DNA of 64,000 nucleotides from an uncultured Clostridia bacterium. GTDB lineage: Bacteria > Bacillota > Clostridia > Christensenellales > UBA1242. Positions 1 through 64,000 of this stretch are shown one piece after another. The number at the start of each line of letters is the position of its first letter. Positions within the stretch are counted from its first letter, which is position 1. The stretch is taken from positions 150-64,149 of the forward strand of contig CANRDW010000002.1 in the NCBI GenBank assembly GCA_947629505.1, written 5' to 3'. The notes beneath the pieces were generated by a model. The model was not told the DNA's origin. It ran no database searches and was given only the letters and a program-made list of their open reading frames with translations. A program made the position numbers and the translations under genes.

Positions 1-666
1 CCTATATATACATTTTATGATGATAGCCAATTTGCACATGTGACGATAAATGGGGTTTCTAAGTGGTTTTCTGTGACGCCAATCCGCTGGCGTGTGAGTG
101 ACTATAACACACCACAGACAACTTATCCGCAATATTATGAACAATATGGCACGACATTGCAACATATTGATGCAGTTTCAGACAAAATACTTTTTGCAAG
201 CATCATGACGCCAGAAAAAATTGACGGCTCTGAAGAGAAAAACAGTTTTCAGTTCTGGCTAACGGACTATGTAAACAACACATTATACAGCAATTTAAAG
301 ATGCAATATACAGAAATGTCACAACAGATGTTTGATGTATTCCAACCAGATGGGACACAAGAGGTTGTGCAGGAAGAAAGAGAGGGATATAATATGCTTG
401 TTGGGAATTTAACAAGCAAGTTAAATCAATCCAAACTCACAGAATTTGCATCGTTTTTGATGTATGGCACAACAGCCTATGCGGGATCATTTGACAACTA
501 TTGGACAAGGGATTTAGGAATATATAATATGGAAACACAAGACTCATATGCCGAGTATGGCTGCGGCGTGGTCATCACAAGTGATGGGCGTCAAACACTT
601 CGCTGGCTCAACCAAATGTGCGGAGTGAGATTGACAGCCACATTCACGGGGATAAGCAGATATTAG
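1..666 (+). CDS. 3' part of a surface/secreted protein gene (5' end outside window), DUF6273-like C-terminal domain
   Basis: Frame 1 is open from nt 1, with no stop before the first Met at 40. Stop TAG at 664-666. Motifs IRWRV, NYWTRDLG and GVRLTATF resemble the DUF6273 pattern. Family call is by eye only. Confidence 0.6.
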   Translation, partial: PIYTFYDDSQFAHVTINGVSKWFSVTPIRWRVSDYNTPQTTYPQYYEQYGTTLQHIDAVSDKILFASIMTPEKIDGSEEKNSFQFWLTDYVNNTLYSNLKMQYTEMSQQMFDVFQPDGTQEVVQEEREGYNMLVGNLTSKLNQSKLTEFASFLMYGTTAYAGSFDNYWTRDLGIYNMETQDSYAEYGCGVVITSDGRQTLRWLNQMCGVRLTATFTGISRY

Positions 667-667
667 T

Positions 668-810
668 GAGATCCTTCGCGTTGCTCAGGATGACAAAAAG
701 GGTTTAGGATGACGAAAATAAACACTTAGGATGACGATGGCGTGGACTTTGAAGCCGTCATTCTGAACGCAGTGAAGAATCTCTGAGATCCTTAGCGTTG
801 CTCAGGATGA
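668..810. repeat. REP-like intergenic repeat cluster
   Basis: The 26-27-nt motif GAGATCCTT(C/A)GCGTTGCTCAGGATGA occurs at 668-694 and 785-810. TTAGGATGACG occurs at 704-714 and 726-736. A diverged third copy lies at 61750-61777. ORFs predicted across the region look like translation artefacts. Confidence 0.6.
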
Positions 811-842
811 ATAGGGTGAGGCTTGCGGGGGGGGCGGAGTGC

Positions 843-876
843 AAAAAAAAGGACGGTCGAAGGTCGTCCTTTTTTC
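843..876 (+). terminator. Rho-independent (probably bidirectional) terminator
   Basis: A-run, stem AAGGACG/CGTCCTT (849-855 / 865-871), then a T-run. Lies downstream of the 1-666 gene. Confidence 0.55.
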
Positions 877-1007
877 GTGCCAGAAATGGCACAGGCATCT
901 TTACTAAAAGATGCCGCACTCCGCCCGTTTTCAATGTGCAGTGGCAAAAACAATTCAAAATGCAGGTTTTGTCAAATTTCCGCCAAGATTTTTGCATTCC
1001 GTCACTA

Positions 1008-1014
1008 TTCGACA
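1008..1014 (-). promoter_or_regulatory. 0A-box-like heptamer (TGTCGAA) upstream of spo0A
   Basis: TTCGACA on the + strand is TGTCGAA on the - strand, ~105 nt upstream of the spo0A start. A single 7-mer could be chance. Confidence 0.3.
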
Positions 1015-1119
1015 TGATTGGTATTATCTTGACAAAAACAAATATTTTTCTTTTTCCACAATTTGCAACAATATGTTATATTATTCTTGTTTTGCAAAGC
1101 ACAAAAAAAGGAGAATAAA

Positions 1120-1863
1120 ATGGAAAAAGTAAAAGAAAACAAATTGCCAAAAATTTACATTGCAGACAACACAGAGGACAACACTTTGATTGAATATTTT
1201 AAAAATAGTGACAAATTTGACTTTGTTGGGGCAAGTTTTGACGGGGTAAAGGTTGTTGAAGACGTTGAAACTTTGCAGCCAGACATTCTTGTCAGCGAAG
1301 TTATGCTGTCAAATTTGGACGGATTTGCCGTTTTAGAGAAGATAAAAGGCGCAAACATGCCAAAGGTGTTTTTTGTGTCAAATCTTTCTCACAGCGGTTT
1401 TGTGACAAAGGCGATTCAACTTGGGGCGAGTTATTTTATGTTAAAACCCGTTTCAGCGGAAAATCTTGAAAGCCGCATCTTTGAAGTGATCAACAACGGG
1501 CGTGGAAACGGCGAAAGCAAGCAACTTGACGAGAAAATTTCAAATATTTTTATCAGCATTGGCATCCCGGCGCATATAAAAGGATATCAATTTCTTCGCG
1601 AGGCGGTTAAACTTGCCGTGGAAGAGCCTGAAATCATCGGCTCCATCACAAAAAAACTCTATCCAACCATTGCGGAGCGCTTTGAAACAAGTTCAAGCAA
1701 GGTTGAAAGAGGCATGCGTCACGCCATTGAAGTTGCTTGGAATCGCGGAAAAATTGAAAATATCAACAATATTTTTGGATTAAAGATATATAATAGAAAT
1801 GAAAAGCCTACAAATGGCGAACTTATTGCCTTAATCGCTGATAAAATGATTATGGATGGCTGA
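1120..1863 (+). CDS. spo0A: Sporulation master regulator Spo0A (receiver + Spo0A_C DNA-binding domain)
   Basis: RBS AAAGGAG then ATG at 1120. The C-terminal HIKGYQFLREAV...SITKKLYPTIAERFETSSSKVERGMRHAIEVAWNRG is near-identical to the B. subtilis Spo0A signature. The N-terminus is CheY-like with LGASYFMLKP. Confidence 0.92.
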   Translation: MEKVKENKLPKIYIADNTEDNTLIEYFKNSDKFDFVGASFDGVKVVEDVETLQPDILVSEVMLSNLDGFAVLEKIKGANMPKVFFVSNLSHSGFVTKAIQLGASYFMLKPVSAENLESRIFEVINNGRGNGESKQLDEKISNIFISIGIPAHIKGYQFLREAVKLAVEEPEIIGSITKKLYPTIAERFETSSSKVERGMRHAIEVAWNRGKIENINNIFGLKIYNRNEKPTNGELIALIADKMIMDG

Positions 1864-1973
1864 TATTGGCGGTTTTCAAAAAAATTTATTAAAAAAAGTA
1901 AAAAATTTTTGATTTAGGTATTGAATTACAAAAAATGATGTGATATAATAATGCCATCGATAGGAGGTATTTT

Positions 1974-3536
1974 ATGTCTAGAACATTATCAAAAATCTTA
2001 GTTATCTGCGCCATGGTCGTTGTTTTGCCTTTGATGGTGGTTGGAACGGTTTTCGCCGCATACCATTCAATTGACAGCACCGTTAAAGTTGGTGTGGCAT
2101 TTGTTAATGGCGAAAAAGTGACAGGTGAAGTTTCTGATATTTACGCCACTGTTAAATACGGCGATGAAAAATCAGAAGAAATCAAAATCGTAAAGGGGCA
2201 CACTCAAACCGCAACTGTTTCTGCAGTTTATTCAAAACAAGCCTACACATTTGAGGGCTGGTTTATGGGCGATGCTGACGCTTATGCCAAAGCAGTGGAA
2301 AATGGCACTGCAGATCTCAACAAAGAAACAGATTTGACTTTTAACATGTCAAACACAACAGACGTTGTTGCTGTTTACAGTGTTCACAAATTCACAATTT
2401 CTTACACAGGTGCTGAGGCTCCAGCGAGCGCTGCAACAGAAGTTAAATATGGTGACAAACTTGCTGACCCTAAATCTAAAGACTCAATGGATGAAGCAAA
2501 ATGTTACAGAGGCTGGGTTGTAAGCGGAGATAACACAGGTGCAAGATATAAATATGCAACATTCAACGCAGAAGGGCCTTTCACTCTTGAAAACCCACTC
2601 GACAACAGAAAAGGTTATGATTTAACATTAAAAAATGATGGAACTGAAAAAACTAAAAAAGTTTATGTGGAAGATCAAGAAGGAAATCCTACAGACGTTG
2701 ACTTGAATGAAGAACTCGACTTAGACACTCTTTTCCCGGGGGTTAAAGAAAACGGATACACATATTCATGGGAAGATGAAGCAGGGAATGTTGTTAATGG
2801 AAAAGTTCCTGTAACTGAAAACACAACTTATTCTCTCAAAAAGGTTGCAATTGAATACAATGCACATATCACTTTGGGCAACAACATTACAGACACAGTT
2901 GATTCAAACGTATCTTTCACAGTTGAAAAACATGAAGCAATTGACAAATTATTCACTCTTAAAAGCAAATATTCATTCTTCAAAATTAAACAAATCGTTG
3001 CTGATGGAGAAACATATCAAGATGCAAAATCTTTTGTAAATGCTTTTGTTGCTGAACATAAAGATGAATCCGCAACAGCTGAAATCACGGTTGACTCAGA
3101 AAGCAGATTTACAACAATCACTGTTTCTAATGGTGTCCAATTCAATTCTAAGAAAGAAGGTGAAGGGGCAAATGTTTTCACAGGCGGAGTATATAATTCA
3201 ACTGGATCTTCAAAGTCTGCAACAATAAACAAAGCAGAAATCAAAGAAGATACTTTGATTTGCAAACTCTTCAGCATTCTTGACAACAATGGAGAAATTG
3301 AAGATCTCTACAGTGATGCAGACCATACAAAACCAGTTTCCCTTGTTGGCATACAAGTATTCTTTAATTCAGATGTTAACCAAAGATTGAATATTACTCT
3401 TACAAGTGATTTGACAGTTTATGATTTTATGGAAGCAATAATCAATTTGTGGAAAACAATTGACAACAACGACAAAATTGAATTCCCAGGTGACACAGAT
3501 TTTGAAATTTCTCAAATCAAATTGCTTTTCGCTTAA
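1974..3536 (+). CDS. Membrane-anchored surface protein with Listeria-Bacteroides (Flg_new-like) repeats
   Basis: RBS TAGGAGG then ATG. N-terminal hydrophobic anchor ILVICAMVVVLPLMVVGTVFAA. Repeat signatures YTFEGWFMG, YRGWVVSG and GYTYSWEDEAGN. Confidence 0.75.
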   Translation: MSRTLSKILVICAMVVVLPLMVVGTVFAAYHSIDSTVKVGVAFVNGEKVTGEVSDIYATVKYGDEKSEEIKIVKGHTQTATVSAVYSKQAYTFEGWFMGDADAYAKAVENGTADLNKETDLTFNMSNTTDVVAVYSVHKFTISYTGAEAPASAATEVKYGDKLADPKSKDSMDEAKCYRGWVVSGDNTGARYKYATFNAEGPFTLENPLDNRKGYDLTLKNDGTEKTKKVYVEDQEGNPTDVDLNEELDLDTLFPGVKENGYTYSWEDEAGNVVNGKVPVTENTTYSLKKVAIEYNAHITLGNNITDTVDSNVSFTVEKHEAIDKLFTLKSKYSFFKIKQIVADGETYQDAKSFVNAFVAEHKDESATAEITVDSESRFTTITVSNGVQFNSKKEGEGANVFTGGVYNSTGSSKSATINKAEIKEDTLICKLFSILDNNGEIEDLYSDADHTKPVSLVGIQVFFNSDVNQRLNITLTSDLTVYDFMEAIINLWKTIDNNDKIEFPGDTDFEISQIKLLFA

Positions 3537-3564
3537 TAAAATTAAAAAAAGTTGTTAAAATTAT

Positions 3565-3594
3565 TTGACATTGCCTTTCTAAGTGTGTTAAACT
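3565..3594 (+). promoter_or_regulatory. Sigma-A-type promoter for tRNA-Val
   Basis: TTGACA at 3565-3570, 18-nt spacer with TGn, TAAACT at 3589-3594. The tRNA starts at 3606. Confidence 0.5.
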
Positions 3595-3605
3595 TAGAGG
3601 GCAAT

Positions 3606-3681
3606 GGGAGTTTAGCTCAGTTGGTAGAGTACCTGCCTTACAAGCAGAGGGTCATAGGTTCGAGCCCTATAACTCCCACCA
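3606..3681 (+). tRNA. tRNA-Val (anticodon UAC), CCA encoded
   Basis: Hand-folded cloverleaf. Acceptor GGGAGTT/AACTCCC, D stem GCTC/GAGT, anticodon loop CTTACAA, T arm ATAGG-TTCGAGC-CCTAT, 3' ACCA. Confidence 0.9.
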
Positions 3682-3682
3682 A
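3636..3682. repeat. attL core (3' part of the intact tRNA-Val)
   Basis: CCTTACAAGCAGAGGGTCATAGGTTCGAGCCCTATAACTCCCACCAA is identical to 23282-23328. Confidence 0.9.
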
Positions 3683-3749
3683 TAGTATTTTGAGAACACA
3701 ACATACACAACATGTTGTGTTCTTTTTTATTAAAATTTTAATTTGTGAC

Positions 3750-4907
3750 TCATTTTGTGCTGGAATTATCGTCAACTTTATCGTCAAAATCAAGGTATAA
3801 ATCGCCGTAAAGTTCGCGCAAAGCGGCCTTTGGTATGTTTTCCTTTATGTTCGTGTAAATGTCATTTGTGATCACAATTGAGGCATGTCCTAAGTAAAGT
3901 TGCCTGAATTTGTCCTTTGCTCCAAGAAAGTATAAGTTCGCCGAACAAGTGTGGCGCAGTTCATGAAGAGTTTTATCCACATTAATCTCGTTAAAAATAT
4001 CTTTTGTCTTTTTGGTGGCGGTGGTGGAATGCATTTTAAAACTGTCTTGCTTCATATTCGCTTTTAAAAATTCAATAAATCCTTTTGTCACAGGAATATG
4101 CCTATCAGCGTTTTGTGTTTTTGTTCCCCGGATATGTATTGTTTGTTTTTTCTCATTCAGATCTCTTGATAAAGAAAATCTTAAGGTTTCTTCTCTTCGA
4201 CTTCCGGCAATCAAGGAAAACACAAAAAATGCATACAATTTTGATTTTTTTGCTTCGGCCAAGAATGCTTTCTGTTCTTCAAGGGTCATAGGTGATCGCG
4301 ATTGTTTAAACTTCTGCTTTGGTTTCTCAAGGCCAACAGTCAAATCTTTTTTAATTTTCCCTGTCACAAACGCTTTTAAAAGAATTTTCTTTACTTTTTG
4401 AAAGACTTTGCCACGCGTTGTCTCTTTTTTAATGCCATTTATAAATTTCTGCCACTGCTCTATTGTGCTTTTCTCCAACTCTACACGAGCAAAGTGAGGT
4501 TTGATGTAATTATCAACCATTACTTTCCACTCATCTTTTGTGCCTTTCTTTAAGTCACTGTTTTCAATGTAAGTGTTGTAATAATACTCAAAATATGCAA
4601 TGACGGTCAATTTCCCGGACATTTTTATTCTTTTAACTTCATTCTTCTTTCTTGGAACAATCTTTGGGATTTTTTCGACAAGTTCTCTGTAAGTGTTCGC
4701 AATGGCATAATAAAGAAGTCCATTTTGCAATCGCGAATACTCCCAGCGACTGTCTTTTCGTTTATAGCAATATTTTTTCAATGTTTCTACTCCTTTATTT
4801 TCAATTTTTGGAGTAGAGTCTTTTTGACGTTTTTGAAAGTTTATCACTTTTGGCTGCAGGTCAAACGGGCCTTTGCTATCTTCTCGGGCCCATTCATAAA
4901 CTTTCAA
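3750..4907 (-). CDS. int: Tyrosine recombinase / phage integrase
   Basis: C-terminal catalytic motifs LHELRHT (HxxR) and LGHASIVITNDIYTN (H...Y). Adjacent to tRNA/attL. The annotated start is TTG at 4907, and a strong RBS+ATG lies at 4980 in another frame (see findings). Confidence 0.85.
   Translation of the reverse strand: MKVYEWAREDSKGPFDLQPKVINFQKRQKDSTPKIENKGVETLKKYCYKRKDSRWEYSRLQNGLLYYAIANTYRELVEKIPKIVPRKKNEVKRIKMSGKLTVIAYFEYYYNTYIENSDLKKGTKDEWKVMVDNYIKPHFARVELEKSTIEQWQKFINGIKKETTRGKVFQKVKKILLKAFVTGKIKKDLTVGLEKPKQKFKQSRSPMTLEEQKAFLAEAKKSKLYAFFVFSLIAGSRREETLRFSLSRDLNEKKQTIHIRGTKTQNADRHIPVTKGFIEFLKANMKQDSFKMHSTTATKKTKDIFNEINVDKTLHELRHTCSANLYFLGAKDKFRQLYLGHASIVITNDIYTNIKENIPKAALRELYGDLYLDFDDKVDDNSSTK
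3766..3787. promoter_or_regulatory. Putative integrase arm-type sites (2 x TTATCGTCAA, 12-nt period), left end
   Basis: TTATCGTCAA at 3766-3775 and 3778-3787. The same doublet, with the same spacing and orientation, is at 23209-23230. Confidence 0.5.
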
Positions 4908-5064
4908 CTTTTCTAAGATTTCACTGATTTGTTTGGCGTGAACCTCAATCTGTTCGATTTGTTTTTATATATTTTTCCATATTTATCCTCCTTTATGACA
5001 TAAAATATTTATTTTTTCGAACTTTTTGCATATAATTATATTGTCAAAAATTTTTTTAAAATTA

Positions 5065-5094
5065 TTGACAAATGCTAGTTAACTATGGTAAAAT
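5065..5094 (+). promoter_or_regulatory. Strong sigma-A-type promoter (extended -10)
   Basis: TTGACA at 5065-5070, 18-nt spacer ending in TGg, TAAAAT at 5089-5094. Confidence 0.55.
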
Positions 5095-5100
5095 TAGCAA

Positions 5101-5218
5101 TGTAAAGGGAATTTTTGCATTTCTAGTTGCGAAAATGCAACGATTCTCCAATTAGCTCATCTATCCTATTTTTGGTAGAAGGAGTTCTAAGAACGGTTAC
5201 CCTGTGGTAGCCGTTTTT
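5101..5218 (+). ncRNA. Candidate ~115-nt small RNA between the integrase and the DUF3800 operon
   Basis: Sits between the promoter above and an intrinsic terminator (stem AACGGTTA/TAGCCGTT 5192-5215, then a T-run). No ORF with an RBS. Contains the hairpin GTTGC-GAAAAT-GCAAC. Confidence 0.35.
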
Positions 5219-5714
5219 ATGTTTTTAAAGACTCTTCATATCTTTTTTGATAAACTTTAACATTTTGTTTGTTTACGATAAAGCAAGTTATAAATCTATA
5301 TCTTCTTGTCAAGCATTCCAAAACAATCATAATGTTTTTGCTTTTACACCAGACATATGTTTTTAATTTGTTTTTTTCTTTTCTATCAAAAGTAATGTAA
5401 TTTTCACAATCAAAACAATCTTGTAGCAAAACGGCTATGTAATGAACTGCTGCACATCTTTTCAAATTTGGATATGTTTTCTCATGAGTCCTATAGTCTG
5501 TATTTGAAATAATATGCCAAAATCGTTCTAACCTTCCATTTTCTTCTCTTAAATTTGAAACTTCTACCGGTTTGCTTTTAAAATAGACCGTATTTTTTAT
5601 AAATTTCTCTTCAAATAAGTCGCTTAAGTAATCAAAATAATTATCTACATTCCCATTAAAAGAATTCAAATCTCGTATTTCTTGTTCATGAATGCAAGAG
5701 GTCTCAGATTCCAT
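5217..5714 (-). CDS. Hypothetical protein, last gene of the XRE-DUF3800 operon
   Basis: RBS GGAGG 6 nt before the ATG at 5714 (MESETSC...). Overlaps the DUF3800 stop by 11 nt. No family recognised. Confidence 0.7.
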   Translation of the reverse strand: MESETSCIHEQEIRDLNSFNGNVDNYFDYLSDLFEEKFIKNTVYFKSKPVEVSNLREENGRLERFWHIISNTDYRTHEKTYPNLKRCAAVHYIAVLLQDCFDCENYITFDRKEKNKLKTYVWCKSKNIMIVLECLTRRYRFITCFIVNKQNVKVYQKRYEESLKT

Positions 5715-6420
5715 ATCTTTCCTCCGCACTTTCTAAAAACAATAAATTAAATTTTTCTTCTCTTAACAATGTTGTTTTGGTTAAATCATATCCGGACATT
5801 TTCTTTATAATTTCAATCAACTTTGTTTTTGCCTCAACTGCCGACAAATTTCTTAAACTGTATGAAATTGCTCCTAAAAGCAAATCAGTAATTTGAAGAA
5901 GTTGTATCTCGTGCGATTTAACTTGCTGCACTTTTTCAATGAAAGTTTTATTATATTCCCAATTCACAAGCTTATCTAAAACTTCTTTAAGATGTTCTAC
6001 TCTTTGTTGTGAATTTGTGTCCTTCATATCCAAATAAATATTATATTTTGAATTTGGCGATATAATTGCTTTTAACATTTCATAGTATGCAACATAATAG
6101 AACGACTTAAAATCGTGTTGCTTATATTTCTTAAAATTCAGTTTTGTTTTATCAACAATGATGGCGCGAAAGTGTAAATCCTCGTCATCAAAAAAAGTTA
6201 AGATCAAAGCCTTAGCCACTTCATAGTTAGATTTTGATATTTTTGTCCACTTTATTTCCTGCACTTTGGATCGCTTCCAAGTTTCTTTTATTCTTTTAAT
6301 TCTGTCGTTGATTTCTTTTATTTTGCTTTTTTTACAATACACACAACCAATCAACATGTATTGACAATTATCATTTTGTAAGTGACATGATTCGTCACAG
6401 TAAACATTGTATTCTTCCAT
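5704..6420 (-). CDS. DUF3800 domain protein
   Basis: RBS AAGGGGGGG then ATG at 6420. The N-terminal YCDES motif and overall pattern (IKWTKIS, RAIIVDK, QITDLLLGAI) are typical of DUF3800. The track ORF extension to 6603 overlaps XRE and is rejected. Confidence 0.75.
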   Translation of the reverse strand: MEEYNVYCDESCHLQNDNCQYMLIGCVYCKKSKIKEINDRIKRIKETWKRSKVQEIKWTKISKSNYEVAKALILTFFDDEDLHFRAIIVDKTKLNFKKYKQHDFKSFYYVAYYEMLKAIISPNSKYNIYLDMKDTNSQQRVEHLKEVLDKLVNWEYNKTFIEKVQQVKSHEIQLLQITDLLLGAISYSLRNLSAVEAKTKLIEIIKKMSGYDLTKTTLLREEKFNLLFLESAEERYGI

Positions 6421-6433
6421 ATTTATCCCCCCC

Positions 6434-6787
6434 TTATAAATACTTTTTTCGAATGATGTCACGTTCTTGTTGTGTTTCTTTAAGGCCGGCAATGTAGGCT
6501 TCAGCCTTGCCGCACAAATCTTCATCCAGATCTCTGATTGATTCAATGATACTTTGTTGCGCTGCATTGAAACTGTCAATGTGGATGATGCCTTTCGTTT
6601 CATGGCCTAAAAGATAATCGATTGAAACACCAAAATAATCCGCGAGTAATATTAGAGTATTTGAATCTGGCTGCCTTTTCCCTAACTCATAATTTTGATA
6701 TGTTTGCTTTTGTAATTTCAAATCCTGTGCCACTTCAGCCTGTGTTTTTTTTAGATTCTTGCGCAAAAATTGTAAGTTCTTCATCAT
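6434..6787 (-). CDS. XRE/CI-like helix-turn-helix repressor
   Basis: RBS AAGGAGG. HTH LKKTQAEVAQDLKLQKQTYQNYELGKRQP and LADYFGVSIDYLLG. Faces a divergent promoter/operator region. Confidence 0.85.
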   Translation of the reverse strand: MMKNLQFLRKNLKKTQAEVAQDLKLQKQTYQNYELGKRQPDSNTLILLADYFGVSIDYLLGHETKGIIHIDSFNAAQQSIIESIRDLDEDLCGKAEAYIAGLKETQQERDIIRKKYL

Positions 6788-6867
6788 TTAATCCTCCTTT
6801 TAAACTTAATTTACACTATAATTGTAAAAAAAAATATGCGATTTGTATATTTTTTTCTTAAAAACGC

Positions 6868-6917
6868 TTGACAAATATGCAAAATGTATTCTAAAATTGC
6901 ATTAGAATATACATTTT
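6868..6917 (+). promoter_or_regulatory. Rightward promoter overlapped by an inverted-repeat operator (genetic switch region)
   Basis: TTGACA at 6868-6873, 18-nt spacer, TAAAAT at 6892-6897. Imperfect inverted repeat AAAATGTATTCTAA (6881-6894) / TTAGAATATACATTTT (6902-6917). Confidence 0.55.
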
Positions 6918-6952
6918 GTATATTTAATTTAGGAGATGGCTATGGCAAGAAA

Positions 6953-6980
6953 ACAAAAAAATTGCCCCGGAGGGCAATTT
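6953..6980 (-). terminator. Intrinsic terminator of the 6991-7221 gene
   Basis: Stem AATTGCCC/GGGCAATT with a 4-nt loop, followed by a T-run on the minus strand. Near-identical to 7386-7413. Confidence 0.7.
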
Positions 6981-6990
6981 GATTGCAGAA

Positions 6991-7221
6991 TCAAAAATGA
7001 ATTTTTTGTAAGATTCCAAGTTTTTTGAACATCTCATAGTTCTCTAGAAGAAAATATTGGGTTTTTGCTTTCTTAATTAACTTTACCATTTTTCTTCTAT
7101 ATTTTCTAGTCATCATTTGTTCGCCATGCTCTTTCACAAAATTGGAGTTGAGTAATTCTTCTAATAATTGTTTGTATTCCTCAACTTCTTCCTTGCTTAA
7201 GTCATCTCTTATAGTTTCCAA
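6991..7221 (-). CDS. Small hypothetical protein (76 aa)
   Basis: TTG start preceded by AAGGAGAG. Own terminator. Confidence 0.6.
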   Translation of the reverse strand: METIRDDLSKEEVEEYKQLLEELLNSNFVKEHGEQMMTRKYRRKMVKLIKKAKTQYFLLENYEMFKKLGILQKIHF

Positions 7222-7228
7222 CGAGTCT

Positions 7229-7351
7229 CTCCTTTTGTTAAAAAATTATTAGTAAACAGTAATCGACATACTGCCTCCTAAATTTTACTAATAAACTATT
7301 ATAGCAAATTTTGGAGTGATATTAAATAAAAAACGGAGGATTTTTATGACA
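7229..7351. repeat. Copy 1 of a ~123-bp duplicated bidirectional control region
   Basis: ~85% identical to 7790-7913. Carries the minus-strand RBS at its left edge, a conserved mini-ORF (MSITVY, 7269-7249) and a plus-strand RBS+ATG at its right edge (MTKYG stop). Confidence 0.75.
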
Positions 7352-7385
7352 AAATACGGGTAAATCTACAAATTTAATATTTTGG

Positions 7386-7413
7386 AGAAAAAAAATTGCC
7401 CCAAAGGGCAATT
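7386..7413 (-). terminator. Intrinsic terminator of the 7424-7780 gene
   Basis: Stem AATTGCCC/GGGCAATT (7394-7413) plus a T-run on the minus strand. Confidence 0.7.
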
Positions 7414-7423
7414 TGATTGACGC

Positions 7424-7780
7424 TTAGGTTTTGCGTTTACTAGACTTCGCTTTACCTTTAGCGTTCAAGCGGTTGTTGTTGACACCTATATTTTTGGTAT
7501 TGCTTACAGACACGTTTGATTTAACCTGCACGTTTTTGCTAGAACAGTCAACTTTGGTGCTAGAGACTTTTGAAAGTTCAAGTTTTTGGTTGTATTCAAA
7601 ATTCTTCATTCTTTGTTCTAAAGCACCTTCGCGTTTCAAGAGATTAGATAGTCTTTTAGAATCACGCTTATCTAAAAATTCATCTTCTCTCTTCTGACGG
7701 CGCAAATCAGCAATTTCTTCTTTAACCTGATTTAATCTGCCAGCATCGCGTTCACTTCTGAAATTTTGCAAACGATTCAC
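7424..7780 (-). CDS. Small basic coiled-coil protein (118 aa)
   Basis: GTG start with an AAGGAG RBS. Charged helical sequence and a Lys-rich C-terminus. Confidence 0.6.
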   Translation of the reverse strand: MNRLQNFRSERDAGRLNQVKEEIADLRRQKREDEFLDKRDSKRLSNLLKREGALEQRMKNFEYNQKLELSKVSSTKVDCSSKNVQVKSNVSVSNTKNIGVNNNRLNAKGKAKSSKRKT

Positions 7781-7789
7781 TATGTATTA

Positions 7790-7913
7790 CTCCTTTTGTA
7801 AAAATTTCTAGTAAATGGCAATCGACATACTACCTCCTAAACTTTACTAACAAACTATTATAGCAAATTTTGGAGAGTCAACAAATAAAAAATGGAGGCT
7901 TTTTATGACAAAT
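7790..7913. repeat. Copy 2 of the duplicated bidirectional control region
   Basis: See 7229-7351. Mini-ORF MSIAIY (7828-7808). Its plus-strand ATG at 7905 opens the 111-aa ORF. Confidence 0.75.
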
Positions 7914-8240
7914 CAAGAAATTTCAAACTTAATAGATGAAAAATTTGAAAAAGTGAGACAAGAACTCAAAGCGCAGATATGTCCAAAGTGGGTATTCTCA
8001 GAAGTTGAAAAGGCAATCTTGCGAAATTTAGACGAAGAATACAAATACATCGCAAGAGATGAAAATGGAGCGATTTATGTTTATAAGTCTGCTCCATATA
8101 AAAAATTTGGGGATAACAATAATTTCTATTGGAATTGCAAAGAAGACAGTGATTTTGCATATTTTGATTTTTTTCCAAATCACTTTCAGCAAATCACAGG
8201 GGATGACGAAGAGCCTTGTGAATTTAGAAAATACTTGTAG
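7905..8240 (+). CDS. Hypothetical protein (111 aa), first rightward gene
   Basis: RBS GGAGG then ATG. Confidence 0.7.
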   Translation: MTNQEISNLIDEKFEKVRQELKAQICPKWVFSEVEKAILRNLDEEYKYIARDENGAIYVYKSAPYKKFGDNNNFYWNCKEDSDFAYFDFFPNHFQQITGDDEEPCEFRKYL

Positions 8241-8248
8241 GAGGAAAT

Positions 8249-8428
8249 ATGGAAGCTTGGCTGATTAAAAGAATTGACGGGAAATATTACGATGTAGTGT
8301 ATGGAAGTTGGAGTAAACATTGGGCATATTGGTATATTCATAAAGAAGATGCCATGTTTGATATTACCAATTGTAAATTAAATGACTGCAAACTTGTTAA
8401 AGTGCGAATTGAAGAAGTGGAGGAATAA
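8249..8428 (+). CDS. Hypothetical protein (59 aa), not in the ORF track
   Basis: RBS AGGAGG then ATG at 8249. Translates MEAWLIKRIDGKYYDVVYGSWSKHWAYWYIHKEDAMFDITNCKLNDCKLVKVRIEEVEE. Stop at 8426-8428. Tightly packed between its neighbours. Confidence 0.6.
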   Translation: MEAWLIKRIDGKYYDVVYGSWSKHWAYWYIHKEDAMFDITNCKLNDCKLVKVRIEEVEE

Positions 8429-8429
8429 A

Positions 8430-8711
8430 ATGAGAATCATCAACGAAAAATTTTTCGATCAATTATCAATCAATCCTGGCAACACAGATTTGCCTTACAT
8501 AGACATTTTTAAAGACAAAGTTTGCGGGCTTGATAGTTCTATGATGCATCTTGGCAATTACATCTGGTTTTTAAATTGTTCTTTCAAAGGCTATAAAATT
8601 GCCAAAAAATTGAGGCCAATCTTGTCTTTTGACGACTTTATGCGTGAGCGTTGGCTTGAGGATATCTCAACTAAATCAAATATGGAATTTTCCCCTGGCG
8701 GTGAAGAATGA
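8430..8711 (+). CDS. Hypothetical protein (93 aa)
   Basis: RBS GGAGGAA then ATG at 8430 (MRIINEKFF...). The track start at 8382 overlaps the previous gene. Confidence 0.65.
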   Translation: MRIINEKFFDQLSINPGNTDLPYIDIFKDKVCGLDSSMMHLGNYIWFLNCSFKGYKIAKKLRPILSFDDFMRERWLEDISTKSNMEFSPGGEE

Positions 8712-8893
8712 GTGCATCATTCTTGTATCGCGAGGGCTTTTTTATATCCTGGCCCACAAAACACGCCGGAAACTGCAGAATTTTTGTTAAAAGCAAAAGT
8801 GAAGCAGACACCTTATACGCCACATTAAAATCGAAAAATCCGAATGTAGAAAAATACGCTGTAAGTTTTGGAAATATGAAAAAACTTGCTTAA
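8708..8893 (+). CDS. Hypothetical protein (61 aa)
   Basis: ATGA start/stop overlap with the upstream gene. Confidence 0.5.
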   Translation: MSASFLYREGFFISWPTKHAGNCRIFVKSKSEADTLYATLKSKNPNVEKYAVSFGNMKKLA

Positions 8894-8904
8894 GAGGTGA
8901 ACAC

Positions 8905-9510
8905 ATGAAAGAAGAAAGAATTAACTTCTGGGCAAATCTGCCATATCCTGTGCGCGCATCAACAAACATTTCAAGCGATGAGAAACTGTTGTATGCTGAA
9001 GTTGTTGCACGATTAACTCCGGCCGGGTGCTGCAAAACATCAAATGAAACATTTGCACGGTTTTTTAACACTGACATAAGGACTATCTCTCGCAGAGTGA
9101 AAAATCTAGTAACATGGGGATATATGAGGATAACGCGAGATTATAAACGTCACATTCGAAAACTTTGGCCACTAGAAATTCAAATCCCGGATGTTGCAGA
9201 AGAGCCTGAGAAGTGGTCTGAAAAACAAAAGATGTTTGCAAAGGCATTTCCTGAAAGGCAAATTGACATGGCAGACATTCCGGACAGTGTGGACATGGAA
9301 CTTCTGATTCAGAAAATAAAAGAATCCAAATTCCTGTCAAAAGCAAAAAACATGAGTTTGCGATCATGCGTGTTGAAATATAAAGCCATTGTGGCTGACG
9401 GATATCATCAATTCAGTGAAGAGAAGAAAAAAAAGTCCGGCACAGAAAGAAGTTACACTGAAGAAGAGGCAAACGCTTTATTTCAAAGCGCAGATGAAGT
9501 TGAAATTTAA
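8905..9510 (+). CDS. Putative DNA-binding / replication-organiser-like protein (winged HTH N-terminus)
   Basis: RBS AGAGGTG. ETFARFFNTDIRTISRRVKNLVTWGYMRI looks like a wHTH. The functional call is weak. Confidence 0.45.
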   Translation: MKEERINFWANLPYPVRASTNISSDEKLLYAEVVARLTPAGCCKTSNETFARFFNTDIRTISRRVKNLVTWGYMRITRDYKRHIRKLWPLEIQIPDVAEEPEKWSEKQKMFAKAFPERQIDMADIPDSVDMELLIQKIKESKFLSKAKNMSLRSCVLKYKAIVADGYHQFSEEKKKKSGTERSYTEEEANALFQSADEVEI

Positions 9511-9524
9511 AAGGAGAAACGACA

Positions 9525-10721
9525 GTGCAAGAAACACACAAACTAAGTGGATGGTGGAAGTTTTTAATTGCAGTAGTGATCATTATTGGCTTGCCTTTAA
9601 ATGTTTGGCTTTGTTATTATCAAATTTTCCTAAAAGAGTCCACAATCGTAATTGACAGTTCCTTTGTTGACACCGCTGGGTATCGTGATGAGGACATCTA
9701 TTTCATGGAAGTGAATTACTATTCAAACGAAAAGAAAAACGGTGTTGAGTGCATGGAGTTTAAATTTAATTATTATGTGGATACTTCAATACCTGAGAAA
9801 AAAGAAGATGGGACTTATGATAATAAATACATGTTTTCAACAGGGGTGCAATTTCAAGACTTAAATGATTATTATGATCATTACAAAACAGGGAGCTTCT
9901 TCGGTTCTACACAAATTCATATTATCCCTAAAAATATGACTTTTTATGCCAAACCAGACGGACTTGATCAAGGATATCAAGTTTCTGATATAGATCTTGG
10001 CAACAGTTGGATTTTTGATATAGGTGGAAAACTTTGTTTAATTGAACCGATTGGCCCCGTTTATTTTACTAATTTTTTATGGGTTAAAGAGTATATTGAT
10101 TATGACATTCATTTTATGATTACGAAAACCATTATGTCTATTCAATCAATGAAAAATGGAACGACAATCACTGCGTTTAATTTCAGCGATTTTTTAAAAA
10201 TAACAAAAGTATACAATGAAGAAACCGGCAAATTTGAAGAAGAACTTGTAGACGACAATATCATAAAATACTTCACCTTTATGAATGTTTTAATTAACAA
10301 GACAGATAATGGCATGATTGAGGCTAAAAATTCAATATTCAATTCATATGATGGCGATCCTGAATGGTCTTTTAATAATGTTGGAGATAAAGTAACATAT
10401 TGGCGCGATGACACTATTTATGACATAGATTCCGATGACTTCAAATTTGTTTCCGTGGGTGATGGTTATGAGATTGAATTAAAAGATTCTTGTGCAGATT
10501 TTCTTTCTGAATTCTCAGATGTGCTCTTAAATGTTGAGATTAATCTTGACGATTTTAGTTCGATCCTCAATATTATTGGATTTACAACACAACCTTTCAA
10601 GGATTTAAATGTTAATTCAATTAAGATCACTTCATCTACACAAAAAGATTTTATTGTATATGGTTTTAACGATCTGGACATTCAAACTGAAAATGTAAAT
10701 ATTGTCCGTGGAGGTGCGTAA
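9525..10721 (+). CDS. N-terminally membrane-anchored protein (398 aa)
   Basis: RBS AAGGAG then GTG. TM WWKFLIAVVIIIGLPLNVWLCYY, then an acidic, beta-rich ectodomain. Confidence 0.75.
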   Translation: MQETHKLSGWWKFLIAVVIIIGLPLNVWLCYYQIFLKESTIVIDSSFVDTAGYRDEDIYFMEVNYYSNEKKNGVECMEFKFNYYVDTSIPEKKEDGTYDNKYMFSTGVQFQDLNDYYDHYKTGSFFGSTQIHIIPKNMTFYAKPDGLDQGYQVSDIDLGNSWIFDIGGKLCLIEPIGPVYFTNFLWVKEYIDYDIHFMITKTIMSIQSMKNGTTITAFNFSDFLKITKVYNEETGKFEEELVDDNIIKYFTFMNVLINKTDNGMIEAKNSIFNSYDGDPEWSFNNVGDKVTYWRDDTIYDIDSDDFKFVSVGDGYEIELKDSCADFLSEFSDVLLNVEINLDDFSSILNIIGFTTQPFKDLNVNSIKITSSTQKDFIVYGFNDLDIQTENVNIVRGGA

Positions 10722-11326
10722 TGGGGTTGCTTGAATGGATTTTAATTATTGTTGGCATTGTAGCGTTTGTTTTAATTTTGCTTGCCTCGATTAAATATCA
10801 AAATTATAAAGTGCTTGGCATAATCGTGTTGCTTGCTTGGTGTGGACTTTCTGTGTATAGTGGATTTACTTTGCTTAAATACGAAAACTCGCATTCAAAC
10901 CTCTTTGGCACACCGGAAGTGCATGATCCTTATGAAAATTTTAATTACTACGAATATGATCTTTCTGGGATATCCTGGTATTTCACTGAAGAAGATCCAA
11001 CACTTAGATATGAGACAGAGTATAAAACCTCAATCAAGTTTGATGGCAATAAAAACAAATATCATTTACTTGTCAACAATGCACCTTGCACAAAAACCGA
11101 ATCAACAAATGGTAGACTTAAAGGTTTTTTGAAAAAACAGTTTACCCAGATGGATGGAGAAACCAAGATTATTAACTTTGAAATCACATTCGAATTTTAT
11201 GTGTCCAGCATCAAAATTAAAATTGAAACAGATGCAACTTCAGAAGATATTGGATATGTAAACGAATATGTAGAAATTAACGGATTCAACTTGAGAATTA
11301 TCAATGCCGTTTATGGCTTGGGTTAA
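10721..11326 (+). CDS. Two-TM membrane protein (201 aa)
   Basis: RBS GGAGG with a TAATG overlap. Two N-terminal hydrophobic helices. Confidence 0.75.
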   Translation: MGLLEWILIIVGIVAFVLILLASIKYQNYKVLGIIVLLAWCGLSVYSGFTLLKYENSHSNLFGTPEVHDPYENFNYYEYDLSGISWYFTEEDPTLRYETEYKTSIKFDGNKNKYHLLVNNAPCTKTESTNGRLKGFLKKQFTQMDGETKIINFEITFEFYVSSIKIKIETDATSEDIGYVNEYVEINGFNLRIINAVYGLG

Positions 11327-11338
11327 AAGGAGAAATTT

Positions 11339-13312
11339 ATGGATTGGAAAAAAGCACTTAAAATCACAGGTATCATATTGCTGATCTTGGCTTTTGTGTT
11401 TATTGCAATCTGGGTTGCGTTTAATTGGAAAACAATTTTTTCAGGATCAAAGATTTACACTTCACAGCAAAGAGAAGAATATGGAGATCAAAGATACAAT
11501 GCAGCACTTGAACAAGCAGAGAAGTGGCGCGTGCAAGTGCAAGAATTACAAAATAAAGTTGTTGTATATGAAGAAAATCAAAACGATCTTAAAGTTCAAG
11601 TAAGCACGTTGATAAATGAAAAAGAAACACTGCAAAACCAAAAAACTACTCTAGAAGCAGAAGTGAGACAAAAAGATGAACAAATTGCTGAACTTGAGCA
11701 ATCACATACAAATGATCAACAAGAAATAAAAACCTTAAAAACCGAAAAAAACAGTTTAGAGGCTGAAATTCAACAAAAAAATGCTCAAATTTCAGAAAAA
11801 GAGCAAAAAATCACACAATTTCAAACACAAATTATAGAATTAAAGAACAGTGTGACAAGGCTCATCTCTGAACTTGAAGCATATAGAGAAAAAGACATCG
11901 GGCTTAACAAAATTGAATTTATAAATAAAGATATTGTTGAAAGAGTTGTTTATTTCAAGAAAGGAGAAACCATTCCATATGTTCCAACTCTTGAGCAAAA
12001 AGTAGACGAATGGTTTTATGGTTGGACAAAGGAAAAAGGGAGCGAAAATGTCTTTAACCTTACAACAGAGTATACTCCATCTGGAGATGAGACTTTTTAT
12101 GCAGTCACCGGGCCAACAGTTCCGGTTGCTGTTCCAGACTCTTTTTCAAAAAATTTTAATTCATACTCTGAATATGGATGGTATGGAGAGAATTTAACAC
12201 TAAATGACATTTTAAATTTTGATGAAGATATTGATTTTGACGATCCAAATTTAACTTTAACATTAGGAACAAGTTCTCGTAAAACACCAAAAATTACTTT
12301 AAATACCAAGATAAAAGATTTTGCAGATAATGTCCAAACAACTTATAATGGCGGGCTTCTTGGCGAACATGCCGATGGAGTTTATGACTATGCTTGTTCG
12401 TTTAATATTAATCTTAAATATAAAGTTAAGACTATAATGAAAGAAACATTTACAGAGTCCTATCAACGAGATCCATGGTTTACAGACGAAGATGAAAATC
12501 ATTTTTTTGATTTGGGTTTTGACTTTAAATTTAGTAAAATTTTGGGCTTTGATTACTGTATTAGAGAGTCTATTGAAGATAAAGCTGTATGGAAAAGATT
12601 TACGGGTGATTTTACTTATGTCAAAGAGGATAGTTCTGGTGGATCGCAGAGTTCGTCTCCGGTTTACAAATGCACACTTGATAATGGAGAAACTTGGAAA
12701 TTCAAACTTTGGCTACCATTTGATGGAGGCATTTCATGTAAATTATATGAAGTGAGCAATATGACAGCAAGCCGAATCATAAATTACAGAAACATCGTTT
12801 TAGAATTGGATCTTATTACAAGGAACAATGTTTATACTACAGAATGTGCCTGTGCTAAACATACAGATGAAGCTTATGAACAATATTTAAATAATACATA
12901 TGCACATTGCTTTACAGATAATGCTGCTTTATGGGTTACAAAAAAGATTGAGGATAATAGCTTTGATTATATTTTAGCAGGTAACAATAATGGAGATCGT
13001 TGCTATAAAACAATTGAAATTTTGGCAAATAATGCAACAAATTTAAAACTTGACCTTTTTGCTTTAGAGAAAGATGGAAACTATTTTGGAATTATTTATA
13101 CCGTGCAAGGTGAAGATGGTCAGGATTACTCTGCGATGTTACTTGTTTATAGGGTAAAAGATGGTTATGGTGATAGTTTTGAAAGCAAAACTTTAATTGA
13201 AGAAAAACAGTGCAGCATAACTAGGATGGACAAACAAATTACAGTAAATTCTAGTGAGGGCAGCAAAACATATACATTAAATGAAGATAGACTTACGCTA
13301 GATGCTGCCTAA
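11339..13312 (+). CDS. Membrane-anchored coiled-coil protein with a List-Bact-type repeat (657 aa)
   Basis: RBS AAGGAG. N-terminal TM, a ~150-aa heptad-rich Q/E/K segment, then EWFYGWTKEKGSENVFNLTTEYTPSGDETFYAV (Flg_new-like) and a Cys-containing C-terminal domain. Confidence 0.8.
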   Translation: MDWKKALKITGIILLILAFVFIAIWVAFNWKTIFSGSKIYTSQQREEYGDQRYNAALEQAEKWRVQVQELQNKVVVYEENQNDLKVQVSTLINEKETLQNQKTTLEAEVRQKDEQIAELEQSHTNDQQEIKTLKTEKNSLEAEIQQKNAQISEKEQKITQFQTQIIELKNSVTRLISELEAYREKDIGLNKIEFINKDIVERVVYFKKGETIPYVPTLEQKVDEWFYGWTKEKGSENVFNLTTEYTPSGDETFYAVTGPTVPVAVPDSFSKNFNSYSEYGWYGENLTLNDILNFDEDIDFDDPNLTLTLGTSSRKTPKITLNTKIKDFADNVQTTYNGGLLGEHADGVYDYACSFNINLKYKVKTIMKETFTESYQRDPWFTDEDENHFFDLGFDFKFSKILGFDYCIRESIEDKAVWKRFTGDFTYVKEDSSGGSQSSSPVYKCTLDNGETWKFKLWLPFDGGISCKLYEVSNMTASRIINYRNIVLELDLITRNNVYTTECACAKHTDEAYEQYLNNTYAHCFTDNAALWVTKKIEDNSFDYILAGNNNGDRCYKTIEILANNATNLKLDLFALEKDGNYFGIIYTVQGEDGQDYSAMLLVYRVKDGYGDSFESKTLIEEKQCSITRMDKQITVNSSEGSKTYTLNEDRLTLDAA

Positions 13313-13333
13313 AAGCAAAAAGGAGAAGAAAAA

Positions 13334-14812
13334 ATGAAAAAAACAACAAGAATTGGCATGACGGCACTTGGAATCACTGCAGCGCTTGCTGGCGGAACTG
13401 TGGCTGGAGTTTATCTGGAAAAGGAAGTTCTGCAAAGAAATGGATTGGACATGCCCTCACAAAGTCAAGATGCTGAACAACAAAAGAAGTTAGAGCAAGA
13501 ATTACGTGAGAAAATCGAAAAAGAGATGAATGCGCAGTTCGAAAAAGAGAAGCAAGATCTCGAAAATCAACATCAAACAGATCTCGAAGCAGCAAAACAA
13601 GAGGGGAAAACTGAGGCGGAGGCTGATGTAAAAACTTTAAAAGATGTAATTTCAACCGTATTTAACAGTGATACAGCAGGGGAATTCACTCTTGAAAATG
13701 GTGATTTAATCAAATATGCGCCAAAAGAAGATAAAAGTGGCATATATGTTTTAAACACAAAAACACTTGAATATAAAACAGCAAATATAGATACTTCTTG
13801 GAGTTTTAACGTTTTGAAAGCAGATATATATAACAAAAGGCAAAACAATTTCACTACTTATGATGAAAACACCATTTATTTTCAAGTTTCTACTGAGGGG
13901 TTGTTTGCCATAAAGGACAATCTTGATATTGTAAAGATGATCGATCTGCACAATCAGGCTTTTAATGCCACTTCATTGCAAAAGTATGGTGACAAATATT
14001 TCCTGTTTGGCGGATCAAACGAAACAACATCTTTATTTGAAATTGATGGCTTAACTTGTAAAAAAATAACAACTCCAGAAGAGTTGTCTGGACACTTGTC
14101 TCAAATGTGGACAGATATGAAATATTTTTCTATTGATGCCGATGATCTAATCCTATATACAAATTCATCTCAAACTTCCTGTGGTGGAATATATAGGATT
14201 AAAGATGGAAACCTAGAAATCCTTTATGGAGATGCAGAATTAGATGCGCAAAATTCTCATGCAATTTACACACTAAATGTGCAAGAAAATAGCAAGGGTG
14301 ACAAAATTGTATTGGCAAATTATGAAAACAATTCAAAAAAGCATATATGGACATGCAATCTGTCACAAGGAAAAGATAGCATACAAGATCATGAACTTGC
14401 TGAATCTGTTAGTTCTGGAATAGCCTCTCTTGCATTCTTAGATGACGACTTCACAAATATAGTTGTTGGTGGGAATGGATGGGGTGATATTAAAGTTTAC
14501 AAATTTCAAGATCAAAACTATGTAATGCAAAGCGAAATATCTTTTAGTGGCTATTACAGATTTATCAAGCAGTTTGGTCAAGATATTGTTATTGGAACTC
14601 AAGCAGGGGAAAATTATTATCTCTATGTTGTTCGTGAAGATCAAGAACAAGTTTCGTCACAACAGCTGTTGAGTGGCCATAATATTGAGACTGCAGAATG
14701 GTATAACGGATATATGCCAGATGACAGTGATTTCATTGTTACTGATTCTCAAGGCTCTAAAGAATACTACAAGTATAATCAAGATTTACATACAGTTGAA
14801 AAAATAAATTAA
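13334..14812 (+). CDS. Membrane-anchored protein, paralogue A (492 aa)
   Basis: RBS AAGGAG. The N-terminal MKKTTRIGMTALGITAALAGGTVAGVYLEKEVL is shared with the 15981 gene. Short coiled coil, then a beta-rich domain. Confidence 0.8.
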   Translation: MKKTTRIGMTALGITAALAGGTVAGVYLEKEVLQRNGLDMPSQSQDAEQQKKLEQELREKIEKEMNAQFEKEKQDLENQHQTDLEAAKQEGKTEAEADVKTLKDVISTVFNSDTAGEFTLENGDLIKYAPKEDKSGIYVLNTKTLEYKTANIDTSWSFNVLKADIYNKRQNNFTTYDENTIYFQVSTEGLFAIKDNLDIVKMIDLHNQAFNATSLQKYGDKYFLFGGSNETTSLFEIDGLTCKKITTPEELSGHLSQMWTDMKYFSIDADDLILYTNSSQTSCGGIYRIKDGNLEILYGDAELDAQNSHAIYTLNVQENSKGDKIVLANYENNSKKHIWTCNLSQGKDSIQDHELAESVSSGIASLAFLDDDFTNIVVGGNGWGDIKVYKFQDQNYVMQSEISFSGYYRFIKQFGQDIVIGTQAGENYYLYVVREDQEQVSSQQLLSGHNIETAEWYNGYMPDDSDFIVTDSQGSKEYYKYNQDLHTVEKIN

Positions 14813-15063
14813 ACTCATGGCGCTTTAGTGCGCCAATATGGAAGTGTAGCACAATGAGAAGTGCAAAAGCCCGGCCAGCGAATATGTAGGTGCAAGGCCT
14901 ACCACTTTCACCAAAGCAGAGAGAAAACATTTAATCCTCCTATCCATAAATGTTCTGGGCTCTCTGCTTACCAAAGACAAGAAGTTTGAAATCCTAAGCC
15001 AATTTTTCTTCTTGTCTTACAACTTGCAAAAGCAAGAAATTTAATTTAAAAGGAGAAAAGTCT
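14813..15063 (+). other. 250-nt highly structured non-coding spacer (at least four strong hairpins)
   Basis: Stems TGGCGC/GCGCCA, GTAGG/CCTAC, AAGCAGAGAG/CTCTCTGCTT (with inner AACATTTA/TAAATGTT) and AAGACAAGAAG/CTTCTTGTCTT. No ORF. Confidence 0.5.
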
Positions 15064-15273
15064 ATGGCAAAAGAACATAAAAAGATGAGTTGGGTTGGCA
15101 TAATTTGCTGGATCTTAGTGTTTTTAATTGTCGGTGGTGGTGCAGGTTATGGGACTTACGCGACAGTTAAATACTTTGAGGATAAAAATGCAGAACAATC
15201 CAAGGTAACTGACGAGGAAGTTGGCTCACAAGATGTTAAACTCACAGAAGATGGCGTTGTTTTGTATGTGTAA
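15064..15273 (+). CDS. Small single-TM protein (69 aa)
   Basis: RBS AAGGAG. Basic N-terminus, TM WVGIICWILVFLIVGGGAGYG, acidic C-terminus. Confidence 0.7.
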   Translation: MAKEHKKMSWVGIICWILVFLIVGGGAGYGTYATVKYFEDKNAEQSKVTDEEVGSQDVKLTEDGVVLYV

Positions 15274-15291
15274 AAAGATTGGAGATAAAAA

Positions 15292-15807
15292 ATGATAAAG
15301 AAAAATCATAGAAAGCCAACTAAAAACAGAACTAAAGCAACAAGTAAAGTTAAATCAATTAAAAAACACGAAACAAATACTAAGAAGAGATCTAAAGGTC
15401 AAGACAAGAAAATTCGTATTGGACAAACACTTGAAACAAACGATATTTATCTTCCTCATAAAAAGAACAGAGTCCCAAAATCTAAAAAAAGGCCTATTCT
15501 TGTTGTTGATAAAAATGAGTTTAACGAACTCGTTGTTGTTCCTGGCAGTAAAAAGAAAACAAACAATACAGTTCCATATAATCGATATGGTTTAAAGAAT
15601 TATAGGATTAGTATTGAAATTGAAGATAACGAGGGGAATCCTATCAAAGAGAATGAAAAATTTAGAAAAACCAAAAACTGTTCTGTTCTTCCTGAAAGTG
15701 AAACCTTAAAAATTAAAGACAACGTTATTAATCACTCTCGTTTTACAAGTGAAAATAGAAAGAAATATAATCTTTTTATTAACAGACATAAAAAAAGTAG
15801 GGATTAA
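15292..15807 (+). CDS. Extremely basic protein (171 aa)
   Basis: RBS GGAG. The first ~70 residues are almost all K/R/T/N. The RPILVVDKNEFNELVVVPGS segment is faintly PemK/SH3-like, which is not a confident call. Confidence 0.7.
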   Translation: MIKKNHRKPTKNRTKATSKVKSIKKHETNTKKRSKGQDKKIRIGQTLETNDIYLPHKKNRVPKSKKRPILVVDKNEFNELVVVPGSKKKTNNTVPYNRYGLKNYRISIEIEDNEGNPIKENEKFRKTKNCSVLPESETLKIKDNVINHSRFTSENRKKYNLFINRHKKSRD

Positions 15808-15906
15808 TCCACCCTACTCAATGCCCAGACTTTCAGGGCAGGCGCTCCCTAGCCTAAATCCTTTGGATTTACCTATGAGCCTGTTAAACAAGTTTTTATA
15901 AACTTG
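15796..15906. repeat. ~110-nt structured repeat, copy A (inverted partner at 23332-23440)
   Basis: Near-identical to the reverse complement of 23332-23440. An internal hairpin differs by compensatory changes (TGCCC...GGGCA versus GCCAAG...CTTGGC). Confidence 0.8.
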
Positions 15907-15980
15907 ATACAGACATTATATTACATCTTATTTAAAAAGTCAATACTTTTTGGCAAAAAATTTAAAAAAAAGGAGAGAAA

Positions 15981-17375
15981 ATGAAAAAATCAACAAAAAT
16001 TGGTATGACAGCTCTTGGAATCACTGCAGCGCTTGCTGGTGGAACTGTGGCCGGGGTTTATCTAGAAAAGGAAGTTCTGCATCCTCAAGTGCAACAGCAA
16101 ACAAATCAATCAGAAAGTAATGAAGATATTCTTGTTGGATATATTATATCTTCAAATGACTCTGAGATGGGACAATATATTCCTGCTAATGCAAATAAAA
16201 CATATTCTTATTTAGGAACTGATGGAGAATTAATTGACGATCCACAAATTATTGCTCAAAAAGAATGTTCTTCACTTGGTGGAAAAGGAATTTATGTTTT
16301 TAATATTAAAACAAAAACTTGTAAAAAGTTTTTTAAAGACACTTCTGTAGATGAAATCAATTTCACGTCATTGGCGAGTATCCAATATTCACCTTATTCT
16401 TCGAGAATTGTTTGTGTTGGACAAGATGTTTATTACTTTGATCCGGGCACTTTCGATTTTATTAAAACAGACATTCAGGGCGATGTAAAAAAAGTATATA
16501 ATGCGCAATATGGCAACATTCTGTTGTTGGCAGACAAAATTGCTTGTTTAGATGTTGATTCCAGGAAAACAAGCACCATGGAGTCACCTCAACTTATCAA
16601 AGAATTAGTGGATGATCAATCACTTCATTATGATGAAGAATTAGAAACATTCTACTTTACTTCTTCTCGAGCATTTGATGAATACAACAAAGGCCTGGCT
16701 GTATATAAAATCAGTCAAGATAGAACTGAGGTAAAGACAATTTTTGAGGGGACTTCAAACGATAGATATGCACAAGTCCAATCTTGCAAAGACAAACTCA
16801 TATTCCATAAATATGAAAATTCTAGTTGGCAATCACCTTGTGTAAGCGCTATCGTTTGTGATTTGGCCAAATATACATATAAAGAGATCACCTATCCAGA
16901 ACAACTTGCAAGCCAATTTAATGATTCAACTTCCTTGTTTTTGGAAGATAAGTATATGATCATGGTTGCTAACACGACAGAAGATTCAAACACACTTAAA
17001 TTTTACGCCTTTGATCTAGATGCCGGCACATATACGACAAAAGAAATCACTGACGAAAGTTTAAGTATAAGAACGGGATCTGGATGCATTCAGTTTTTGG
17101 GCTTATCTACACGCAATGACTATACACTTATTTTCCTAAGCAATTACGACTATTCTAATAGACTGTATTGGGGATATCTTGCTCACATTCAAGATGGTGA
17201 ACTAGAATTAAGTATCGTAAATGAAGATTTTAACAAAACAAAACATCAAGGCGTTGTTTACTTCGATTGGTTTAATAGCAATACCATCGAAACTAGAGAA
17301 GAGGATGGCACAACAAACAAATATCTCTTTGATGAAAAAACCTTAACCTTTACAAAAACAGTGGAGGAAGTGTAG
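15981..17375 (+). CDS. Membrane-anchored protein, paralogue B (464 aa)
   Basis: RBS AAGGAG. The first ~100 nt are ~90% identical to the 13334 gene, then the sequences diverge. Confidence 0.8.
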   Translation: MKKSTKIGMTALGITAALAGGTVAGVYLEKEVLHPQVQQQTNQSESNEDILVGYIISSNDSEMGQYIPANANKTYSYLGTDGELIDDPQIIAQKECSSLGGKGIYVFNIKTKTCKKFFKDTSVDEINFTSLASIQYSPYSSRIVCVGQDVYYFDPGTFDFIKTDIQGDVKKVYNAQYGNILLLADKIACLDVDSRKTSTMESPQLIKELVDDQSLHYDEELETFYFTSSRAFDEYNKGLAVYKISQDRTEVKTIFEGTSNDRYAQVQSCKDKLIFHKYENSSWQSPCVSAIVCDLAKYTYKEITYPEQLASQFNDSTSLFLEDKYMIMVANTTEDSNTLKFYAFDLDAGTYTTKEITDESLSIRTGSGCIQFLGLSTRNDYTLIFLSNYDYSNRLYWGYLAHIQDGELELSIVNEDFNKTKHQGVVYFDWFNSNTIETREEDGTTNKYLFDEKTLTFTKTVEEV

Positions 17376-17437
17376 GACTGTGATTTCGCTTTCGTAAGAA
17401 AGAAAATCAATAAAATTTAAAAAAAGGAGAAAAAAGT

Positions 17438-17605
17438 ATGCAAAAAGCAAAAAAAACAGCGAAAAAAGCGCTCAAAACTCAAAAAAGAGTTAAAAGTGCA
17501 TCGAAAAAACCTACTAAGGCTGCTTATGCTTCAAAAAGGACTGTAAATGGAAAAAGCACTCCAAAAAGCAAAAACCGCCGTGTAATTGTAATCAATGTTA
17601 AATAA
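17438..17605 (+). CDS. Very basic 55-aa protein, not in the ORF track
   Basis: RBS AAGGAGA then ATG at 17438. Translates MQKAKKTAKKALKTQKRVKSASKKPTKAAYASKRTVNGKSTPKSKNRRVIVINVK. The stop abuts the next gene's start. Confidence 0.6.
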   Translation: MQKAKKTAKKALKTQKRVKSASKKPTKAAYASKRTVNGKSTPKSKNRRVIVINVK

Positions 17606-18511
17606 TTGAAAGAATATTCTAAAATTGAAGATATTTTCGCAGATGGAATATTTACGCCTTATGAAACATTGGTTGTTTGGGCGAAGCGCGGCAAGGGCAA
17701 GTCCGCTTTTGCCGCCTTTCTCCAAACTGAATTTATGAAACCTGCTATGGCAAGCATTTCCTTAGACAAAGCCAAAGAAAAGTGTGAGAAATTAAAAAGA
17801 GCCGGGATTTATATTGAGCCTCCAAGAGATCATTTAGTTTTCAATGACACTTTTTGTGAAGATTACAGATATCCGGGAAGAATTGCCTATGAAATTAAAG
17901 CAACAGACATTGGCATTCCTAATAAAATTCATAGAGTAAAGCAACTCATCCCATTTTCACAAATCTTCTTAGAAGAGATTCAAGATTTATTTGACAGTCA
18001 CCTTGGTGCGCCACCAACTTTTGTCACTAAATCATTTGAACTTGGCCGACATAATGGACTTTTTATTTGTATGACTTTACAAAGGCCAATTCGTTTACAT
18101 AAAGATATCCGTGATCTTGCCACGTTTGTTGAAATTGTTCAGATGTCTGTTGTAACAAACAAGTATGGAAAGATTTTAAAGACTGTTTGGTTGTGTAATA
18201 TCATTTATGACAACGCAAACTTAGAGGCTTATCTTCAATCCAAAGACGATGCGTATGTTGATTTAAAAGTTAAGTTTGCCTTTAAAGGCAATATATTCAA
18301 CTGTTATGATCCTGAATTCTTTGCTCTTGCTTTCTATTCTGGGAATAACACTGAGGAATTAAAACTTACTAAATCACAACGTATTGATTTTACACCTGAG
18401 TCTATACAATCTTTTGAACAAAATCACTGTATTGATATTCCTGAAACTTATCGAGGGAAAATGCTAAAATCTACAAAATCGAAGAAAAAGGATGGTGATA
18501 ATGATGACTGA
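17606..18511 (+). CDS. Zot / inovirus pI-like P-loop NTPase (soluble, 301 aa)
   Basis: Walker A AKRGKGKS, Walker B IFLEEIQD, and ELGRHNGLFICMTLQRPIRLHKDIRDL matching the Zot-family RHxGxDIxLxTQ block. TTG start. No C-terminal TM seen. Confidence 0.55.
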   Translation: MKEYSKIEDIFADGIFTPYETLVVWAKRGKGKSAFAAFLQTEFMKPAMASISLDKAKEKCEKLKRAGIYIEPPRDHLVFNDTFCEDYRYPGRIAYEIKATDIGIPNKIHRVKQLIPFSQIFLEEIQDLFDSHLGAPPTFVTKSFELGRHNGLFICMTLQRPIRLHKDIRDLATFVEIVQMSVVTNKYGKILKTVWLCNIIYDNANLEAYLQSKDDAYVDLKVKFAFKGNIFNCYDPEFFALAFYSGNNTEELKLTKSQRIDFTPESIQSFEQNHCIDIPETYRGKMLKSTKSKKKDGDNDD

Positions 18512-18965
18512 TGAAGAACGCAAAGCACTTGAAGAGTATGTTCTTTCTGAAGATTATTTTAATGAGTTTAAACAACTCAGAGAAATCTCTGACATCATGC
18601 CCTCCAAAGATTTTAAAGAGTGTTTAAAATTAGTCTCTAAGGGATTACGTGAGAAATATTCATATAGATATAATATTTCCACTAAATACAACAAGAAAAC
18701 GCCATGGTGGCGCAGATGGAAAGAGAAGCGTGATGCCGCTCGTGAACGTAAGATAGAGCAGCATCTTTCTGAGGTGACGAATAAAGATGCTTCTCAAATA
18801 AATCAAAGGCTTGATTCAATTGAAGAAGCTATTAAGAATAATACTCCTTCATTGCCAACTTCAGTGACAACTGAAGTTTTACTTGGAACAAGTAAATCAA
18901 CCAAATTAATTGAAAATTCAAAAGAAACGAAATCAGACAAGGAAAGCGAAGCGCTTGCTGATTGA
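18501..18965 (+). CDS. Hypothetical charged helical protein (~154 aa)
   Basis: Overlaps the ATPase gene's end. The start could be 18492, 18501 or 18504. Confidence 0.65.
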   Translation: MMTDEERKALEEYVLSEDYFNEFKQLREISDIMPSKDFKECLKLVSKGLREKYSYRYNISTKYNKKTPWWRRWKEKRDAARERKIEQHLSEVTNKDASQINQRLDSIEEAIKNNTPSLPTSVTTEVLLGTSKSTKLIENSKETKSDKESEALAD

Positions 18966-19101
18966 GTTTTGAATTTTCAGTTGCGAAAATATGGTTAATT
19001 AAATCTTATTTTCCAAAGGTCGTATAGACCTTTGGCGGTTGCATAAATGCAACTTGGCCCAAAATTTACCAATTTTTTAAATTTTTTTTGGAGAAATTTT
19101 T

Positions 19102-19461
19102 ATGACGAAAAATGATTTTATTACTGAAAATTTAAGATTTTGCCGGATTTTAACTCAGCAAAAAATTTCTGCGGAAGATGATCGGGCTATAAAAAATTTT
19201 ATAGCACAAAATTCAGAGCATATTTTTACAGATCTTGTTGCGCATCAAATTAAAATTTCCAAGATCGATTATGTAAATGACACTATGCGTTTATGTTACC
19301 TTTTGCCACAGTGTGAATTTGGATCTCACGAGGATCTACAAATTAAGAAAGAAATTGCATCGAATTTATCTAAAATTTCTCAAATTGAAAAACAAGAGAG
19401 TGAAGTTCGGCGCAACAAAAAAGATAGAGATCTGATTTTAAAGATCACTTCATGTATGTAG
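19102..19461 (+). CDS. Hypothetical protein (119 aa)
   Basis: RBS GGAGAA then ATG. Confidence 0.65.
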   Translation: MTKNDFITENLRFCRILTQQKISAEDDRAIKNFIAQNSEHIFTDLVAHQIKISKIDYVNDTMRLCYLLPQCEFGSHEDLQIKKEIASNLSKISQIEKQESEVRRNKKDRDLILKITSCM

Positions 19462-19469
19462 GAGGGCCT

Positions 19470-20294
19470 ATGAAAACGATAAATCTAGAGAATTACAAAT
19501 TAAATGAAGATGAACACTTAGATGAAAATCATCTGCCTGTATGCAACAAATGTGGCATGAAAAGATATATTATCAATCCTTTCAATAATCAAATACAAAT
19601 TTGCTTGTGTAAATGTCAAAAAGCAAATTTTGATGAACAGCAAGCAAGATTCGAAAGCCAGCAGTTGTCCATAAAGATTGAAAAAACAAGATTTTTGAGT
19701 CTTTTAGGGAAGAGATATCAGAATGTAAACTTTGACAACAGTGAATTAGACTCACAAAACATTGAGATCTACAGCAAGGTTAAAGATTATGCAGAACATT
19801 ATGAGGAAATGTTAAATAAGGGCTTAGGATTTTACATCTATGGAAAAAACGGCGTAGGAAAAACACATCTCTTGGCTTGTTTATGCAATTATTTGATAGA
19901 ACACGCTCAGGCCTGCTGTTTTACGAATTTTTTAAACATATCTGAGAATTTGAAAGAAGCGTATATATCAAAGCAAGAAGAAAGTGGAGTGATTGAGAAG
20001 TATTCCCGTGTCAACTTCCTCATTATAGATGATTTAGGAAAGGAAAGTTTTAAAAAGATAAAAAGTGACACAGAGAACTTGTGGCTTGAAGAGAAAATCT
20101 TTGAAATTTTAAACAATCGCTACAACAACATGCTTCCTACAATATTTTCTAGCAATTACTCTCTGATCGAACTAAGCACTGTTTTTGGATTTGATAAAGG
20201 AATTGTTGACAGAATTTATGAATTTTCGAGCAGTATTTTTGAAATGAAAGGCAAAAATCGAAGATATTCCGTTTACAAACTAGAAAATCAATAA
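19470..20294 (+). CDS. DnaC/IstB-like AAA+ helicase-loader protein with an N-terminal Cys cluster
   Basis: RBS AGGAGGG then ATG at 19470. Walker A GKNGVGKTHL, Walker B LIIDDLGKE. N-terminal CNKCG...CLCKC. Confidence 0.8.
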   Translation: MKTINLENYKLNEDEHLDENHLPVCNKCGMKRYIINPFNNQIQICLCKCQKANFDEQQARFESQQLSIKIEKTRFLSLLGKRYQNVNFDNSELDSQNIEIYSKVKDYAEHYEEMLNKGLGFYIYGKNGVGKTHLLACLCNYLIEHAQACCFTNFLNISENLKEAYISKQEESGVIEKYSRVNFLIIDDLGKESFKKIKSDTENLWLEEKIFEILNNRYNNMLPTIFSSNYSLIELSTVFGFDKGIVDRIYEFSSSIFEMKGKNRRYSVYKLENQ

Positions 20295-20325
20295 TATAAA
20301 GTTTAACGCTACTAAGGAGGGCCTT

Positions 20326-20520
20326 ATGGAAAAGACACTTAAAGAAAAAATAGAAAAAATAATGGAATGGCATGATTGGGCACCATGGCAATTTGCAAAA
20401 TGGCTTGGTGTTTCTAAATCTCAAGTCACACGGTGGCGTGCTGGTCAACAGATTCCACGTGGTGAAACGTATATGAAAATTTGCAAGGAATACGAAGATA
20501 AATTTTCAGATGGAGGCTAA
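20326..20520 (+). CDS. Small HTH protein (Cro/XRE-like, 64 aa)
   Basis: RBS AAGGAGGG. QFAKWLGVSKSQVTRWRAGQQIP. Confidence 0.65.
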   Translation: MEKTLKEKIEKIMEWHDWAPWQFAKWLGVSKSQVTRWRAGQQIPRGETYMKICKEYEDKFSDGG

Positions 20521-20522
20521 AT

Positions 20523-20777
20523 ATGGAAAAGGGGTTGAGTGTATATTCACAAGTTGATCGAGAGCAATTCTTTTCAATTTCAACAATAGATCCAGAGCAG
20601 ATGAAAAAGCATGGATTAAATATGTCTATTACTCAGTTGAAAGAATTAGCGCGAAATCATCCGTGGGCGAAAGAAATCCGCACAGGGAGTCCCACAAATG
20701 AGAAAAGACAGTGTTGGACAAAGATTTACAGATATGACGACTTCAAAAACTTTAATTATAAAAATGTAGGAGGTTAA
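20523..20777 (+). CDS. Hypothetical protein (84 aa), possibly excisionase-like
   Basis: RBS GGAGG. MSITQLKELARNH...IYRYDDFKNF resembles MerR-type Xis only weakly. Confidence 0.5.
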   Translation: MEKGLSVYSQVDREQFFSISTIDPEQMKKHGLNMSITQLKELARNHPWAKEIRTGSPTNEKRQCWTKIYRYDDFKNFNYKNVGG

Positions 20778-20778
20778 T

Positions 20779-21003
20779 ATGGATATTTTGGCTCTTATAC
20801 TTTGGTTAATGATAATTTTCTCAGGGCTGCTTGTAATTGCAAATATAGTCATTTTGTTTAGAAGTTATTTTAAAGACAGAGATGTCTGTGACTTTTCCCA
20901 ACAAATAGATTATATGCGGAGACAGATTGCAAGTTTGCAGGCTGAAGTTGACGCTTTAAAATTAAAAATTCGAAAGAAAAAAGGAGATGATTCTGATGCT
21001 TAA
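20779..21003 (+). CDS. Small single-TM protein with a basic coiled C-terminus (74 aa)
   Basis: RBS AGGAGG. TM ILALILWLMIIFSGLLVIANIVILF. Confidence 0.65.
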   Translation: MDILALILWLMIIFSGLLVIANIVILFRSYFKDRDVCDFSQQIDYMRRQIASLQAEVDALKLKIRKKKGDDSDA

Positions 21004-21331
21004 ATTCTTTAAAAACATTTTAAAATTTGCTCTTGACGATATTGGATCGTTAATTTATTCAATTATTGCTGCTGTAGTAAGCGGATTTTTATTTCCACTA
21101 TTTGTTCATCTTGTAAAAACAGAGGGATCTATCGCCATTATTGCAGCCATATTTGCCGGGATATTTGCTGTCAGTTTTATAATTTCAAGCGCAACTTGTG
21201 CTCTGGTTGTCCTTGTTAAAGGTTGCTTTAAGGACAAGAAGTGGAAGAAAGTTGTATATATAACACTTTCTGCATTAACAGTGGTTGCAGATATATTAAT
21301 TGTCGCAATTTCATTCGCAATGGTGGTGTAA
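20987..21331 (+). CDS. Multi-TM small membrane protein (114 aa)
   Basis: RBS AAGGAG. Three or four hydrophobic helices. Confidence 0.65.
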   Translation: MILMLKFFKNILKFALDDIGSLIYSIIAAVVSGFLFPLFVHLVKTEGSIAIIAAIFAGIFAVSFIISSATCALVVLVKGCFKDKKWKKVVYITLSALTVVADILIVAISFAMVV

Positions 21332-21332
21332 T

Positions 21333-21806
21333 ATGGCCGAAGAATATTTAGTAAAAATAAAAAATTCCGATTTTGTCTTACTTTCAACTTTCTATAAGCC
21401 CGAGGCAGAAGAATTTGTTAAGTATTGTGAAGAAAACCAACAGGAAGTTGAAGTTGATGTTTTACAAGTAAAGGATAAAGAAGCAATCCATAAATTATCT
21501 ATGCAACAGAAAGAGTCAAGGGCGTTGATAAACTCTTTTGCACAATATGTAAATCGTGAAGATATTTTAAAACTTGTGGCCGATAAACATGATTTAGAGC
21601 ATGTAAGAAAAGCAAATAACGAAGAAATTGCTCTTCTTCACACTCATATTGACAAATTAAGGGAAATTTTGGCCGAAAGAGAGACGGTTTTAACAATGCC
21701 TGAACAGAAAGCAAGAAAAGAGTTGTTAGAGACAAAACACACTCTACAATGTGCCTTAAATCGAATAAAAGAGTTAAACCAGGAGATAAAAATTAAAAGA
21801 AGATAG
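21333..21806 (+). CDS. Coiled-coil hypothetical protein (157 aa)
   Basis: ATG at 21333 immediately after the upstream stop. The track start at 21300 overlaps the previous gene. Confidence 0.6.
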   Translation: MAEEYLVKIKNSDFVLLSTFYKPEAEEFVKYCEENQQEVEVDVLQVKDKEAIHKLSMQQKESRALINSFAQYVNREDILKLVADKHDLEHVRKANNEEIALLHTHIDKLREILAERETVLTMPEQKARKELLETKHTLQCALNRIKELNQEIKIKRR

Positions 21807-21978
21807 TTTAGGATTATCTTCTCACATGGTAGAATGAACTAAGGGAGTTCTTTAACAGGTCCAAATCCTGATTCTACCTATAATCCAAGGTGTAATTCCT
21901 TGCTAAAATAACCATTTTTAATGATTTTAACAAAAACGCGACACAAAGTGCCATGCGTTTTTTTTGTATATTAAAGTG

Positions 21979-22017
21979 ATAGACAAATTTTGACGGGGTT
22001 ATAGACAAATTTGTCTA
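21979..22017. promoter_or_regulatory. Iteron-like repeats (2 x ATAGACAAATT) plus the palindrome TAGACAAATTTGTCTA, next to an AT-rich tract
   Basis: Direct repeats at 21979-21989 and 22001-22011. Palindrome at 22002-22017. Followed by ~80 nt of >85% A+T. Confidence 0.4.
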
Positions 22018-22253
22018 CTACTCAAAAAAAGAATCAAAAAAATATACCAATTAAATTAATATAATATACTTTTATTTATTATATAAAGAGAGATATATGT
22101 CACAATTTTGCCAATTTATCTCCGCGCAAGCGCAAAAATAGGTGCTTTTTTATTCGCAAGATGGCAGTTTCCGTTTGCCCGTCAGCGAAAATGCTGGCAA
22201 AAGGCTAAAAAATAATAAACTGCATCGAAAAAAAATCTTTTAGACAAAAAGTA

Positions 22254-22282
22254 TTGACTTTTTTGTAAAAAATTGGCATAAT
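22254..22282 (+). promoter_or_regulatory. Sigma-A-type promoter of the TA operon
   Basis: TTGACT, 17-nt spacer, CATAAT. Confidence 0.55.
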
Positions 22283-22300
22283 TTTAATAAGGAGGCTTAA

Positions 22301-22900
22301 ATGACTAAGGAATATGAAGCAAAAGACATTGCACAATGGTTTATAAATCGCGCTGCAATGGATGCAGAAATGTTTTATGGGGAATACATGACAAATCTCA
22401 AGTTGCAAAAACTTCTTTACTTTGCACAAGGCTTTTCTTATGCAATAAACAACAAACCACTTTTCAAGGAAGAACTTCAGGCATGGCAACATGGTCCTGT
22501 TGTTCCATCTATATACATGACTTATAAAGTATGCAAAGCAGATCCAATTTCAGATGTAAATCCTGTTGAAATAGATGATGAAACTTCTGCACTGTTGGAA
22601 TTAGTGTATAAACATTTTGGAATCTATTCTGCAACACAATTAAGAAACATCTCTCACAGTCAAATGCCTTACATGAAAAATTATAAAGAGAATGTTCCAA
22701 ACATTAAAATCCCAAAAGCAGATATTAAGCAACAATTTCAACAAGAGCACGAGTCTTTATCAAAGGAATTTATCGAAAATAAGGAAGAATTACTGAATTA
22801 TGCTGAAACTTGTTACATCAACAGCGTTCCAAACTTAAAAGAGAAGATTCTTCAAGACAATAACGATCTGGTAGAGGTGGATTGGCGCAATGAGTTATAA
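22301..22900 (+). CDS. Panacea (DUF4065/SocA-like) domain antitoxin
   Basis: NLKLQKLLYFAQGFSYAINNKPLFKEELQAWQHGPVVPSIY is the Panacea-domain signature. Overlaps the toxin gene by 11 nt. Confidence 0.8.
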   Translation: MTKEYEAKDIAQWFINRAAMDAEMFYGEYMTNLKLQKLLYFAQGFSYAINNKPLFKEELQAWQHGPVVPSIYMTYKVCKADPISDVNPVEIDDETSALLELVYKHFGIYSATQLRNISHSQMPYMKNYKENVPNIKIPKADIKQQFQQEHESLSKEFIENKEELLNYAETCYINSVPNLKEKILQDNNDLVEVDWRNEL

Positions 22901-23150
22901 AATACAAATGACAAGAGACGCTTTGAAAGACTATGAAAAAGTTAAAAAATCAGTTTTTCATGGTGCTGTAAAAGAATTACTCAACATTTTAGCAGAAGAT
23001 CCACTTAAATTTCCACCACCGTTTGAACAACTTAGAGGGGATTTAAAAGGTTATTATTCCAGAAGAATAAATAAACAACATCGTCTTGTTTATACAATTC
23101 AAGGTGAAGTTGTAATTATAAAATCAATGTGGACACATTATGAAACATAA
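22890..23150 (+). CDS. YoeB/Txe-family (RelE-fold) toxin
   Basis: LKGYYSRRINKQHRLVYTIQGEVVIIKSMWTHYE matches YoeB (FWSRRITEEHRLVY...CRYHY). Confidence 0.85.
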   Translation: MSYKIQMTRDALKDYEKVKKSVFHGAVKELLNILAEDPLKFPPPFEQLRGDLKGYYSRRINKQHRLVYTIQGEVVIIKSMWTHYET

Positions 23151-23208
23151 AAATGAGCCAACAATGGCTCATTTTTTTAATTATTGTGTTACACTTCCTG
23201 GTAAAAAA

Positions 23209-23230
23209 TTATCGTCAAAATTATCGTCAA
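23209..23230. promoter_or_regulatory. Putative integrase arm-type sites, right end
   Basis: TTATCGTCAA at 23209-23218 and 23221-23230, ~50 nt inside attR. Mirrors 3766-3787. Confidence 0.5.
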
Positions 23231-23281
23231 AAAACTCTACTCATTCGTAATTTAGCAACGAGTGGCGATTGGCCACAAGTT

Positions 23282-23328
23282 CCTTACAAGCAGAGGGTCA
23301 TAGGTTCGAGCCCTATAACTCCCACCAA
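23282..23328. repeat. attR core (displaced 3' fragment of tRNA-Val)
   Basis: Identical 47-mer to 3636-3682 and lacks the tRNA 5' half. Confidence 0.9.
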
Positions 23329-23331
23329 AAG

Positions 23332-23440
23332 CAAGTTAAAAGCTTGTTTAACAGGCTCATAGGTAAATCCAAAGGATTTAGGCTAGGGAGCGCCCGCCAA
23401 GAATGACTTGGCATTGAGTAGGGTGGATTTAATTCCTACT
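23332..23440. repeat. ~110-nt structured repeat, copy B (host side of attR)
   Basis: Reverse complement of 15796-15906 with compensatory stem changes. Followed by a + strand terminator. Confidence 0.8.
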
Positions 23441-23448
23441 TTCTTAAG

Positions 23449-23476
23449 AAGGCTGTCATTTGACAGCCTTTTTTAT
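23449..23476 (+). terminator. Intrinsic terminator
   Basis: Stem GGCTGTC/GACAGCC, loop ATTT, T6. Confidence 0.75.
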
Positions 23477-23496
23477 ATACTATTAGAAATTTTTAT

Positions 23497-23525
23497 TTGC
23501 AAAAATGAAAGCGTTGTGATATATT
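23497..23525 (+). promoter_or_regulatory. Sigma-A-type promoter for tRNA-Pro
   Basis: TTGCAA, 17-nt spacer, TATATT. The tRNA starts 9 nt downstream. Confidence 0.6.
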
Positions 23526-23533
23526 ATTAAAAG

Positions 23534-23608
23534 CGGGGTGTAGCGCAGGGGTAGCGCGCATGGTTCGGGACCATGAGGCCATGAGTTCAAATCTCATCAC
23601 CCCGACCA
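23534..23608 (+). tRNA. tRNA-Pro (anticodon CGG), CCA encoded
   Basis: Acceptor CGGGGTG/CACCCCG, anticodon stem CATGG/CCATG with loop TTCGGGA, T arm ATGAG-TTCAAAT-CTCAT. Confidence 0.9.
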
Positions 23609-23620
23609 TAATGGGAGAGC

Positions 23621-24463
23621 ATGTTGAAAAAGTTGTCTTTCAGTGGAGAAGTGGAACGCAGTTTGTTTAAAAAGTTCAGAAAAACCATCTGGGCGAGATT
23701 TATTCTTGCGCTGAAAAGATATTCTCTTGTGGAGGACGGCGACAAAATTGCTGTTTGCATTTCTGGTGGAAAAGACAGCATGCTTTTGGCAAAACTTTTT
23801 CAAATGCTGCAAAAAGTGAGTGACACAAAGTTTGATGTGGTTTATTTAAGCATGGATCCCGGCTACAACGAAAAAAACAGACAAAAATTGGAAGAAAATG
23901 CCAAACTTTTGGAAATTCCTATTGAAATTTTTGAGAGTGACATCTTTGAAACTGTGGAAAATTTTTCGGGCAGTCCGTGTTATATGTGTGCAAGAATGCG
24001 CCGCGGCTGCCTTTACAACGCGGCAAAAGAGCGTGGCTGCAACAAAATTGCACTTGCACACCATTTTTCAGATGTGATTGAAACAACACTGATGGGAATG
24101 TTGTATGGGGCGCAAATTCAGGCGATGCCACCAAAACTTCGCTCCAAAAACTTTGAGGGCATGGAACTTATCAGGCCGCTTTACTGTGTCCATGAAAATG
24201 ACATAATTTCTTGGGCGAAATATCACAAACTTTCCTTTTTAAACTGTGCTTGCAAATTCACTGAAAAATGCGAGATTGATGAAAATGCTTCGGCGCGCAG
24301 AAAGGTGAAAAGGCTTATCAAAGAGTTGAAAAAGGACATTCCTGAGGTTGAGGACCACATCTTCAAAAGCATTCACAATGTTGAAGTTGACACGCTTGTT
24401 GGCTTTAAATATAAAGGCAAAACAATTGAGTTTAGCGATTTTTATAAAGAAAAAAAAGAGTGA
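23621..24463 (+). CDS. ttcA: PP-loop ATPase, TtcA-like tRNA 2-thiocytidine synthetase
   Basis: SGGKDS PP-loop, CxxC motifs (CYMCARMRRG and NCACKF), ALAHH block. Confidence 0.7.
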   Translation: MLKKLSFSGEVERSLFKKFRKTIWARFILALKRYSLVEDGDKIAVCISGGKDSMLLAKLFQMLQKVSDTKFDVVYLSMDPGYNEKNRQKLEENAKLLEIPIEIFESDIFETVENFSGSPCYMCARMRRGCLYNAAKERGCNKIALAHHFSDVIETTLMGMLYGAQIQAMPPKLRSKNFEGMELIRPLYCVHENDIISWAKYHKLSFLNCACKFTEKCEIDENASARRKVKRLIKELKKDIPEVEDHIFKSIHNVEVDTLVGFKYKGKTIEFSDFYKEKKE

Positions 24464-24481
24464 AATTTCACTCTTTTTTTT
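24451..24481. terminator. Bidirectional terminator between convergent genes
   Basis: A7, palindrome GAGTGAAATTTCACTC, T8. Confidence 0.7.
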
Positions 24482-24484
24482 GGA

Positions 24485-24658
24485 CTATTTATTTTTTTCT
24501 TTTTTCATGTCCATGACATAATAAGAGCCTTCGTGCTGTGTGGCAGGAAATCTTTGCCCTTTTTCAAGGTAGAGTTTTCCGCCGTCATTGCCATCGCGGT
24601 CATATGCTTTGTAGTTGCATGACATAGGCACTTGTTCACCAGGTCTGTATTTTTCCAT
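24485..24658 (-). CDS. YjzC-like small protein (57 aa), not in the ORF track frame
   Basis: RBS GGGAGGG then ATG at 24658. Translates MEKYRPGEQVPMSCNYKAYDRDGNDGGKLYLEKGQRFPATQHEGSYYVMDMKKEKNK, which fits the YjzC pattern. Confidence 0.65.
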   Translation of the reverse strand: MEKYRPGEQVPMSCNYKAYDRDGNDGGKLYLEKGQRFPATQHEGSYYVMDMKKEKNK

Positions 24659-24747
24659 TTTTCCCTCCCAAAATTATGATGTGCAAATTTGCTGAAAATA
24701 TTCAAAGTCGTTTGCAAAAAGGATTTGCTTCATGATATAATTTTCTC

Positions 24748-25104
24748 ATGAAAGAATTTGCAAAAACGGTCGAATTTATTGAGAAAAAGTCCAAATTTTT
24801 GGGTTATCTTTTGCCGTGTGAGAATGCGGAAGAGATAACGGAAGCGCTTTCACTTCTTAAAACACTTCATAAAAAAGCAACTCACATCTGCTATGCATAT
24901 TCGCTGAAAAGCCCGTTTGCAGAGAAGGCTGTTGATGACGGCGAGCCTAGTGGCACGGCGGGCAGGCCTATTTTGTCTGTCATTCAAAAGCAAAATAAAC
25001 AAAATGTGTGCATTTTTGTTGTGAGATATTTTGGCGGAGTGAAACTTGGCGCTGGCGGGCTTGTTCGGGCTTATTCAAAAGTTGCAAGTGAGGTTTTGAA
25101 ATGA
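24748..25104 (+). CDS. yigZ: YigZ/IMPACT-family N-terminal domain protein (118 aa)
   Basis: ATHICYAY, DDGEPSGTAGRPIL and VVRYFGGVKLGAGGLVRAYS. Confidence 0.8.
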   Translation: MKEFAKTVEFIEKKSKFLGYLLPCENAEEITEALSLLKTLHKKATHICYAYSLKSPFAEKAVDDGEPSGTAGRPILSVIQKQNKQNVCIFVVRYFGGVKLGAGGLVRAYSKVASEVLK

Positions 25105-25727
25105 CAATTACAAAGATTAAAAGAATTGGCTCAACAAACAGATATCATGTTTATGTTGACGACAAATGGGCGGGGATTTTTCTGGATGAAATTCTTGTCA
25201 GAGAAAACATTAAAACAAATGCCACTTTTGACGAGCATGATTTTCAAAAAATAAAGAAAGAAAACGATGAAAAGGTTGCTTTTGACATGGCGGCAACCTA
25301 TCTTGAAAAATATATTGTCAGCGAAAAGGGCGTGAAAGACTATTTGAAGAAAAAGGGTTTTGATGGAAAAGTGATTGCAAATGCGGTCGCCAAACTTCAT
25401 GATTATGGCTTTATTGACGATGAAAAATTTGCAAAAAGTTATATGGAAAGCCTTTCAAAATCAAAGGGTAGGCGTGCAATAGAGATGAAGTTGAAACAAA
25501 AGGGCGTTCGTCAAGAAATTATCGACAATCTTTTAGAAAATGTTGATGAGGACGAAGAAATTGAAAATGCAACACGCCTTGCAGAAAAATTCGTTAAAAA
25601 TCGCCAAAAAGATACAAATTTAAAGCAAAAATGCCTTGCACATCTTGTTTATAAGGGGTATGATTATAGTGTGGCTGTAAAGGTGGCAAACAGCGTTTGC
25701 AAAGGAGAAAACAATGATTGGAATTGA
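25101..25727 (+). CDS. recX: RecX regulatory protein
   Basis: Three-repeat helical pattern (YLEKYIVSEKGVKDYLKKKGF..., GFIDDEKFAKSYMES, KGRRAIEMKLKQKGV). ATGA overlap with yigZ. Confidence 0.7.
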   Translation: MTITKIKRIGSTNRYHVYVDDKWAGIFLDEILVRENIKTNATFDEHDFQKIKKENDEKVAFDMAATYLEKYIVSEKGVKDYLKKKGFDGKVIANAVAKLHDYGFIDDEKFAKSYMESLSKSKGRRAIEMKLKQKGVRQEIIDNLLENVDEDEEIENATRLAEKFVKNRQKDTNLKQKCLAHLVYKGYDYSVAVKVANSVCKGENNDWN

Positions 25728-26052
25728 TATACAACAAGTTAAAATCAAAGATGCAGCCAAACTTTTGGACAAAATTGCACTTGACTCTGAAAAAGACTAC
25801 ATACAAAAATTTAAGTGCGATTTTGAAATGCGAGTTGCCTCTCTTTGGGCGGTGAAAGAGGCAAGTTTCAAAGCCCTCGACGTGCAGCCAAACGCAATCT
25901 CATATTTGGACATTGAACTTTGTCATAAGGAAAGCGGAAAACCTTATCTCAAATTTCATGGCAAGGCAGCAAGGCTTGTGAAAGACAAAAAGGTTGACAT
26001 CTCGATTTCTCACCAAAAGGACATTGTTGTTGCAGTTGTGATTGTGCTGTGA
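25714..26052 (+). CDS. acpS: Holo-[acyl-carrier-protein] synthase
   Basis: MIGIDI, LWAVKEASFKAL, ESGKPYL and ISISHQKDIVVAVVIV. Confidence 0.85.
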   Translation: MIGIDIQQVKIKDAAKLLDKIALDSEKDYIQKFKCDFEMRVASLWAVKEASFKALDVQPNAISYLDIELCHKESGKPYLKFHGKAARLVKDKKVDISISHQKDIVVAVVIVL

Positions 26053-26121
26053 TACTGATGAATAAAATTTTAAATTCTTACGCAAAGTAGTTTTAAAATC
26101 TTGATAAACAGGGGATATTTC

Positions 26122-26367
26122 ATGGAAGAAAAGAATTTTCGCCAAATCTTGAAGAAAGTCCGAAAAATTGAAAGACAACAAAGTCTTGAAAGTTTTGTGC
26201 TTGCTTCAACAAATTTGTTGGGAGTTCATACACTGAAAATGAGAGAAGAATATTCTTCTTTCGCTCCACAAAGTGCAAAAGTTTATCAAGAACTTTCCGC
26301 TCTTGAATTTGCTGACCTTGTGGACTTAAAAAACAAGAATTGGGAAGTTTATGGAAATATCAATTAA
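26122..26367 (+). CDS. Putative MazE-position antitoxin (no family recognised)
   Basis: Sits immediately upstream of mazF and overlaps it by 17 nt. The sequence itself is not clearly RHH or AbrB. Confidence 0.4.
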
Positions 26368-26704
26368 AAGAGGAGATATATACTTTGCAGACCTTAGCCC
26401 CGTTGTTGGAAGCGAACAAGGGGGAACTCGGCCGGTGCTTGTCATTCAAAACGATGTGGGCAACAAATTTTCGCCGACAGTGATTGTTTCTGCCATAACA
26501 AGTCAACTTTCCAAAGCGAAACTGCCCACACACATTGAACTTTCATCTCAGCAGTATAATTTGCCAAAAAATTCAGTTGTTTTGTTGGAGCAAATCCGAA
26601 CGCTCGACAAACGCAGATTAAAAGAAAAAATCACCTGCATTGATGAAAGAAAAATGAAAGAAATAAACAGAGCACTTTTAATATCTCTTGGCTTCGTGCA
26701 ATAA
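26351..26704 (+). CDS. mazF: MazF/EndoA (PemK family) endoribonuclease toxin
   Basis: [48 protein letters not shown] is near-canonical EndoA. Confidence 0.92.
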
Positions 26705-26705
26705 A

Positions 26706-26731
26706 AACAGTCAAATTTTGGCTGTTTTTTG
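26706..26731 (+). terminator. Intrinsic terminator after mazF
   Basis: Stem AACAGTC/GGCTGTT then a T-run. Lies inside the track's 5' extension of the next ORF. Confidence 0.65.
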
Positions 26732-26774
26732 TTGTTTTTGTAATAAAAAACACACTTTTTCGCAAGATAGTTGT

Positions 26775-27494
26775 ATGTTAACAATCGTAATTCGCGCAAT
26801 TATCATCTATCTTGTGGTGCTGTTTTTGTATAGGCTTATGGGCAAAAGGCAGTTGGGACAAATGCAACCTTTTGAACTTGTTTTGACGCTTATTATTGCC
26901 GACCTTGCCACAATTCCAATGGCGGATGTTTCCATGCCTGTGCTGCACGGCATAATTCCACTTCTGACGCTTGTTGTTTTGCATTTCATTCTCACTTTCT
27001 TTTCAAAAATAAGTGGAAAATTTTCCGCATTTTTAAGCGGCAAGCCCGTGATTGTGATAAATCCGGAGGGCATTGATTACAAAGCCATCAAAAATCTTAA
27101 CATTTCCGTGGATGACATTTTTGAGGCGCTGCGTGGATGCGGCTATTTCAAAATTGAACAGGTGCAATATGCGATTATGGAAACAAACGGCAAAATGAGT
27201 GTGCTGCCAAAAAGCGAATTTGCTCCAACAACTGCGGGAGATTTGAAACTGAAAGTCGAGCCATCTACAATTCCAATCAACATTATAAACGAGGGCAAAA
27301 TTGTCAAAGAAAACTTGCAGGTTGCTGGGCTTGAAAAAAACGAAATTCAAAACATCTTAAAAAAAGCAAAAGTGAAAAATGTGAAAGAAGTTTTGCTTTT
27401 GACAGTTGATAAAGCGGGGGCTGTTTATCTTCAAAAATTTCACGACAAATACATGACAATGAACATCAAACCTCTGGGGCAGGTGGAAGAATGA
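26775..27494 (+). CDS. DUF421 (YetF/YdfS-like) membrane protein
   Basis: MLTIVIRAIIIYLVVLFLYRLMGKRQLGQMQPFELVLTLIIADLA is the typical DUF421 N-terminus. Confidence 0.85.
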   Translation: MLTIVIRAIIIYLVVLFLYRLMGKRQLGQMQPFELVLTLIIADLATIPMADVSMPVLHGIIPLLTLVVLHFILTFFSKISGKFSAFLSGKPVIVINPEGIDYKAIKNLNISVDDIFEALRGCGYFKIEQVQYAIMETNGKMSVLPKSEFAPTTAGDLKLKVEPSTIPINIINEGKIVKENLQVAGLEKNEIQNILKKAKVKNVKEVLLLTVDKAGAVYLQKFHDKYMTMNIKPLGQVEE

Positions 27495-27895
27495 CAAAAT
27501 ACACCATTTTTAAGATTGTGTCTGTTGCACTTATATTTGCCTTTTTGATAGGAATCTGTGTGGTTGAAGATAGGCTTGTGATAACCTCACTTGACCAAGT
27601 GAACAATTATTGCTATGAAATTGAAAATGTTGCATCAAAAAACAACGGCATTTTAAACGAAGAAGTGAGTTTGCTTGTGGACAATTTGGAAGATTCGTGG
27701 AAGAAAAATGAAAGCACACTCTGTTTTCTTGTAAATCACAAATCGATTGAGCCGCTTGGCGTGGAAATTGTCAAATTAAAAACCTATCTTGAAGCAAATG
27801 AGGATGTGGAATTTTTTGTTTCGCTTGAAACAATCAAAAATTATGTTGAAACTTTTCAGCATTTTATGGGCGCAAATTTTCACAACATCTTATAA
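27491..27895 (+). CDS. DUF4363-like small membrane-anchored protein
   Basis: ATGA overlap with the DUF421 gene, a common pairing. N-terminal TM. Confidence 0.6.
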   Translation: MTKYTIFKIVSVALIFAFLIGICVVEDRLVITSLDQVNNYCYEIENVASKNNGILNEEVSLLVDNLEDSWKKNESTLCFLVNHKSIEPLGVEIVKLKTYLEANEDVEFFVSLETIKNYVETFQHFMGANFHNIL

Positions 27896-27921
27896 AATGG
27901 CTTATAACGGGTGCTGGGCGG

Positions 27922-28025
27922 CGTTTACTGTAAAGCGCCGCAAGACAGTCATTTAGCCGCTTTACTCCTGCCTTGTGTCACTTTCCGAGCCTTGCCCAGC
28001 ACCCATTCTAAGCCGTTTTATTATT
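27922..28025. repeat. Unit 1 of a tandem ~104-nt structured repeat
   Basis: CGTTTACTGTAAAGCGCCGCAAGACAGTCATTTAG...CTCCTGCCTTGTGTCACTTTCCGAGCCTTGCCCAGCACCCATTCTAAGCCGTTTTATTATT. The closing stem GGGTGCTGGGC (27909-27919) / GCCCAGCACCC (27994-28004) encloses most of it. Confidence 0.8.
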
Positions 28026-28065
28026 TTTTTGAAATAGGGATTTTGATAAAAAAGATAGGGCTTCT

Positions 28066-28170
28066 CGTTTACTGTAAAGCGCCGCAAGACAGTCATTTAG
28101 ATGACTAAACTCCTGCCTTGTGTCACTTTCCGAGCCTTGCCCAGCGCCCATTCTAAGCCGTTTTATTATT
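28066..28170. repeat. Unit 2 of the tandem structured repeat
   Basis: Same sequence apart from a ~9-nt substituted block (ATGACTAAA versus CCGCTTTA) and one A/G change. 144-nt period. Confidence 0.8.
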
Positions 28171-28213
28171 TGTTTTGAATATTTTTTCTCAAAAAACAAA
28201 AAAGTTTGGTTAA

Positions 28214-29368
28214 TCACCAAACTTTTTCTTGTGTTCTGTTTCTTAAAATGATTATCAAAACTGAAACCAAGGCAATCAGCAAAAGAAGCCCAATTACGAT
28301 ATACACAATCCATATATAAGATGGCTTTGCAACTTTAACCGTGGACAGGTTTTCTTCTTGCACAAGCAAAATTTTTGAATTTGTTGTTGGATTTATCAAA
28401 TAACAATAAACAGACCAATATCCCTCAATTCCATTTGTTTGCAACAAAAATGTTTTGCCGTGATAGTTGTTGTAAACAGGGATTATCACTTTGTAAGGGG
28501 CATACAAATCCAGATTGTCATTTTTCATTTTTTCATCTCTGCAATATTGTGCATTCATCGTGTCTTTGCCGGTCACTTCCCATTCAAGATATGCTGGGTT
28601 GATGTAGTCAAAGGCGTCTGTGCTTGTGATGAGTGAAAAGTTGAATTCATTTAAAAGTTCGCTTCCTGGAATGATTGTTGTGGAAAGGGATACTTTGCTG
28701 TAAACAATGGAATTCACATCATCTGGCAAAATTGCAATGTAAATTGGATTTTTCATTTCCGTCCACTGCGCTTCAGAAAGGTGTTGCATTGTGTCTGGAT
28801 TGTAATATTTATATTTAAAATCAAATCTGTAAAGCCCAAAGTCATGCCCGCTGTGAGAGTTTGTTGAATCAACACCAGCGTCACTGTCTATATAATAGAA
28901 ATAACTGAAAGGCTCAAAACGATTTTGGAAAATCACATTGCTTGCAAGAGGCTCACTTTCTGGACCTTTGCCGCCACCGATAGGTGTTGTCAAATCTTCT
29001 GACTGAAAATAGGTGACTTCAAAGGCATATTCTGAAATTTCACAATCGGTTGGAACTCTCACTCCGGCAAAGTTGAAGGTCAATCTTTCAACATCTCGCC
29101 AAGCAAAGCAGTTGTAGCTGACGCTTTCACCGGCAGATGTTGTGACAGTCCTGACATCTTGTTGTGGAGCAGAGGAAGAGCTTCTTCTGGTGTTGATTGT
29201 CATTTGAATTGAAAAATAATCGTCTTGTGTGGTGATTGAAGTGAAATATGCGGCGTTTGCTGTTTTTGGCAAAGAAAGAAGATTCACGCCAAAGACAAAC
29301 GCAAAAATTGCCATTATGCACACAAGTGTTTTAAGTGCAATTTTCTTCATTCGAAAATATTTTAGCAT
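28214..29368 (-). CDS. Secreted protein with signal peptide and C-terminal TM anchor
   Basis: Signal KKIALKTLVCIMAIFAFVFGVNLLSLPKTANA. C-terminal IWIVYIVIGLLLLIALVSVLIIIL. The start could be 29368 or 29350, and neither has a good SD. Confidence 0.7.
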   Translation of the reverse strand: MLKYFRMKKIALKTLVCIMAIFAFVFGVNLLSLPKTANAAYFTSITTQDDYFSIQMTINTRRSSSSAPQQDVRTVTTSAGESVSYNCFAWRDVERLTFNFAGVRVPTDCEISEYAFEVTYFQSEDLTTPIGGGKGPESEPLASNVIFQNRFEPFSYFYYIDSDAGVDSTNSHSGHDFGLYRFDFKYKYYNPDTMQHLSEAQWTEMKNPIYIAILPDDVNSIVYSKVSLSTTIIPGSELLNEFNFSLITSTDAFDYINPAYLEWEVTGKDTMNAQYCRDEKMKNDNLDLYAPYKVIIPVYNNYHGKTFLLQTNGIEGYWSVYCYLINPTTNSKILLVQEENLSTVKVAKPSYIWIVYIVIGLLLLIALVSVLIIILRNRTQEKVW

Positions 29369-29450
29369 ATATTTTCTTTTTTTAAAAATAAATTAAACAA
29401 AAATATTTTGAAAATAAAACTTTTTGTTATATAATAGGAGTATGGAAACG

Positions 29451-30275
29451 ATGGAAGATATTGATGTTAAGGTTGAGGAAAATCAAATCAGTTTTGATTT
29501 TCTCTCTCCGATTGAGCCAGACAAATTGACTCAAACTGAAAATTATGAATGGACAAAGAATGAAACTTTGGTTGTGATTGTTCGTGCAAAGGGCGAATTT
29601 TCAGCCAATTTTGACATTTGCGGCAAAAGTATGGCTGAATGGGTTGCAATGGCAACTTCTGGCTGCACACAAAAGGTGATTGACCAGCCTGATGAAGACG
29701 ATTTTCTGCCTAAAATCAAAGAACTTGCGGGGGACTACAAATTTGTGGTTGTGGTTTACAGTGACACGCCACTTTTGAAAAAATCCACCTTTTTGGAAAT
29801 CATGGATTATTTTTCAAAGCACAGGATGAATGTGTTAAAACTTTTGCGTGGATATGTTTTTAAGGGCGAATATCTCAAAAACACACGCATGCTTTTATCT
29901 ACAACCATTGAAGAGTTTGACAAAGAAGATTTTTGCATTGTGGACAGTGCAGAAAAAATTTCTCACGCCTTCAATGTTTTGCGCAAGAGAATTTTGGACT
30001 ATCACAAACAAAACGGCGTTGTTTTGTTTGGCGAAAACACAATTTTTATCGATGCAGATGTTGAGATTGAAGAGGGCGTGATAATTTATCCAAACAATGT
30101 TTTAAGTGGCAAAACTTATATTGGCAAAGATGTCATTTTGCAAAGTGGCAATTATATTGTTGACACAGTTGTGTGTGATGAGGCGTTTGTGCAAGTAAGT
30201 TATCTTGACAAGTGCAAAGTTGAAAAAGGCAAGATTGTTGGCCCATTTTCAAAATTTATAGATAAGCAGGTGTGA
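29451..30275 (+). CDS. GlmU-like protein (degenerate nucleotidyltransferase fold plus a short left-handed beta-helix)
   Basis: Occupies the glmU position upstream of pth. Has hexapeptide-like repeats (IFIDADVEIEEGVIIYPNNVLSGKTYIGKDVILQSGNYIV). Lacks the LAAGKGTRM signature. ~275 aa versus ~455. Confidence 0.55.
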   Translation: MEDIDVKVEENQISFDFLSPIEPDKLTQTENYEWTKNETLVVIVRAKGEFSANFDICGKSMAEWVAMATSGCTQKVIDQPDEDDFLPKIKELAGDYKFVVVVYSDTPLLKKSTFLEIMDYFSKHRMNVLKLLRGYVFKGEYLKNTRMLLSTTIEEFDKEDFCIVDSAEKISHAFNVLRKRILDYHKQNGVVLFGENTIFIDADVEIEEGVIIYPNNVLSGKTYIGKDVILQSGNYIVDTVVCDEAFVQVSYLDKCKVEKGKIVGPFSKFIDKQV

Positions 30276-30276
30276 T

Positions 30277-30777
30277 ATGACAATTGTTGTTGGGCTTGGA
30301 AATCCAGATAAAAAATATGAAAAAACCTATCACAATGTTGGATTTTGCGTTGTTGACCTTGTTGCCGAAAAACTTGGCATAAAAATCAACAAAGCAAAGT
30401 TTAAAGCGCTTGTTGGCGAGGGCGTGAAAGACGGCGAAAAAGTTTTGCTTGTAAAACCGCAAACTTACATGAATTTAAGCGGCGAATGTGTTGTTTTATT
30501 GAAAGAAAAATACAAAGATGCGCGCATTTTGGTTGTCGTTGACGACATTGATTTGCCAAAAGGCAACATAAGATATCGTGAGCATGGCTCTGCGGGCACG
30601 CACAATGGGCTTAGAAGCATTGTTTCATATATAGGAGAGGATTTTGAACGCATAAAAGTTGGCATTGGGCGAGATATCTCTTTGGACCTTGCCGATTATG
30701 TGCTTTCAAAATTTGACGAAAAAGAATTTTTGCCGATCTTAGAAAAAGCGGCTGATGAGGTGACCAAAAGGATTTGA
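30277..30777 (+). CDS. pth: Peptidyl-tRNA hydrolase
   Basis: GLGNPDKKYEKTYHNVGF, KPQTYMNLSG, DDIDLPKG, GSAGTHNGLRSI. Confidence 0.92.
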   Translation: MTIVVGLGNPDKKYEKTYHNVGFCVVDLVAEKLGIKINKAKFKALVGEGVKDGEKVLLVKPQTYMNLSGECVVLLKEKYKDARILVVVDDIDLPKGNIRYREHGSAGTHNGLRSIVSYIGEDFERIKVGIGRDISLDLADYVLSKFDEKEFLPILEKAADEVTKRI

Positions 30778-33700
30778 ATACAAACTTTCTTGAAATTATA
30801 AAAAATGCACTCCCACAAAAAAAACATTTTGGCGGCTTTTTTATTGGCGAAAAGGTGCTTTTTTGTGCGTGTTTAGATAAACTAGTGTATGTCTGCGGTG
30901 ATTTTGTGACTGCAAGCAAACTTAAAAAGGGGCTTTCTGAGTGTGGCAAAAGGGTGCAAATAATTTCTTGTGGGCGCGAAAATGAAGATGAATTTGATGT
31001 CAATCTTTCGCCTTTTGCAAGCGCCATTTCAAACTTTTTGAAAGGGCAACTTGATGTCTTGATTTTTTTGCCGTCATCTCTTTCAACAAAGTTTGATTTA
31101 AACTTTTTAAAGCAAAGTTTTTCAGTTGAAGTGGGCAAAGAACTGCCTATTGAAACACTTTCACAAAATCTTCAAGAATATGGCTTTGAAAGGGTGGACT
31201 ATGTGACAGCGCCGGGACAATATGCTGTGCGGGGCGACATTGTTGACATCTTCATTGACGGCGACTATCCAACGCGTGTTGAGTTTTTTGATGATGAGAT
31301 TGAAAAGATATTAAATTTTGATTTTTCCACCATGAAAACCATGAAAATGTGTGAAAAAATTGAAATTTTGCCTATTTTTTTGAAAATTGGCAAGAATTCC
31401 GTGTTTGACATCTGTGAAAATTGTGTGATTGACGAGCCTGTCAAAGTTGAAAATGAGTGCAAAATTCTTGAAAAGGCGCGTGAACAACTTTCATGGACAA
31501 AAGACGATTTGTTTGTTGATTTTTCTAAAATTGACCTTAAAAAATTTATCACTTTTTCCAACACAAGCGAAAGCGAATTTGAAAATCAGACTATTGGCGC
31601 AAAAAGTTATCTCACGGACTTTATGTCCTTAAAAGCCGACCTTGCAATGTATAAAAAAAGTGGCAAAGATGTCTTTTTGTTTGCAGGAGAATTCTTTGAC
31701 ATTTTGCAAGAATTTTTGATGACAAACAACATTTCTTACAAGATTTTTGATGGCAAACTTTTAGACAAAACAAACATCTATCTTTGCAGAGATTATTTCC
31801 CTTATTCTTTCAGTTTTTTAAATTTGGACATCATTGGAATTGGCACTGACGATTTATACAAAAACAAAAAAATGCAGGTGACTTCTGCAAAGGCGTTTTC
31901 ATATCTTCCAAAAGTTGGGGATTTTGTTGTCCATGCTTTCTATGGGATTGGGCGCTGCAAAGAGATTGTGAGAATGAAACTTTCTCACTTTGAAAAAGAC
32001 TATTTTGTTTTGGAATACAAAAATGGCGCACTTTTATATCTTCCAACCGAGCAGGCAAATCTTCTTTCTGCATACATAGGCGCTCAAGATCCAAAATTGA
32101 ACGCACTTGGCTCAAATGAGTGGACAAGGCTGAAAGAAAAAGTCAAGGCAGATTTGAAAGAGATTGCCATTGAACTTGCCAAAATTTACAAACAGCGTGA
32201 AACTAAAAAGGGCTTTGTTTTCGAGCGTGATGAAGAACTTGAACGCCAATTTGCACAGGCGTTTGAATATGAACTCACGCCCGACCAAATCACGGCGATT
32301 GAGGACATCGACCGCGACATGCAAAGCAGCAAAATCATGGACAGGCTCATCTGCGGTGATGTGGGCTTTGGCAAAACAGAAGTGGCTTTTCATGCGATTT
32401 TTAAGGCGTGTTACAACTCAAAACAAGTGGCATTTTTGTGTCCAACAACCATTCTTTCGCAGCAACATTATCGCTCTTGTCTTGCACGCTTTAAGGATTT
32501 TGGGCTTAGAGTTGAAGTTTTAAATCGTTTTAAAACGCAAAAGCAGACGGAAGATATTTACAAGCGTCTTGCAGAGGGCAAGATTGATATTTTAGTTGGC
32601 ACACACAAAATCTTGAATGAAAAAATCAAATTCAAAGATTTGGGGCTTTTAGTTTTGGACGAAGAACAGCGTTTTGGCGTGAAAGACAAAGAAAAAATCA
32701 AAAAAATGAAGACGGACATAGATGTTTTGACTCTCTCCGCAACGCCAATTCCACGTACACTGCATATGTCGCTTTCTGGCATAAGGGACATAAGCGTAAT
32801 TGCAACTCCGCCACGTGACAGACTGCCAATTCAGACATATGTTTCCTCTTACAGTGACGAACTTTTAGAGGATGTCGTTTCTCGTGAACTTGCCCGTCGC
32901 GGCAAAGCACTTATTTTGTTTAATAGAGTTGCACAAATCTATCAATTTCGCTCGCATGTCGAAAGTCTGCTGCCAAAGGCAAAGATAGGCTTAGCACATG
33001 GGCAAATGGAAGAAAAAGAACTTGCAAGTGTGATTGACAGGCTTTACAACAACGAATACAACGTGTTTATTTCCACAACGCTCATCGAAAACGGCATTGA
33101 TTTGCCGTCACTCAACACACTTTTTGTGGTTGACTGTGATATGCTTGGCCTCAGTCAATTGTATCAAATTCGTGGCAGAATTGGGCGTGCGGACAAACTT
33201 GCATATGCATATCTGACATACAATGGCAACAAAATTCTCACCGAAGAGGCTTACAAACGCTTGGAGGCAATAAAAGAATTTAGAGAACTTGGAAGCGGCT
33301 TTAAAATTGCCATTCGTGACCTTGAAATTCGTGGGGCAGGCAACATCTTGGGGCGCGAGCAACACGGTCATATGCAAAAAGTGGGCTATGACATGTATGT
33401 TAGGCTTTTGGACGAAGTGACAAAAGAATTCAACGGACAAAAACTTGGGCAGGAAAAGGAGATTAAACTTGAACTCACGCTTGACGCGTTTATTAGTGAG
33501 GATTACATCTCTTCGCAAGACGAACGCATCATCTATTACAGCCGCATAAGCAGAATAAACTCCGTGGACGAACTCAAAGCAATCGAAACGCAACTTTCTG
33601 AAAGTTATGGGCAAGTGCCGCAGGAAGTTGAAAATCTTTGCAAGATTGCGCTTTTAAAAAATCTTGCCAGCGACTTTAATGTCAAGAGAATCACGATAAA

Positions 33701-33908
33701 TTCAAACGATTGCCTTGTCTATTTCTATAAAAGTGAAGAGATTATTGATAAAAACTTGTCGAAAGTTAGCAGTTTTTATGATACGTGTTTAAAATTTGAA
33801 GACTTACCTATCTTAAAAGTAAATGCAAAAGGAAAAGTGTCCGAAAAACTTGATTTACTTTTGGAAATGTTTGTCAGGGCAAAAAAAGAATTGAGAAAAT
33901 GCTGTTAA
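30774..33908 (+). CDS. mfd: Transcription-repair coupling factor Mfd (short N-terminal region)
   Basis: RID motif GDFVVHAFYGIGRC, helicase motifs GDVGFGKTEVA, DEEQRFGV, TLSATPIPRT, QLYQIRGRIGR. TTG start overlapping the pth stop. 1,044 aa. Confidence 0.9.
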   Translation: MNTNFLEIIKNALPQKKHFGGFFIGEKVLFCACLDKLVYVCGDFVTASKLKKGLSECGKRVQIISCGRENEDEFDVNLSPFASAISNFLKGQLDVLIFLPSSLSTKFDLNFLKQSFSVEVGKELPIETLSQNLQEYGFERVDYVTAPGQYAVRGDIVDIFIDGDYPTRVEFFDDEIEKILNFDFSTMKTMKMCEKIEILPIFLKIGKNSVFDICENCVIDEPVKVENECKILEKAREQLSWTKDDLFVDFSKIDLKKFITFSNTSESEFENQTIGAKSYLTDFMSLKADLAMYKKSGKDVFLFAGEFFDILQEFLMTNNISYKIFDGKLLDKTNIYLCRDYFPYSFSFLNLDIIGIGTDDLYKNKKMQVTSAKAFSYLPKVGDFVVHAFYGIGRCKEIVRMKLSHFEKDYFVLEYKNGALLYLPTEQANLLSAYIGAQDPKLNALGSNEWTRLKEKVKADLKEIAIELAKIYKQRETKKGFVFERDEELERQFAQAFEYELTPDQITAIEDIDRDMQSSKIMDRLICGDVGFGKTEVAFHAIFKACYNSKQVAFLCPTTILSQQHYRSCLARFKDFGLRVEVLNRFKTQKQTEDIYKRLAEGKIDILVGTHKILNEKIKFKDLGLLVLDEEQRFGVKDKEKIKKMKTDIDVLTLSATPIPRTLHMSLSGIRDISVIATPPRDRLPIQTYVSSYSDELLEDVVSRELARRGKALILFNRVAQIYQFRSHVESLLPKAKIGLAHGQMEEKELASVIDRLYNNEYNVFISTTLIENGIDLPSLNTLFVVDCDMLGLSQLYQIRGRIGRADKLAYAYLTYNGNKILTEEAYKRLEAIKEFRELGSGFKIAIRDLEIRGAGNILGREQHGHMQKVGYDMYVRLLDEVTKEFNGQKLGQEKEIKLELTLDAFISEDYISSQDERIIYYSRISRINSVDELKAIETQLSESYGQVPQEVENLCKIALLKNLASDFNVKRITINSNDCLVYFYKSEEIIDKNLSKVSSFYDTCLKFEDLPILKVNAKGKVSEKLDLLLEMFVRAKKELRKCC

Positions 33909-33970
33909 TTACTTGAATTATTGTGAAGATTGTGTTAAAATATAATGACTAATTTATTTCGAGGAAGAAA

Positions 33971-35824
33971 ATGAAGAAAAAAATCTTAGCGCTACTTTTA
34001 ATGTGTTTGATGTGTGTGTCAGTCGTCACAGGCTGTAATTTATTCAAGCCAAATTTACAACAATACTATGAATCCGTTGTTGCAACAATCTCTTATGTTG
34101 ACGGCACTTATGATGAAATCACAAAAAGAGATTTGCTTTTAGTTTATTCAAACTATGGGGCAACCTATGTTCAAAATTATGGCTATTCTTATCAACAAGC
34201 CGTTGAAACATGTTTAAACACAGCCATAAACAACAAAATTAAATCCAAACAAGTGAAGAATTATTATTTGGGTGGACAAGAACTCTTGGAGAATGAATAC
34301 ACTTATCTTTGGGAAACAACATGGTCGGCACTTTATGACCAACTTGCAGAAAAATATTTTGATGTAAACAAAATCACTGCACCAACTGCACTTGAAGAAG
34401 AGGATGAAAGCGACCTTGTTTACAAAGAATACACTCCACAGGCAGAAGTGAAGATTGAAAATGGAAAATATGTGATTAAAATCAATCAAGACAATGTTTC
34501 AAAATCTGTGAGAGAGGGTTACAAGCCAAACTACAAGCGAAATTATGAAGCAATCTCAAATGGCAATCAACTTGACAAAGAAGCAATGTATGAAAAGTTT
34601 ACTGCACTTTTTGGCAAAAGACAGACAGAAAGCGAAAAATTGTGGGGCAATGCTTTTGATGAATACATCAGAACAATCAAAGACAACTATTCTTACAAAA
34701 CCTTTAAAGACGATGAAGAATGCTTTAAATTTGAGATGGACAGAGTTTATAAGATTTTGAAAGAAAATTATTATGTAGAAAAATACAACGACATCTACAA
34801 CAAACAAACAGGCTATGCAACATTGTCCGTTCAAGAACTTGTGGATGCATATGCCGACAAAGTTGTCACAGATTACACAACTTACAAGACAATGAACGGC
34901 TCGGATTATGAAAGCAAAATGCTTTCAAGCGTTTTGGATATGGATTACATTTTGCCAGACGGCGCACAATTTTTCAATGTTGCATATATCAAAATGGAAT
35001 TTGGCGAAGAACTCACCGCAAAATACAACTCTCTTAAAGAGCAATATGAAGCCGGCACAATAGATGACCTTGAAAATCAACTAAAACTTCAAGTTTATGA
35101 CAAAGTTTATGCTTCACATCGCGATGAAACAACGGGCGAAAAACAAACTTATGTCAACGAAAACGGACAAACTGTCACAGCACTTTCTGACAGAGTGAAT
35201 GCAACGACACTCAGAGAGCAAATCCTTGCAGCAGTTGGCACAAGAGCAGATTATGTTGATGAAACAACGGCAGTAAACGATGACCAACGTGATTACATGA
35301 AAGATCAAAACGAAAAAATTGCCTATGCAAAAGCACAAAACTTTATAAAATATCTTTATTATTACAACGATGATGACACACTCAAAAATGCCGATGCAAA
35401 CACAGTTTTTGGCTTTAAAGATGGCGAAGTTTTGGCAAATGACACATTTAAAGATATGGACGATGTCAAAAAAGCAATCGAAGAATTGTATGACAATGGA
35501 AACGCAAAAATTGGAGATATTTCAAGGCTTGCAAAAGCAGATGACGGCTATTATTTGTTCTTCTTTGCTGGCAATATTTCAAATGTTTTCAGCACAGTTA
35601 CAGACACATTCAATTTGAAAGAAGAAGATGTTGTAAGACTTATGGAAACACGCCTCAACATTTTCAGCACAAAAACACTTTTTGACAAACTGTATGAAGA
35701 ACTTTCCTCATCAAGCAATTCCGCTTTCCAAACTATGCATATGGAAAAATTGAAAGCAGAAATTGTGACAGGGGGCGGAAAAGGAATTGTTTGTTATCCA
35801 GACAATTATAAAGACCTTTATTAA
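33971..35824 (+). CDS. Lipoprotein (617 aa), possibly a SurA/PrsA-N-terminal-like chaperone without a recognisable PPIase domain
   Basis: Lipobox VVTGC. Sits after mfd, as PrsA-like genes do in Clostridia. The family call is weak. Confidence 0.7.
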   Translation: MKKKILALLLMCLMCVSVVTGCNLFKPNLQQYYESVVATISYVDGTYDEITKRDLLLVYSNYGATYVQNYGYSYQQAVETCLNTAINNKIKSKQVKNYYLGGQELLENEYTYLWETTWSALYDQLAEKYFDVNKITAPTALEEEDESDLVYKEYTPQAEVKIENGKYVIKINQDNVSKSVREGYKPNYKRNYEAISNGNQLDKEAMYEKFTALFGKRQTESEKLWGNAFDEYIRTIKDNYSYKTFKDDEECFKFEMDRVYKILKENYYVEKYNDIYNKQTGYATLSVQELVDAYADKVVTDYTTYKTMNGSDYESKMLSSVLDMDYILPDGAQFFNVAYIKMEFGEELTAKYNSLKEQYEAGTIDDLENQLKLQVYDKVYASHRDETTGEKQTYVNENGQTVTALSDRVNATTLREQILAAVGTRADYVDETTAVNDDQRDYMKDQNEKIAYAKAQNFIKYLYYYNDDDTLKNADANTVFGFKDGEVLANDTFKDMDDVKKAIEELYDNGNAKIGDISRLAKADDGYYLFFFAGNISNVFSTVTDTFNLKEEDVVRLMETRLNIFSTKTLFDKLYEELSSSSNSAFQTMHMEKLKAEIVTGGGKGIVCYPDNYKDLY

Positions 35825-35831
35825 AATAATG

Positions 35832-35863
35832 ACAACCTTTGTTTGACAAAGGTTGTTTTTTTT
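35832..35863 (+). terminator. Intrinsic terminator of the lipoprotein gene
   Basis: Stem ACAACCTTT/AAAGGTTGT, 7-nt loop, T8. Confidence 0.75.
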
Positions 35864-35871
35864 GCTAGAAT
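35843..35871 (+). promoter_or_regulatory. Promoter embedded in the terminator, possibly giving a leaderless mRNA
   Basis: TTGACA (35843-35848), 17-nt spacer, TAGAAT (35866-35871). The ATG at 35879 lies 8 nt after the -10 with no SD. Confidence 0.4.
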
Positions 35872-35878
35872 ATTTCCT

Positions 35879-37234
35879 ATGAGCGAAGAAATCAAAAAAG
35901 AAAATACAGAGATTGCTGAAGAAACTTCCACATCAAAAGGTGGCGGGATTTTTTCGCGTTTGACAAACAAAATAAAAACCAGAAAAAAAGAAAAACTCAA
36001 ACAGATTGAAAACGAGAAGTTGTCTGCTGAAGAAAGCAAAAGAGTTGAAGAGAAAATTGAAGAGGCAACAAGAGAAGTTGCGGGTTCTTCCAGCAAAAAG
36101 AAAAAGATTAAAAACATAATTTTTTTCGTGTTCAACTTGATTCTTGTTGCGGCAATTTTGATTTGGAACATCTACACAACAGATGATTTCACGCCACTTG
36201 GCCTTTTCAAAATAAATTACAGTTACATTTTGGCGGCACTTGCCATGCTTGCTGTCATCGTGTTTGTCGATGTTGTGTCAGTGCACAGAATGATCTATCG
36301 AAAAACCATGCGAAGCCGCTGGCATCTGTCATATAAATCACTTGGAATTATGCGATATTATGACGCAGTGACGCCACTTGCATCCGGCGGGCAGGCGTTT
36401 ATGGTCACCTATCTTACATCTCGCGATGTGCCGGCTTCCACTTCACTTTCAATCCCTATTGCAAAACTTTTATTTCAAAACATCTCTTGGCTTATCATAA
36501 CATTTATTTGCCTTGTTATTTCTCAAACAAACGGCATGGGCGCATTTATTTCAACCACAAGCATCATAGGTTTTATTTTGTGCTTTGCAATGGTTGTGGT
36601 GCTTCTTTTCCTGTCACTTTCCAAAAAACTTGGCATGAAATTGGTTGCGTGGCTCATAAAACTTTTGTGCAAGATGCGAATTTTAAAAGACTATGATAAA
36701 TATTATGAAAAAGTTCACAATGTTGTTGAAGACTATCAAAACATTATGAAAGAATACAGCAAAGCAAAATTTGACATAATCTATCAACTTGTGCTTAATA
36801 TTTTAAGATTTGTCTGCCTTTACACCATTCCTTTTTTCATTTACTGCGCATTCATGGGCTTTGACGGCTCTAAATTCAGCGAATTTTTCATATTCTCAGC
36901 GCTGATTGAACTTGCTTCAAGTTTCATCCCTCTGCCGGGTGGAACGGGCATGAACGAAATCACTTTCACCTATTTGTTTAAAACTTATCTTGGCGGGGCT
37001 ACATTCTGGGCGCTTATTATGTGGAGATTCTGCTCTTATTATTTCTATCTGTTGCAAGGAATTGGCATTTTAAGTTATGACACCATCTATGGCAACAGAA
37101 AATATCGCTGGATACAGGTGCGCAGAGGCCTTCAAGCGGAAAGTTTGGATTTCAAACGCACACAAATAGAAAATTTCCGTCAAGAACGCGACAAAAGACG
37201 TAAAAAACAGAAAAAAATTGCTGAAAAAGTATAA
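35879..37234 (+). CDS. Flippase-like / lysylphosphatidylglycerol-synthase TM-region family (UPF0104) membrane protein
   Basis: Charged N-terminus, then ~8 TM helices. YYDAVTPLASGGQAFMVTYL and PLPGGTGMNEITF motifs. Confidence 0.7.
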   Translation: MSEEIKKENTEIAEETSTSKGGGIFSRLTNKIKTRKKEKLKQIENEKLSAEESKRVEEKIEEATREVAGSSSKKKKIKNIIFFVFNLILVAAILIWNIYTTDDFTPLGLFKINYSYILAALAMLAVIVFVDVVSVHRMIYRKTMRSRWHLSYKSLGIMRYYDAVTPLASGGQAFMVTYLTSRDVPASTSLSIPIAKLLFQNISWLIITFICLVISQTNGMGAFISTTSIIGFILCFAMVVVLLFLSLSKKLGMKLVAWLIKLLCKMRILKDYDKYYEKVHNVVEDYQNIMKEYSKAKFDIIYQLVLNILRFVCLYTIPFFIYCAFMGFDGSKFSEFFIFSALIELASSFIPLPGGTGMNEITFTYLFKTYLGGATFWALIMWRFCSYYFYLLQGIGILSYDTIYGNRKYRWIQVRRGLQAESLDFKRTQIENFRQERDKRRKKQKKIAEKV

Positions 37235-37264
37235 TAAATGCTTTAAAAACAAAAACTAACCTAT

Positions 37265-37789
37265 ATGAAAAAATCTTCAATAGGTTGGCTTTTTGCCGTG
37301 ATAACTTTGGCTGTTTTGCTTGCAGTGTCTGTGATTTTGGGTGTAACAGGCTATTTTTCATCCGTCACATATCTTGCAAGTCCAAGTGATTTGGTGGTGG
37401 GGGACAATGTGAGCATTGCCGTCAAAGAAAACGAGTCAAGTGTCGCATCTTTCACTTTTGATGGTGGCTATTTGCCAAATGAAACAATCCCACATGTCAT
37501 CCAGATAAATGGCGGACTTTTAAACAAAGATGTGAAAGTGCGTGTAAAAGCAGAGATTTTTGGGCTAAATGAAAAGACTGCCTTTGATTTTGTGACAACA
37601 TCCCATTTTGAAAAGGCGGAGGACGGATATTATTATTACGATGAAACGCTGCCAATAGGAAGCAAAATAACATTTTCAAACTATTGCATAATCCCTGAAA
37701 ACAACTTTCAAAGCGGAGAGAAATATATATTGACAGTGGTTGTTGAAACAATTGATGCTGAAAAAAGTGGTGAAATTTGGCAAAATTAA
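37265..37789 (+). CDS. Secreted protein with a SipW/TasA-type signal peptide (camelysin-like?)
   Basis: The N-terminal ...LAVSVILGVTGYFSSVT resembles the SipW-dependent signal motif (G-T-x-A-Y-F-S-D). Weak call. Confidence 0.6.
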   Translation: MKKSSIGWLFAVITLAVLLAVSVILGVTGYFSSVTYLASPSDLVVGDNVSIAVKENESSVASFTFDGGYLPNETIPHVIQINGGLLNKDVKVRVKAEIFGLNEKTAFDFVTTSHFEKAEDGYYYYDETLPIGSKITFSNYCIIPENNFQSGEKYILTVVVETIDAEKSGEIWQN

Positions 37790-37848
37790 CATCAATTTAT
37801 TGGACTTTTTGTTTTGTTTGCTTTAAAATGATATAAAAGGAAGAAAAA

Positions 37849-38088
37849 ATGGAAGAGAAAAAACCTTTTATGCCACCTCCACCACAGGGGTTGAAAAGAG
37901 AAGAATTGCCACCAAAAGAACAGGATGCTTTGGCAGAACAGCCACAGCAAGTTGTTGAGCCTGAACAAGTTGAAGCACAAGAGCCAATCAAAAAAACAAA
38001 AGCGGATAAAATCACGATAATAAATTGGTGCGGGCTTGCTGGCTCATTTGTTTTGTTTGGTGTTTTTGTGTTTTTAATGTTTATCTAA
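37849..38088 (+). CDS. Pro/Glu-rich tail-anchored small protein (79 aa)
   Basis: RBS AAGGAAG. C-terminal TM WCGLAGSFVLFGVFVFLMFI. Confidence 0.55.
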   Translation: MEEKKPFMPPPPQGLKREELPPKEQDALAEQPQQVVEPEQVEAQEPIKKTKADKITIINWCGLAGSFVLFGVFVFLMFI

Positions 38089-38258
38089 ATTGTGAAAAAT
38101 TTGAATTATATGTAGATGATAAAACATCTGCATATTTTTTTAAAATTGATAAATTTTCATGGATTTCCTTTGATTTTAAGCCGTTTTTTATTAAAAAAGT
38201 GAAAAAATATGTTTAAAATCAAAAATTACTGTCAAATATCTTTGCGTGGAGGTAATTT

Positions 38259-38816
38259 ATGGAAATCAAAAAAGACTCAAAACTTAAAGGGCTTATCAAA
38301 AGATTTGGAGCGATTGGGCTTGTGTGCGTGTTCAGCCTTGCAATTGCGCTCACCATTGCATTCAACGTTCCAAGGGGACAACAAGTGTCAAACAGCATGG
38401 CGGAATTTGTTTTGCCTATGCACAATGCAACCATTGTGAAAGATTATGCTGATGACAGACTCCAAGACAATCCAACACTCAGCCGCTGGGAGATTCACCT
38501 TGCAATTGATTTGCAATCAGAAGACATGAATGTGTTTTCAATCTATGACGGCGTGGTGAAATCTATTCGAAGCAATGGGCTTGAGGGCAAGGTTGTTGAA
38601 ATAGATCACGGCAACGGCTTCACAAGCGTCTATTCATCTCTCGAGGACGATGTAAATGTGCAGCAAGACGGCAAAGTAAACAAAGGTCAACAGATTGGGA
38701 GAGCATCCAACGCTGCTGGAAATGAAAAGTTGTCTGGCGGACATTTGCACTTCATGTTGTATAAAGATGGCAAGGCGGTTGATCCAAATATTTATCTTGA
38801 TTTACAAAATAAATAG
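38259..38816 (+). CDS. Membrane-anchored M23/LytM peptidase, SpoIIQ candidate
   Basis: N-terminal TM. HLAIDL (HxxxD), IDHGNGFTSVYSSL, HLHFML (HxH). Lies close to spoIIID, as spoIIQ does in some Clostridia. Confidence 0.8.
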   Translation: MEIKKDSKLKGLIKRFGAIGLVCVFSLAIALTIAFNVPRGQQVSNSMAEFVLPMHNATIVKDYADDRLQDNPTLSRWEIHLAIDLQSEDMNVFSIYDGVVKSIRSNGLEGKVVEIDHGNGFTSVYSSLEDDVNVQQDGKVNKGQQIGRASNAAGNEKLSGGHLHFMLYKDGKAVDPNIYLDLQNK

Positions 38817-38873
38817 TGTATTTAGTTGCAATTTTTTAAATTTTATGATATTATATAGCCATGGAGGTTGACA

Positions 38874-39119
38874 ATGGCTATTGACAATGTAATTTTTGGA
38901 AAAGTGCAAGAAGTTGTTGCAGAACAACTTGGAATTGCAAAAGACACAATCACAATCGAATCAGGTATCATTGAAGATTTGGGGGCAGATTCTTTGGATG
39001 TTATTGAAATGCTTATGACTTTGGAAGATGAATATGGCATCACAATTCCAGACGAAGAAATCAGCACTGTTAAAACTATTGGGCAAATTTGCGATGTTAT
39101 TCAAAAATGTAAAAAATAA
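38874..39119 (+). CDS. acpP: Acyl carrier protein (orphan copy, not in a fab cluster)
   Basis: RBS GGAGG. LGADSLDVIEMLMTLEDEYG with the DSL phosphopantetheine site. Confidence 0.9.
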   Translation: MAIDNVIFGKVQEVVAEQLGIAKDTITIESGIIEDLGADSLDVIEMLMTLEDEYGITIPDEEISTVKTIGQICDVIQKCKK

Positions 39120-39146
39120 AGCAATTTAGTTTGCTTTATTTTTTTC
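39117..39146 (+). terminator. Intrinsic terminator after acpP
   Basis: Stem AAGCAA/TTGCTT then a T-run. Confidence 0.65.
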
Positions 39147-39157
39147 GACATTTTAAG

Positions 39158-39186
39158 TCATATTTTGACAAAATCCTTCATAGATA
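39158..39186 (+). promoter_or_regulatory. Candidate sigma-E-type promoter of spoIIID
   Basis: TCATATT (39158-39164), 14-nt spacer, CATAGATA (39179-39186), compared with the B. subtilis sigma-E consensus kmATATT-N14-CATACAhT. Confidence 0.45.
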
Positions 39187-39212
39187 AGTTTAAGACCTAT
39201 GGAGGATTTTTT

Positions 39213-39476
39213 ATGAAAAGTTATATAAAACAGCGCACGCTTGAAGTTGCACAATACATTGCCACTTCACACGAAACAATCAGAAAAACTGCCAAAGTTT
39301 TTCACTTAAGCAAAAGCACAGTGCACAACGATTTGCAAAAAAGATTGAAGAAAATTGACAGCAAAATGTATGAAGAAGTGCAAAAAATTTTAGATCAACA
39401 CTTTGAAGAGAAGCATATCAAAGGCGGGCAATCAACAAAAAATAAATATAAAAATTTTGTTGCAAAAGAAAAATAA
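39213..39476 (+). CDS. spoIIID: Sporulation transcription regulator SpoIIID
   Basis: RBS GGAGG. MKSYIKQRTLEVAQYIATSHETIRKTAKVFHLSKSTVHNDLQKRL...HIKGGQSTKNKY is canonical SpoIIID. Confidence 0.92.
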   Translation: MKSYIKQRTLEVAQYIATSHETIRKTAKVFHLSKSTVHNDLQKRLKKIDSKMYEEVQKILDQHFEEKHIKGGQSTKNKYKNFVAKEK

Positions 39477-39501
39477 AAATTAAAAAATAATTAAAAAATT
39501 C

Positions 39502-39531
39502 AAAAAAATGCGTTTTTTTCGCATTTTTTTA
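39502..39531 (+). terminator. Intrinsic terminator after spoIIID
   Basis: AAAAATGCG-T7-CGCATTTTT. Confidence 0.7.
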
Positions 39532-39758
39532 TTAATTTTTGCCTATTTTTTATTATTTTTTAATTTTTTGCTATATTCAGCATAACAGCGGAGGGAAAAT
39601 ATTTTTTTCAAATTATTTTTCTCTATTTTTTTGTGCATAAAAAATATTTTTAATTTTATTAAAAAATATTTCCACAAATTTGACTTTACACGCGCGAATA
39701 TTTATAATATATATATATAAAACTCGCATTATTGCAAACGCTATTGTGGAGGGGACAC

Positions 39759-42700
39759 ATGAAAAAAATTTTTTTAGCAATGTTTAGTGTGTTTATGCTG
39801 ATGTCAGGGATTTTTATCACTGCATGCTGTGAAAAGTCGGTGACACTTTCAATTGACACTGAAAATGTGACAATTTACACAAACAGTCAAAACCAAGACA
39901 ATGTTTTGTCAAAGGATGTGACTGTTTCTGTCAGCAACTCTTCTGCGGGGATTGGAAAGATTGTTGAGTCGGGCGGAGAAAACACAATTCACCTTTCCGC
40001 AACAAGACGCCACAATGACAATACATACTCTTTCACAATCTATGGCGACAAGAGTGGCTCTGCAAGAGTTCGCGTTTGGGCAATTGACAACATAAACGAA
40101 TACAAAGTCATAAATGTCAAAGTAAACACCGTGCTTGAAAAAATTGAAACTTCACAAAGTGACTCCACACAAGGTCGCACCAACAGATTTATTGTCAAAG
40201 GTGACGGCAACGAAATAAATTTAAATGCTGAAGAATTTTTTGATTTAAAACCTCTCACTGCAAATGTTAAAGATATTGAATGGACTTTCACAAATGGAGA
40301 ACTTGATGAAAATGGACAACCTGTTATGTATGAGGACAGTGTTGAGGTTGCAAGAATCTCCAACGGAAAACTTTGGGTTTCTGAAAATGCGCAAATGGAA
40401 AAAATAAATTTAAGGGCATCTTTTGTTGACAACAAAGACATCACCAACACAGTTGAACTTGATGTGCTTGAAAATTCCACAATCAATTCTCTTGAAATTG
40501 GCGACAACACCCACACTGTTTTGTTCTATTCCGACAACGCAGTTCAAGACATTAAAGACGATGACGCCGTTTTCAATCTTAAACGCAATGATGCAAATCG
40601 CGCTGTCGCAAGTGGAACAATTGTCATCAACACACAATACAATGTTCAGCTTTCTCCAATCTTCTATGCTTCCACATCAAATGGCATGGAAAGGATTGAG
40701 GATTATTTGGATTATTTCACTTTCAATGTCACATCTCGTGAAACACAGGCAAAAATGGTGACTTACACTTTTGAAGTGAATGCAACTGACTATTTCAACA
40801 ACAACACAAGCGGAAGCTTTATGTTGCAACTCAATATTGGCTATGCCGACTATGCATATGACATCACCACATCTTCGATTAGGCCGATTATCACCACTTC
40901 TTATGCCGTTGAGGGAGTGAATCTCTTTGACGCTCAACAAGACTTTATCAACAACGATTCAATTGACATCTTTTCAAACTACAACGCTGGGGGCTACACG
41001 ATTAGGACAATTCTTCTTCCAGATGATGGCGTTACGCTTGACAACAACTTATTCAACATCAAAATCAACATTGAGCAATCCACGTCACTTTTGAATCATT
41101 TTATGAAAAATGACCAAAAGATAAGTTCAATTGTAAAATTCACACGTCGTGGCGAAGAAATTAAATTTACAAACTCCAGCGAAATGGAATACACATCGAC
41201 AACGCTTCTTCAAAGTGGCGATGTTATCACATTGATTGCAAGTGACAATATTGAGGGCTCGCTTGAAAATGTTGTTTTTGAATTTGTGCCGCAAAGTGAC
41301 CCATACAAAAAAACTCAAATCGGTTTAAATCTATATCGCATCACCTCGGGGCAAGACCTTGAAATTGTCACAGACAACGATATGCCTGTTGAAACGCAAT
41401 ATATTGCTTCAAATGAAGGCAGCACAAAAGTTGTTGATTACACACTTAAAATCCTTGGACTCACTTCTGCATCAGGGCTTGTTTTGAAAAACGACAACAA
41501 TCCACGCTTTATCTTCCCAGAAGAGGACTATTTCACAAAAACTCCAGAGGCTGTTGAAACTCACATCTCTGATGGCGAAAATGATCCAGATTACATAATT
41601 GTGCAATTCAGCGTCAGACTCAATGGAACAAACATTGACAGCAAAGCAAACTTCTGGTTTGAACATATCACTCAAAAAACTTCTCAAAATTTTAGTGTTG
41701 AAGCCTTTATGCCAATTGACGATGTTTCAATTTTAAATGCCGACCCACTTTCCACAAATGTGTATTATTCAAAAAATTTAAGACAGGGATTTTCGCTTGT
41801 AGGTGACGAAATTCAATCTTCAGATTTAACAAGTGTTTCTCTTGCAAAAATCATGCTGGAAGCGGGCTCTATCTTGACACTTTCCACAACTTTCCAATCT
41901 TTGGCAAATGATGTTGAATATGGCTTTATCACGCTTGACCAAGTTATAGAAAAACTTGGTGAAAATGATGCAGAAAACATCTTTAGATATGCGGGTGAAG
42001 ACGATGCACTTTTTGGCGACCAAACCGCACTTGATTATTTGGCGACACAATTTTCGAAAGATGAAATTTGGACGGGATTTACCAATTATTTCGGCATCAC
42101 AACAAACAGATTGACCCTTTCAGACAACGAATTTAAGGGCTTTGTTTTTGCAAAGTTCAATGGATTTGATTCCGCCCACAGAGAAGTTGTTGCAGTCAGA
42201 ATTTTTGCACTAGAGAGTTTCTATGCTGTGAAATCTCTTTCAAGCAATGTCAGAGACACCATTCTTTACACAACTGAAACTTTAAGTCAGGCAGATATGG
42301 CTCGCGCTTCTGTGAATGTTACTCTCAGTTTCAGAAATGACGGCAAAACTCCAACTTACACACACGATCAAAGCATGTTTACTTTTGAATCCAGCAGTGG
42401 AGATTGGGAAGAAAATGACAGTCAAGCAATAAAACAAAATCGCTTTTACACGATAAGCAACATTGACACGCCATTAGATGGCAGATATTTCACATTCACA
42501 ATCACCGCAAATTCAACCAAACACCAAACAAGAGTGTATGACATTTTGACAATTACATATCGAGATGAATTTGGCTTTGAAAGAAAGATTGACATTTCTC
42601 TTGAAATAAGAAATGTAAACCGTGTCGAACAAGTTGAATGGGTGAATAAAACCCTTTCAGGTGATGTTTATCTCAATCTCACTTCTTCACAAGAAAATGC

Positions 42701-45700
42701 CCGCAAGTTTATGATTAAAACTGCCGTTTTGCCAAGTGGCCCAGACGGCGCAAATGACAAGACTTTAAGAGCCAGATATGCATCTTCTGGTGATGGCGTG
42801 AACCTTTCAGTCACGGAAGTTGAAACTATTGACGGCGGACAAAATTTCAACCTTTCAATCACAGGCACAGACAGAGGCGGAGTTGGAAACTTGTATATTT
42901 TGCCAAATGACATGATAAAGCGTGTTGACGGCATTGACCAAGTTTTGATTTACAAATATGAATATGACGAAAATGGACAGTTGAAAGAAGAGAAAATTTC
43001 ATATATTCGCCTTGATAGATTTGAAAATTATTATGACGAAATCATTGCAGGCAGTGACAATTATTCAAATTATTTCTACAACAACGACAATGAAAGAATT
43101 TATTACAGCGATGTAATTTTAAATATTCCAATCATCATGGCAGATGGGCAAGAGATTGAAACTGCCGTTCGCGTTTACAGTGAAGAAGATCTTAAAAAGA
43201 TTGACAAAGCGCTTAAATATCGCGTCATGAACAACATCACCTTAAGCGGCTGGCAGGCTTATGACCAAATCACAGAAAATGGTGCAATTTTTGGCGACAA
43301 CGACAGCATTGTTTTGAATTTCACAAACGACAGCCAAAACTTTGTGGACACCTTGCGCGGACAAATCTTTGACCTTGTGCTCACGGGAGATGTCACAGTC
43401 GCAAATGGCGCTTATGCCGGCTTTATCGCAAGGGAAAATTATGGGACAATCTCAAATGTTCGTGTGGATGTAAACTACAACTCTAAAGACAGCAAATATG
43501 TTCCAAGCAGTTTGACATATAATGCCATAGGGGACTATGCCGGTGGACTTGTCGGAAATAACATGGGGACAATCACAAATTCTTATACCTATGGAATGAG
43601 CATCGTTGCAACAAACTCCACTTTTGTTGGTGGGCTTGTTGGAAGCAACTCGGGGCGCTTGGCAAACTGCGGCGTGGAATTTTACACCTTTGCAGCAAAC
43701 ACCTACAACACAATTGCTGTCGGAAACAATTGTAACTTTGGTGGACTTGTTGGACAGGTCGCATCCGCAGACAGCGTGATTTACAGAGATTATATCTATG
43801 CATATCCTTTCACAGAATCTAATGGTGGCACATATTCACAACTTGTTTTAAACAACACAGACAATGTGTCTATGTTTGTCGGCGCAACAGGGGAAAATGT
43901 TTCCAACACAATTGAAGAATGTTTTGGCTTTATGGGCGATTTGAACAAAATCGTGTCGGGCACTGCAACCTTTGTGAATTCTTATTATGTTAAAAACAAA
44001 AATTCAGAAGGATCAAGCAAGGACAAAACAATGATTTTCCTCACTGATGGAGAAGATATTAACGGCACAGAATATAATTCAAACAACTTGGAGGGCACTT
44101 ACAAAGAAACATTAGATCGCGACATTTGGGAACTTGACAATATTGACAATAGTGTCAACTTTGACATGATTTATCTTAAAAATAATGTTCAAAGCGCCGT
44201 GCTTGATATAAACAAGGTTAATTTCAAATCACAAAGTGACAAAATTGTCAGTGTTGATGGCAACAATGCATTTTTGTTCTATTATCAGCCACAAGCCACA
44301 ATTTCAGACCCAGCTGAAAGGTCAGAACTTACAACTCTCAACACAGTTTCGTTGACAGACATTTTTGATATTAAAGCATCTGAGCAAAAGAGTTTGATTA
44401 TTTCTTCAGTTTCTCAAAGTTTGGTTGTCAATGCAACATCTCTTAGAATTACAAACATTGAAAACAGTGTTGTGAAAATCAAAGCACACTCCAAAATGGA
44501 TTTGACACAAACAAAAGAGTTTAATGTTGTCATCACTTATGCACTTCCAACACTTACAACTCTTCTTGGGGGCTATGAACTTAGCGACAACGAAGTTGTA
44601 AGATTGCAGACAAGCAAATCAGCCACAGATGAAAAGATTTCAACGATTGTTCATGAATTGGATCACACAATTATGCTCAATGGAAATGCATATGCTTCTG
44701 TTGCACAAAATTCTTTATATCAAATTGCTTATGTAATATATGATGTTGAGACAGGGAATAAGTTATATAAATGCGACAATATTGGCTTTGCAAAAAGTGA
44801 ACTTTCTTTGATTATGACAGGAAAGAAAGTGACACAGACCCCTGTTTCAGTGCAAACCTTTGTTGAACTTAAAAATATTGCAAAAGATATGGATGCCGAC
44901 ACAACTGAAAAATACAACAATGCCATTCGAGAAAAACTTACAAGAAAGTTTCAAGTTTCAGTTTTCAATGGGGCGACAAATCTTTTGATTACAAACGCCA
45001 AGAAACTCAATTTCAGCCCTGTTGACCATGCAACTTTTGATGTTGACATCACAACGGACAACGAAGATGACAATCTTGTGTTTACACTTGAAATAGGCGG
45101 ACACACTTTCCAAAGTGACCACCTGTCAGAAGCACGCAGTTTTGATTTTGTCATCGACAGCACAAACGATCTTCATTTGTCTGTCATTTGGACGCCAAAC
45201 ACAGAAAAAACAAAATATTCTGTTTCAGTTTTTGTGCCTTATGTGGAAAGATATAAGGTTGTCCAAGAATATGACTTCTCTTTGTCAGTCAACGCACTCA
45301 GCCAGATTGACAACGACATGTATGTAAACACTGTTGATTTAAAACTTGTGCCAGAATATGTAAATTCAATCAATATTGACATTTACAACATTCAAACAAG
45401 AAGAAGTGTAAACAACACAATGTATTACACACAATCTTCAAACAAAACAAACTCAATCATTCCGTCAAGCGATGCAATTTTGACTGTTCACATGACTCCA
45501 GAATTTGCACTTGCAACACATTTCACTTTGACATATACTGTTGAGAACAGTTCTCAGCCAAACGCAGCAGTTCAAATTATGAAACTCACCGAAAATCAAA
45601 ACTTTGGCTTGTATTTAAACAGTGCCGGCACATCTTCTTTGGGCAATGGACTTAGAGTGAACATAAGCGATGCTGATAGACAAGGAAAAGGTTATTATTA

Positions 45701-48700
45701 TTTCAGAGTTTATGCTTCAAATATATTCAAAGACAACTCAACAATTGTGTTCACAACAACTTTCTACAATGGCGAAGATGAGCTTTACACTGCCTCGGAA
45801 AAACTTGGAATAGACTTTATGCAAGATGCTCAAATCACGATAGACGGGCAGGCTGTGTCATCTTATCTCATTGCAAAAAGCACATCAACGGAGATTGAAG
45901 TCACTGTTGGGAAAAATCAGACTGTGATGCTTTCTCTTCAAAACAATGGCGCAGGAATTTCACTTGTGCTTGGAGATGACAGAGAAGAGGGCAATTTCCG
46001 CATCTACAAAGCGACTGTTGTTGCAAGAGCGAATGCAAAAGTCATGGGGGATAATGGACAGCAACAAAGCACGGGCGTGTTCTATGTGCGCGCTGGTGTA
46101 AGTCGCGTCATCGATGGCGTGCCTGACATTAAATACACTTCAGTCAAAATGAATCTTTTGGATTTCACAATTGACCCACAAGGAATTTCTGTCAGAGGCT
46201 CTCACAACACCACAACCTACAATCAAAGCACATATGACGCTTTCTATGTTTACAGAGGGGCGCCAAACCCACTTGAATTTGATTACACACTTCTTCCACA
46301 GACATATGATATAGATGAATCAAATCCAGAAGAAGTTGATGCTATCAAAGAGATAGAGGCTGAAAAAGAAAAATTCTTGTTAAACAATTATTATGAAAAA
46401 GAAGGATCTAGTTATCATATAAACTACACTTATGATGTTACAACAAACAAATATACAGAACTTACTTTAAAAGAACAACTTGCATATGCAAGAAACGAAT
46501 ATGACACCGAAAGTATTTACAATCCTGTGACAGACGGGATCAATCGCAACGATTTGTTTACAATTGAAAGAAAAAATATAACCAAAGATGGCAAACAAAT
46601 CGAACAACTTGTGTTCACAGGGCTCAACACAGGCAAACAACTTATGCGTCTTGAAACACTCGTTTGGTATGATGACCAGTTGATTGCAAGAATTCCATAT
46701 TTCTTTGTTGTTGTGGTTGACACTTACTATGATGAAGAAAACCCTGTTGCAATCACATCTCAAGAAGATTTAGAAAGGTTCGCAGATCCAAATAGAACAG
46801 ATGCAAAGGCAGAGGACTACATCTTGATGAACGATATTGTGCTTGAAAATTACACTCCACTTTCAACAGCGATGTTCAACAGTTTGGATGGCAATGGCTA
46901 TGTGATTCACTTAAACAGTTTTGCAAAGCCAAGCGTTGAAGATGGAAGTTTCAGTCTGGCGATGTTTAGTGAAGTCACCGCAAACACCACATTGAAAAAC
47001 ATTTGCGTCAACATCTATCAGGGTGGGCAACTTAAAGTAAATGTTTCAAGAAACACGGGCTATTCAACAGTCAATGTTGCGGGCTTTGCGCTTGTCAACA
47101 ACGGCATAATTTACAACTGCGAAGTTGTGGCTTACAAGAGTGATTATCAGACAGTAACTGTCGCAAATCCTGGGCTTAATGTTGTTTATACAAACGGCGA
47201 AAATGACACAGAAATACAACTCAACGAGAACATGGGCATTGAAGAGAGTTTTGTTGCGGGCTTTGTCATTGAAAACAACCTTTCAATCGTAAATTCGCGC
47301 GTTGGCGGAGAGAATTTCGAACATATTGTCAACATTGCCGGAGTGGATTATATCGAGACCTTAGATCTTGACTATTTCAACATCAGGGGGCAAGTTAATG
47401 TTGCAGGCTTTATTGCAAACAACTATGGAAAAATAAGTGCATCCTATGCTGACAATGTTGCAATTTACAACATGATGGACTCAAACGCAGCGGAAACAGC
47501 GGGATTTGCTCTTTACAACACTTCAAGCATTGAAGAAAGTTATGTTGAAGGGGCAGGCGGCGGCCGTGATGGAGATGAAATTGTCATCACCCACAGCCTC
47601 ACAAAAATCAACGTTAAGGGCGGCTTTGTTGCAGGATTTATCTATGACAACTCTGGCGTTGTTAAAAACAGTTATGCAAACATCGCAATTGAAAACACAT
47701 CTTACAAGCCATCTTATCTTGCGGGCTTTGTTTACAGAAACAACCCAGGCGCACTTGTCACATTGTGCTTTACAGCATGCGAAATTCAAAATATAGACGC
47801 TCAACAACGCCCATTCTCAGGCGTGAGCGGAGATGACTCTCTCAACGAGGGCACAATTTCATACAGTTATTATTACAGCAGATCAAGCGATTCTGTGACA
47901 GACGAAAGCAGATACACTACGGGCATCACCCCTGTTTCAGACCTTACAGTTGATCCAGAAAACTTGTTGTATGGCTTCAGTTTCACATCTGGAAACGGCC
48001 AAAGCAATGGTATTTGGGAGAAAACTGACTTTGGTATTGTGCTTGTAAATCCAAACAAAATTGCAATTTCAAACAGATATATGGTTGTTGTGAATGACAC
48101 AGAACAGTTTATTTACAACACTGCTGTCAGAGATGTTTCAACCTTGCTTCCAGTTGATTTGTCATATGGCAGTGAAAAGAATCCAATTATAATAAGATCG
48201 GCATCAGACTTTGTTTTGGCAATGGGCAAGGCTCAGTCCAGAGAAATATCTTCTTATCTTCAATATTATTCTTCAACAGAAGTTTGGGGGAATTATAGAT
48301 TTGTCAATGACGTTGTGTTTGATGACACAATCGAACAAAACCCTCAAACAATCGAACAAACAGAGGGAAGATACAATCTCACTACAACTTCCAAAACCTT
48401 TAGAGGAAACTTGACCGGAAACGGTTTCACACTTTCTGGGCTGCGTTTGTCAAGTTCTCAACAGGCTGAAAATTATGGCTTGTTTGCAAAGTTAGATTCA
48501 GCAGATATCATCAATCTTAATCTTGAAGTTGAATATGTCAACTCCGATGCTTCTGTTGTGGGCATTTTGGCAGGCACAGCAATTGATTCAAACATCATTT
48601 CAGTTTCAGTTGTTCCATATGGAATTCAGGATGAAATAAGAGTCAACGGTGAAAATGTCGTTGGCGGACTTGTGGGAATGTTGTTTGGGGAAAGCAAAGT

Positions 48701-51700
48701 GCAAGATGTCAGCATCTCCAACATATATGTAGAATCCGCAGATTATGAAGTTAAAAATATCACATCAAACAAAGAAAACATAGGCAGACTCCGTGATTTG
48801 ATAAAAAACAGACAGTCTATTGCAAATCAAACGACACGCCTTTCATACACAGGGGCTGTGATTGGCTTTGTGGACACATATTCAATCATGAACAACAGCA
48901 CTGTCAAATTTGAAACATCAATTCGCGTAAAAGATTTTGACGTTTTGAATGTTCATGTAACTGGCTTTGTAAATATTTATGGTGAAGTTGCCGGAGGCTT
49001 GTTTGGTTATGTTGGTGATTCCACAAAAGTGTATGACGCAAGTTTGAAAATCGATGCAGACGCCGCAAGAAGCACCAATCCATCTTATATCATTGCAAAA
49101 AATCTGTATGCTGGTGGGCTTGTTGGGGAAAACTATGGCGGCCTGTTTGCAGTTTATGCACAATATTCAGATGACATTCAAAATGCAATTGAGGCGGGCG
49201 AAAATAGTTATTATATGAATGGCGCAAATGTAGAGCGCGGGCAAGATTCCATTTTCTCTTACACAGAAGCCGACAGAGAGTTTGCCGATATCGAAACTAA
49301 ATATGATGACCCATTGGCAATTGGCGGACTTGTTGGCTATATGGGCGCTGGATATATATATGTTGGTTACAGCAAACTCAATGTAATCACACGCTCAGAC
49401 AAAACAATGGCAATTGGCGGCATTGTGGGAATGCTCTCTTCAAGTGGCATAGTCACAAAAGTTGAGTCTGTTCAAGGCACTCCAAATGTAAATGTTGTTT
49501 TGAATGACGTTTATGCATCTGGCGATGTTCACTTTGACACATCAAACAATGCAGGAAAGAACTCAGCCGGGATTGTGGGCGCAATAACTGATGCATCTTC
49601 TTCAACAATGCCTACAATTGTGCTTAGAAATGTTATGGCGATGAATTATCTTGGCGTTGCAAACAATCAATTGATTGGTGACACAGCCGGTTTTACAGAC
49701 GCAGAAACATCTATTAACAGCACAAACCATTTCATGTTGATTGGGAATCTGTTTAAATATTCAAATGGTTTACTTTCAAATGTTGACATGCTCAACACAG
49801 ATATTTACATCGTTCGAGATGATGCATCTTATGTAAATTTAAACAGATATCCAGATGATGGAGTTAGTGATGGCATTCACAACACAGTCGGCGGCTACAA
49901 CAATCTCTCACTTGGACAGGGCGACCAAGCAAGACACATACAAATTAAGCCATTCGCATTCAATTTCAATGTCTCTGGAGATCCAAATACAGTTGTTATG
50001 CGAGATTTGGTTGTGGCAGTGCATATTGGCGAAAGTGATATGCAAAGTGCAACACCAGGGGATTTATCTACGCCATCAATTTACTTTAAGAGTTATTTCC
50101 TTGAAAGAGGATGGGAATCTCAATATTGGATTCATGACGGCAACAAACTCTTCCCAGAAATTGAACTTTTGCCAAGATCAAATGTTGTGACATGGGATGT
50201 TTACAACACAGAAGAGGTTATTGACAAAGTTAGCAAAAACAAAGAAATAACTATTGTGCTTAGAGGAAAACTTTACAATCAAGAAAACTCAAATGATTAT
50301 ACAGATATTGATATAAGAAAGGGCGCAACACAGGGGAATGTTCCAATGGCAGATCTTTATGATGATTTGCAGGAAGCGTTCCGAAATTTTAAAGGCACTT
50401 TGATTTCTTATTATCAAATGGAACACAGAGATGACTGCGCATTAAATAAAGAAGCAAATGAGTTTGGTGGAAAGCCAGACCCAGAAAAAAGGGTTGATCC
50501 GGGGCTTATTGTGGATGCGCCGCTCATTACAGCAACTGAACCTCTCACAGGGTTGAATATCAATGGAATAAATTTCTATTTCTGTAAATCTGACAATCAA
50601 GAAACAATCAATTATGCGCTTTTAGGAAATGCTCCAGTGTCAAATAATTCAGTTCTTCGAAATGTTTCTTTGATTTACAATGACCCTGTTGCAATAGAGG
50701 CAAGCGAAAATGGTAATGTTGGGCTTGTCACAACAAGCACAATCACAAGCACATCTGTTATCAACACAACAATTGTTGTCAGAGAAAAAGCCAATTCAAC
50801 TGGACCAAATATCACTCTTGGAAGTGGTGATTCATACGCTAAGTTTGTGGGACTTATTGCAGGGAAAATTATCATGGACTCACAGAACGACAGTGCCTCT
50901 GTTTCTGGCCTTAGCATCACAAAAGAAACTGCTAATAACACAACAGGCAGCAGTGAAGACGATGATGCTAAAAAAGTTAAAGTGGAAATTAAAACTAATC
51001 CAACGGCTGATTCAACGGCTGAGCAAAATCTTGATGTGTTTGTTGGGCTTTTCGCCGGACAAATATATAAAACCCAAGGGGCAAGCAAAACTCTCAACCT
51101 TGGTTTCAATCAATTAAACGATCTTAAGGTGACCATAACAGCCGCTGGTGAAACAAAAGGCTTTGAAGGAAACTTATATGTCGGTGGCTTTGTAGGGCAA
51201 TTGTCAGATGCCGACAGAATTGTCTTTGAAGGCGCATCTTCTGGCGAAACAAATGGATTCACCATGGTGATCGATTCTTCCGTTAGCAAGAATTTATATG
51301 CCGGAGGTGTGTTTGGACAAGTTGCAAGCGGAAGCGATGTGCATATAAGTGTTGACGGGAATTCAAATCTTGTTTACACAAACAATTTATACTTAAATTC
51401 TGAAAAAACAATCTCGGGTGAGGCAAATATAGGTGGAATTATTGGTGAAACAGGGATAAATGTTTTTATCTCAAATTTAAAAACACGATTTGGGCTTGGC
51501 ACTTCCACTAAAAAATCTGTTGATAGATCTGCGTTTGAAACATTTAAATATGACGATTATCTGCCTAAAAATGATAACAATGATGTCAATCTCTTAAATC
51601 CATTTGTGGTTAAAAATGCAAATATTGGCGGCATGATTGGAAAAGTTTCTGGTGGAATAACTCAAATTTTAAGAACCAGCACAGTTGATGGATCGATTGA

Positions 51701-54700
51701 TGTTGCTATAAACGGAGAAGGCACAGTCAATGTTGGCGGATATATTGGTGATGCATACGGCGATGTTATTGTCAACGCACCTAACGCTAAAAACTCTTTA
51801 AATATTTCAGTTTATCAAAAAGATAATAATCAAGACATGGCAAATATTGGCGGAATTGTTGGGAGATTCAATCAAGGCAGTGGCTCTCCACTCAACAATA
51901 TCACAATAAATGATGGGGCTTCTGACGGCCAATGGACCAACTACACAGGCATTGTTTTAGCGGCTGTTAAAACCATCAATTTTGGTGGTGCAGTTGGCTT
52001 TATGAACAAGCAAGATTTCAGCACTGCAAGCACTTTCAACAATGTTGCATTTGGTGGGGCTCTTGAAGTTTGGGACAACGGCACAATTGCTGGTGGCACT
52101 GTTCAAGTTGGTGGCGTGATTGGGGCATATGATCAACAAACAAATTCTGAACCTGATGAAACCCCTTCAACAGGTCATGATACAATCACAAATGCGCGCA
52201 CTTATGGCGATGTGTTTGTAAACTATAAGATGTATGACAACGGAACATATCTCAACAACAAACTCGCCACTTACTATTTTGGCGGAATTGTTGGCTATGC
52301 AGTAAATGTAAGTGTTGAAAACTGCTCAACAATCATGACTTCTTTCAACAGCAGATTGTCAACGGGCAACACTGCAGGCTCTAATATTGGTGTCTATGGA
52401 GTCAATGCAATTGTTGGTGCAGATAATGGGCAAGTCACATACAAAAACAACAAATATTCTTCTGGCGTTATGATGACATATCAAGTTGAAGAGAACAATA
52501 AAGATTGCTATTATGGGGATCAAGATGATTCCTCATATGAATATTATGGCTACACAAATAAGACAACAGAATCAGTGTCAACTGATAATAATGATAAGAT
52601 TTTAAAAGATTTTCAATCATTTGTATCTGGGTGTCAAAAATTGAATCCTGTAAAATTAAGTGCAATAACGATAAAAGTTGAAGACAATGAAGGAGATGAC
52701 TTACAAACAAAAGGAGATTTCATAAAAACCTATACATCCACATCATCTTCAAATTCAACTGAATTAAATTCTTATCACAACATCTCTTGGCTTTATGTGG
52801 GTGGTGATTTGTCGCTCTCTTCTTTGGGCAGCAACATCACAGATATTGTGATTGTCGGGAATGGACACACAGTCACTGTCACAGACAATGGAGCATATAC
52901 GGATGAATTGTTTAAGGGCGCATTGGTTGACACAATGGGTGCATTTGCTAGCACAAATGATGTTGATGAAGGGGAAAATGGATTTGAGGCAAAAATTCCA
53001 AACTTCACAGCAATCACAGGCATGAAGTTAAATCTTAAAGTTGAAAAAGCAGATGTAAATATAACAGAAGGCAACACAAACAATCCATCATATGGCGGCG
53101 TGACCGGTGTGACAAACGGCAATTCCTTTATCTATGGCGTTGGCGTGACCGGGCAACTCTCTGTTGGTGGCGCTAATGTTGAGGGATATAGTCTTAGACT
53201 TGGCGGGATTGTCGGCACAATGAAATTTGGCATGATCGATGAATGCTATATGGATGCAACTGTTTCTTATCGTGGAAATGTGGGCGGATTTTTGAGTGGC
53301 ATTGCAAACACAGATCAATACAACACAACAATCAAAAACACCTATTCTTCAGGTTTGCTTGAAACATTTGCGGATGTTAATATTTACACACTTGCATATT
53401 CGGAACAAGATAGCAGCGCAGCAACATCAAACGACATTATGGATGTATATTCAATTTCTCAAATAAAAGTGACAAACTTGCTTGAAAACAACACATCTTC
53501 ATCGACAGAGATATATTTTGTGAACACAGATGCCTTTTCTCAATTTGGACAACACTTAAATGGCACAGCGGCAGTGACAACGAATTATACAGCAATTGGG
53601 CAAATGGCTTTGGCATATAGCGAGGCAAATAAGACAGCGCAAAGTTATAGCATCAAAACTCCTAAATATGATGGAAATGGTTCAAAACTAGAAGTTGATG
53701 ATGGCGACAAAACTCCAACTCCATGGTATTTCTCGCCATATGTAAACTATGGCTATGCTTCACACGGCTTTGGCTACCTTAAAAATGTGACAACATACAC
53801 AGAAACAGACGGCGTCTATTCACAAGTGTCATATGATGTTTTGACGACAACAAATTATCAAGATGGCTGGTACCTTGGCGTGCCAAATGTTGGCAAGTTT
53901 GAACAGATGGTTGACACGGTGAAAGAAGAGTATGAGTCAAACTATAAGTTCCTTTTGAAATATAATATTGACATGTCAAAGAAAGCCGACAGCCTCACAT
54001 TCGGGCAGAACATTGGCGCAAAAGACAAAGGCTTTGTTTTTGATGGAGATGGACATACTTTGGACTTTGCAATGGCTGGAACATTAAACGCACCACTGTT
54101 TGGCGATGTGACCGGCGAAATCAAAAATCTCAGATTGGCGGACATCTCAACATCGGGCAATGATGGCGTTGCAACTTTGGCAAAAACCATGAATGGCAGC
54201 CTTAACAACATCACAGCAATAGGAAGTGTGACTTCTGGCGCAAGTGTTGTTGGTGGCGTGGTTGCCACCCTTAATAGCAGTGCGGACAAGATTCAGTCAC
54301 TTGTCAACATCACCAAAACTGGCGGCGGAATTGTCGGCGGAATTGCCGGTGTGCTGAACAATGCAACAATCTCCAATTCTTCAAACAGCGGACAAATTGT
54401 AAGCACGGGAAGTGGCACAACAGGTTTGACGTTTAAAACTATGGACACTGAAACAAAAACAACAACAGTTGAAGGTGAGGAAACAGTTGTTAAAAGAGAA
54501 GGAACTGCAAACTCTCAAAAAAATGGAGAAGATAAATCACTTGGCAATATTGCCGGCGGGGTTGTCGGCTATGCAAATGGTGGCACAGTTAAAAATTCTT
54601 ACAACGCAAACGCTGTTTTAAGCGGCTTTACAGACTCAACCACAGGAAATTATCTTGCTGGCGGGGTTGTCGGCTATGCAAGTGGCACAACAATCAACAG

Positions 54701-57700
54701 TTCTTACAACACAGGGCTTGTTGGCGCGGGGAATTACGGCGACACGGAAACATATGCGCTTGCCGGTGGAATTTTCGGCTATGGCGTTAATATAACGCTT
54801 GGCAAGGCTGACGGAAATGATGTTGGCTGCATCAATGACGGCGCCGTTCAAGCAATAAATCAAGTTAATGAAAATAATTATTCAATTAAATTCGAACTAA
54901 ATGAAAAAAATCAAGGAAAAGAAACTTATCTTGACACTGATGGTTTTGATCAAAGACCTTCTCCTTTAGTCTATAATGTGACTATGACATACAATGCTGG
55001 CAGTGACAGAAAAGTGTATGCCTTTGGTCTTGGCTACTCATATGGCGGAAGCATCAGTGATTCTCAATCTTCAATTGACAATATCAAAAATGATGGCAAT
55101 ATTGGACAATATATAGATGACACAAAAACCATGACTTTTGACCGCGAAACTTGGATGGACGACAATACTGAATATGAAGCAAAATTTGCAGTTCAAAATG
55201 GCAGCAATATTGGTGAAGATGGAAATGGGCAAAGTTATTCCATTGGTGATGTAGTTGGTGATGTAGGAGGCAAATTTTATGTTAATGGGCGTGATAACTA
55301 TGGATTCCCAGCCCGCATTTATCTCACCGATACTATGACAAGAAGATTGAATTATGAAGCAACTAAAAGATTTTATAACATGGTGAAAGTGCAAATGGAA
55401 TATACCCGTCAAAAGAAAAAACAGATTTTTGGTTTTACATTCACTAAATCTAGTATTTGGGATTATGATAGTGAATCGGGAAAGTGGGCGTGGACTGGCG
55501 CTAAATGGGGAGAAGTTAGAGAAGGCAGAGGTTTGGGTGATGTAAAAGATATATTTGATTATATTCGCGACAGCGGTTATAACTATTTTGGAGTAGCTTC
55601 TAAGGATGATAAGAACTACTACAGTTTTAATTCGGATACTACAATTGGTTATTACACAGATCAATTATATCGAAATTATAACAACGATGTACCAAAGACT
55701 ATGCAAGGTTATTTTGAAGGACAGAGCAAATACTATTATAGCCCACAAAACAACAATTTTGAATCTGATAAGAGTCTTGTTCTTGATGACAATGGAAACC
55801 CGGATCTTGATGAAAGGGGAAACCCGCAGGTTAAACTGAATTATGATGCAATTCACGAAAGTGAGATATATAATTTCCAATCTGACACAACCTTCTATGC
55901 AAGCACAGAATTCTCTGAATATAATGAGATTTTGAGAAAAATAGATTTGATAAGTAATGAAACAAATATTACTAATGAAGCAAACAAATATCCAATTAAA
56001 CAAGAATCAAGCGAAGACTCAGGCTCAATAGTAAATATTGAAGCAGAAATACAAAAGATTGATCAAAAACTGCAAAAAACTGAAGAACAAAGCGTAAAAG
56101 AGATGACTGTCAATGGCAAGAAAGTTGCAATCATTGAAAACAATTTCAATATGAAGGCTGTATATACTCCTTATTATGCAACTTTTGAACAAAAAGTAAA
56201 AATACCTGAAGATCCCGATACCGTACTTACTGCTCCTGCACTTACAAAGAATAACTTTGAAATTACAGTTGAAGGATGTGCAGATGGAGTTGGCCTTTCA
56301 TATTATGTAATACAAGATCCTATTAAGAACGAGGACGGAACTTACACAATAAAAGGAACATTATATTTCAATGATGATCCAGGAAATAACTGTAAATGCG
56401 TAATAAATGTCACTTATGACACTCCAATCACAAGCGTGCAATTGCGTAAAAACGATGTCCAATATTTGGACAATGAATTAAAGATAAATCTTGACCGTTA
56501 TATGGAAGATTTTGAAAATAGAGGTTTTGATAAACAAAATATCAGCGAAGTAGCACTTTTTGATGGTGAGCAATGTGTATATATAAAATCTATAGAAGAT
56601 AATGATAAACAACAGGGGAAAAGATTGAATCCTAATTGGGAAGGCAACAATACTCTTGTTATAGATGATTTTTCTGGATCCTTAGGAGATGCAACAGATT
56701 TGAGAATAAGTTTTATCGTAACAACAAGTATAGAGGTCTCCGTCTATAGATTGGATTTAAAGATCAACAATATATCTTCATCTGATGAAATAAAAGTGTC
56801 ATTGGTTGATTTACCACAGAAACCAACCGACCTTACTTTTATTGAAGAGGGTGAAGAATTGACAAAAGAGCAAATTAATGACTTAATCAAATTAACAGAA
56901 AATAGAGAGGGTGAAGCCCTTGTTGGGCTTTCATATGATTTGTCTAACCTTGTTTTGCAGGCAAATGGCAAATTAGCGTTTGGTGATGAAAATTATAATT
57001 TCAACTACACTACTAAAGATAGTTGGAAAAACACCTTACAACCTGAGGATGACAATTTGACCCTTAACTTTGAAGGCAACACATTGAAAGTGTCTGGAAG
57101 TGAAGAAGATTTAAATAAATTTAAGGAGACTTTCCAAGCATTCACGAGTTACAGAAGAACAGAGGGGCCTATCAAACCTAATGATTTTACAGGAAACAGC
57201 GATCCAAACAGTTCTAGCAGTGATCAAGGCGTTGATCTTGGAGATTTTGCTTCACTTAGAGAACATTTTAAACTGGCAGGAGATGAGGCATGGAATAGGG
57301 CTTCAATGGATTGGAATGATTTCGATAATCAACTGGCAAGCACTCAGGTTTCTAGAAAACCATATGCTAGTTACTTCGGCTTAGATTTCTACGAAGTAGA
57401 TGCCAAGTTCACTTATGAACTTACATCTTTGCAACTCACGTTTAATTCAAGTCAACTTTACAAAGGATTTACTCTTAAAGTTGGGGACAAATATGTTCGT
57501 CAAGGGACAACAAGCGACTATATAAGTGAACCTATCAATTTGTTTGACCATGTTGACCGTGCAAACTTGGGGAGCAATGAAGTTTCTTTGACAGTGAATG
57601 ATGTTGAGTTTGCTCAAACAGAATTTTCAATTGGATCATATCTTGCTTTGTCTGGGAATGGTTATCAATATAGTGTAACAAAAAACACAACGGAAACATG

Positions 57701-59786
57701 TCCTGTTTGTGGTAAAGATGAAAGTGTTATTACAACTTATTGTTATAAAACTGATGATAGCAATGAAAATGTGGAATATTCATATACATATAGACTTTTT
57801 GCCTGTGGAGATATCTGTGTTTATTATACTAGAAATGTTGAAGATGGAGACGATAATGTAGTTGAAAGTGGTTTAGAAAGTGTTTTGTTCACATACAATC
57901 ATGATAATGGAGAAATCAAAAGAATAGATGGTGAATGGATATGGTATGTTGAACCCTCTGAGAACGACAAAGGTGAAGGAGATTTTGAATATAACAAAGA
58001 AGGGGTATCGCAAGACAAAAGTTTTGATAAATATTTTAGTGGCTACACATTTGAAAATGGTGGATCTATTAGTGTTGATTTGGTTGTAAGTGATTTTGGG
58101 GACAAGACAGTTAATGTTGATGGGTCATTTGCGTATAACGGTTTCATTTCTGTGGCATATTCTTCAAAAAATGTAGAATATACGTTTTCTGGTTATGAGA
58201 AAGGATCAAAACCACAGGATGAGATTTTTAATGCTGACGTTGTTTATTATGGATACCAAGAAAAAGCCACTATAACTGTTGCTGAAGGCGAAACATTAAA
58301 TTGGAAAGATGCTGCAAGTGATGGCGAATTTGAAAAAGCAATCCCTGAAGATGGGAAATATGTATTTGAAGCAGATTCATATGACTTGAAACAAATTACA
58401 TATTATAAGCATGTTGAGATAAGCAGTACAGGATCAAATTATTTGGAAATTCAAGCAACAGTAAGCAACAACAATTCAACTAATGGCATTATGCTTTTGG
58501 GAGAAGACAAAAACATCACTTTTCCTATTGTTTTACTTAATTCAGATATCGTGCTTAGTGAAGGACTTGGGTCAAACAAACGCACAATTGTTGGGAATAA
58601 TTTTAATATCAAGTTTAATGGACTAAATGCTGAGTTGATTGAAACGAATGAAGAAGATATTAGGGATGTGAACTTTGTTGGACAGGCTTCACTTTCGGAG
58701 CAGACAAAAGAACGTAATCTGTTAATACAAAAAAACTACACAGCAGACATTACAAGTGTGAAACTTTATGGAAATATGAGAAATATTTATGCAGAAAATT
58801 CAAACACTGTAAGTTCATCTATTGAGTATAATGAAACAGCACTTGTTGCAACATATGTTGCAATGACAGGCTTGGATGCGGGACTAAACAAGGATGTGGC
58901 AGTAACGCTTGTAGAAAAGAGCAGTCAAGCTGGCGGCGGAATTGTTGTTGCAGGCAGTGCAATTAAGTCAGAAGATGGAGCCAATGGGAGTTCATATTCA
59001 TCTTCTAAAACTGGGGAAGGTCGCAACGGAGGAGAAGGAAATCCTGGAAAACAAGGCGGAAGCGTTGCTGTTTCCAACACAAAATTCGCGAGAGTTGGCG
59101 CCGGCAGTATGAGTGGCTATGGTGGCAATGGAGCAAATGGATCTTTTTACATAATTCAATATTCAACAGGCGGAGGCGGCGGTGGTATGACCCATAATGT
59201 AGGCAACTCCGGGGCTTCGGAGGGTGATAATATAAATAATGCTTCAAATCTTTCTACAGCCGCACAATATGGAGGCAATGGTGGTGTTGGTGGACTTGGA
59301 AGAGTATTTGTGGAAGAACGTTATCTTGGAGTAGGCAGAACATTGAAATCAGGGATGTGTTTTGCAGGTAAACCAGGTGCAGCTGGAGGGTTAGATACTC
59401 CAGGTAATGCAGGTGAAACCTTGGAAACTTGTTGGTTTGAATCAACAACAGAAGGATACCGAGTTTGTGATTTATTTAACATAGGAGAGTGTATAAGTCT
59501 CCCAGAAGGGGATAATCCAGATGGAATTAAGAACTATAAAGAAGCGCTCAATTATGCATTTGAGCGCCGAAATGAATGGTATGAGAAAACTTTAACTACA
59601 CCTAGCAAACATAATGACATGAAATTATATTGTTCATGTGAAGTTCACTTTGAAGTGAAACAGAATAACACAAGGCCTAAAATTACACCTACAACAGCTC
59701 AGACTTGGGGAAAAGTGAGTGTTTGGTGCTCGGGAGAATATATCAACAGTGGTGGAAGTTTTAATGATTGGTCAATAAAAAGTTAA
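39759..59786 (+). CDS. Giant surface lipoprotein (6,675 aa) with Ig-like domains and many GLUG-type beta-helix modules
   Basis: RBS GGAGG 6 nt before the ATG at 39759. Lipobox FITAC-C. A single uninterrupted 20,028-nt frame. More than 25 GG[LIVFM][IVF]G (GLUG-like) motifs by eye, e.g. YAGGLVGNNMGTITNSY and LAGGVVGYASGTTINSSYNTG. No C-terminal sortase or TM anchor. Confidence 0.9.
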   Translation: MKKIFLAMFSVFMLMSGIFITACCEKSVTLSIDTENVTIYTNSQNQDNVLSKDVTVSVSNSSAGIGKIVESGGENTIHLSATRRHNDNTYSFTIYGDKSGSARVRVWAIDNINEYKVINVKVNTVLEKIETSQSDSTQGRTNRFIVKGDGNEINLNAEEFFDLKPLTANVKDIEWTFTNGELDENGQPVMYEDSVEVARISNGKLWVSENAQMEKINLRASFVDNKDITNTVELDVLENSTINSLEIGDNTHTVLFYSDNAVQDIKDDDAVFNLKRNDANRAVASGTIVINTQYNVQLSPIFYASTSNGMERIEDYLDYFTFNVTSRETQAKMVTYTFEVNATDYFNNNTSGSFMLQLNIGYADYAYDITTSSIRPIITTSYAVEGVNLFDAQQDFINNDSIDIFSNYNAGGYTIRTILLPDDGVTLDNNLFNIKINIEQSTSLLNHFMKNDQKISSIVKFTRRGEEIKFTNSSEMEYTSTTLLQSGDVITLIASDNIEGSLENVVFEFVPQSDPYKKTQIGLNLYRITSGQDLEIVTDNDMPVETQYIASNEGSTKVVDYTLKILGLTSASGLVLKNDNNPRFIFPEEDYFTKTPEAVETHISDGENDPDYIIVQFSVRLNGTNIDSKANFWFEHITQKTSQNFSVEAFMPIDDVSILNADPLSTNVYYSKNLRQGFSLVGDEIQSSDLTSVSLAKIMLEAGSILTLSTTFQSLANDVEYGFITLDQVIEKLGENDAENIFRYAGEDDALFGDQTALDYLATQFSKDEIWTGFTNYFGITTNRLTLSDNEFKGFVFAKFNGFDSAHREVVAVRIFALESFYAVKSLSSNVRDTILYTTETLSQADMARASVNVTLSFRNDGKTPTYTHDQSMFTFESSSGDWEENDSQAIKQNRFYTISNIDTPLDGRYFTFTITANSTKHQTRVYDILTITYRDEFGFERKIDISLEIRNVNRVEQVEWVNKTLSGDVYLNLTSSQENARKFMIKTAVLPSGPDGANDKTLRARYASSGDGVNLSVTEVETIDGGQNFNLSITGTDRGGVGNLYILPNDMIKRVDGIDQVLIYKYEYDENGQLKEEKISYIRLDRFENYYDEIIAGSDNYSNYFYNNDNERIYYSDVILNIPIIMADGQEIETAVRVYSEEDLKKIDKALKYRVMNNITLSGWQAYDQITENGAIFGDNDSIVLNFTNDSQNFVDTLRGQIFDLVLTGDVTVANGAYAGFIARENYGTISNVRVDVNYNSKDSKYVPSSLTYNAIGDYAGGLVGNNMGTITNSYTYGMSIVATNSTFVGGLVGSNSGRLANCGVEFYTFAANTYNTIAVGNNCNFGGLVGQVASADSVIYRDYIYAYPFTESNGGTYSQLVLNNTDNVSMFVGATGENVSNTIEECFGFMGDLNKIVSGTATFVNSYYVKNKNSEGSSKDKTMIFLTDGEDINGTEYNSNNLEGTYKETLDRDIWELDNIDNSVNFDMIYLKNNVQSAVLDINKVNFKSQSDKIVSVDGNNAFLFYYQPQATISDPAERSELTTLNTVSLTDIFDIKASEQKSLIISSVSQSLVVNATSLRITNIENSVVKIKAHSKMDLTQTKEFNVVITYALPTLTTLLGGYELSDNEVVRLQTSKSATDEKISTIVHELDHTIMLNGNAYASVAQNSLYQIAYVIYDVETGNKLYKCDNIGFAKSELSLIMTGKKVTQTPVSVQTFVELKNIAKDMDADTTEKYNNAIREKLTRKFQVSVFNGATNLLITNAKKLNFSPVDHATFDVDITTDNEDDNLVFTLEIGGHTFQSDHLSEARSFDFVIDSTNDLHLSVIWTPNTEKTKYSVSVFVPYVERYKVVQEYDFSLSVNALSQIDNDMYVNTVDLKLVPEYVNSINIDIYNIQTRRSVNNTMYYTQSSNKTNSIIPSSDAILTVHMTPEFALATHFTLTYTVENSSQPNAAVQIMKLTENQNFGLYLNSAGTSSLGNGLRVNISDADRQGKGYYYFRVYASNIFKDNSTIVFTTTFYNGEDELYTASEKLGIDFMQDAQITIDGQAVSSYLIAKSTSTEIEVTVGKNQTVMLSLQNNGAGISLVLGDDREEGNFRIYKATVVARANAKVMGDNGQQQSTGVFYVRAGVSRVIDGVPDIKYTSVKMNLLDFTIDPQGISVRGSHNTTTYNQSTYDAFYVYRGAPNPLEFDYTLLPQTYDIDESNPEEVDAIKEIEAEKEKFLLNNYYEKEGSSYHINYTYDVTTNKYTELTLKEQLAYARNEYDTESIYNPVTDGINRNDLFTIERKNITKDGKQIEQLVFTGLNTGKQLMRLETLVWYDDQLIARIPYFFVVVVDTYYDEENPVAITSQEDLERFADPNRTDAKAEDYILMNDIVLENYTPLSTAMFNSLDGNGYVIHLNSFAKPSVEDGSFSLAMFSEVTANTTLKNICVNIYQGGQLKVNVSRNTGYSTVNVAGFALVNNGIIYNCEVVAYKSDYQTVTVANPGLNVVYTNGENDTEIQLNENMGIEESFVAGFVIENNLSIVNSRVGGENFEHIVNIAGVDYIETLDLDYFNIRGQVNVAGFIANNYGKISASYADNVAIYNMMDSNAAETAGFALYNTSSIEESYVEGAGGGRDGDEIVITHSLTKINVKGGFVAGFIYDNSGVVKNSYANIAIENTSYKPSYLAGFVYRNNPGALVTLCFTACEIQNIDAQQRPFSGVSGDDSLNEGTISYSYYYSRSSDSVTDESRYTTGITPVSDLTVDPENLLYGFSFTSGNGQSNGIWEKTDFGIVLVNPNKIAISNRYMVVVNDTEQFIYNTAVRDVSTLLPVDLSYGSEKNPIIIRSASDFVLAMGKAQSREISSYLQYYSSTEVWGNYRFVNDVVFDDTIEQNPQTIEQTEGRYNLTTTSKTFRGNLTGNGFTLSGLRLSSSQQAENYGLFAKLDSADIINLNLEVEYVNSDASVVGILAGTAIDSNIISVSVVPYGIQDEIRVNGENVVGGLVGMLFGESKVQDVSISNIYVESADYEVKNITSNKENIGRLRDLIKNRQSIANQTTRLSYTGAVIGFVDTYSIMNNSTVKFETSIRVKDFDVLNVHVTGFVNIYGEVAGGLFGYVGDSTKVYDASLKIDADAARSTNPSYIIAKNLYAGGLVGENYGGLFAVYAQYSDDIQNAIEAGENSYYMNGANVERGQDSIFSYTEADREFADIETKYDDPLAIGGLVGYMGAGYIYVGYSKLNVITRSDKTMAIGGIVGMLSSSGIVTKVESVQGTPNVNVVLNDVYASGDVHFDTSNNAGKNSAGIVGAITDASSSTMPTIVLRNVMAMNYLGVANNQLIGDTAGFTDAETSINSTNHFMLIGNLFKYSNGLLSNVDMLNTDIYIVRDDASYVNLNRYPDDGVSDGIHNTVGGYNNLSLGQGDQARHIQIKPFAFNFNVSGDPNTVVMRDLVVAVHIGESDMQSATPGDLSTPSIYFKSYFLERGWESQYWIHDGNKLFPEIELLPRSNVVTWDVYNTEEVIDKVSKNKEITIVLRGKLYNQENSNDYTDIDIRKGATQGNVPMADLYDDLQEAFRNFKGTLISYYQMEHRDDCALNKEANEFGGKPDPEKRVDPGLIVDAPLITATEPLTGLNINGINFYFCKSDNQETINYALLGNAPVSNNSVLRNVSLIYNDPVAIEASENGNVGLVTTSTITSTSVINTTIVVREKANSTGPNITLGSGDSYAKFVGLIAGKIIMDSQNDSASVSGLSITKETANNTTGSSEDDDAKKVKVEIKTNPTADSTAEQNLDVFVGLFAGQIYKTQGASKTLNLGFNQLNDLKVTITAAGETKGFEGNLYVGGFVGQLSDADRIVFEGASSGETNGFTMVIDSSVSKNLYAGGVFGQVASGSDVHISVDGNSNLVYTNNLYLNSEKTISGEANIGGIIGETGINVFISNLKTRFGLGTSTKKSVDRSAFETFKYDDYLPKNDNNDVNLLNPFVVKNANIGGMIGKVSGGITQILRTSTVDGSIDVAINGEGTVNVGGYIGDAYGDVIVNAPNAKNSLNISVYQKDNNQDMANIGGIVGRFNQGSGSPLNNITINDGASDGQWTNYTGIVLAAVKTINFGGAVGFMNKQDFSTASTFNNVAFGGALEVWDNGTIAGGTVQVGGVIGAYDQQTNSEPDETPSTGHDTITNARTYGDVFVNYKMYDNGTYLNNKLATYYFGGIVGYAVNVSVENCSTIMTSFNSRLSTGNTAGSNIGVYGVNAIVGADNGQVTYKNNKYSSGVMMTYQVEENNKDCYYGDQDDSSYEYYGYTNKTTESVSTDNNDKILKDFQSFVSGCQKLNPVKLSAITIKVEDNEGDDLQTKGDFIKTYTSTSSSNSTELNSYHNISWLYVGGDLSLSSLGSNITDIVIVGNGHTVTVTDNGAYTDELFKGALVDTMGAFASTNDVDEGENGFEAKIPNFTAITGMKLNLKVEKADVNITEGNTNNPSYGGVTGVTNGNSFIYGVGVTGQLSVGGANVEGYSLRLGGIVGTMKFGMIDECYMDATVSYRGNVGGFLSGIANTDQYNTTIKNTYSSGLLETFADVNIYTLAYSEQDSSAATSNDIMDVYSISQIKVTNLLENNTSSSTEIYFVNTDAFSQFGQHLNGTAAVTTNYTAIGQMALAYSEANKTAQSYSIKTPKYDGNGSKLEVDDGDKTPTPWYFSPYVNYGYASHGFGYLKNVTTYTETDGVYSQVSYDVLTTTNYQDGWYLGVPNVGKFEQMVDTVKEEYESNYKFLLKYNIDMSKKADSLTFGQNIGAKDKGFVFDGDGHTLDFAMAGTLNAPLFGDVTGEIKNLRLADISTSGNDGVATLAKTMNGSLNNITAIGSVTSGASVVGGVVATLNSSADKIQSLVNITKTGGGIVGGIAGVLNNATISNSSNSGQIVSTGSGTTGLTFKTMDTETKTTTVEGEETVVKREGTANSQKNGEDKSLGNIAGGVVGYANGGTVKNSYNANAVLSGFTDSTTGNYLAGGVVGYASGTTINSSYNTGLVGAGNYGDTETYALAGGIFGYGVNITLGKADGNDVGCINDGAVQAINQVNENNYSIKFELNEKNQGKETYLDTDGFDQRPSPLVYNVTMTYNAGSDRKVYAFGLGYSYGGSISDSQSSIDNIKNDGNIGQYIDDTKTMTFDRETWMDDNTEYEAKFAVQNGSNIGEDGNGQSYSIGDVVGDVGGKFYVNGRDNYGFPARIYLTDTMTRRLNYEATKRFYNMVKVQMEYTRQKKKQIFGFTFTKSSIWDYDSESGKWAWTGAKWGEVREGRGLGDVKDIFDYIRDSGYNYFGVASKDDKNYYSFNSDTTIGYYTDQLYRNYNNDVPKTMQGYFEGQSKYYYSPQNNNFESDKSLVLDDNGNPDLDERGNPQVKLNYDAIHESEIYNFQSDTTFYASTEFSEYNEILRKIDLISNETNITNEANKYPIKQESSEDSGSIVNIEAEIQKIDQKLQKTEEQSVKEMTVNGKKVAIIENNFNMKAVYTPYYATFEQKVKIPEDPDTVLTAPALTKNNFEITVEGCADGVGLSYYVIQDPIKNEDGTYTIKGTLYFNDDPGNNCKCVINVTYDTPITSVQLRKNDVQYLDNELKINLDRYMEDFENRGFDKQNISEVALFDGEQCVYIKSIEDNDKQQGKRLNPNWEGNNTLVIDDFSGSLGDATDLRISFIVTTSIEVSVYRLDLKINNISSSDEIKVSLVDLPQKPTDLTFIEEGEELTKEQINDLIKLTENREGEALVGLSYDLSNLVLQANGKLAFGDENYNFNYTTKDSWKNTLQPEDDNLTLNFEGNTLKVSGSEEDLNKFKETFQAFTSYRRTEGPIKPNDFTGNSDPNSSSSDQGVDLGDFASLREHFKLAGDEAWNRASMDWNDFDNQLASTQVSRKPYASYFGLDFYEVDAKFTYELTSLQLTFNSSQLYKGFTLKVGDKYVRQGTTSDYISEPINLFDHVDRANLGSNEVSLTVNDVEFAQTEFSIGSYLALSGNGYQYSVTKNTTETCPVCGKDESVITTYCYKTDDSNENVEYSYTYRLFACGDICVYYTRNVEDGDDNVVESGLESVLFTYNHDNGEIKRIDGEWIWYVEPSENDKGEGDFEYNKEGVSQDKSFDKYFSGYTFENGGSISVDLVVSDFGDKTVNVDGSFAYNGFISVAYSSKNVEYTFSGYEKGSKPQDEIFNADVVYYGYQEKATITVAEGETLNWKDAASDGEFEKAIPEDGKYVFEADSYDLKQITYYKHVEISSTGSNYLEIQATVSNNNSTNGIMLLGEDKNITFPIVLLNSDIVLSEGLGSNKRTIVGNNFNIKFNGLNAELIETNEEDIRDVNFVGQASLSEQTKERNLLIQKNYTADITSVKLYGNMRNIYAENSNTVSSSIEYNETALVATYVAMTGLDAGLNKDVAVTLVEKSSQAGGGIVVAGSAIKSEDGANGSSYSSSKTGEGRNGGEGNPGKQGGSVAVSNTKFARVGAGSMSGYGGNGANGSFYIIQYSTGGGGGGMTHNVGNSGASEGDNINNASNLSTAAQYGGNGGVGGLGRVFVEERYLGVGRTLKSGMCFAGKPGAAGGLDTPGNAGETLETCWFESTTEGYRVCDLFNIGECISLPEGDNPDGIKNYKEALNYAFERRNEWYEKTLTTPSKHNDMKLYCSCEVHFEVKQNNTRPKITPTTAQTWGKVSVWCSGEYINSGGSFNDWSIKS
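39840..43150 (+). other. N-terminal ~1,100-aa region of tandem Ig-like (Big_2-like) beta-sandwich domains in the giant protein
   Basis: Repeated ~90-100-aa segments with a V-x-V-x...A-x-V pattern (e.g. VTLSIDTENVTIYT...GSARVRVWAI). Domain family judged by eye. Confidence 0.4.
43160..54800 (+). other. Region of at least four adhesin-type modules: [E/S-x-D-L ... N-D-I-x-L ... G-N-G-x-x-I] heads followed by GLUG repeats
   Basis: Module heads start near 43160 (VRVYSEEDLKKI), 46740 (VAITSQEDLERF...LMNDIVLENY...LDGNGYVIHL), 48180 (IIIRSASDFVLA...GNLTGNGFTLSGL) and 53940 (LLKYNIDMS...FDGDGHTLDF). GLUG motifs are dense at 43540-43760, 49110-49580, 51170-52300 and 54240-54790. Confidence 0.6.
58930..59420 (+). 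other. Glycine-rich C-terminal segment of the giant protein
   Basis: GRNGGEGNPGKQGGS, GYGGNGANG, STGGGGGGM, YGGNGGVGGLG, GKPGAAGGLDTPGNAGE. Confidence 0.7.
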
Positions 59787-59871
59787 AACACTGCAACAAC
59801 AAATTAAATCTTTGCTTTATTAAGCAAAAATGGTGGAGATTATTTATAATTTTGTAAAAAAGGAGAAAGTT

Positions 59872-60627
59872 ATGGAAGAGAAAAAGGTTAAAAAGGAAAA
59901 GTGCATTCATGAGGGGCACAGGGCAAGGCTTGTGGAAATGGCAAAAAATGTTGGGCTTGACAATTTGAGCGCCTATCAAGTTATGGAATTCTTTTTAACC
60001 TACATCTTCCCGCGCGGGGACATGAACCCTCTCGCTCACAGGCTTTTAAACGAGTTTGAAACTTTCACAAATGTTATGGATGCGTCTGAGCGCGACCTTA
60101 TGCGTGTGAAGGGCATCAATCAACGTTCCGCAAGAATGATTTCAATGTTTAGCGAATTTTTCTTCTATTACACAACCTCGCGCATGGGCAGAAAGTTTGT
60201 TGTAAGCAGCCGTGCAGAACTTTTGGACATTATTGAGGACCACCTCCGCTTTCGTAACACCGAAAACCTTTTGCTTCTGGCGCTCAGCCCGGTGAACATA
60301 ATCACTCACAAGCGCAGAATCGACAAACACAGTTCGTTGGAAGTTGGCACGTCAATCATGGATATCACTGATTTCCTATCCTCTTCAAAACCCGCTTCGC
60401 TTGTTGTGGCGCATTGCCATCCGTTTGGAAAGTCCGAGCCATCGGATGCCGATGCGGAATCTTTTAAGCGAATCGACGAGTTGTGCAATCAGTGTGGCGT
60501 AAATTTGATGGACTCATTTATTTTGGGCGAGGACGGAGTTTACAGCCAAAGAGATGACAAACTTGTGAGAACTTATTATGATATTGACGAACTTAAAGAA
60601 GCACTTGTTGTGAACGCGGGCAGATAG
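59872..60627 (+). CDS. radC: RadC-family JAB-domain protein
   Basis: RBS AAGGAGA then ATG at 59872. HEGHRARL N-terminus, HhH-like LMRVKGINQRSA, JAB motif VVAHCHPFGKSEPSDAD. Confidence 0.85.
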   Translation: MEEKKVKKEKCIHEGHRARLVEMAKNVGLDNLSAYQVMEFFLTYIFPRGDMNPLAHRLLNEFETFTNVMDASERDLMRVKGINQRSARMISMFSEFFFYYTTSRMGRKFVVSSRAELLDIIEDHLRFRNTENLLLLALSPVNIITHKRRIDKHSSLEVGTSIMDITDFLSSSKPASLVVAHCHPFGKSEPSDADAESFKRIDELCNQCGVNLMDSFILGEDGVYSQRDDKLVRTYYDIDELKEALVVNAGR

Positions 60628-60637
60628 GCATGTTGCT

Positions 60638-60668
60638 AAAAAAGACGACTGTTCAGCCGTCTTTTTTG
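60638..60668 (+). terminator. Intrinsic terminator after radC
   Basis: AAGACG...CGTCTT stem then T6. Confidence 0.65.
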
Positions 60669-60720
60669 TGCCAAGTGTGTTGGCACGGCATCTTTTTCAA
60701 AGATGCAGCAACATGCCCGC

Positions 60721-61101
60721 CTAGAACAACCTGATAATAAAATAACAAATCACAATGCCAAGCGTTGTTCCAAACAGAGCGGCAAGGAAGCAGAGAAAAA
60801 TGTTTAACAGATTGAAATTTTTGGTTTGTTTTTCTTTTTTATTTGGATTTTCTTCCAAAACTTCCAGCCCATATGGCAGCACCGCCAAACAGAACACGTC
60901 ATCATCGTCATATTTAATTGAAATCATGCCTTGACGCTCAAGATAGGTTAAGATATGTTTGACATTTTCGCTGTCGGCACGCAGATATTTTGGCATAGCC
61001 ATGATAATGTCTGCCACTTCCACAATTTTGTAACTTCCGCCCGAACATTCCTTAGCCAAGATTTTTAAAACAAGTTTAGATTTTGAATCAATCATATACA
61101 T
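60721..61101 (-). CDS. Winged-helix-like protein with a C-terminal TM anchor (126 aa)
   Basis: LVLKILAKE...VKHILTYLERQGMISIKY, then C-terminal LLNIFLCFLAALFGTTLGIVICYFIIRLF. Confidence 0.65.
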   Translation of the reverse strand: MYMIDSKSKLVLKILAKECSGGSYKIVEVADIIMAMPKYLRADSENVKHILTYLERQGMISIKYDDDDVFCLAVLPYGLEVLEENPNKKEKQTKNFNLLNIFLCFLAALFGTTLGIVICYFIIRLF

Positions 61102-61178
61102 ATTTTTTCACATTCGTCAGCGTTTATACTTTAAGAATATTTGTTGCGGTTTTTGGCAAAATTATTGTTAGGTAATTT

Positions 61179-61535
61179 ATGACAAAAAAAGAAAGGCTTG
61201 TTATGAACTATCTTTGCAACAAATGTCAGCAAAGGCGGACATATCTTATTTCGCCGCAAGAAATCACACTTGCACTTTCAAAAAAATATGTGCTTTCAAT
61301 TGAGGAAATCGATGAAATCATGGTGTCACTTTCAAATGCAAATTATATAGATTTTGTCGTTTCAGAAAGCAAAAAAGGTTATTTTTACTGCGTAAATTTG
61401 AAAAAAAGTGGTCAAACCTTTGTTGCCGACACTAAAAGGAACCGCCGCAACTTTGGGCTTTTGGTGCTGCGCTCTATGTTTTTGGCAATGGTGAGTTTTG
61501 TGTTTGGAATAATTTTGAGAGCAATATTCAAATAA
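61179..61535 (+). CDS. Winged-helix-like protein with a C-terminal TM anchor (118 aa), divergent paralogue-like partner
   Basis: Same architecture as the 60721-61101 gene (N-terminal ~70-aa wHTH-like part, basic linker, one TM). Divergently transcribed 77 nt away. Confidence 0.65.
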   Translation: MTKKERLVMNYLCNKCQQRRTYLISPQEITLALSKKYVLSIEEIDEIMVSLSNANYIDFVVSESKKGYFYCVNLKKSGQTFVADTKRNRRNFGLLVLRSMFLAMVSFVFGIILRAIFK

Positions 61536-61559
61536 TTACGGTCGACAACTAGAATTTTG

Positions 61560-61800
61560 ACGCGGACACGATGCGAAGCATCTAACCGCTAAAATTCGTT
61601 TTCCCCGTGTGCCCCTTTTAGCCTTGCAAAATTCCGCCGGACATTTTGCGGGCGGCGGGAGTGCGATTTCAATTTGTGCTTGCCGAACGCAGTTCTACGC
61701 TCGCAAAATTGAAACTCGAGTTTTGGATGTGCCGGCGGGGATTCTAAGAGAGATGTTTCGCTTCGCTCAACATGACGAAAATGTTGGAATCTCAAAAATT
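61560..61800. repeat. REP-like GC-rich palindromic intergenic repeats (same family as 668-1015)
   Basis: GAGATGTTTCGCTTCGCTCAACATGACG (61750-61777) matches 20/28 with 668-694. AAAATTCCGCCGGACATTTTGC and CGGGCGGCGGGAGTGCG...TTCAATTTGTGC resemble 975-996 and 914-945. Confidence 0.5.
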
Positions 61801-61857
61801 TTTGAAAAATTTGTTTATTTATTTTGTAATTTTGCTTTTATGTGATAGAATAATGAT

Positions 61858-62043
61858 ATGAAAAAGTTCTTCGAAAAGCTGAAAAACGTTTTCAAAAACA
61901 AAAAGTTATGCACACTGATTTTATTATCAGTGTTTGTTTTATCTGCCTTTGGAACAGGGCTTGGCATAATTATCCACACCGCAATTTCTGCGGGGGGGGT
62001 GCTTCTGAGCTTACAGACAATAAAACTTGGCAAGATTATATGA
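61858..62043 (+). pseudogene. Signal-peptide/anchor exon of a surface-protein gene, separated from its body by a frameshift at a G8 tract
   Basis: MKKFFEKLKNVFKNKKLCTLILLSVFVLSAFGTGLG... is a typical signal sequence. Its frame stops at 62041-62043, while the downstream ORF frame is already open from 61953. Confidence 0.6.
61992..61999. repeat. Homopolymeric G8 tract at the frame junction
   Basis: CGGGGGGGGT. One extra G (G9) would fuse the 61858 frame to the 62040 frame. Confidence 0.9.
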
Positions 62044-64000
62044 TGCAACCATCAGGCAAAGGGACTTCTAGTTCAGACCCATATTGCATTACACGTCCTG
62101 AAGAATTGGCGTATATTCAAAGGGCGGTCTCTAGAAAACCAACATATTACGTTTTAGAGACAAATATTGATTTGTCTGATAATGAATGGATGCCAATTCA
62201 AATTGATGTAAGAGACACCAGCTTAGGGGCGATTTATTTTAATGGAAATGGTTTTGTAATAAGCGGAATGAATTGCCACCAAAGAACAAGTTTAGGGGTT
62301 GGTTTGTTTGCCGGGCTTCCAGCAGGCTCTCAGATTTCAAATGTGTTTATTTCATCTTCTGAAATTGATGTGAGACAAAGTGGTGAATTTAATTGTGGCT
62401 TTATTGCTGGGACGGTTGGCAATTCTTGTCAGTTTTTAAACTGTGGGGTTGTAGATTCCACTTTGACATTGTTAAGCAATACAAATAATGAGGGAGTTGG
62501 CGGCTTAATTGGAAGCACAGGGACCGAAACATATATGGATCAGTGCTTTACTCATAATGTGACTTTTAGTTTTGTTGTAAATAATAGTTGCAATATTGGA
62601 GGGATTGCGGGACTTTTTGAAGGGCGCATGTACAACTGTTATTCCAGGTTGAGATTTGCTACAACTCCCTTAACGTGTAGTGCGTTTGGAGGTCTTGTTG
62701 GAGCAACAGCAAGTGGTGGAGTGATGATAATCAACAGCTATGCCTTTTTTGATATAGGAGATGCTTATGAAACAAGTAATGGGATAAACTATAGAATAAA
62801 AAACCTTGGCTTTTCAGGTGGATTAATTGGGGATATAACAACAGCAATGACTGCAACCTCTTGTGATGTTATTTTTTGGCAAAGCAGTTTATATACAAAT
62901 ATTTTTGCACCAAGTGGATTTGCAGGTAATAATGGGTCTTTTATGGAATGCAGAATATGTTATGTTAATGGAACAACAGAACAAGATATTATTAGTTCTC
63001 GTGGTTATACTCCACCTTCTAATTGGGATTTAAATAACAAACCCCAGGGGGATTATAATTCTGTTTGGGGTTTTGGTTCAAACGCCTTTGGATTGCCTAG
63101 GCTTTGCAAGAGTTTAATGAATAGAGGAAATGGTACATCTTCAAATGTATCCAATGTTGTATTGCGTAAAAAAAAATATGATGGTTGTTATGATTCAGTT
63201 ATGGGATATATTAGAGGACAGAATGTCGAGGTGTGTTTTGAGCCTTCTCAATCTAATGCAAAATTTAAGTCTTTAACAGTTGAAACGCTAGACTTATTGA
63301 GTGATTATGATCCATATTATAGAAAAGTTTATGACACGTGTCAAACAGATTCATCAGGGTTTTATGTTGAATCTGTGATGATTCCTGGATCATATATATA
63401 TTCTTCATATAAAAATGATATACCTGAACCAAATTATGTCTATACAATTAATATTGAAGTGGAAATTCCAATAACAACATTGAGATGTGTTTGGGAAGAC
63501 AGACGCGCACCATCTTATACATCTACAAGCCTCAGTTTGTCAGTTGGCACAGAATCTAGGACACTCACAGCGGTTAGAGATTCATATTCTTTCTCTTCAA
63601 CAAGTTTTTCAACATCAACAGTTGCATGCACGGCAACTTTTAGCAGTACAAACCAGCAGGTCGCTGTTTACATTGGCACTTCAAATAGCCTTGATGCAGC
63701 AGGGGCATCTGCAACTATAGGCAACAAAGCAACATACACATGGGACAAGACAAGTAATGTGACACTTTATATATTTGTTTTTCAAACTTATACAGTTACT
63801 TTCCGCGCAGGTAATGGAGTGGGGGCAACTTTCTCACAAAGAAAACTTTGTGATGTGACTTTGTATCTACCAGACAGCACATTTACAAGAGAGGGTTACA
63901 CTCAAAACGGGTGGAATACAAACACGGCAGGAACAGGCACGCACTATGATGTTTGGGGCCGTTACACAACAAATGCGGCAACAACTTTTTATGCTGAATG
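62040..64000 (+). CDS. GLUG-motif / List-Bact-repeat surface protein (3' end outside window), not in the ORF track
   Basis: I translated the frame by hand and it is open from 61953 to the window end. MMQPSGKGTSSSDPYCITRPEELAYIQ...TNIDLSDNEW...FNGNGFVISG head. GLUG motifs VGGLIGSTG, IGGIAGLFEG, FGGLVGATA, SGGLIGDIT. The terminal YTVTFRAGNGV...FTREGYTQNGWNT is Flg_new-like. Confidence 0.8.
   Translation, partial: MMQPSGKGTSSSDPYCITRPEELAYIQRAVSRKPTYYVLETNIDLSDNEWMPIQIDVRDTSLGAIYFNGNGFVISGMNCHQRTSLGVGLFAGLPAGSQISNVFISSSEIDVRQSGEFNCGFIAGTVGNSCQFLNCGVVDSTLTLLSNTNNEGVGGLIGSTGTETYMDQCFTHNVTFSFVVNNSCNIGGIAGLFEGRMYNCYSRLRFATTPLTCSAFGGLVGATASGGVMIINSYAFFDIGDAYETSNGINYRIKNLGFSGGLIGDITTAMTATSCDVIFWQSSLYTNIFAPSGFAGNNGSFMECRICYVNGTTEQDIISSRGYTPPSNWDLNNKPQGDYNSVWGFGSNAFGLPRLCKSLMNRGNGTSSNVSNVVLRKKKYDGCYDSVMGYIRGQNVEVCFEPSQSNAKFKSLTVETLDLLSDYDPYYRKVYDTCQTDSSGFYVESVMIPGSYIYSSYKNDIPEPNYVYTINIEVEIPITTLRCVWEDRRAPSYTSTSLSLSVGTESRTLTAVRDSYSFSSTSFSTSTVACTATFSSTNQQVAVYIGTSNSLDAAGASATIGNKATYTWDKTSNVTLYIFVFQTYTVTFRAGNGVGATFSQRKLCDVTLYLPDSTFTREGYTQNGWNTNTAGTGTHYDVWGRYTTNAATTFYAE

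Follow-up and report, generated by a model that had tools for sequence, protein, structure and literature searches.

The tRNA-Val locus and the ends of the element

The window, by which we mean the whole 64,000-nt stretch of DNA that was analysed, carries next to an intact tRNA-Val(TAC) gene a segment of 19.7 kb (3636-23328) that lies between exact 47-bp repeats. The features of this segment and of its immediate border are as follows (coordinates, strand, description).

3565..3594, +, promoter-like site of the tRNA-Val gene (TTGACA-18-TAAACT, extended -10), a host sequence outside the element
3606..3681, +, tRNA-Val(TAC), intact, called by ARAGORN and Rfam (Rfam tRNA, 69.8 bits); its 3' 46 nt lie within the attL core
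3636..3682, +, attL core, exact 47-bp repeat that begins in the anticodon loop and extends through the CCA by 1 nt
3692..3724, +, element-derived terminator hairpin immediately 3' of the restored tRNA, also kept in the attP of relatives
3750..4907, -, tyrosine integrase of 385 aa, with three domains like lambda Int (Pfam, alignment, model)
3766..3787, +, predicted P' arm-type doublet, two TTATCGTCAA copies with a 12-bp period, in the 3' end of int
5217..6603, -, DUF3800 protein and 170-aa protein, specific to this element, both absent from its closest relative
6434..6787, -, XRE/CI-type HTH regulator, conserved family-wide
8905..9510, +, HTH_36 protein, replication-initiator-like, conserved family-wide
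9525..17375, +, block of membrane-anchored and secreted proteins (398, 201, 657, 492, 69, 171 and 464 aa)
15791..15898, -, internal copy of a structured sequence of ~110 nt, inverted relative to a copy just outside attR
17606..18511, +, Zot/pI-like P-loop ATPase, hallmark gene of the family
19452..20294, +, DnaC/IstB-like helicase loader, an insertion specific to this element
20326..20777, +, small HTH protein (64 aa) and conserved 84-aa protein, both family core genes
22301..23150, +, Panacea-domain antitoxin and YoeB/RelE-type toxin at the right end, both also carried by the closest relative
23209..23230, +, predicted P arm-type doublet, two TTATCGTCAA copies with a 12-bp period, in non-coding DNA
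23282..23328, +, attR core, orphan 47-bp copy of the 3' part of tRNA-Val

It was originally predicted that the 47-mer CCTTACAAG...CCCACCAA is present within the tRNA and again as an orphan fragment at the far end, and exact matches were confirmed at both positions, with no 5' half of a tRNA at the second. Sequence identity between the two copies ends at both edges of the 47-mer. No further match with up to 3 mismatches was found in the window, nor did any of 100 shuffles give one. In the entire 991,195-bp assembly the 47-mer occurs exactly twice, as does every one of 10 15-mers sampled along it; thus it is not a dispersed tRNA fragment, and its reading as a pair of att repeats survives that check. 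Comparison with relatives puts the shared functional core at 45 nt, anticodon loop through CCA; the extra base on each side of the 47-mer is probably a chance match. As candidates for inverted core-type sites around an overlap of 6-8 bp, the arms of the anticodon stem-loop offer suitable symmetry in attB, but attP retains only the 3' arm of the stem.

The integrase and its predicted arm-type sites

As predicted, the integrase adjoins the intact tRNA, its open reading frame ending 68 bp away. The protein matches the Pfam Phage_integrase family (E = 3.5e-12) and all catalytic residues are present, namely R(GSRRE), K(GTKT), HxxR(HELRH), H(LGHAS) and Y(DIYTN), at positions that are invariant in a 42-sequence alignment. 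No Pfam arm-binding family matched the N-terminus. By alignment and model, a conserved block at residues 45-85 (K45-P85) is of the arm-binding type, modelled as three strands (47-49, 55-61 and 64-70) and a helix (73-82) at a pLDDT of 76-90, with a flexible linker following the domain. The best fold matches of the model were the full-length lambda Int structures 1Z1B, 1Z1G and 5J0N, which gave 338-352 aligned columns compared with 273-288 for constructs spanning residues 75-356, and Tn1549 Int. These data support the assignment of Int as a lambda-type heterobivalent tyrosine recombinase with a predicted N-terminal domain of the arm-binding type.

Like the integrases of lambda, mycobacteriophage L5, Tn916 and Tn1549, the protein has three domains, with three strands and a helix in the N-terminal one, and the complete R-K-HxxR-H-Y set, and like those systems the element has repeated sites of ~10 bp in each arm, lying tens of bp away from its core. 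It differs from them in its sequence, which is only 16-18% identical, in having arm sites paired as doublets that keep strictly to a 12-bp period and share one orientation on the two arms, in that one arm pair overlaps the stop region of int, and in that no Xis or IHF sites were recognised in the element.

The arm sites themselves, TTATCGTCAA-NN-TTATCGTCAA, are located at 3766-3787 and 23209-23230, both on the + strand. The 10-mer TTATCGTCAA occurs 11 times in the genome, 4 of which make up the two doublets, and the left doublet falls within the last 12 codons of int, where it encodes ...FDDKVDDN.... The prediction of doublets just inside both ends, in the same orientation and resembling P and P' arm sites, was borne out; the description of them as mirrored was not, as they are direct repeats. 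In 28 of 30 homologous int loci in the genus an exact doublet with a 12-bp period was found at the 3' end of int, against a background rate of 0.063 such doublets per kb, and 20 of the 28 also have an intact tRNA close by. Comparison across the family showed that the sequence of the doublet varies with the integrase and that the same doublet reappears at the far end of the element. Both ends could be read in six elements, five of which carry an element-specific motif in the same orientation, ~40-120 bp from the core, on both arms. These motifs are TTATCGTCAA, AGTTTAGTCAAA, GTTTGGTCA, TTGACGAAGATT and TTGACTAGAC, mostly in tandem; no clear arm motif was seen in the sixth element (G066). The comparison supports the prediction that the doublets at both ends are P and P' arm-type sites.

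A quite different origin for the repeats would be a local partial duplication of the tRNA, with no mobile element involved and with the doublets arising by coincidence. The segment between the repeats is, however, homologous throughout to elements that occupy other tRNAs and that each carry a repeat of 46-95 bp derived from their own target, and the doublets recur at a fixed position well above background. On these two grounds the local duplication, to which we give practically no credence, was ruled out. Sequence comparison thus argues strongly that 3636-23328 is a mobile element integrated site-specifically in tRNA-Val, with a lambda-type integrase and arm-type doublets, and we consider this very probable.

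Relatives, attP-type junctions and a model of integration

The closest relative found has an Int that is 86% identical and an ATPase that is 78% identical, the same arm sites, and a unit of 17,265 bp. Over window positions 3637-23309 it runs collinear with our element, although it has the core of tRNA-Ala(TGC). Since the two are collinear yet sit in different tRNAs, homology between them ends at the cores, in agreement with the expectation that the boundaries could be called to the base. The two tRNA genes share CTTRCAAGCAGRGGGTCA around the anticodon loop. An anticodon-loop sublocation class, with an identity block from the anticodon loop to the 3' end, was reportedly described by Williams in 2002 (Nucleic Acids Res). 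Our element has in common with such anticodon-loop integrators the identity block from anticodon loop to CCA, the restored tRNA and the position of int beside the intact tRNA; what sets its lineage apart is the exchange of the core, tRNA-Val(TAC) versus tRNA-Ala(TGC), between integrases that are 86% identical. If true, the core swap would amount to a natural retargeting of an att site through a shared anticodon stem-loop, and a pair with such similar integrases, identical arm sites and different tRNA cores is useful for the study of target change by tyrosine integrases. More widely, the family offers a natural series in which the arm-site sequence and the tRNA target vary with the integrase.

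Three metagenome contigs (ENA) from two relatives have the right end of the element joined to its left end through a single core, NODE_784 and NODE_424 belonging to the closest relative and NODE_9074 to a second one, in which the tRNA-Val core is 46/47 identical. In these attP junctions the arm doublets are contiguous on both sides of the core, and the attP that was joined in silico from our element aligns end to end with the junctions of both relatives. As the junction of NODE_424 sits in a tandem arrangement adjoining host DNA, what these junctions prove is that the ends are joined site-specifically at the core; a free circle need not follow. The tRNA-Ala of the genome that carries our element (G000 C33), followed directly by matching flank, represents the target of the closest relative in its empty state. 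Empty tRNA-Val sites were also looked for, and none emerged: a search for the site with the flanks of the element drew 0 hits among metagenome and viral contigs, its one match in genomes was another occupied site, and no conspecific empty site was found. In the nearest strain the synteny upstream of ttcA differs. Many genomes of the genus do have a match to the tRNA-Val with no homologous integrase at E <= 1e-20.

From these features a path of integration can be proposed. A circular form would carry an attP consisting of a P arm with two TTATCGTCAA sites ~52-73 bp from the core, the core itself, a duplicate of the host tRNA-Val(TAC) sequence that starts at the anticodon loop and ends with the CCA, and a P' arm with two TTATCGTCAA sites 84-105 bp from the core that overlap the 3' end of int. 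The N-terminal domain of Int would bind the arm doublets while the central and catalytic domains bind the core, and strand exchange with the chromosomal tRNA-Val would follow, the crossover point falling most likely in the 7-nt anticodon loop. Integration would then leave at attL an intact tRNA that owes its 3' part and terminator to the element, and at attR an orphan 3' fragment of the tRNA.

Judging from its relatives, the element is possibly excisable. It might instead be a fixed and defective remnant in which the att sites and int are intact, with excision and the production of particles lost. In line with such a remnant, no known excisionase family was recognised among the ORFs of the element, searches of metagenome and viral contigs gave no junction for the element's own copy, and the variable middle lacks three genes of the closest relative (448, 138 and 107 aa) while holding extra insertions. 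Against it, the two att cores agree at 47/47 positions, none of the four arm sites has a mismatch, and the family core genes are all open and equal in length to their counterparts in the relative (int, 385 aa; XRE, 117 aa; Rep-like, 201 aa; ATPase, 301 aa; and the 84-aa gene). Because decay would be expected to appear first as mismatches in these places, we regard the remnant as unlikely. Since the middle of the element, and with it the block at 9525..17375, is mosaic and varies between relatives, the completeness of a morphogenesis module cannot be judged from that region.

Gene content and the nature of the element

While the integration mechanism is a textbook one and the att call no surprise, the tail-less gene content is less familiar, and with firm boundaries in place it can be asked whether such a cargo, with its Zot-type ATPase, is that of a virus. 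A tailed prophage (Caudoviricetes) was rejected, as Pfam and PHROGs searches of the 28 ORFs found no terminase, portal, HK97-type capsid or tail genes, the sole related match being a weak terminase-family score on the ATPase (E = 1.2e-4). In Foldseek searches the ATPase matched the Zot N-domain 2R2A (E = 3e-7) and Zot models of Inoviridae (E = 5e-9), as well as viral packaging ATPases; its Pfam Zot match was below threshold (E = 0.0012). The gene is present in 48 of the 121 genus genomes searched. Small proteins with a single transmembrane segment and large secreted proteins adjoin it, as in filamentous phages, and two small ORFs, of 69 aa (15064-15273) and 74 aa (20779-21003), each with one hydrophobic segment and no family match, are candidate coat proteins. 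Given this block of a Zot/pI-like ATPase and membrane proteins, and a gene set in which no tail, capsid or conjugation genes were recognised, the data suggest a tail-less temperate virus, inovirus-like or pleomorphic, a reading that we hold at roughly even chances.

Integrated inoviruses with canonical att sites have been documented before, with 582 such prophages in isolate genomes (Roux et al. 2019, PMC6813254). The element shares with them a pI/Zot-like ATPase, small single-transmembrane proteins, the lack of tail genes, and integrase-mediated integration with direct repeats in a tRNA. The familiar inoviruses are smaller than the 19.7 kb found here. Unlike inoviruses, the element gave no rolling-circle Rep or pII family in the Pfam and PHROGs results and has an HTH_36 initiator-like protein and a DnaC-like loader instead, its 301-aa ATPase is without a C-terminal membrane segment, and its major coat protein is represented by candidates only. 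In phage collections the only record with a translated match to the ATPase was Bajarodino virus 12 (PQ006185.1, 9,828 bp, from rodent faeces), where the matching gene is annotated as Zonula occludens toxin (tblastn, 24% identity over 76% of the query, E = 9e-11); the ATPase alone was compared, the virus being half the size of our element and having no DNA similarity to it. Plasmavirus L2 of Acholeplasma (L13696) is likewise small, tail-less and temperate, integrates site-specifically, has a Firmicutes-related host and envelope or membrane proteins. Membership in the Plasmaviridae was nevertheless rejected, as the ATPase profile was not significant against any of the L2 ORFs (best E = 0.014 in a 13-sequence set; hhalign probability 1%) and the match of the integrase to L2 ORF5 was marginal (E = 1.4e-4 in a 13-protein set).

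The same ATPase could serve in DNA transfer or partition if the element were not a virus but an integrative plasmid-like or mobilisable element. The replication genes are of a plasmid or dsDNA type, a toxin-antitoxin pair is carried, no capsid protein was recognised among the ORFs, and a family member with no integrase (G079:C7) is a host-free contig of two perfect tandem units, resembling an episome. On the other side, Pfam searches of the ORFs gave no relaxase, coupling protein or type IV secretion family, the best folds of the ATPase are those of Zot and packaging proteins, its one match in a phage record is to a Zonula occludens toxin gene of a 9.8-kb virus, and the genes around it are those seen in filamentous phages. 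A non-viral element is a possibility that we take seriously while doubting it.

Returning to the reading as a virus, it is conceivable, and we put it forward tentatively, that the element belongs to a hitherto undescribed lineage of temperate, tail-less viruses that extends across the genus and combines a Zot/pI-type ATPase with dsDNA-style replication and core-swapping integrases. Its hosts may be a Clostridia-like genus with genomes of ~1 Mb, and its integrases may keep their arm sites while swapping the tRNA-Val(TAC) and tRNA-Ala(TGC) cores. The present element provides base-level boundaries and a predicted attP for a member of a family found in ~40% of the genus genomes searched. In these uncultured bacterial hosts, whose genomes are very small (0.7-1.4 Mb), mobile DNA amounting to 12-20 kb takes up a noticeable share. 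Within the same tentative reading, the RNA-like structured sequence of ~110 nt, which is antisense to the copy in the host flank, may point to a regulatory link between host and element.

Attachment cores and arm-type sites

A tRNA-Val(TAC) gene was located by ARAGORN and Rfam at the left end of the element, and the 47-mer CCTTACAAGCAGAGGGTCATAGGTTCGAGCCCTATAACTCCCACCAA was found to match perfectly there and at the right end, where the copy is without the 5' half of the tRNA. The features of the two ends are as follows.

3606-3681, tRNA-Val(TAC)
3636-3682, attL core, first copy of the 47-mer
3692-3724, terminator
3750-4907, minus strand, integrase gene (int)
3766-3787, plus strand, left arm (P') doublet TTATCGTCAA-NN-TTATCGTCAA
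23209-23230, plus strand, right arm (P) doublet TTATCGTCAA-NN-TTATCGTCAA
23282-23328, attR core, second copy of the 47-mer

The exact 47-bp repeats originally described, one in the tRNA-Val and one as an orphan, were thus verified to the base. The repeated block extends from 1 base ahead of the 7-nt anticodon loop to 1 base beyond the CCA, and both the 3' part of the tRNA-Val and the terminator that follows are supplied by the element. No third copy was detected at three or fewer mismatches, and the 47-mer occurs exactly twice in the whole 991-kb, 43-contig assembly of the source genome, as does each of the 15-mers sampled along it. The possibility that the 47-mer is a common dispersed tRNA fragment, which the original prediction had named as its own refutation, was therefore ruled out.

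The 10-mer TTATCGTCAA has 11 occurrences genome-wide, four of which lie in the two doublets. That doublets sit in the same orientation inside both ends was confirmed, but the term "mirrored" does not fit them, since they are direct repeats. Six elements of the family could be read at both ends, and all of them lie between direct repeats that correspond to the 3' part of a tRNA (repeats of 46-95 bp, elements of 12.3-19.7 kb); the targets are tRNA-Val(TAC) in two cases, tRNA-Lys(TTT), tRNA-Leu(TAG), tRNA-Leu(TAA) and tRNA-Arg(ACG). Five of the six carry a short motif on both arms, in the same orientation and approximately 40-120 bp from the core, mostly as tandem copies with a 12-bp period, and the motif is specific to the element (TTATCGTCAA, AGTTTAGTCAAA, GTTTGGTCA, TTGACGAAGATT and TTGACTAGAC). 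The sixth, the element at tRNA-Lys in the genus genome G066, showed no clear doublet. Of the 30 best int loci in the genus, 28 were found to carry at the int 3' end an exact doublet of a 9-mer, with a period of 12 bp, and 20 of these doublet-bearing loci have an intact tRNA nearby; tRNA-Val(TAC) is the site of nine of the 30. The background of such doublets in the source genome is 0.063 per kb.

The left doublet falls within the final codons of the integrase gene. That the motif keeps a constant position, varies in sequence with the integrase and returns at the far end, where the DNA is non-coding, argues for putative protein-binding sites and against a constraint imposed by the coding of the Int tail.

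In the family member on contig C8 of G128 (L039 and L040) int adjoins the orphan tRNA-Leu fragment and not an intact tRNA, and thus the core is inverted relative to int when compared with other members. The element at tRNA-Gly(CCC) in contig C6 of G052 (L033 and L034) has two sets of repeats at unequal spacing, one of 26 bp at 15,410 bp and one of 44 bp and 27 bp at 16,706 bp, which suggests a nested or tandem arrangement.

The 385-aa integrase matched Phage_integrase in Pfam (E = 3.5e-12) and PHROG 1 (E = 2e-30), and its catalytic residues are all present. In an alignment of 42 integrase homologues the N-terminal block K45-P85 was strongly conserved, with K45, C47, R50, D52, R54 and W55 invariant; Pfam assigned no arm-domain family to this N-terminus. 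The AlphaFold model (pLDDT 82.6) folds the block into three strands and a helix, followed by a flexible linker, a core-binding domain and a catalytic domain. Its top matches in the PDB were full-length lambda Int structures (1Z1B, 1Z1G and 5J0N, over 338-352 aligned columns), ahead of Tn1549 Int and Xer recombinases. The predicted domains and the full-length lambda Int matches therefore place the modelled architecture in the type that uses arm-type sites, to which Int would presumably bind.

Recombined junctions and the change of core

The closest relative, found in ENA assemblies as a unit of 17,265 bp (Int 86% and ATPase 78% identical), is collinear with window positions 3637-23309. Relative to it the window carries two extra segments, approximately 4995-6440 (DUF3800 cargo) and 19466-20334 (DnaC-like loader), and the membrane-protein block shows mosaic differences. 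The arm sites of the relative are identical TTATCGTCAA doublets, whereas its core is the 3' part of tRNA-Ala(TGC), and the host flanks of the two elements are unrelated. As one core is that of tRNA-Ala and the other that of tRNA-Val, homology stops at the cores, where the element had been predicted to end; this comparison follows the same logic as one with an empty site. The host flank to the right of attR in the relative matches contig C33 of the source genome immediately after its tRNA-Ala(TGC), and thus the attB of the relative is present there, unoccupied.

In the contigs NODE_784 and NODE_424 the right end of this relative (Panacea antitoxin, YoeB toxin and P doublet) is joined to its left end (terminator, P' doublet and int) through a single core. 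The same type of junction was found in NODE_9074, from a second relative (Int 79% identical), whose tRNA-Val core is 46/47 identical to that of the window. An attP assembled in silico (23181-23328 joined to 3683-3800) aligned over its full length with the junctions of both relatives, with the differences clustering in the Ala element's core. NODE_424 continues into a second unit, a 150-bp P' remnant and host DNA, so that its junction belongs to a tandem array, and NODE_784 leaves the element at a 110-nt repeat into host-like DNA. For this reason the junctions establish that ends are joined at the core, though not necessarily that a free circle exists.

The most likely mechanism is integrative recombination of the lambda type, in which Int would bridge the arm doublets and the core and strands would be exchanged in or near the anticodon loop. 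Exchange at this position is suggested by the finding that identity between attP and attB begins there in all three cases compared. An excisionase was not recognised in the element; small HTH proteins, among them the one at 20326-20520, are candidates for a directionality factor. What is less ordinary is that near-identical recombination modules have swapped Val and Ala cores, that a 12-bp doublet rule extends across the family, and that the cargo is without tail genes.

The swap was seen at L049:8890-9110 and at L058 (NODE_424) 2431 and 19696, in comparison with the att sites of the window, and suggests that the target was changed recently; tRNA-Val(TAC) and tRNA-Ala(TGC) have CTTRCAAGCAGRGGGTCA in common around the anticodon loop. 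The remnant in NODE_424 (L058:19743-19890) follows the attR core with approximately 150 bp of P' that carry the doublet but not int, before the host flank, and resembles the scar that the loss of a tandem copy would leave.

A sequence of approximately 110 nt lies 8 nt outside attR (23337-23445, plus strand), with a terminator after it. The sequence folds well (z = -4.5), has no Rfam family, and was present in just 4 of 154 genus genomes. An inverted internal copy (15791-15898, minus strand) is 92% identical, with paired changes in one hairpin, and in the closest relative the internal copy occupies the corresponding position. Metagenome contigs end or turn to host DNA exactly at this repeat, and the inverted copies, by recombining, could invert the stretch at 15.9-23.3 kb. 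An element reaching past attR to the outer copy was considered and rejected, since homology to the closest relative ends at 23309 and the right flank of that relative differs.

Searches for an empty site

An empty tRNA-Val site with the flanks of the element, proposed originally as a check in related genomes, was not found in genome, metagenome or viral contigs, by look-ups of the flanking genes, or in the nearest strain. A degenerate attL/attR/attB/attP pattern of the source strain gave no match in metagenome and viral contigs and one in genome contigs, which proved to be a further tRNA-Val that is likewise occupied and belongs to a MAG with the label "uncultured Lachnospiraceae bacterium". 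Exact-protein look-up of both flanking host genes returned no record. The nearest TtcA (93% identical) is encoded on a contig of 2.3 kb, where its upstream neighbour matches contig C23 of the source genome; this contig is without tRNAs and was rejected as an empty site. When the joined flanks were sought in 40 relatives, synteny was not kept at species distance, and thus no empty site could be read from them. In the nearest strain (L092, 87.5% DNA identity) the gene preceding ttcA is the one at the end of C23 in the source genome (C23:16412-17004; ttcA side C2:23774), with no tRNA-Pro or tRNA-Val between the two, indicating that synteny is interrupted at the right-hand margin of the integration locus.

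Cargo and nature of the element

Pfam and PHROGs, run on all 28 ORFs, assigned int, an XRE repressor, a DUF3800 protein, an HTH_36 initiator-like protein, a DnaC-like loader, small HTH proteins and a Panacea/YoeB pair, and detected no terminase, portal, capsid, tail, relaxase or secretion genes. A 301-aa P-loop ATPase gave a confident fold (pLDDT 87.5), for which the best matches were the Zot N-domain 2R2A (E = 3e-7), the packaging ATPase B204 of STIV and Zot models from inoviruses. Its only match in the phage collection was a "Zonula occludens toxin" gene of bajarodino virus 12; it had no relatives in IMG/VR, its profile found nothing significant among PDB sequences, and the DNA of the element gave just one 36-bp tRNA-like match to the phage collection. 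Familiar inoviruses are smaller than the element. Inoviruses that are integrated in tRNAs between att repeats have been well documented before (PMC6813254). The present element differs in being without a rolling-circle Rep. Kinship with plasmavirus L2 was also tested, and no sequence link was found. A tail-less temperate virus has, in our judgement, about an even chance of being the right description, the main alternative being a plasmid-like integrative element.

The host belongs to an uncultured, Spo0A-bearing, Clostridia-like genus with genomes of 0.7-1.4 Mb. Homologues of the Zot-like ATPase were found in 48 of 121 genus genomes, and those of the integrase in 43. One family member, contig C7 of G079 (L041 and L042), measures 33,279 bp and consists of two perfect tandem units of 16,589 bp, with just 46 nt differing at each end. 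It carries XRE, a Rep-like gene, membrane proteins and the ATPase, has no integrase homologue and no host flanks, and may be an episome or concatemer.

Duplications were also observed within the element. Two secreted or anchored proteins of 492 and 464 aa are 89% identical over the RBS and signal-peptide region (13317-13434 and 15964-16081) and diverge completely beyond it. In the control region a 113-bp segment is duplicated at 87% identity (7241-7353 and 7800-7912), and near-identical terminator hairpins (6955-6985 and 7389-7419) flank two small leftward genes.

What the first reader, a model, noticed from the sequence alone, without database searches (positions are those of the whole stretch)
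9525..18511. Element has no recognisable tailed-phage or conjugation genes: a membrane-protein block plus a Zot/pI-like ATPase instead
Between the early/replication genes and the DnaC-like loader, the element carries about 9 kb made up of the following. Five proteins have an N-terminal membrane anchor (398, 201, 657, 492 and 464 aa). One is a 69-aa single-TM protein. Two are extremely basic (171 and 55 aa). One is a 301-aa P-loop NTPase whose Walker A/B and GRHNGLFICMTLQ block match the Zot/inovirus-pI assembly-ATPase family. I could not recognise a terminase, portal, HK97 or double-jelly-roll capsid, tape measure, endolysin, relaxase, or VirB4/VirD4-like protein anywhere in 3.6-23.3 kb. The local order (small TM protein, large signal-anchored protein, small protein, pI-like ATPase) loosely recalls gVIII-gIII-gVI-gI of filamentous phages. 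However, the 19.7 kb size, the DnaC-like loader and the lack of an HUH Rep are atypical for inoviruses. The candidates are a divergent Gram-positive filamentous or pleomorphic (plasmavirus-like, membrane-derived) temperate virus, a satellite, or a new kind of integrative element that remodels the cell surface. The putative initiator-like gene (8905-9510) and the loader (19470-20294) are separated by this block, which is also unusual.
Basis: partly seen in the sequence, partly recalled or inferred. Interest (0 to 1): 0.78.

Follow-up and report, generated by a model that had tools for sequence, protein, structure and literature searches.

The report
Tail-less Zot-ATPase prophage of gut Clostridia
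This is an intact 19.6 kb mobile element, inserted in a tRNA gene of an uncultured gut Clostridia bacterium, that belongs to an undescribed lineage related to filamentous phages, and it matters because nothing in the sequence yet says what its particle looks like or what form of DNA it packages.

Summary
A 19,646 bp element lies between 50 nt direct repeats at tRNA-Val. It carries a tyrosine integrase and a repressor. It has a block of N-terminally anchored acidic proteins, a 69 aa single-TM protein, and two very basic proteins (pI 10.3 and 12.0). It also has a 301 aa soluble P-loop ATPase. Profile and structure searches place the ATPase in the Zot/pI assembly-ATPase superfamily. No terminase, portal, capsid, tail, endolysin, relaxase or VirB4/VirD4 homologue was found.

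The element belongs to a syntenic family seen in at least 15 elements. All are from uncultured gut Clostridia and most are 11-14 kb. The DnaC-like loader, a PDC-M04 defence-candidate pair, a toxin-antitoxin pair and two extra surface-protein paralogues are cargo or lineage-specific additions that inflate this copy.

Distant relatives of the ATPase sit in small elements with HUH or G2P rolling-circle Reps, and in circular genomes labelled Inoviridae. Head-to-tail (attP-type) junctions exist for a close relative.

Best reading: a temperate, non-lytic, membrane-assembled virus from a new inovirus-related lineage. It has a theta-type initiator instead of an HUH Rep. Genome type and virion shape remain unresolved. 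Novelty: new variant of a known kind.

The parts
3636..3685 (+). attL: 50 nt direct repeat formed by the 3' end of tRNA-Val(tac), 3606-3681
3750..4907 (-). Tyrosine integrase (385 aa)
   Evidence: Pfam Phage_integrase 3.5e-12. phrog_1 2.2e-30. 86% identical to the integrase of relative L002.
5217..6603 (-). Cargo: two-gene candidate defence pair. DUF3800 protein (5704-6603) is PDC-M04A; the 170 aa protein (5217-5729) is PDC-M04B.
   Evidence: PADLOC 1.1e-77 and 2.1e-23. Not found in the closest relative, apart from a 53-residue remnant of the DUF3800 gene.
6434..6787 (-). HTH_3 (Xre/CI-like) repressor, divergent from the long rightward operon
   Evidence: Pfam HTH_3 5e-14. Conserved position in the family.
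7424..7780 (-). 118 aa basic protein of unknown role in the regulatory region
   Evidence: 92% identical in the L002 relative. No family hit.
7905..8893 (+). Small early genes (111, 59, 109 and 61 aa) of unknown function
   Evidence: The 111, 109 and 61 aa proteins are conserved in the L001 lineage. Only unnamed PHROG hits.
8905..9510 (+). Replication-initiator-like winged-helix protein (201 aa); family core gene c5
   Evidence: Pfam HTH_36 1.9e-6. PHROG replication initiation and DnaD-like families, down to 3.7e-9. Found in 13 of 15 elements. No HUH motif seen by eye.
9525..10721 (+). Core membrane protein c6 (398 aa): N-terminal TM helix plus an acidic beta-rich ectodomain
   Evidence: AF2 model, pLDDT 76. 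No PDB structural neighbour, best E 0.27. No Pfam, PHROG or NCBIfam hit. Found in 13 of 15 elements.
10721..11326 (+). Core membrane protein c3 (201 aa): two N-terminal TM segments plus a beta-rich domain. Up to 768 aa in relatives.
11339..13312 (+). N-anchored coiled-coil protein (657 aa) with a variable C-terminal region and a weak Flg_new repeat hit
   Evidence: Only coiled-coil-type hits, plus Flg_new 6e-3. 38% identical to the 445 aa protein of L001 over 390 aligned residues; a 113-residue stretch is 62% identical to the truncated L002 copy.
13334..14812 (+). Anchored or secreted 492 aa protein, probably a variable surface or host-range protein
   Evidence: 36% identical to the L001 483 aa protein. 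No PDB or Pfam match.
14813..15063 (+). Conserved structured non-coding region directly upstream of the 69 aa gene
   Evidence: Fold z-score -4.97. No Rfam family. All 49 predicted pairs are kept against L001, 4 of them by compensatory change.
15064..15273 (+). 69 aa single-TM protein with a basic N-terminus and acidic C-terminus; candidate major coat or membrane structural protein
   Evidence: Small single-TM proteins of similar build occur in all 13 elements whose structural region was captured. No hit to known coat families.
15292..15807 (+). 171 aa basic protein (pI 10.3); family group c8
   Evidence: Weak PemK-like hit only.
15981..17375 (+). 464 aa paralogue of the 492 aa protein. It shares the anchor (118 nt repeat, 89%) but has a different ectodomain.
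17438..17605 (+). 55 aa K/S/T-rich protein (pI 12.0) ending in a hydrophobic strand (RRVIVINVK). Its stop codon abuts the ATPase start codon.
   Evidence: Analogous proteins of 48-83 aa (pI 10.7-11.8) lie upstream of the ATPase in 11 of the 14 other family elements, in six of them as the immediately preceding ORF.
17606..18511 (+). Soluble Zot/pI-superfamily P-loop ATPase (301 aa, no TM segment)
18492..18965 (+). Core helical protein c1 (157 aa); follows the ATPase in all 15 elements
19102..19461 (+). 119 aa conserved protein (group c2) of unknown function
19452..20294 (+). DnaC/IstB-like helicase loader (280 aa), an accessory gene
   Evidence: Pfam IstB_IS21 2.1e-10. phrog_50 1e-51. Missing from L001-L003 and not seen in the other family members.
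20326..21806 (+). Late small genes: a 64 aa HTH protein, the 84 aa core protein c4, a 74 aa TM protein, a 114 aa multi-TM protein and a 168 aa coiled-coil protein
22301..23150 (+). Cargo: SocA/Panacea antitoxin-like gene plus a YoeB/ParE-family toxin
   Evidence: Pfam 1.4e-18 and 2.9e-12. Shared only with the L001 and L005 lineages.
23282..23331 (+). attR: second copy of the 50 nt repeat

Best explanation
Window 3636-23331 is an intact prophage-like element, integrated by its tyrosine integrase into tRNA-Val. It belongs to a previously unnamed lineage found in uncultured gut Clostridia.

**Most likely nature.** It is a temperate, non-lytic, tail-less virus related to filamentous phages (Tubulavirales-like).

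**Proposed life cycle.**
- A CI-like repressor holds a long one-strand operon silent.
- After induction the element excises to a circle.
- It replicates with a winged-helix, DnaD-like initiator. In this copy an acquired DnaC-like loader helps.
- DNA is then exported through an assembly site at the cytoplasmic membrane.

**Proposed roles at the assembly site.**
- The soluble Zot/pI-family ATPase supplies the energy.
- The small single-TM protein is the bulk coat or membrane protein.
- The very basic small proteins neutralise and guide the DNA.
- The large N-anchored acidic proteins form the assembly and adsorption apparatus. The conserved ones are the 398, 201 and 657 aa proteins. The variable ones, likely host-range proteins, are the 492 and 464 aa proteins.

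**Shown:** element limits, family synteny, the ATPase superfamily assignment, absence of other hallmark genes, attP-type junctions in a relative, and the cargo status of the loader, defence pair and TA pair.

**Inferred:** particle formation, the role of each structural protein, and non-lytic release.

**Unresolved:** ssDNA versus dsDNA, and filament versus enveloped particle.
For: 1. **Bounded element.** att repeats at a tRNA, plus an integrase and a repressor.
2. **ATPase structure.** The AF2 model (pLDDT 88) is closest to the Zot N-domain 2r2a (E 1.3e-7), then to the STIV2 B204 packaging ATPase. Viral-library hits include several 'Zonular occludens toxin [Inoviridae sp.]' entries and A32-like ATPases.
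3. **ATPase sequence.** A profile including relatives at 19-31% identity hits 2r2a at E 9.5e-12. Of those 45 proteins, 38 match Pfam Zot, best 1e-10. hhalign against M13 pI gives 90% probability, E 1.8e-6.
4. **Context of distant relatives.** Members of the same ATPase family lie next to an HUH Viral_Rep plus integrase and next to REP_ORF2-G2P plus rve.
5. **Conserved synteny.** Fifteen elements from Clostridia MAGs share the gene order, with a core of about 11-14 kb.
6. **Mobility.** A close relative has 100% identical head-to-tail copies with a 17,265 bp period. Its toxin-attP-integrase junction carries a partial tRNA. A single integrated copy exists in another sample. An identical ATPase sits in two different chromosomal contexts.
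7. **No rival machinery.** No terminase, portal, capsid, tail, endolysin, relaxase, VirB4 or T4CP was found. The best-conserved large protein has no known capsid fold.
8. **Literature.** Firmicutes-targeted circular 'Inoviridae' genomes carry stand-alone Zot domains (PMC8530359). Inovirus prophages of 6.5-16 kb are reported in Enterocloster and Hungatella (PMC10061712).
Against: - No particle, virome read-depth or induction data exist for this lineage. Only one IMG/VR contig carries the ATPase.
- No HUH, G2P or Rep_trans initiator was seen in any of the 15 elements. The initiator is of the theta type, so the classical route to packaged ssDNA is missing.
- The ATPase has no TM segment. It therefore fails one criterion used by Roux et al. 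2019 for genuine pI (PMC6813254).
- The small TM proteins match no known coat family.
- Three to five large anchored proteins and two to five strongly basic proteins per element are not classical inovirus features.
- The structural proteins show no detectable homology to those of the Rep-bearing relatives. The one exception is a basic protein group (c16) that is not present in the window element.
- At 19.6 kb the element exceeds the 5-15 kb range usually quoted for inoviruses.
Confidence: 0.62

Rival explanations
1. The element is a dsDNA, non-tailed virus that packages double-stranded DNA. The DNA would be condensed by its protamine-like basic proteins into a membrane-derived particle, either an enveloped pleomorphic form or a dsDNA filament. 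The Zot/A32-like ATPase would act as the packaging or budding motor. This would be a Gram-positive counterpart of the IME1 elements proposed for Dehalococcoides, or of plasmaviruses.
For: - The initiator is theta-type and no RCR Rep was seen anywhere in the family. This copy also has a DnaC-like loader.
- Each element carries two to five proteins of pI about 10 or higher next to the ATPase, and most include a 48-83 aa protein of pI 10.7-12.
- The ATPase is soluble. Its second-best structural matches are dsDNA packaging ATPases of membrane-containing viruses: STIV2 B204 and A32-like proteins.
- All large structural candidates are membrane-anchored, and no soluble capsid candidate exists.
- IME1 offers a precedent: 21-28 kb, pI-like ATPase, TM proteins, abundant in viromes (bioRxiv 10.64898/2026.09.15.751708).
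Against: - No sequence similarity to plasmavirus L2.
- The host encodes Spo0A. I infer, without testing, that it is a walled bacterium, through which budding of vesicle-sized particles is hard to picture.
- The closest ATPase relatives with recognisable replication genes use RCR Reps typical of ssDNA filamentous phages.
- Small basic DNA-binding proteins also serve ssDNA packaging, as protein J does in phiX174 (my own knowledge).
- Homology to IME1 was not tested.
Confidence: 0.25
2. The element is not a virus. It is an integrative element that moves as DNA between contacting cells, in the manner of actinomycete AICEs. The Zot/FtsK-related ATPase would be the DNA translocase and the large surface proteins would be adhesins. 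Alternatively it simply remodels the cell surface.
For: - It integrates at a tRNA and is 11-20 kb.
- It has an ATPase of the FtsK/HerA-related group plus several membrane and surface proteins, one with a weak Listeria-Bacteroides (Flg_new) repeat hit.
- No capsid homologue was found.
Against: - The ATPase lacks a TM segment, and no family scan detected a DNA-binding domain in it. By my own recollection, TraB-type translocases have both.
- It is only about 300 aa long.
- No relaxase, VirB4 or T4CP was found.
- All characterised members of the Zot/pI family act in virion assembly. Relatives occur in 5-10 kb circular genomes deposited as viruses.
- The block always travels with an integrase and repressor in a compact, phage-like layout.
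Confidence: 0.07
3. The element is a satellite or a decayed remnant. It either depends on a helper phage for its particles or no longer forms particles at all.
For: - No recognisable capsid gene.
- This copy is rich in cargo genes: a defence pair and a TA pair.
Against: - All family core genes are intact in the window copy.
- The ATPase and membrane module are conserved over 40-78% protein identity across at least 16 GTDB species. That argues for selection on an autonomous function.
- No tailed-prophage genes were seen in the parts of the 64 kb window that I scanned.
- The IME1 authors make the same argument against dependence on a helper (bioRxiv 10.64898/2026.09.15.751708).
Confidence: 0.06

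Closest known systems
Inovirus-like (Tubulavirales) prophages of Firmicutes with a stand-alone Zot domain. Examples: Clade-1 'Ino' genomes (PMC8530359), Enterocloster/Hungatella inoviruses (PMC10061712), bajarodino virus 12 (PQ006185), Propionibacterium phage B5.
   Same: - Zot/pI-superfamily ATPase of about 270-310 aa without a TM segment. Bajarodino Zot is 24% identical, E 9e-11.
- Tyrosine integrase plus a CI-like repressor.
- Genes mostly on one strand.
- Small single-TM proteins.
- No lysis or tail genes.
- TA cargo.
- Clostridia hosts.
   Different: - No HUH or G2P Rep; the initiator is a winged-helix, DnaD-like protein.
- Three to five large N-anchored proteins that have no detectable homologues in those genomes.
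- Several protamine-like basic proteins.
- 19.6 kb here, against 5.5-10 kb in most of them.
- No match to known coat-protein families.
- No experimental particle.
IME1 elements of Dehalococcoides (bioRxiv 10.64898/2026.09.15.751708)
   Same: - 21-28 kb integrative elements with a tyrosine recombinase.
- A central module with a pI-like ATPase plus TM and signal-peptide proteins.
- A lambda-like repressor.
- No tailed-phage hallmark genes.
- Also found as circular episomes.
- Proposed to be a non-lytic budding or filamentous virus.
   Different: - Different phylum; the authors say IME1 is so far restricted to Chloroflexota.
- In IME1 the TM genes lie downstream of the ATPase.
- IME1 has SSV1 VP1-like proteins.
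- Sequence homology to this family was not tested here.
- IME1 has virome abundance and EM data, and this lineage has none.
Ff/M13-type Inoviridae
   Same: - The ATPase core is homologous to pI (hhalign 90% probability, E 1.8e-6).
- A small TM coat-like gene and large anchored proteins lie upstream of the ATPase.
- There is a structured non-coding region.
   Different: - M13 pI has a TM segment and a periplasmic domain (control).
- M13 has the gII HUH-type Rep, the gV ssDNA-binding protein and the gIV secretin, and is 6.4 kb.
- None of these was detected here.
Plasmavirus L2 (Plasmaviridae)
   Same: - Temperate, about 12 kb circular dsDNA.
- Integrase, several basic proteins and large envelope proteins.
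- No capsid gene.
   Different: - No sequence similarity of any protein. L2 has no homologue of the ATPase family profile.
- The L2 host lacks a cell wall.
Packaging ATPases of membrane-containing dsDNA viruses (STIV2 B204, A32-like; FtsK-HerA group)
   Same: Soluble P-loop ATPase of about 200-300 aa. These are the second-best structural matches.
   Different: - The matches are weaker than to Zot (E about 1e-4 against 1e-7).
- Those viruses have jelly-roll capsid proteins, for which no candidate was found here.

Membership tests
Zot/pI assembly-ATPase family (Pfam PF05707) | P-loop core with Walker A, Walker B and the (H)RH-x-G-x-D/F-hydrophobic-x-x-x-Q block, matching the family profile | tested here: met
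   The window protein alone scores 18.8 bits against a 20.3-bit cutoff. Of the wider homologous set, 38 of 45 match, best 1e-10. The profile hits the Zot N-domain 2r2a at E 9.5e-12 with the motif aligned. hhalign against M13 pI gives 90% probability.
Zot/pI assembly-ATPase family (Pfam PF05707) | Fold like the solved Zot N-terminal domain | tested here: met
   AF2 model pLDDT 88. The best Foldseek PDB hit is 2r2a: E 1.3e-7, TM-score 0.59 on the target.
Zot/pI assembly-ATPase family (Pfam PF05707) | One or two TM segments tying the ATPase to the membrane (Ff pI, CTX Zot; a criterion of Roux et al. 2019, PMC6813254) | tested here: not met
   The longest uncharged run is 9 aa in the window protein and at most 15 in 89 family members. 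The M13 pI control has 18. Stand-alone Zot domains are, however, reported for Firmicutes-targeted genomes (PMC8530359). B5 Orf8 also lacks a TM segment by the same test.
Inoviruses (Tubulavirales) | Rolling-circle initiator (HUH, G2P or Rep_trans) that generates ssDNA | tested here: not met
   No such hit in the window. None appears in the precomputed Pfam listings of relatives. Distant ATPase relatives do carry them.
Inoviruses (Tubulavirales) | Small (30-90 aa) single-TM major coat protein | tested here: inconclusive
   The 69 aa protein and its counterparts in relatives have the right size, with one TM segment, a basic end and an acidic end. They match no known coat family, and their predicted topology is the reverse of pVIII.
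Inoviruses (Tubulavirales) | Genome of about 5-15 kb, densely packed with mostly short genes | tested here: not met
   This element is 19,646 bp and has five genes of 398 aa or more. Other family members whose extent could be judged are about 11-17 kb. The excess here is partly cargo.
Inoviruses (Tubulavirales) | Filamentous virion with circular ssDNA, released without lysis | not testable with these tools
   The only indirect point is that no endolysin or holin family was found.
Tailed phages (Caudoviricetes) | Large terminase, portal and HK97-fold capsid protein | tested here: not met
   No hits in Pfam, PHROGs or NCBIfam. The lone 'terminase' PHROG hit (1.2e-4) falls on the P-loop region of the Zot-like ATPase.
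Jelly-roll capsid viruses (Tectiviridae/Corticoviridae-like) | Double or single jelly-roll major capsid protein alongside an A32/FtsK-type ATPase | tested here: inconclusive
   The ATPase resembles B204 and A32 only as second-best matches. The 398 aa core protein model has no PDB neighbour. All of them are membrane-anchored, which is unlike known capsid proteins.
Plasmaviridae | Homology to Acholeplasma virus L2 proteins | tested here: not met
   BLASTP and profile searches against all L2 ORFs found nothing significant.
Conjugative or integrative-mobilisable elements | Relaxase, VirB4-type ATPase, and a coupling protein or FtsK/TraB translocase | tested here: not met
   None found. tblastn of the ATPase against 72,556 plasmids gave no match.
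IME1-type elements (Dehalococcoides) | Homology to the 14 conserved IME1 orthologous groups | not tested
The likeness is architectural only (bioRxiv 10.64898/2026.09.15.751708).

The most novel reading that the evidence does not exclude
The element represents a lineage of Gram-positive bacterial viruses that package double-stranded DNA, without a tailed or icosahedral capsid, into a membrane-assembled filament or envelope. The motor would be a soluble Zot-like ATPase, with protamine- or J-like basic proteins as the DNA core. That would be an independent second example, after the proposed IME1 of Dehalococcoides, of a virion type otherwise known mainly from archaea.
Probability: 0.25. Interest if true: 0.85.

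Novelty: new variant of a known kind. Interest (0 to 1): 0.55.

Why it matters
Tail-less, non-lytic phages of Gram-positive gut bacteria are almost unstudied, and standard virus-finding tools miss them. This lineage has only one contig in IMG/VR, no GenBank phage record beyond a distant ATPase match, and no named proteins.

This element gives a complete, bounded reference copy and a conserved gene set for finding the rest of the family. It shows that the Zot-type assembly ATPase travels with very different replication modules, both rolling-circle and theta-type. That raises a testable question: do some 'inovirus-like' elements package dsDNA?

The structural proteins have no known homologues or, for the one modelled, no known fold. 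The elements also carry defence and toxin-antitoxin cargo into gut Clostridia.

Tried and rejected
- **Plasmavirus link.** I fetched L2 and compared all its proteins by BLASTP and with the ATPase family profile. Nothing was found.
- **Hidden capsid fold.** The AF2 model of the best-conserved large protein (398 aa) had no PDB neighbour with E below 0.27. Sequence searches of the 657, 492 and 464 aa proteins against the PDB gave only coiled-coil noise or nothing.
- **Direct single-sequence comparisons.** The narrow family profile against the PDB gave nothing. The same profile against M13 pI or B5 Orf9 was non-significant. B5 Orf9 was the wrong gene; Orf8 carries the Walker A motif. Only the broadened profile worked.
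- **Plasmids.** No homologue of the ATPase.
- **GenBank phages.** No match to the whole element DNA or to the 398 aa protein.
- **More copies of the structured intergenic region.** The 17-mer metagenome scan returned only chance matches, which wasted that scan. The 20-mer viral scan gave one spurious hit. Rfam had no family.
- **Structural-module homology to Rep-bearing relatives.** Profiles of 14 family protein groups against L004 and L032-L035 matched only one basic protein group.
- **Known coat-protein families.** No Pfam hit for ten small TM proteins of the family.
- **TM detection.** My Kyte-Doolittle threshold misses the M13 pI TM segment. I replaced it with an uncharged-run test that has a positive control.
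- **Promoter and terminator scan.** Uninformative: promoter-like sites were no more frequent than in shuffled sequence.

Full report
**1. What is in the sequence**

The window carries a bounded insertion. A 50 nt direct repeat lies at 3636-3685 and 23282-23331, matching at 49 of 50 positions. The left copy is the 3' part of tRNA-Val(tac), 3606-3681. The spacing is 19,646 bp. The flanks are host genes: Spo0A at 1063-1863, a PP-loop ATPase, and Mfd further right. The host is therefore a Clostridia-type Firmicute.

Inside the element, a tyrosine integrase (3750-4907, minus strand) and an Xre/CI-like repressor (6434-6787, minus strand) face a long plus-strand operon from about 7.9 to 23.2 kb.

- The 398, 201 and 657 aa proteins have strong N-terminal TM segments. 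The 201 aa protein has two.
- The 492 and 464 aa proteins share a milder Ala/Gly-rich hydrophobic N-terminus. It is encoded by a 118 nt repeat that is 89% identical between the two genes.
- The 69 aa protein has one TM segment, with a basic N-terminus and an acidic C-terminus.
- The 171 aa protein has pI 10.3 and the 55 aa protein has pI 12.0.

**2. The ATPase**

The 301 aa protein (17606-18511) scores just under Pfam's Zot cutoff on its own, 18.8 bits against 20.3. It has 47 close homologue clusters. All are about 300 aa and none carries a name or annotation.

An AF2 model built on that alignment is confident, with pLDDT 88. Its best PDB neighbour is the N-terminal domain of Neisseria Zot, 2r2a, at E 1.3e-7. 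The genome-packaging ATPase B204 of STIV2 comes next. In the viral structure library the best named hits are 'Zonular occludens toxin [Inoviridae sp.]' and A32-like packaging ATPases.

An exhaustive profile search found 279 representative proteins at E of 1e-3 or better. Most of those listed are 240-310 aa and match along most of their length. I built a broader alignment of 45 such proteins, 19-31% identical to the window protein.

- Of these, 38 hit Pfam Zot, best 1e-10.
- The profile hits 2r2a at E 9.5e-12.
- The profile matches M13 pI with 90% probability, E 1.8e-6.

So the Zot/pI assignment is sound. Unlike M13 pI, no member has a TM segment. The longest uncharged run is 15 aa or less, against 18 in the M13 control. 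This agrees with a published remark that Firmicutes-targeted circular 'Inoviridae' genomes encode a stand-alone Zot domain (PMC8530359). It fails the TM criterion that Roux et al. used for genuine pI (PMC6813254).

**3. What is absent**

I ran Pfam, PHROGs and NCBIfam scans over the ORFs of the element. They found no terminase, portal, capsid, tail, tape measure, endolysin, relaxase, VirB4 or coupling protein.

The most conserved large protein (398 aa) was modelled at pLDDT 76. It is a TM helix followed by a beta-rich ectodomain. It has no structural neighbour in the PDB, best E 0.27, so it hides no HK97 or jelly-roll fold. The 657, 492 and 464 aa proteins have no PDB sequence relatives beyond coiled-coil noise. 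Plasmavirus L2 shares nothing detectable.

**4. The family**

A scan of one genome per GTDB species found 16 loci. All were in uncultured Clostridia, Eubacteriales or Firmicutes MAGs, several of which have names pointing to rabbit, mouse or other gut samples. IMG/VR holds one contig. Plasmids hold none.

I clustered the ORFs of 15 elements, which gave this conserved order:

1. integrase (minus strand)
2. repressor(s) (minus strand)
3. HTH_36 initiator-like protein (about 200-257 aa)
4. small single-TM protein
5. 398-like protein
6. 201-like protein with two TM segments
7. N-anchored coiled-coil protein
8. one to five basic proteins
9. ATPase
10. 157-like protein
11. small HTH protein
12. 84-like protein

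The elements whose extent could be judged span about 11-17 kb.

The closest relative has an ATPase 78% identical to the window's. It lacks the DnaC-like loader and the DUF3800/170 aa pair. That pair matches the PADLOC candidate system PDC-M04, A at 1e-77 and B at 2e-23. The SocA-toxin pair is shared by only three lineages. The 492 and 464 aa paralogues are lineage-specific and diverge fast: 36% identity where neighbouring genes are 75-83% identical. That pattern suits host-range proteins.

The window element is therefore an inflated member of a compact family.

Eleven of the 14 other elements examined carry a 48-83 aa K/S/T-rich protein of pI 10.7-11.8 upstream of the ATPase, in six of them as the immediately preceding ORF. 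Most of these proteins end in a hydrophobic strand: RRVIVINVK here, and KRKVKAITLYYDL, HGVIVITLR and RQTIIIIRP elsewhere. In design, though not in sequence, this recalls protein J of phiX174, a basic DNA-packaging protein with a hydrophobic tether (my own knowledge).

**5. Evidence for mobility and a viral connection**

In two samples the close relative was assembled with a toxin-attP-integrase junction that holds a partial tRNA and no full tRNA gene. One 29 kb contig contains 1.7 head-to-tail copies that are 100% identical, with a 17,265 bp period. A third sample has the single integrated form. This indicates either a circular form or a tandem array. Another lineage has two copies 16.6 kb apart on one contig. 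An identical ATPase occurs in two different chromosomal contexts in one sample.

The only GenBank phage hit is bajarodino virus 12. This is a circular 9.8 kb genome from rodent faeces, filed under Inovirus, with an integrase, a repressor and a TM-less 266 aa Zot (24% identity, E 9e-11). By eye, the N-terminus of its 541 aa membrane protein resembles a protein of the IMG/VR family member. I did not align the two.

More distant members of the ATPase family sit beside three kinds of replication gene:

- an HUH Viral_Rep plus integrase
- a REP_ORF2-G2P rolling-circle initiator plus an rve integrase
- a Lin1244_N/DnaD-type protein, in an element that also carries Flg_new surface proteins

So one ATPase family is combined with interchangeable replication modules. 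Roux et al. noted the same for inoviruses (PMC6813254).

**6. How it most likely works**

*Shown:* integration at a tRNA by a tyrosine integrase, a CI-type switch, a one-strand late operon, a Zot/pI-superfamily ATPase, a conserved set of membrane-anchored and basic proteins, and no lysis or tail genes.

*Inferred:* after derepression the element excises. It replicates from a site bound by the winged-helix initiator, here with an extra DnaC-like loader. DNA is then exported through a membrane assembly site.

- The soluble ATPase is presumably docked to the two-TM 201-like protein, the 157-like protein, or both, and powers the process.
- The small single-TM protein would be the bulk structural subunit. 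Its basic end faces the cytoplasm and DNA, and its acidic end faces outward.
- The basic proteins would neutralise the DNA.
- The large anchored proteins would form the wall-spanning and adsorption apparatus.

The lack of an endolysin, together with a host that I infer to be walled, favours thin extruded particles over vesicle-sized buds.

Against a classical ssDNA inovirus stand the missing rolling-circle Rep and the many basic proteins. These fit a dsDNA particle as proposed for the Dehalococcoides IME1 elements. IME1s are 21-28 kb, carry a pI-like ATPase and TM proteins, and are abundant in viromes (bioRxiv 10.64898/2026.09.15.751708).

My estimates are:

- about 0.62 for an inovirus-related, self-assembling, non-lytic virus with genome type open
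- 0.25 for the specifically dsDNA or enveloped reading
- 0.07 for a non-viral transfer or surface element
- 0.06 for a satellite or remnant

**7. Comparison and novelty**

The element works like, and its ATPase belongs with, the Zot/pI group. It should not be filed as a classical inovirus. Three tested features fail: a rolling-circle Rep, a TM-bearing pI, and a genome of 15 kb or less. The coat-protein test is inconclusive.

The closest described things are the Firmicutes 'stand-alone Zot' inovirus-like genomes (PMC8530359, PMC10061712) and, by architecture, IME1. I call it a new variant of a known kind: an undescribed, family-level lineage with its own structural module.

Interest is moderate at 0.55. 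The general idea of cryptic inovirus-like prophages in gut Clostridia is already published. The theta-type replication, the protamine-like core proteins and the structural proteins with no known relatives make this lineage a good test case for whether bacterial 'inovirus-like' elements include dsDNA viruses.

**8. Side observations**

The 251 nt non-coding stretch at 14813-15063, directly upstream of the 69 aa gene, folds far better than shuffled sequence (z -4.97). It has no Rfam family. It is 80% identical to the corresponding region of the L001 lineage, even though the upstream gene differs there. All 49 predicted pairs are kept, four by compensatory change, and the G-U pairs mark the plus strand. 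It could be a leader RNA for the abundant small protein, or a packaging or origin hairpin set of the packaged strand. With only two sequences this stays open.

Noticed in passing
window 14813-15063: A structured, GC-richer non-coding region lies directly upstream of the 69 aa TM gene. Its fold z-score is -4.97 and it has no Rfam family. It is about 80% identical to L001:4683-4943 even though the upstream gene differs there. All 49 predicted pairs are kept, 4 by compensatory change, and the G-U pairs point to the + strand. It may be a leader RNA or a packaging/origin hairpin set.
   Followed up: partly
window 5217-6603 (- strand): A DUF3800 protein and a 170 aa partner match the PADLOC candidate defence system PDC-M04 (A 1.1e-77, B 2.1e-23). 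The pair sits between the integrase and the repressor. The closest relative retains only a 53-residue remnant of the DUF3800 gene, so the pair is cargo.
   Followed up: partly
window 39732-59786 (+ strand): A single 6,684 aa ORF lies in the host flank. Scanned in two pieces, it has no Pfam hit at E below 1e-5. It may be a giant surface protein.
   Followed up: no
window 17438-17605; counterparts in L001, L005, L012, L014, L015, L017, L018, L020, L024, L025: These are 48-83 aa K/S/T-rich proteins of pI 10.7-12. Most end in a hydrophobic strand motif (RRVIVINVK, KRKVKAITLYYDL, HGVIVITLR). They lie upstream of the ATPase, and in the window and six relatives they are the immediately preceding ORF. 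In the window the stop codon abuts the ATPase start. The design recalls phiX174 protein J.
   Followed up: partly
window 13317-13434 and 15964-16081: A 118 nt direct repeat (89% identical) covers the ribosome-binding site and the first 34 codons of the 492 and 464 aa genes. The same anchor cassette is thus fused to two unrelated ectodomains.
   Followed up: partly
L027 (ENA ERZ27249446 NODE_424) and L002; also L022/L023 (CARJLX010000007.1): In L027 and L002 a close relative shows head-to-tail copies (period 17,265 bp, 100% identical) joined at an attP-type junction that carries a partial tRNA. In L022/L023 another lineage has two copies 16.6 kb apart on one MAG contig. These reflect tandem arrays or circular forms.
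   Followed up: partly
window 7241-7353 / 7800-7912 and 6955-6985 / 7389-7419: The regulatory region between the repressor and the first rightward genes holds two repeats. One is a 113 nt direct repeat (87% identical). The other is a repeated terminator-like hairpin (AAATTGCCC..GGGCAATTT). They may be duplicated operator or terminator units.
   Followed up: no
window 1974-3536 (+ strand): A 520 aa protein with an N-terminal TM segment and no Pfam hit lies just outside attL, in the host flank. It is another orphan surface-type protein beside the element.
   Followed up: no
L157 and L158 (ENA ERZ28614243): An identical 289 aa ATPase (P0006) occurs in two different chromosomal contexts in one sample. 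The right-end cargo differs too: a DUF4325 set in one and SocA-Fic in the other.
   Followed up: no

Follow-up and report, generated by a model that had tools for sequence, protein, structure and literature searches.

The inverted repeat in this stretch of DNA, as judged from its sequence and that of its homologues, is a complete small RNA (sRNA) gene of about 118 nt, whose promoter is close to consensus and whose terminator is intrinsic. It converges on an ORF whose product is predicted to adopt the MazF/Kid fold, and the two form a conserved two-gene module. We refer to the whole stretch of 64,000 nt as the window. A preliminary description of the window had reported a structured repeat with one copy inside an integrated element and an inverted copy just outside attR; it did not recognise the repeat as a whole gene, one that overlaps a MazF-fold ORF at its stop codon, nor the pair of them as the conserved unit.

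A structured sRNA gene within the inverted repeat

The near-identity described between positions 15796-15906 and the reverse complement of 23332-23440 was recovered: a repeat search returned inverted arms at 15806-15898 and 23337-23429, with 93 nt at 92% complementarity, 7438 nt apart, and the longest perfect identity between the two copies is 51 nt. The conserved blocks quoted in that description are present in the sequence, its hairpins AGTAGGG/CCCTACT (15796-15818) and TAAATCC/GGATTTA are real, and its placement of the copies is correct, copy 1 lying within the element and copy 2 starting one base past the attR repeat. These two copies are the full count in the 0.99-Mb genome by whole-genome BLAST, and within the window a search by covariance model gave the same two and no others (Table 1).

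Table 1. Coordinates of the sRNA genes, the convergent ORF and the surrounding element (window positions, plus-strand numbering)
Feature	Position	Strand	Evidence
tRNA-Val(TAC), full, with attL core 3636-3682	3606..3682	+	
Tyrosine integrase of the element	3750..4907	-	Pfam Phage_integrase, E = 3.5e-12
MazF/Kid-fold ORF, 171 aa (predicted)	15292..15807	+	weak Pfam PemK_toxin; AlphaFold pLDDT 89; top Foldseek matches Kid, MazF
sRNA gene copy 1 (~118 nt)	15790..15908	-	covariance-model match 136 bits; fold z-score -3.1; alignments; pair counts
Copy 1 U-tract	15790-15796	-	
Copy 1 P4 (terminator hairpin)	15796-15818	-	
Copy 1 P3 (variable hairpin)	15823-15839	-	
Copy 1 P2 (long hairpin)	15844-15880	-	
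Copy 1 P1 (5' hairpin)	15889-15906	-	
Copy 1 promoter	15915..15943	-	TTGACT (15938-15943), 17-nt spacer, TATAAT (15915-15920); 11/12 consensus matches
Zot/pI-like ATPase, marker of the module-bearing element type	17606..18511	+	Pfam Zot weak, E = 0.0012
attR: 47-nt copy of tRNA-Val 3' part, anticodon loop to CCA plus one base	23282..23328	+	identical to 3636-3682
sRNA copy 2 (orphan)	23329..23446	+	covariance-model match 134 bits; homology confined to transcribed region
Copy 2 P3	23396-23412	+	
Copy 2 P4	23417-23440	+	
Second hairpin with T-run AAGGCTGTCATTTGACAGCCTTTTTT, between copy 2 and tRNA-Pro	23449..23474	+	sequence, fold

Read from its 5' end, the sRNA consists of P1, a conserved single-stranded AACAGG, P2, an invariant CC, the hypervariable P3, an invariant AUUG, and P4 with its conserved loop. 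The -35 and -10 elements of copy 1 recur at the same site and distance in five of six close copies, and they are also found in diverged loci.

About eight positions differ between the two window copies, and five of these fall in P3 (GCCCAGACTTTCAGGGC in copy 1, GCCAAGAATGACTTGGC in copy 2), the hairpin whose arms had been described as changing together. One pair (C-G to A-U) does change in a strictly compensatory manner, and an A-U pair replaces one U.U mismatch, but the covariation offered by the window copies alone is thin and becomes strong only once homologues are added. Across 23 homologues, 24 of the 26 base pairs show compensatory changes on both sides, 96.7% of paired cells can pair (37-48% when the partners are slid), and none of 500 shuffles attained the observed pair values, although these counts rest on a model-fitted alignment and so lean towards structure. 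The earlier suggestion that structure is under selection, rather than a duplication in decay, thus gains family-wide backing. The alignment contains 43 G.U cells versus 3 A.C cells, so selection acts on the transcribed strand. These counts, with the promoter and the U-tract terminator, narrow what had been called an 'RNA or DNA structure' to RNA of one defined strand, minus for copy 1 and plus for copy 2. The possibility, also considered there, that part of a gene was duplicated and the motif is just its 3' end does not hold: the overlap with the ORF is only 18 nt, and orphan copies retain the RNA in full where the ORF is absent.

Across families, nucleotides of the junctions and the loop stay invariant while the helices covary freely, a combination that fits a protein-binding RNA. 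A CC/GG contact is possible between the P2-P3 junction and the loop of P4, at positions that are invariant; beyond it a pseudoknot there gains no support, since only this CC/GG could pair and the neighbouring column does not covary. Two features of the plus strand were set aside: a 26-aa peptide from the ATG at 15822, whose frame is broken by P2/P3 length changes in homologues, and a promoter-like site at 15742-15771 (11/12), which we treat as chance because codons there are not conserved in homologues.

Rfam 15, the check proposed in the preliminary description, matched no family to either copy. At the gathering threshold only two tRNAs passed in the whole window, and at E <= 10 both copies gave only chance-level matches outside the motif or at its edge. 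The P4 region resembles the T-box sequence AGGGUGGNACC, but no T-box model matched at E <= 10. Identities as a tRNA-like RNA, tracrRNA, CRISPR-repeat mimic, omega-RNA, retron or bridge-RNA were rejected, there being no adjacent effector gene and no Rfam match. The exact 17-mer ATTGAGTAGGGTGGATT occurs at a minimum of 118 loci across genome contigs; among the matches listed, nearly all are antisense to coding sequence for the Walker-A motif 'GKSTLLN' in unrelated phyla, and the true matches come only from three rabbit-gut Clostridia MAGs. Two further matches in viral contigs proved to be unrelated coding sequence.

Copy 2 begins two bases past the CCA of the tRNA-Val fragment, and no plus-strand promoter was found upstream of it. 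We regard it as a stray, promoter-less chromosomal copy. Intact orphan sRNA genes also occur in three genomes in which no MazF-like gene was detected (G158, ~98% complete; G153, ~89%; G171, ~82%), and orphan copies are located between housekeeping genes. G171 carries three tandem sRNA genes, each with its own promoter, and the third of these shares P3 allele b with window copy 2 on a different sRNA backbone.

The convergent MazF/Kid-fold ORF and its element

The protein encoded at 15292-15807 is modelled with a basic, disordered N-terminus of about 43 aa, a beta-barrel core and two C-terminal helices; its homologues are soluble proteins of 140-210 aa. AlphaFold pLDDT rose from 56 with 9 sequences to 89 with 80 sequences. 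The six best Foldseek matches to the model are Kid or MazF-type toxins (target-normalised TM 0.51-0.60, probability 0.93-0.99, but E ~0.015), and ToxN structures rank 38-39 (chain 2xd0_A at 38) with TM ~0.25. By sequence, PemK_toxin (PF02452) scores 18.1 bits, below the gathering cut-off of 23.1, and matches at E < 0.01 in 4 of 80 family members (best E = 6e-4); Pfam returned nothing else for the family. A profile search of PDB sequences with the family gave no relevant match, PADLOC gave no match, and no relatives of the family were found in IMG/VR. In an hhalign comparison with an E. coli MazF sequence (E = 0.098), R67, which is nearly invariant in the family, fell on MazF R29 and the L-T-T motif on C-T-T(52); we take R29 and T52 to be the catalytic Arg and Thr of MazF. 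The structural model indicates that the ORF has the MazF/Kid fold, and its product is probably an endoribonuclease-type toxin.

The last five codons and stop of this ORF (KKSRD*) lie inside the sRNA terminator, an overlap of 18 nt. A convergent sRNA and MazF-like ORF form a pair at almost all of the ~26 loci that we examined, in several families of the order. The sRNA touches or overlaps the ORF stop in the window and at G078, G085, G100, G028, L148, L150, L152, L155 and L157; the same convergent overlap is present in G019 and G036, and in other families of the order at L161-L164 and L173, and weakly at L165-L167 and L175. Where the RNA has diverged beyond model detection (L170/L171, L172, L210), inspection by eye still picks out a consensus promoter facing the ORF, together with hairpins and a terminator that covers its stop codon; the evidence of this kind is weaker at L174. 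The genes flanking the pair vary between loci. That 5' of the ORF encodes a 69-aa TM protein, 77- or 88-aa proteins, a 128-aa protein or a 339-aa G2P-like Rep, depending on the locus, and no conserved protein antitoxin was found beside the MazF-like ORF among the loci compared. The mRNA-strand hairpin lacks a U-tract, and therefore a longer overlap of the sRNA and ORF transcripts is likely. Trans pairing of the sRNA with the ribosome-binding region of the ORF gave no signal (z-scores -0.7 to +1.0 at 10 loci).

A PHROGs search of the element returned almost nothing, and its Zot match is weak; Pfam Zot is clear in relatives (2.7e-9), as is a REP_ORF2-G2P match in G078 (1.9e-9). Of 151 sampled genomes of the genus, 58 carry a Zot-like gene. 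Among the 23 genomes of the genus with a MazF-like gene, 21 have a Zot homologue, usually less than 1 kb away, and in many members the order is the MazF-like gene, a gap of 230-400 nt, and then the Zot gene. The MazF-like ORF stands directly 3' of the G2P-like Rep in G078, G085 and G028. Beyond the sRNA, only 36 nt separate its -35 from the start of the next ORF. The loci L148 and L149 are identical to 45 nt past the sRNA -35, after which one continues as phage and the other as chromosome. From their gene content, the carriers are probably Zot-type (inovirus-like) prophage-like elements of small gut Clostridia.

Possible functions of the pair

We consider it about an even call that the sRNA is an RNA antitoxin or repressor of the MazF-fold protein. 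The scheme that follows is inferred in what it says of toxicity, of neutralisation and of the orphans' role. The MazF/Kid-fold ORF would be a toxin of Zot-type elements and the sRNA its negative partner, which might act either by binding the protein, in a type III-like manner, or, in a type I-like manner, by base-pairing with the 3' stretch that read-through would add to the ORF mRNA. Chromosomal orphans with a promoter could then provide the antidote or repressor in trans and so protect against addiction or confer immunity. Copy 2 would belong among these orphans: it may first have been fused directly behind tRNA-Val, with the prophage later separating it from the tRNA-Val promoter. The fullest version of this scheme, which we put forward tentatively and would not bet on, is a new toxin-antitoxin (TA) architecture in filamentous-type prophages of gut Clostridia: a MazF/Kid toxin, one structured opposite-strand sRNA, and a terminator built from the toxin's own Lys codons and stop, with hosts keeping sRNA genes and P3-allele arrays as immunity or anti-addiction factors. 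Against an antitoxin, PemK/MazF membership by sequence is below the Pfam threshold, the Foldseek E is only ~0.015, the sRNA shows no complementarity to the ribosome-binding region of the ORF, and the layout fits neither canonical type III nor canonical type I.

The sRNA might instead be an antisense regulator of the phage, comparable to lambda OOP, P1 c4 and P4 CI and placed inside an operon of same-strand genes, gating read-through into downstream genes (the 464-aa protein, the Zot/pI ATPase and others) and keeping the element quiet; the link to the MazF-like protein would then be positional, the orphans trans immunity genes and the P3 alleles immunity types. This is a real but minority possibility in our estimate. 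Because the hairpin lacks a U-tract on the mRNA strand, transcription from the ORF should continue across the sRNA gene, and the close spacing of the -35 to the next ORF, the recurrent order of MazF-like gene, gap and Zot gene, and the position of the module at the head of an early operon in L150 and L152 all suit such a gate, as does the presence of P3 allele b on two backbones, which a specificity cassette would show. The downstream gene, however, varies by lineage (Zot, the 464-aa protein, small ORFs, the integrase side), leaving the MazF-like ORF as the sole constant partner, and junction and loop nucleotides invariant across families are unexpected for a pure cis-antisense RNA. The ORF could also be a non-toxic nucleic-acid-binding protein, given its very basic N-terminus and its position after the G2P-like Rep. 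Filamentous phages place the gene for their ssDNA-binding protein after a G2P-like Rep. On such an account, which we think unlikely, the MazF-fold protein would be a single-strand nucleic-acid-binding analogue of gpV and the sRNA its ligand or regulator, for example titrating it or serving as a switch between replication and packaging. The disordered, basic N-terminus, the placement directly after a rolling-circle Rep in three genomes, and the binding of single-stranded DNA substrate analogues by MazF (PDB 5cr2 is among the fold matches) are in its favour, whereas the family conserves the residues that align with the catalytic Arg and Thr of MazF, and a gene found in only 23 of the 58 Zot-positive genus genomes is accessory, not core.

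Still less probable is a function at the level of DNA, such as a single-strand origin, a packaging signal or a recombination site, including the idea, raised in the preliminary description, that the inverted copies cause the element's right third to invert. In favour of such a function, elements of this type may replicate via ssDNA, the divergence of L148 and L149 so close to the sRNA points to recombination, or an assembly switch, at the repeat, and the window copies share 51 nt of perfect identity. Against it, the virion strand of known filamentous phages has the sense of the genes, whereas the structure here is selected on the opposite strand, which is not the one expected to be packaged. 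A consensus promoter, a linear double-stranded signal, and a U-tract terminator are conserved as well, orphans sit between housekeeping genes, and the inverted configuration was seen at no related locus. A neutral, decaying duplication is very improbable: it would explain the missing promoter of copy 2, but is contradicted by covariation throughout the family and by promoters and terminators conserved across genera and families.

If the module is what we propose, it would enlarge the small set of RNA-controlled toxin or phage modules by a structured-RNA family not yet catalogued and by a gene layout that is new. Orphan sRNAs, including the three-gene array with its differing variable hairpins, would then represent hosts that keep a phage's RNA regulator as protection. 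In practice, the ORF with its convergent sRNA is a compact marker of integrative elements whose class is poorly annotated.

Comparison with known systems

Type III systems offer a close parallel. Their toxins share the MazF/Kid/CcdB fold, and their antitoxins are tandem 36-45-nt repeats encoded upstream, on the same strand and in the same operon as the toxin, with a terminator between (PMC5086642). As in ToxIN, CptIN and TenpIN, the module pairs a protein of predicted MazF/Kid-like fold with a structured ncRNA on mobile elements, with no protein antitoxin. Here, in contrast, a single sRNA of ~118 nt is transcribed from its own opposite-strand promoter, convergent with and downstream of the ORF and over its stop; TRF found no tandem repeats in 14500-16300, and the window protein is far closer to Kid/MazF than to ToxN. 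Type II MazEF, PemIK and Kis-Kid (parD) share the fold predicted for the protein, and the Arg and Thr positions align with the catalytic residues of MazF, but no MazE/Kis-like gene lies upstream here and the PemK score stays below its gathering threshold.

The arrangement of the genes recalls the convergent type I systems of Firmicutes, par/Fst-RNAII of pAD1 and bsrG/SR4 and txpA/RatA of B. subtilis prophage regions. These too reside on prophages or plasmids, with toxin and RNA antitoxin convergent and their 3' ends overlapping or sharing a terminator; in the window the overlap spans 18 nt of coding region and stop, and this layout recurs at nearly every locus. Those toxins are hydrophobic peptides of fewer than 60 aa, whereas the family described here consists of soluble, predicted MazF-fold proteins of 140-210 aa, and its sRNA has sequence-invariant junctions that antisense pairing does not need. 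SymE/SymR of E. coli is a type I system in which a sizeable toxin of TA-related fold, with RNase-like activity, is repressed by a cis-antisense RNA. It resembles the module proposed here in combining such a protein with an antisense RNA, but the overlap of SymR is with the start of symE, at its 5' end, and the fold of SymE is that of AbrB/MazE, not that of MazF. Lambda OOP, P1/P7 c4 and P4 CI are phage antisense or immunity RNAs that share with this sRNA a small, structured, prophage-encoded form, their own promoter, an antisense orientation to an operon and alleles that could set specificity. They have no likeness to it in sequence or structure (no Rfam match), and the sRNA here has a constant protein-gene partner. 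In a 2019 census of inoviruses, the predicted TA pairs all belonged to type II or IV, and a single one came from outside the inoviruses associated with Proteobacteria (PMC6813254). The module described here, if our reading is correct, would connect the toxin fold of type II systems (MazF/Kid) with an RNA partner beyond the three known type III families, and would place such a partner in inovirus-like elements of Gram-positive gut bacteria.

A small RNA gene with a defined structure and strand

The repeat is a small RNA (sRNA) gene with a defined structure and a defined strand. The anatomy of copy 1, which lies inside the element, is set out in the table, with hairpins numbered P1 to P4 in 5' to 3' order. 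The same promoter occurs at the same distance in five of six close copies from four genomes, the exception being copy 2, whose homology is limited to the transcribed part. Copy 2 starts one base past the 47-nt att repeat and two bases past the CCA of the tRNA-Val fragment; upstream of it we detected no plus-strand promoter; positions 23149-23176 form a strong bidirectional terminator.

As the preliminary description proposed, the two copies form an inverted repeat: the arms (15806-15898 and 23337-23429) span 93 nt, are 92% complementary and lie 7438 nt apart, and the conserved blocks singled out there can be read directly in both. BLAST against the genome of origin (0.99 Mb in 43 contigs, ~86% complete) returned just these two copies, in agreement with a covariance-model search of the window, and neither copy matched a family in Rfam 15, even with the cut-off relaxed to E <= 10. 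The copies show roughly eight differences from each other, five of them in P3, which reads GCCCAGACTTTCAGGGC in copy 1 and GCCAAGAATGACTTGGC (23396-23412) in copy 2. The earlier proposal that both arms of this hairpin had changed together held for one strictly compensatory pair (C-G to A-U) and not for the rest, which included a U.U mismatch replaced by A-U; with that single pair, the window by itself gives thin evidence of covariation.

Homologues supplied much more. A covariance model based on six copies matched in 10 of the 151 genomes sampled within the genus, found a match beside each fetched close homologue of the MazF-like ORF, and extended to other families of the order. In an alignment of 23 sequences, 24 of 26 pairs had changed on both sides, bearing out the earlier argument for selection on structure. 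Standard pairs occupied 96.7% of cells, versus 37-48% when partners were slid by one to three columns, and none of 500 shuffles reached the observed pairing values; the alignment was fitted to the model and is thereby biased toward structure, yet the margin is large. P1, which lies outside the model, forms in 17 of 18 closer members, with differing sequences. Paired cells held 43 G.U or U.G combinations against 3 A.C or C.A; selection on the structure therefore acts on the strand that bears promoter and terminator rather than on the complementary strand. The unpaired nucleotides that stay invariant across families are CC at the P2-P3 junction, AUUG at the P3-P4 junction and, within the loop of P4, GG...UUAAU. 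The close copies fall into two sequence backbones with three P3 alleles, and the presence of allele b (CCAAGAAWGACTTGG) on both backbones (in copy 2 and in the third copy of genome G171) suggests that the P3 sequence, beyond its pairing, may be under selection or exchanged among copies.

Separately, the 17-mer ATTGAGTAGGGTGGATT (window 15796-15818) is a chance antisense of Walker-A 'GKSTLLN' coding sequence, and P-loop NTPase genes of many phyla were among the matches listed in exact-match scans.

Features of the sRNA genes, the host element and the orphan loci (window positions unless a locus is named)
Feature	Position	Strand	Remarks
Element	3636-23328		19.7 kb, bounded by 47-nt tRNA-Val repeat (3636-3682, 23282-23328)
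Tyrosine integrase			in element
HTH_36 / replication-initiator-like protein			in element
Membrane-anchored proteins, five			in element
Zot/pI-like ATPase			in element
DnaC-like ATPase			in element
DUF3800 protein	5704-6603		in element
MazF-like ORF	15292-15807	plus	171 aa
sRNA copy 1	15790-15908	minus	inside element
Promoter of copy 1	15943-15915	minus	TTGACT, 17-nt spacer, TATAAT; 11/12 consensus positions
P1 of copy 1		minus	5' hairpin
Single-stranded segment after P1, copy 1		minus	UUUAACAGG
P2 of copy 1		minus	long imperfect hairpin
P3 of copy 1	15823-15839	minus	variable hairpin, after P2
AUUGAG of copy 1		minus	between P3 and terminator hairpin
P4 of copy 1		minus	AGUAGGG-UGGAUUAAU-CCCUACU then U7; intrinsic terminator
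SocA/Panacea-domain protein	22301-22900		element right end; Pfam E = 1.4e-18
86-aa ORF	22890-23150		overlaps SocA/Panacea-domain gene, downstream
sRNA copy 2	23329-23446	plus	beside attR
Orphan sRNA, G153			between Y-family DNA polymerase and tRNA/rRNA uracil-5-methyltransferase genes
Orphan sRNA, G036			between spoIIIAA and XerC/D-like recombinase gene
Orphan sRNAs, G171	L139 7905-8441		three tandem genes ~190-200 nt apart, between SHOCT-domain protein gene and ddl

The convergent MazF-like gene

The MazF-like ORF ends inside the terminator of copy 1, overlapping the sRNA gene by 18 nt, so that the strand opposite its final codons, AAA AAA AGT AGG GAT TAA (KKSRD*), supplies the U-tract, the 3' arm and part of the P4 loop. 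Homologues are convergent with an sRNA copy and overlap it likewise in three further genomes (G078, G085 and G100); the two are separated by 38 nt in G028, and G019 and G036 also carry the ORF with a convergent sRNA. The metagenome contigs L148, L150, L152 and L157/L158 share the convergent arrangement, as does L155, where 45 nt separate the two. For other families of the order, the model matched at the exact expected place and strand in five loci (L161, L162, L163, L164 and L173; E 5e-6 to 0.04) and more weakly at the expected place in four (L165, L166, L167 and L175); several of these matches are individually weak and rest on position. Loci with no model match (L170/L171, L172 and L210) display by eye, on the antisense strand, TTGACA and TATAAT 17 nt apart, together with three hairpins and a terminator; the U-tract of this terminator complements the Lys codons at the C-terminal end of the ORF. 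L174 resembles this layout by eye, with a weaker promoter; L169 gave no clear picture, and L176-L178 are partial matches. Because the genes flanking the pair on either side vary among lineages, the conserved unit is the ORF with its convergent sRNA. The close relatives are rabbit-gut MAGs labelled 'uncultured Clostridia bacterium'.

The ORF family is small: a word search of 5.8 billion proteins gave 9 clusters, and a library of 1.84 billion contained 149 representatives at E <= 1e-3. Pfam PemK_toxin matched 4 of 80 members and stayed below threshold throughout (18.1 bits versus a cut-off of 23.1), and PADLOC and PDB sequence searches with the family returned nothing relevant. An AlphaFold model from an 80-sequence alignment (pLDDT 89) has a lower-confidence N-terminal stretch of ~43 residues without secondary structure, a beta core (45-126) and two C-terminal helices. 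In a Foldseek search of the PDB, the top six matches were all Kid or MazF-type toxins (1m1f, 2c06, 7bye, 4mzm, 7bxy), at probability 0.93-0.99 and target-normalised TM 0.51-0.60, with E just ~0.015; ToxN ranked 38 at best. By hhalign, a near-invariant R67 and an L-T-T/G-S-x motif fall opposite R29 and T52 of E. coli MazF, an alignment not significant alone (E = 0.098). The predicted fold is Kid/MazF-like. The gene upstream encodes a 69-aa TM protein in the window, a G2P-like rolling-circle Rep in G078 and unrelated small proteins elsewhere; across loci we found no conserved protein antitoxin among the neighbours, and in the window no ToxI-like tandem repeats occur near the ORF.

The N-terminal ~43 residues of the MazF-like ORF (15292-15420) are very basic, as is a 55-aa ORF (17438-17605) that lies directly against the Zot-like gene. 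Within the 3' end of the MazF-like ORF, a promoter-like plus-strand site (15742-15771; TTTACA, 18-nt spacer, TATAAT; 11/12) is directed through the sRNA gene toward ORF 15981-17375; the codons beneath it are not conserved among homologues.

The host element and orphan copies

PHROGs recognised almost none of the element, and an IMG/VR search found no relatives. Relatives elsewhere have clearer Zot matches and a G2P-like Rep, which makes an inovirus-like nature plausible, not proven. Among the 151 sampled genomes, 58 have a Zot homologue and 23 the MazF-like gene; 21 of these 23 have both, mostly on the same contig and <1 kb apart, so the sRNA/MazF-like module is, judged by its distribution, an accessory cassette of the Zot element class. 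The SocA/Panacea-domain gene and the 86-aa ORF at the element's right end could form a second, protein-based toxin-antitoxin (TA) pair.

tRNA-Val(TAC) is an integration hot spot genus-wide (loci L179-L208). Several genomes (e.g. G069, G026, G009) have a full tRNA-Val with a 45-48-nt 3' fragment 4-14 kb off, and many tRNA-Val loci have a downstream ACACAAC...GTTGTGT hairpin with TTATCGTCAAA- or TAGTCAAA-type arm repeats. In G091, the closest relative without an element at the site, an ordinary terminator follows tRNA-Val, and copy 2 is therefore a lineage-specific insertion behind the tRNA.

Copy 2 aside, sRNA genes that stand alone, complete with promoter and terminator, sit amid housekeeping genes in G153, G036 and G171 (table). 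In the G171 array, every gene comes with a TTGACT/TATAAT promoter and a terminator to itself; P3 varies among the three, and the middle one has diverged strongly. The MazF-like gene was not found in G158 (~98% complete, 7 contigs), G171 (~82%) or G153 (~89%). G158 carries an sRNA variant (L147 1288-1644) 170 nt from tRNA-Val, convergent with it and preceded by arm-type repeats; P4 of this variant lacks a U-tract, and the RNA apparently runs on to a second terminator. The same 'CTCTATCAGC' variant occurs in G028 and L155.

Up to position 6790, which lies 45 nt past the sRNA -35, the contigs L148 and L149 are identical, the MazF-like gene and the sRNA included. Past that point, L148 continues into phage genes and L149 into a chromosomal locus that carries a Y-family polymerase and has 97.5% identity with the orphan locus of G153; this points to either recombination or an assembler switch at the sRNA repeat.

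Possible roles and comparison with known systems

We infer, at about even odds, that the sRNA serves as negative partner to a MazF-fold protein that is toxic or in some other way dosage-sensitive. In a type III-like mode, it would bind that protein. Invariant junction and loop nucleotides amid freely covarying helices favour such binding, as do the conserved single-stranded AACAGG, an ACA-type motif of the kind recognised by MazF enzymes, and the retention of these features by orphans. In a type I-like mode, the sRNA would act as antisense to the ORF mRNA. Two features favour this mode: the layout, convergent with overlapping 3' ends, and the mRNA strand, which has no U-tract and is therefore predicted to read through into ~120 nt of perfect complementarity. 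With the ribosome-binding region of the ORF, the sRNA showed no pairing. Instead of restraining a toxin, the sRNA may be an immunity RNA of the OOP/c4/CI kind gating the operon, a possible but doubtful role, or, less probably still, the RNA ligand of a non-toxic ssDNA-binding protein. An origin, packaging or recombination site acting as DNA, including the inversion once suggested for the two copies, is improbable, and to neutral decay we give almost no credence.

In a 2019 inovirus census, every predicted TA pair belonged to type II or IV and, with one exception, to a Proteobacteria-associated inovirus (PMC6813254); a full-text literature search yielded no account of a convergent sRNA beside a MazF-fold gene. 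Type III systems are defined by an upstream tandem repeat array with an intervening terminator (PMC5086642), a layout that the module does not have, although the predicted fold of its protein resembles that of type III toxins. That fold likewise resembles the one of type II toxins, but the module has no conserved protein antitoxin, and its gene geometry is like that of convergent type I loci, whereas its protein is not of the type that defines their toxins. Since it fails a defining feature of each, we file the module under none of types I, II and III.
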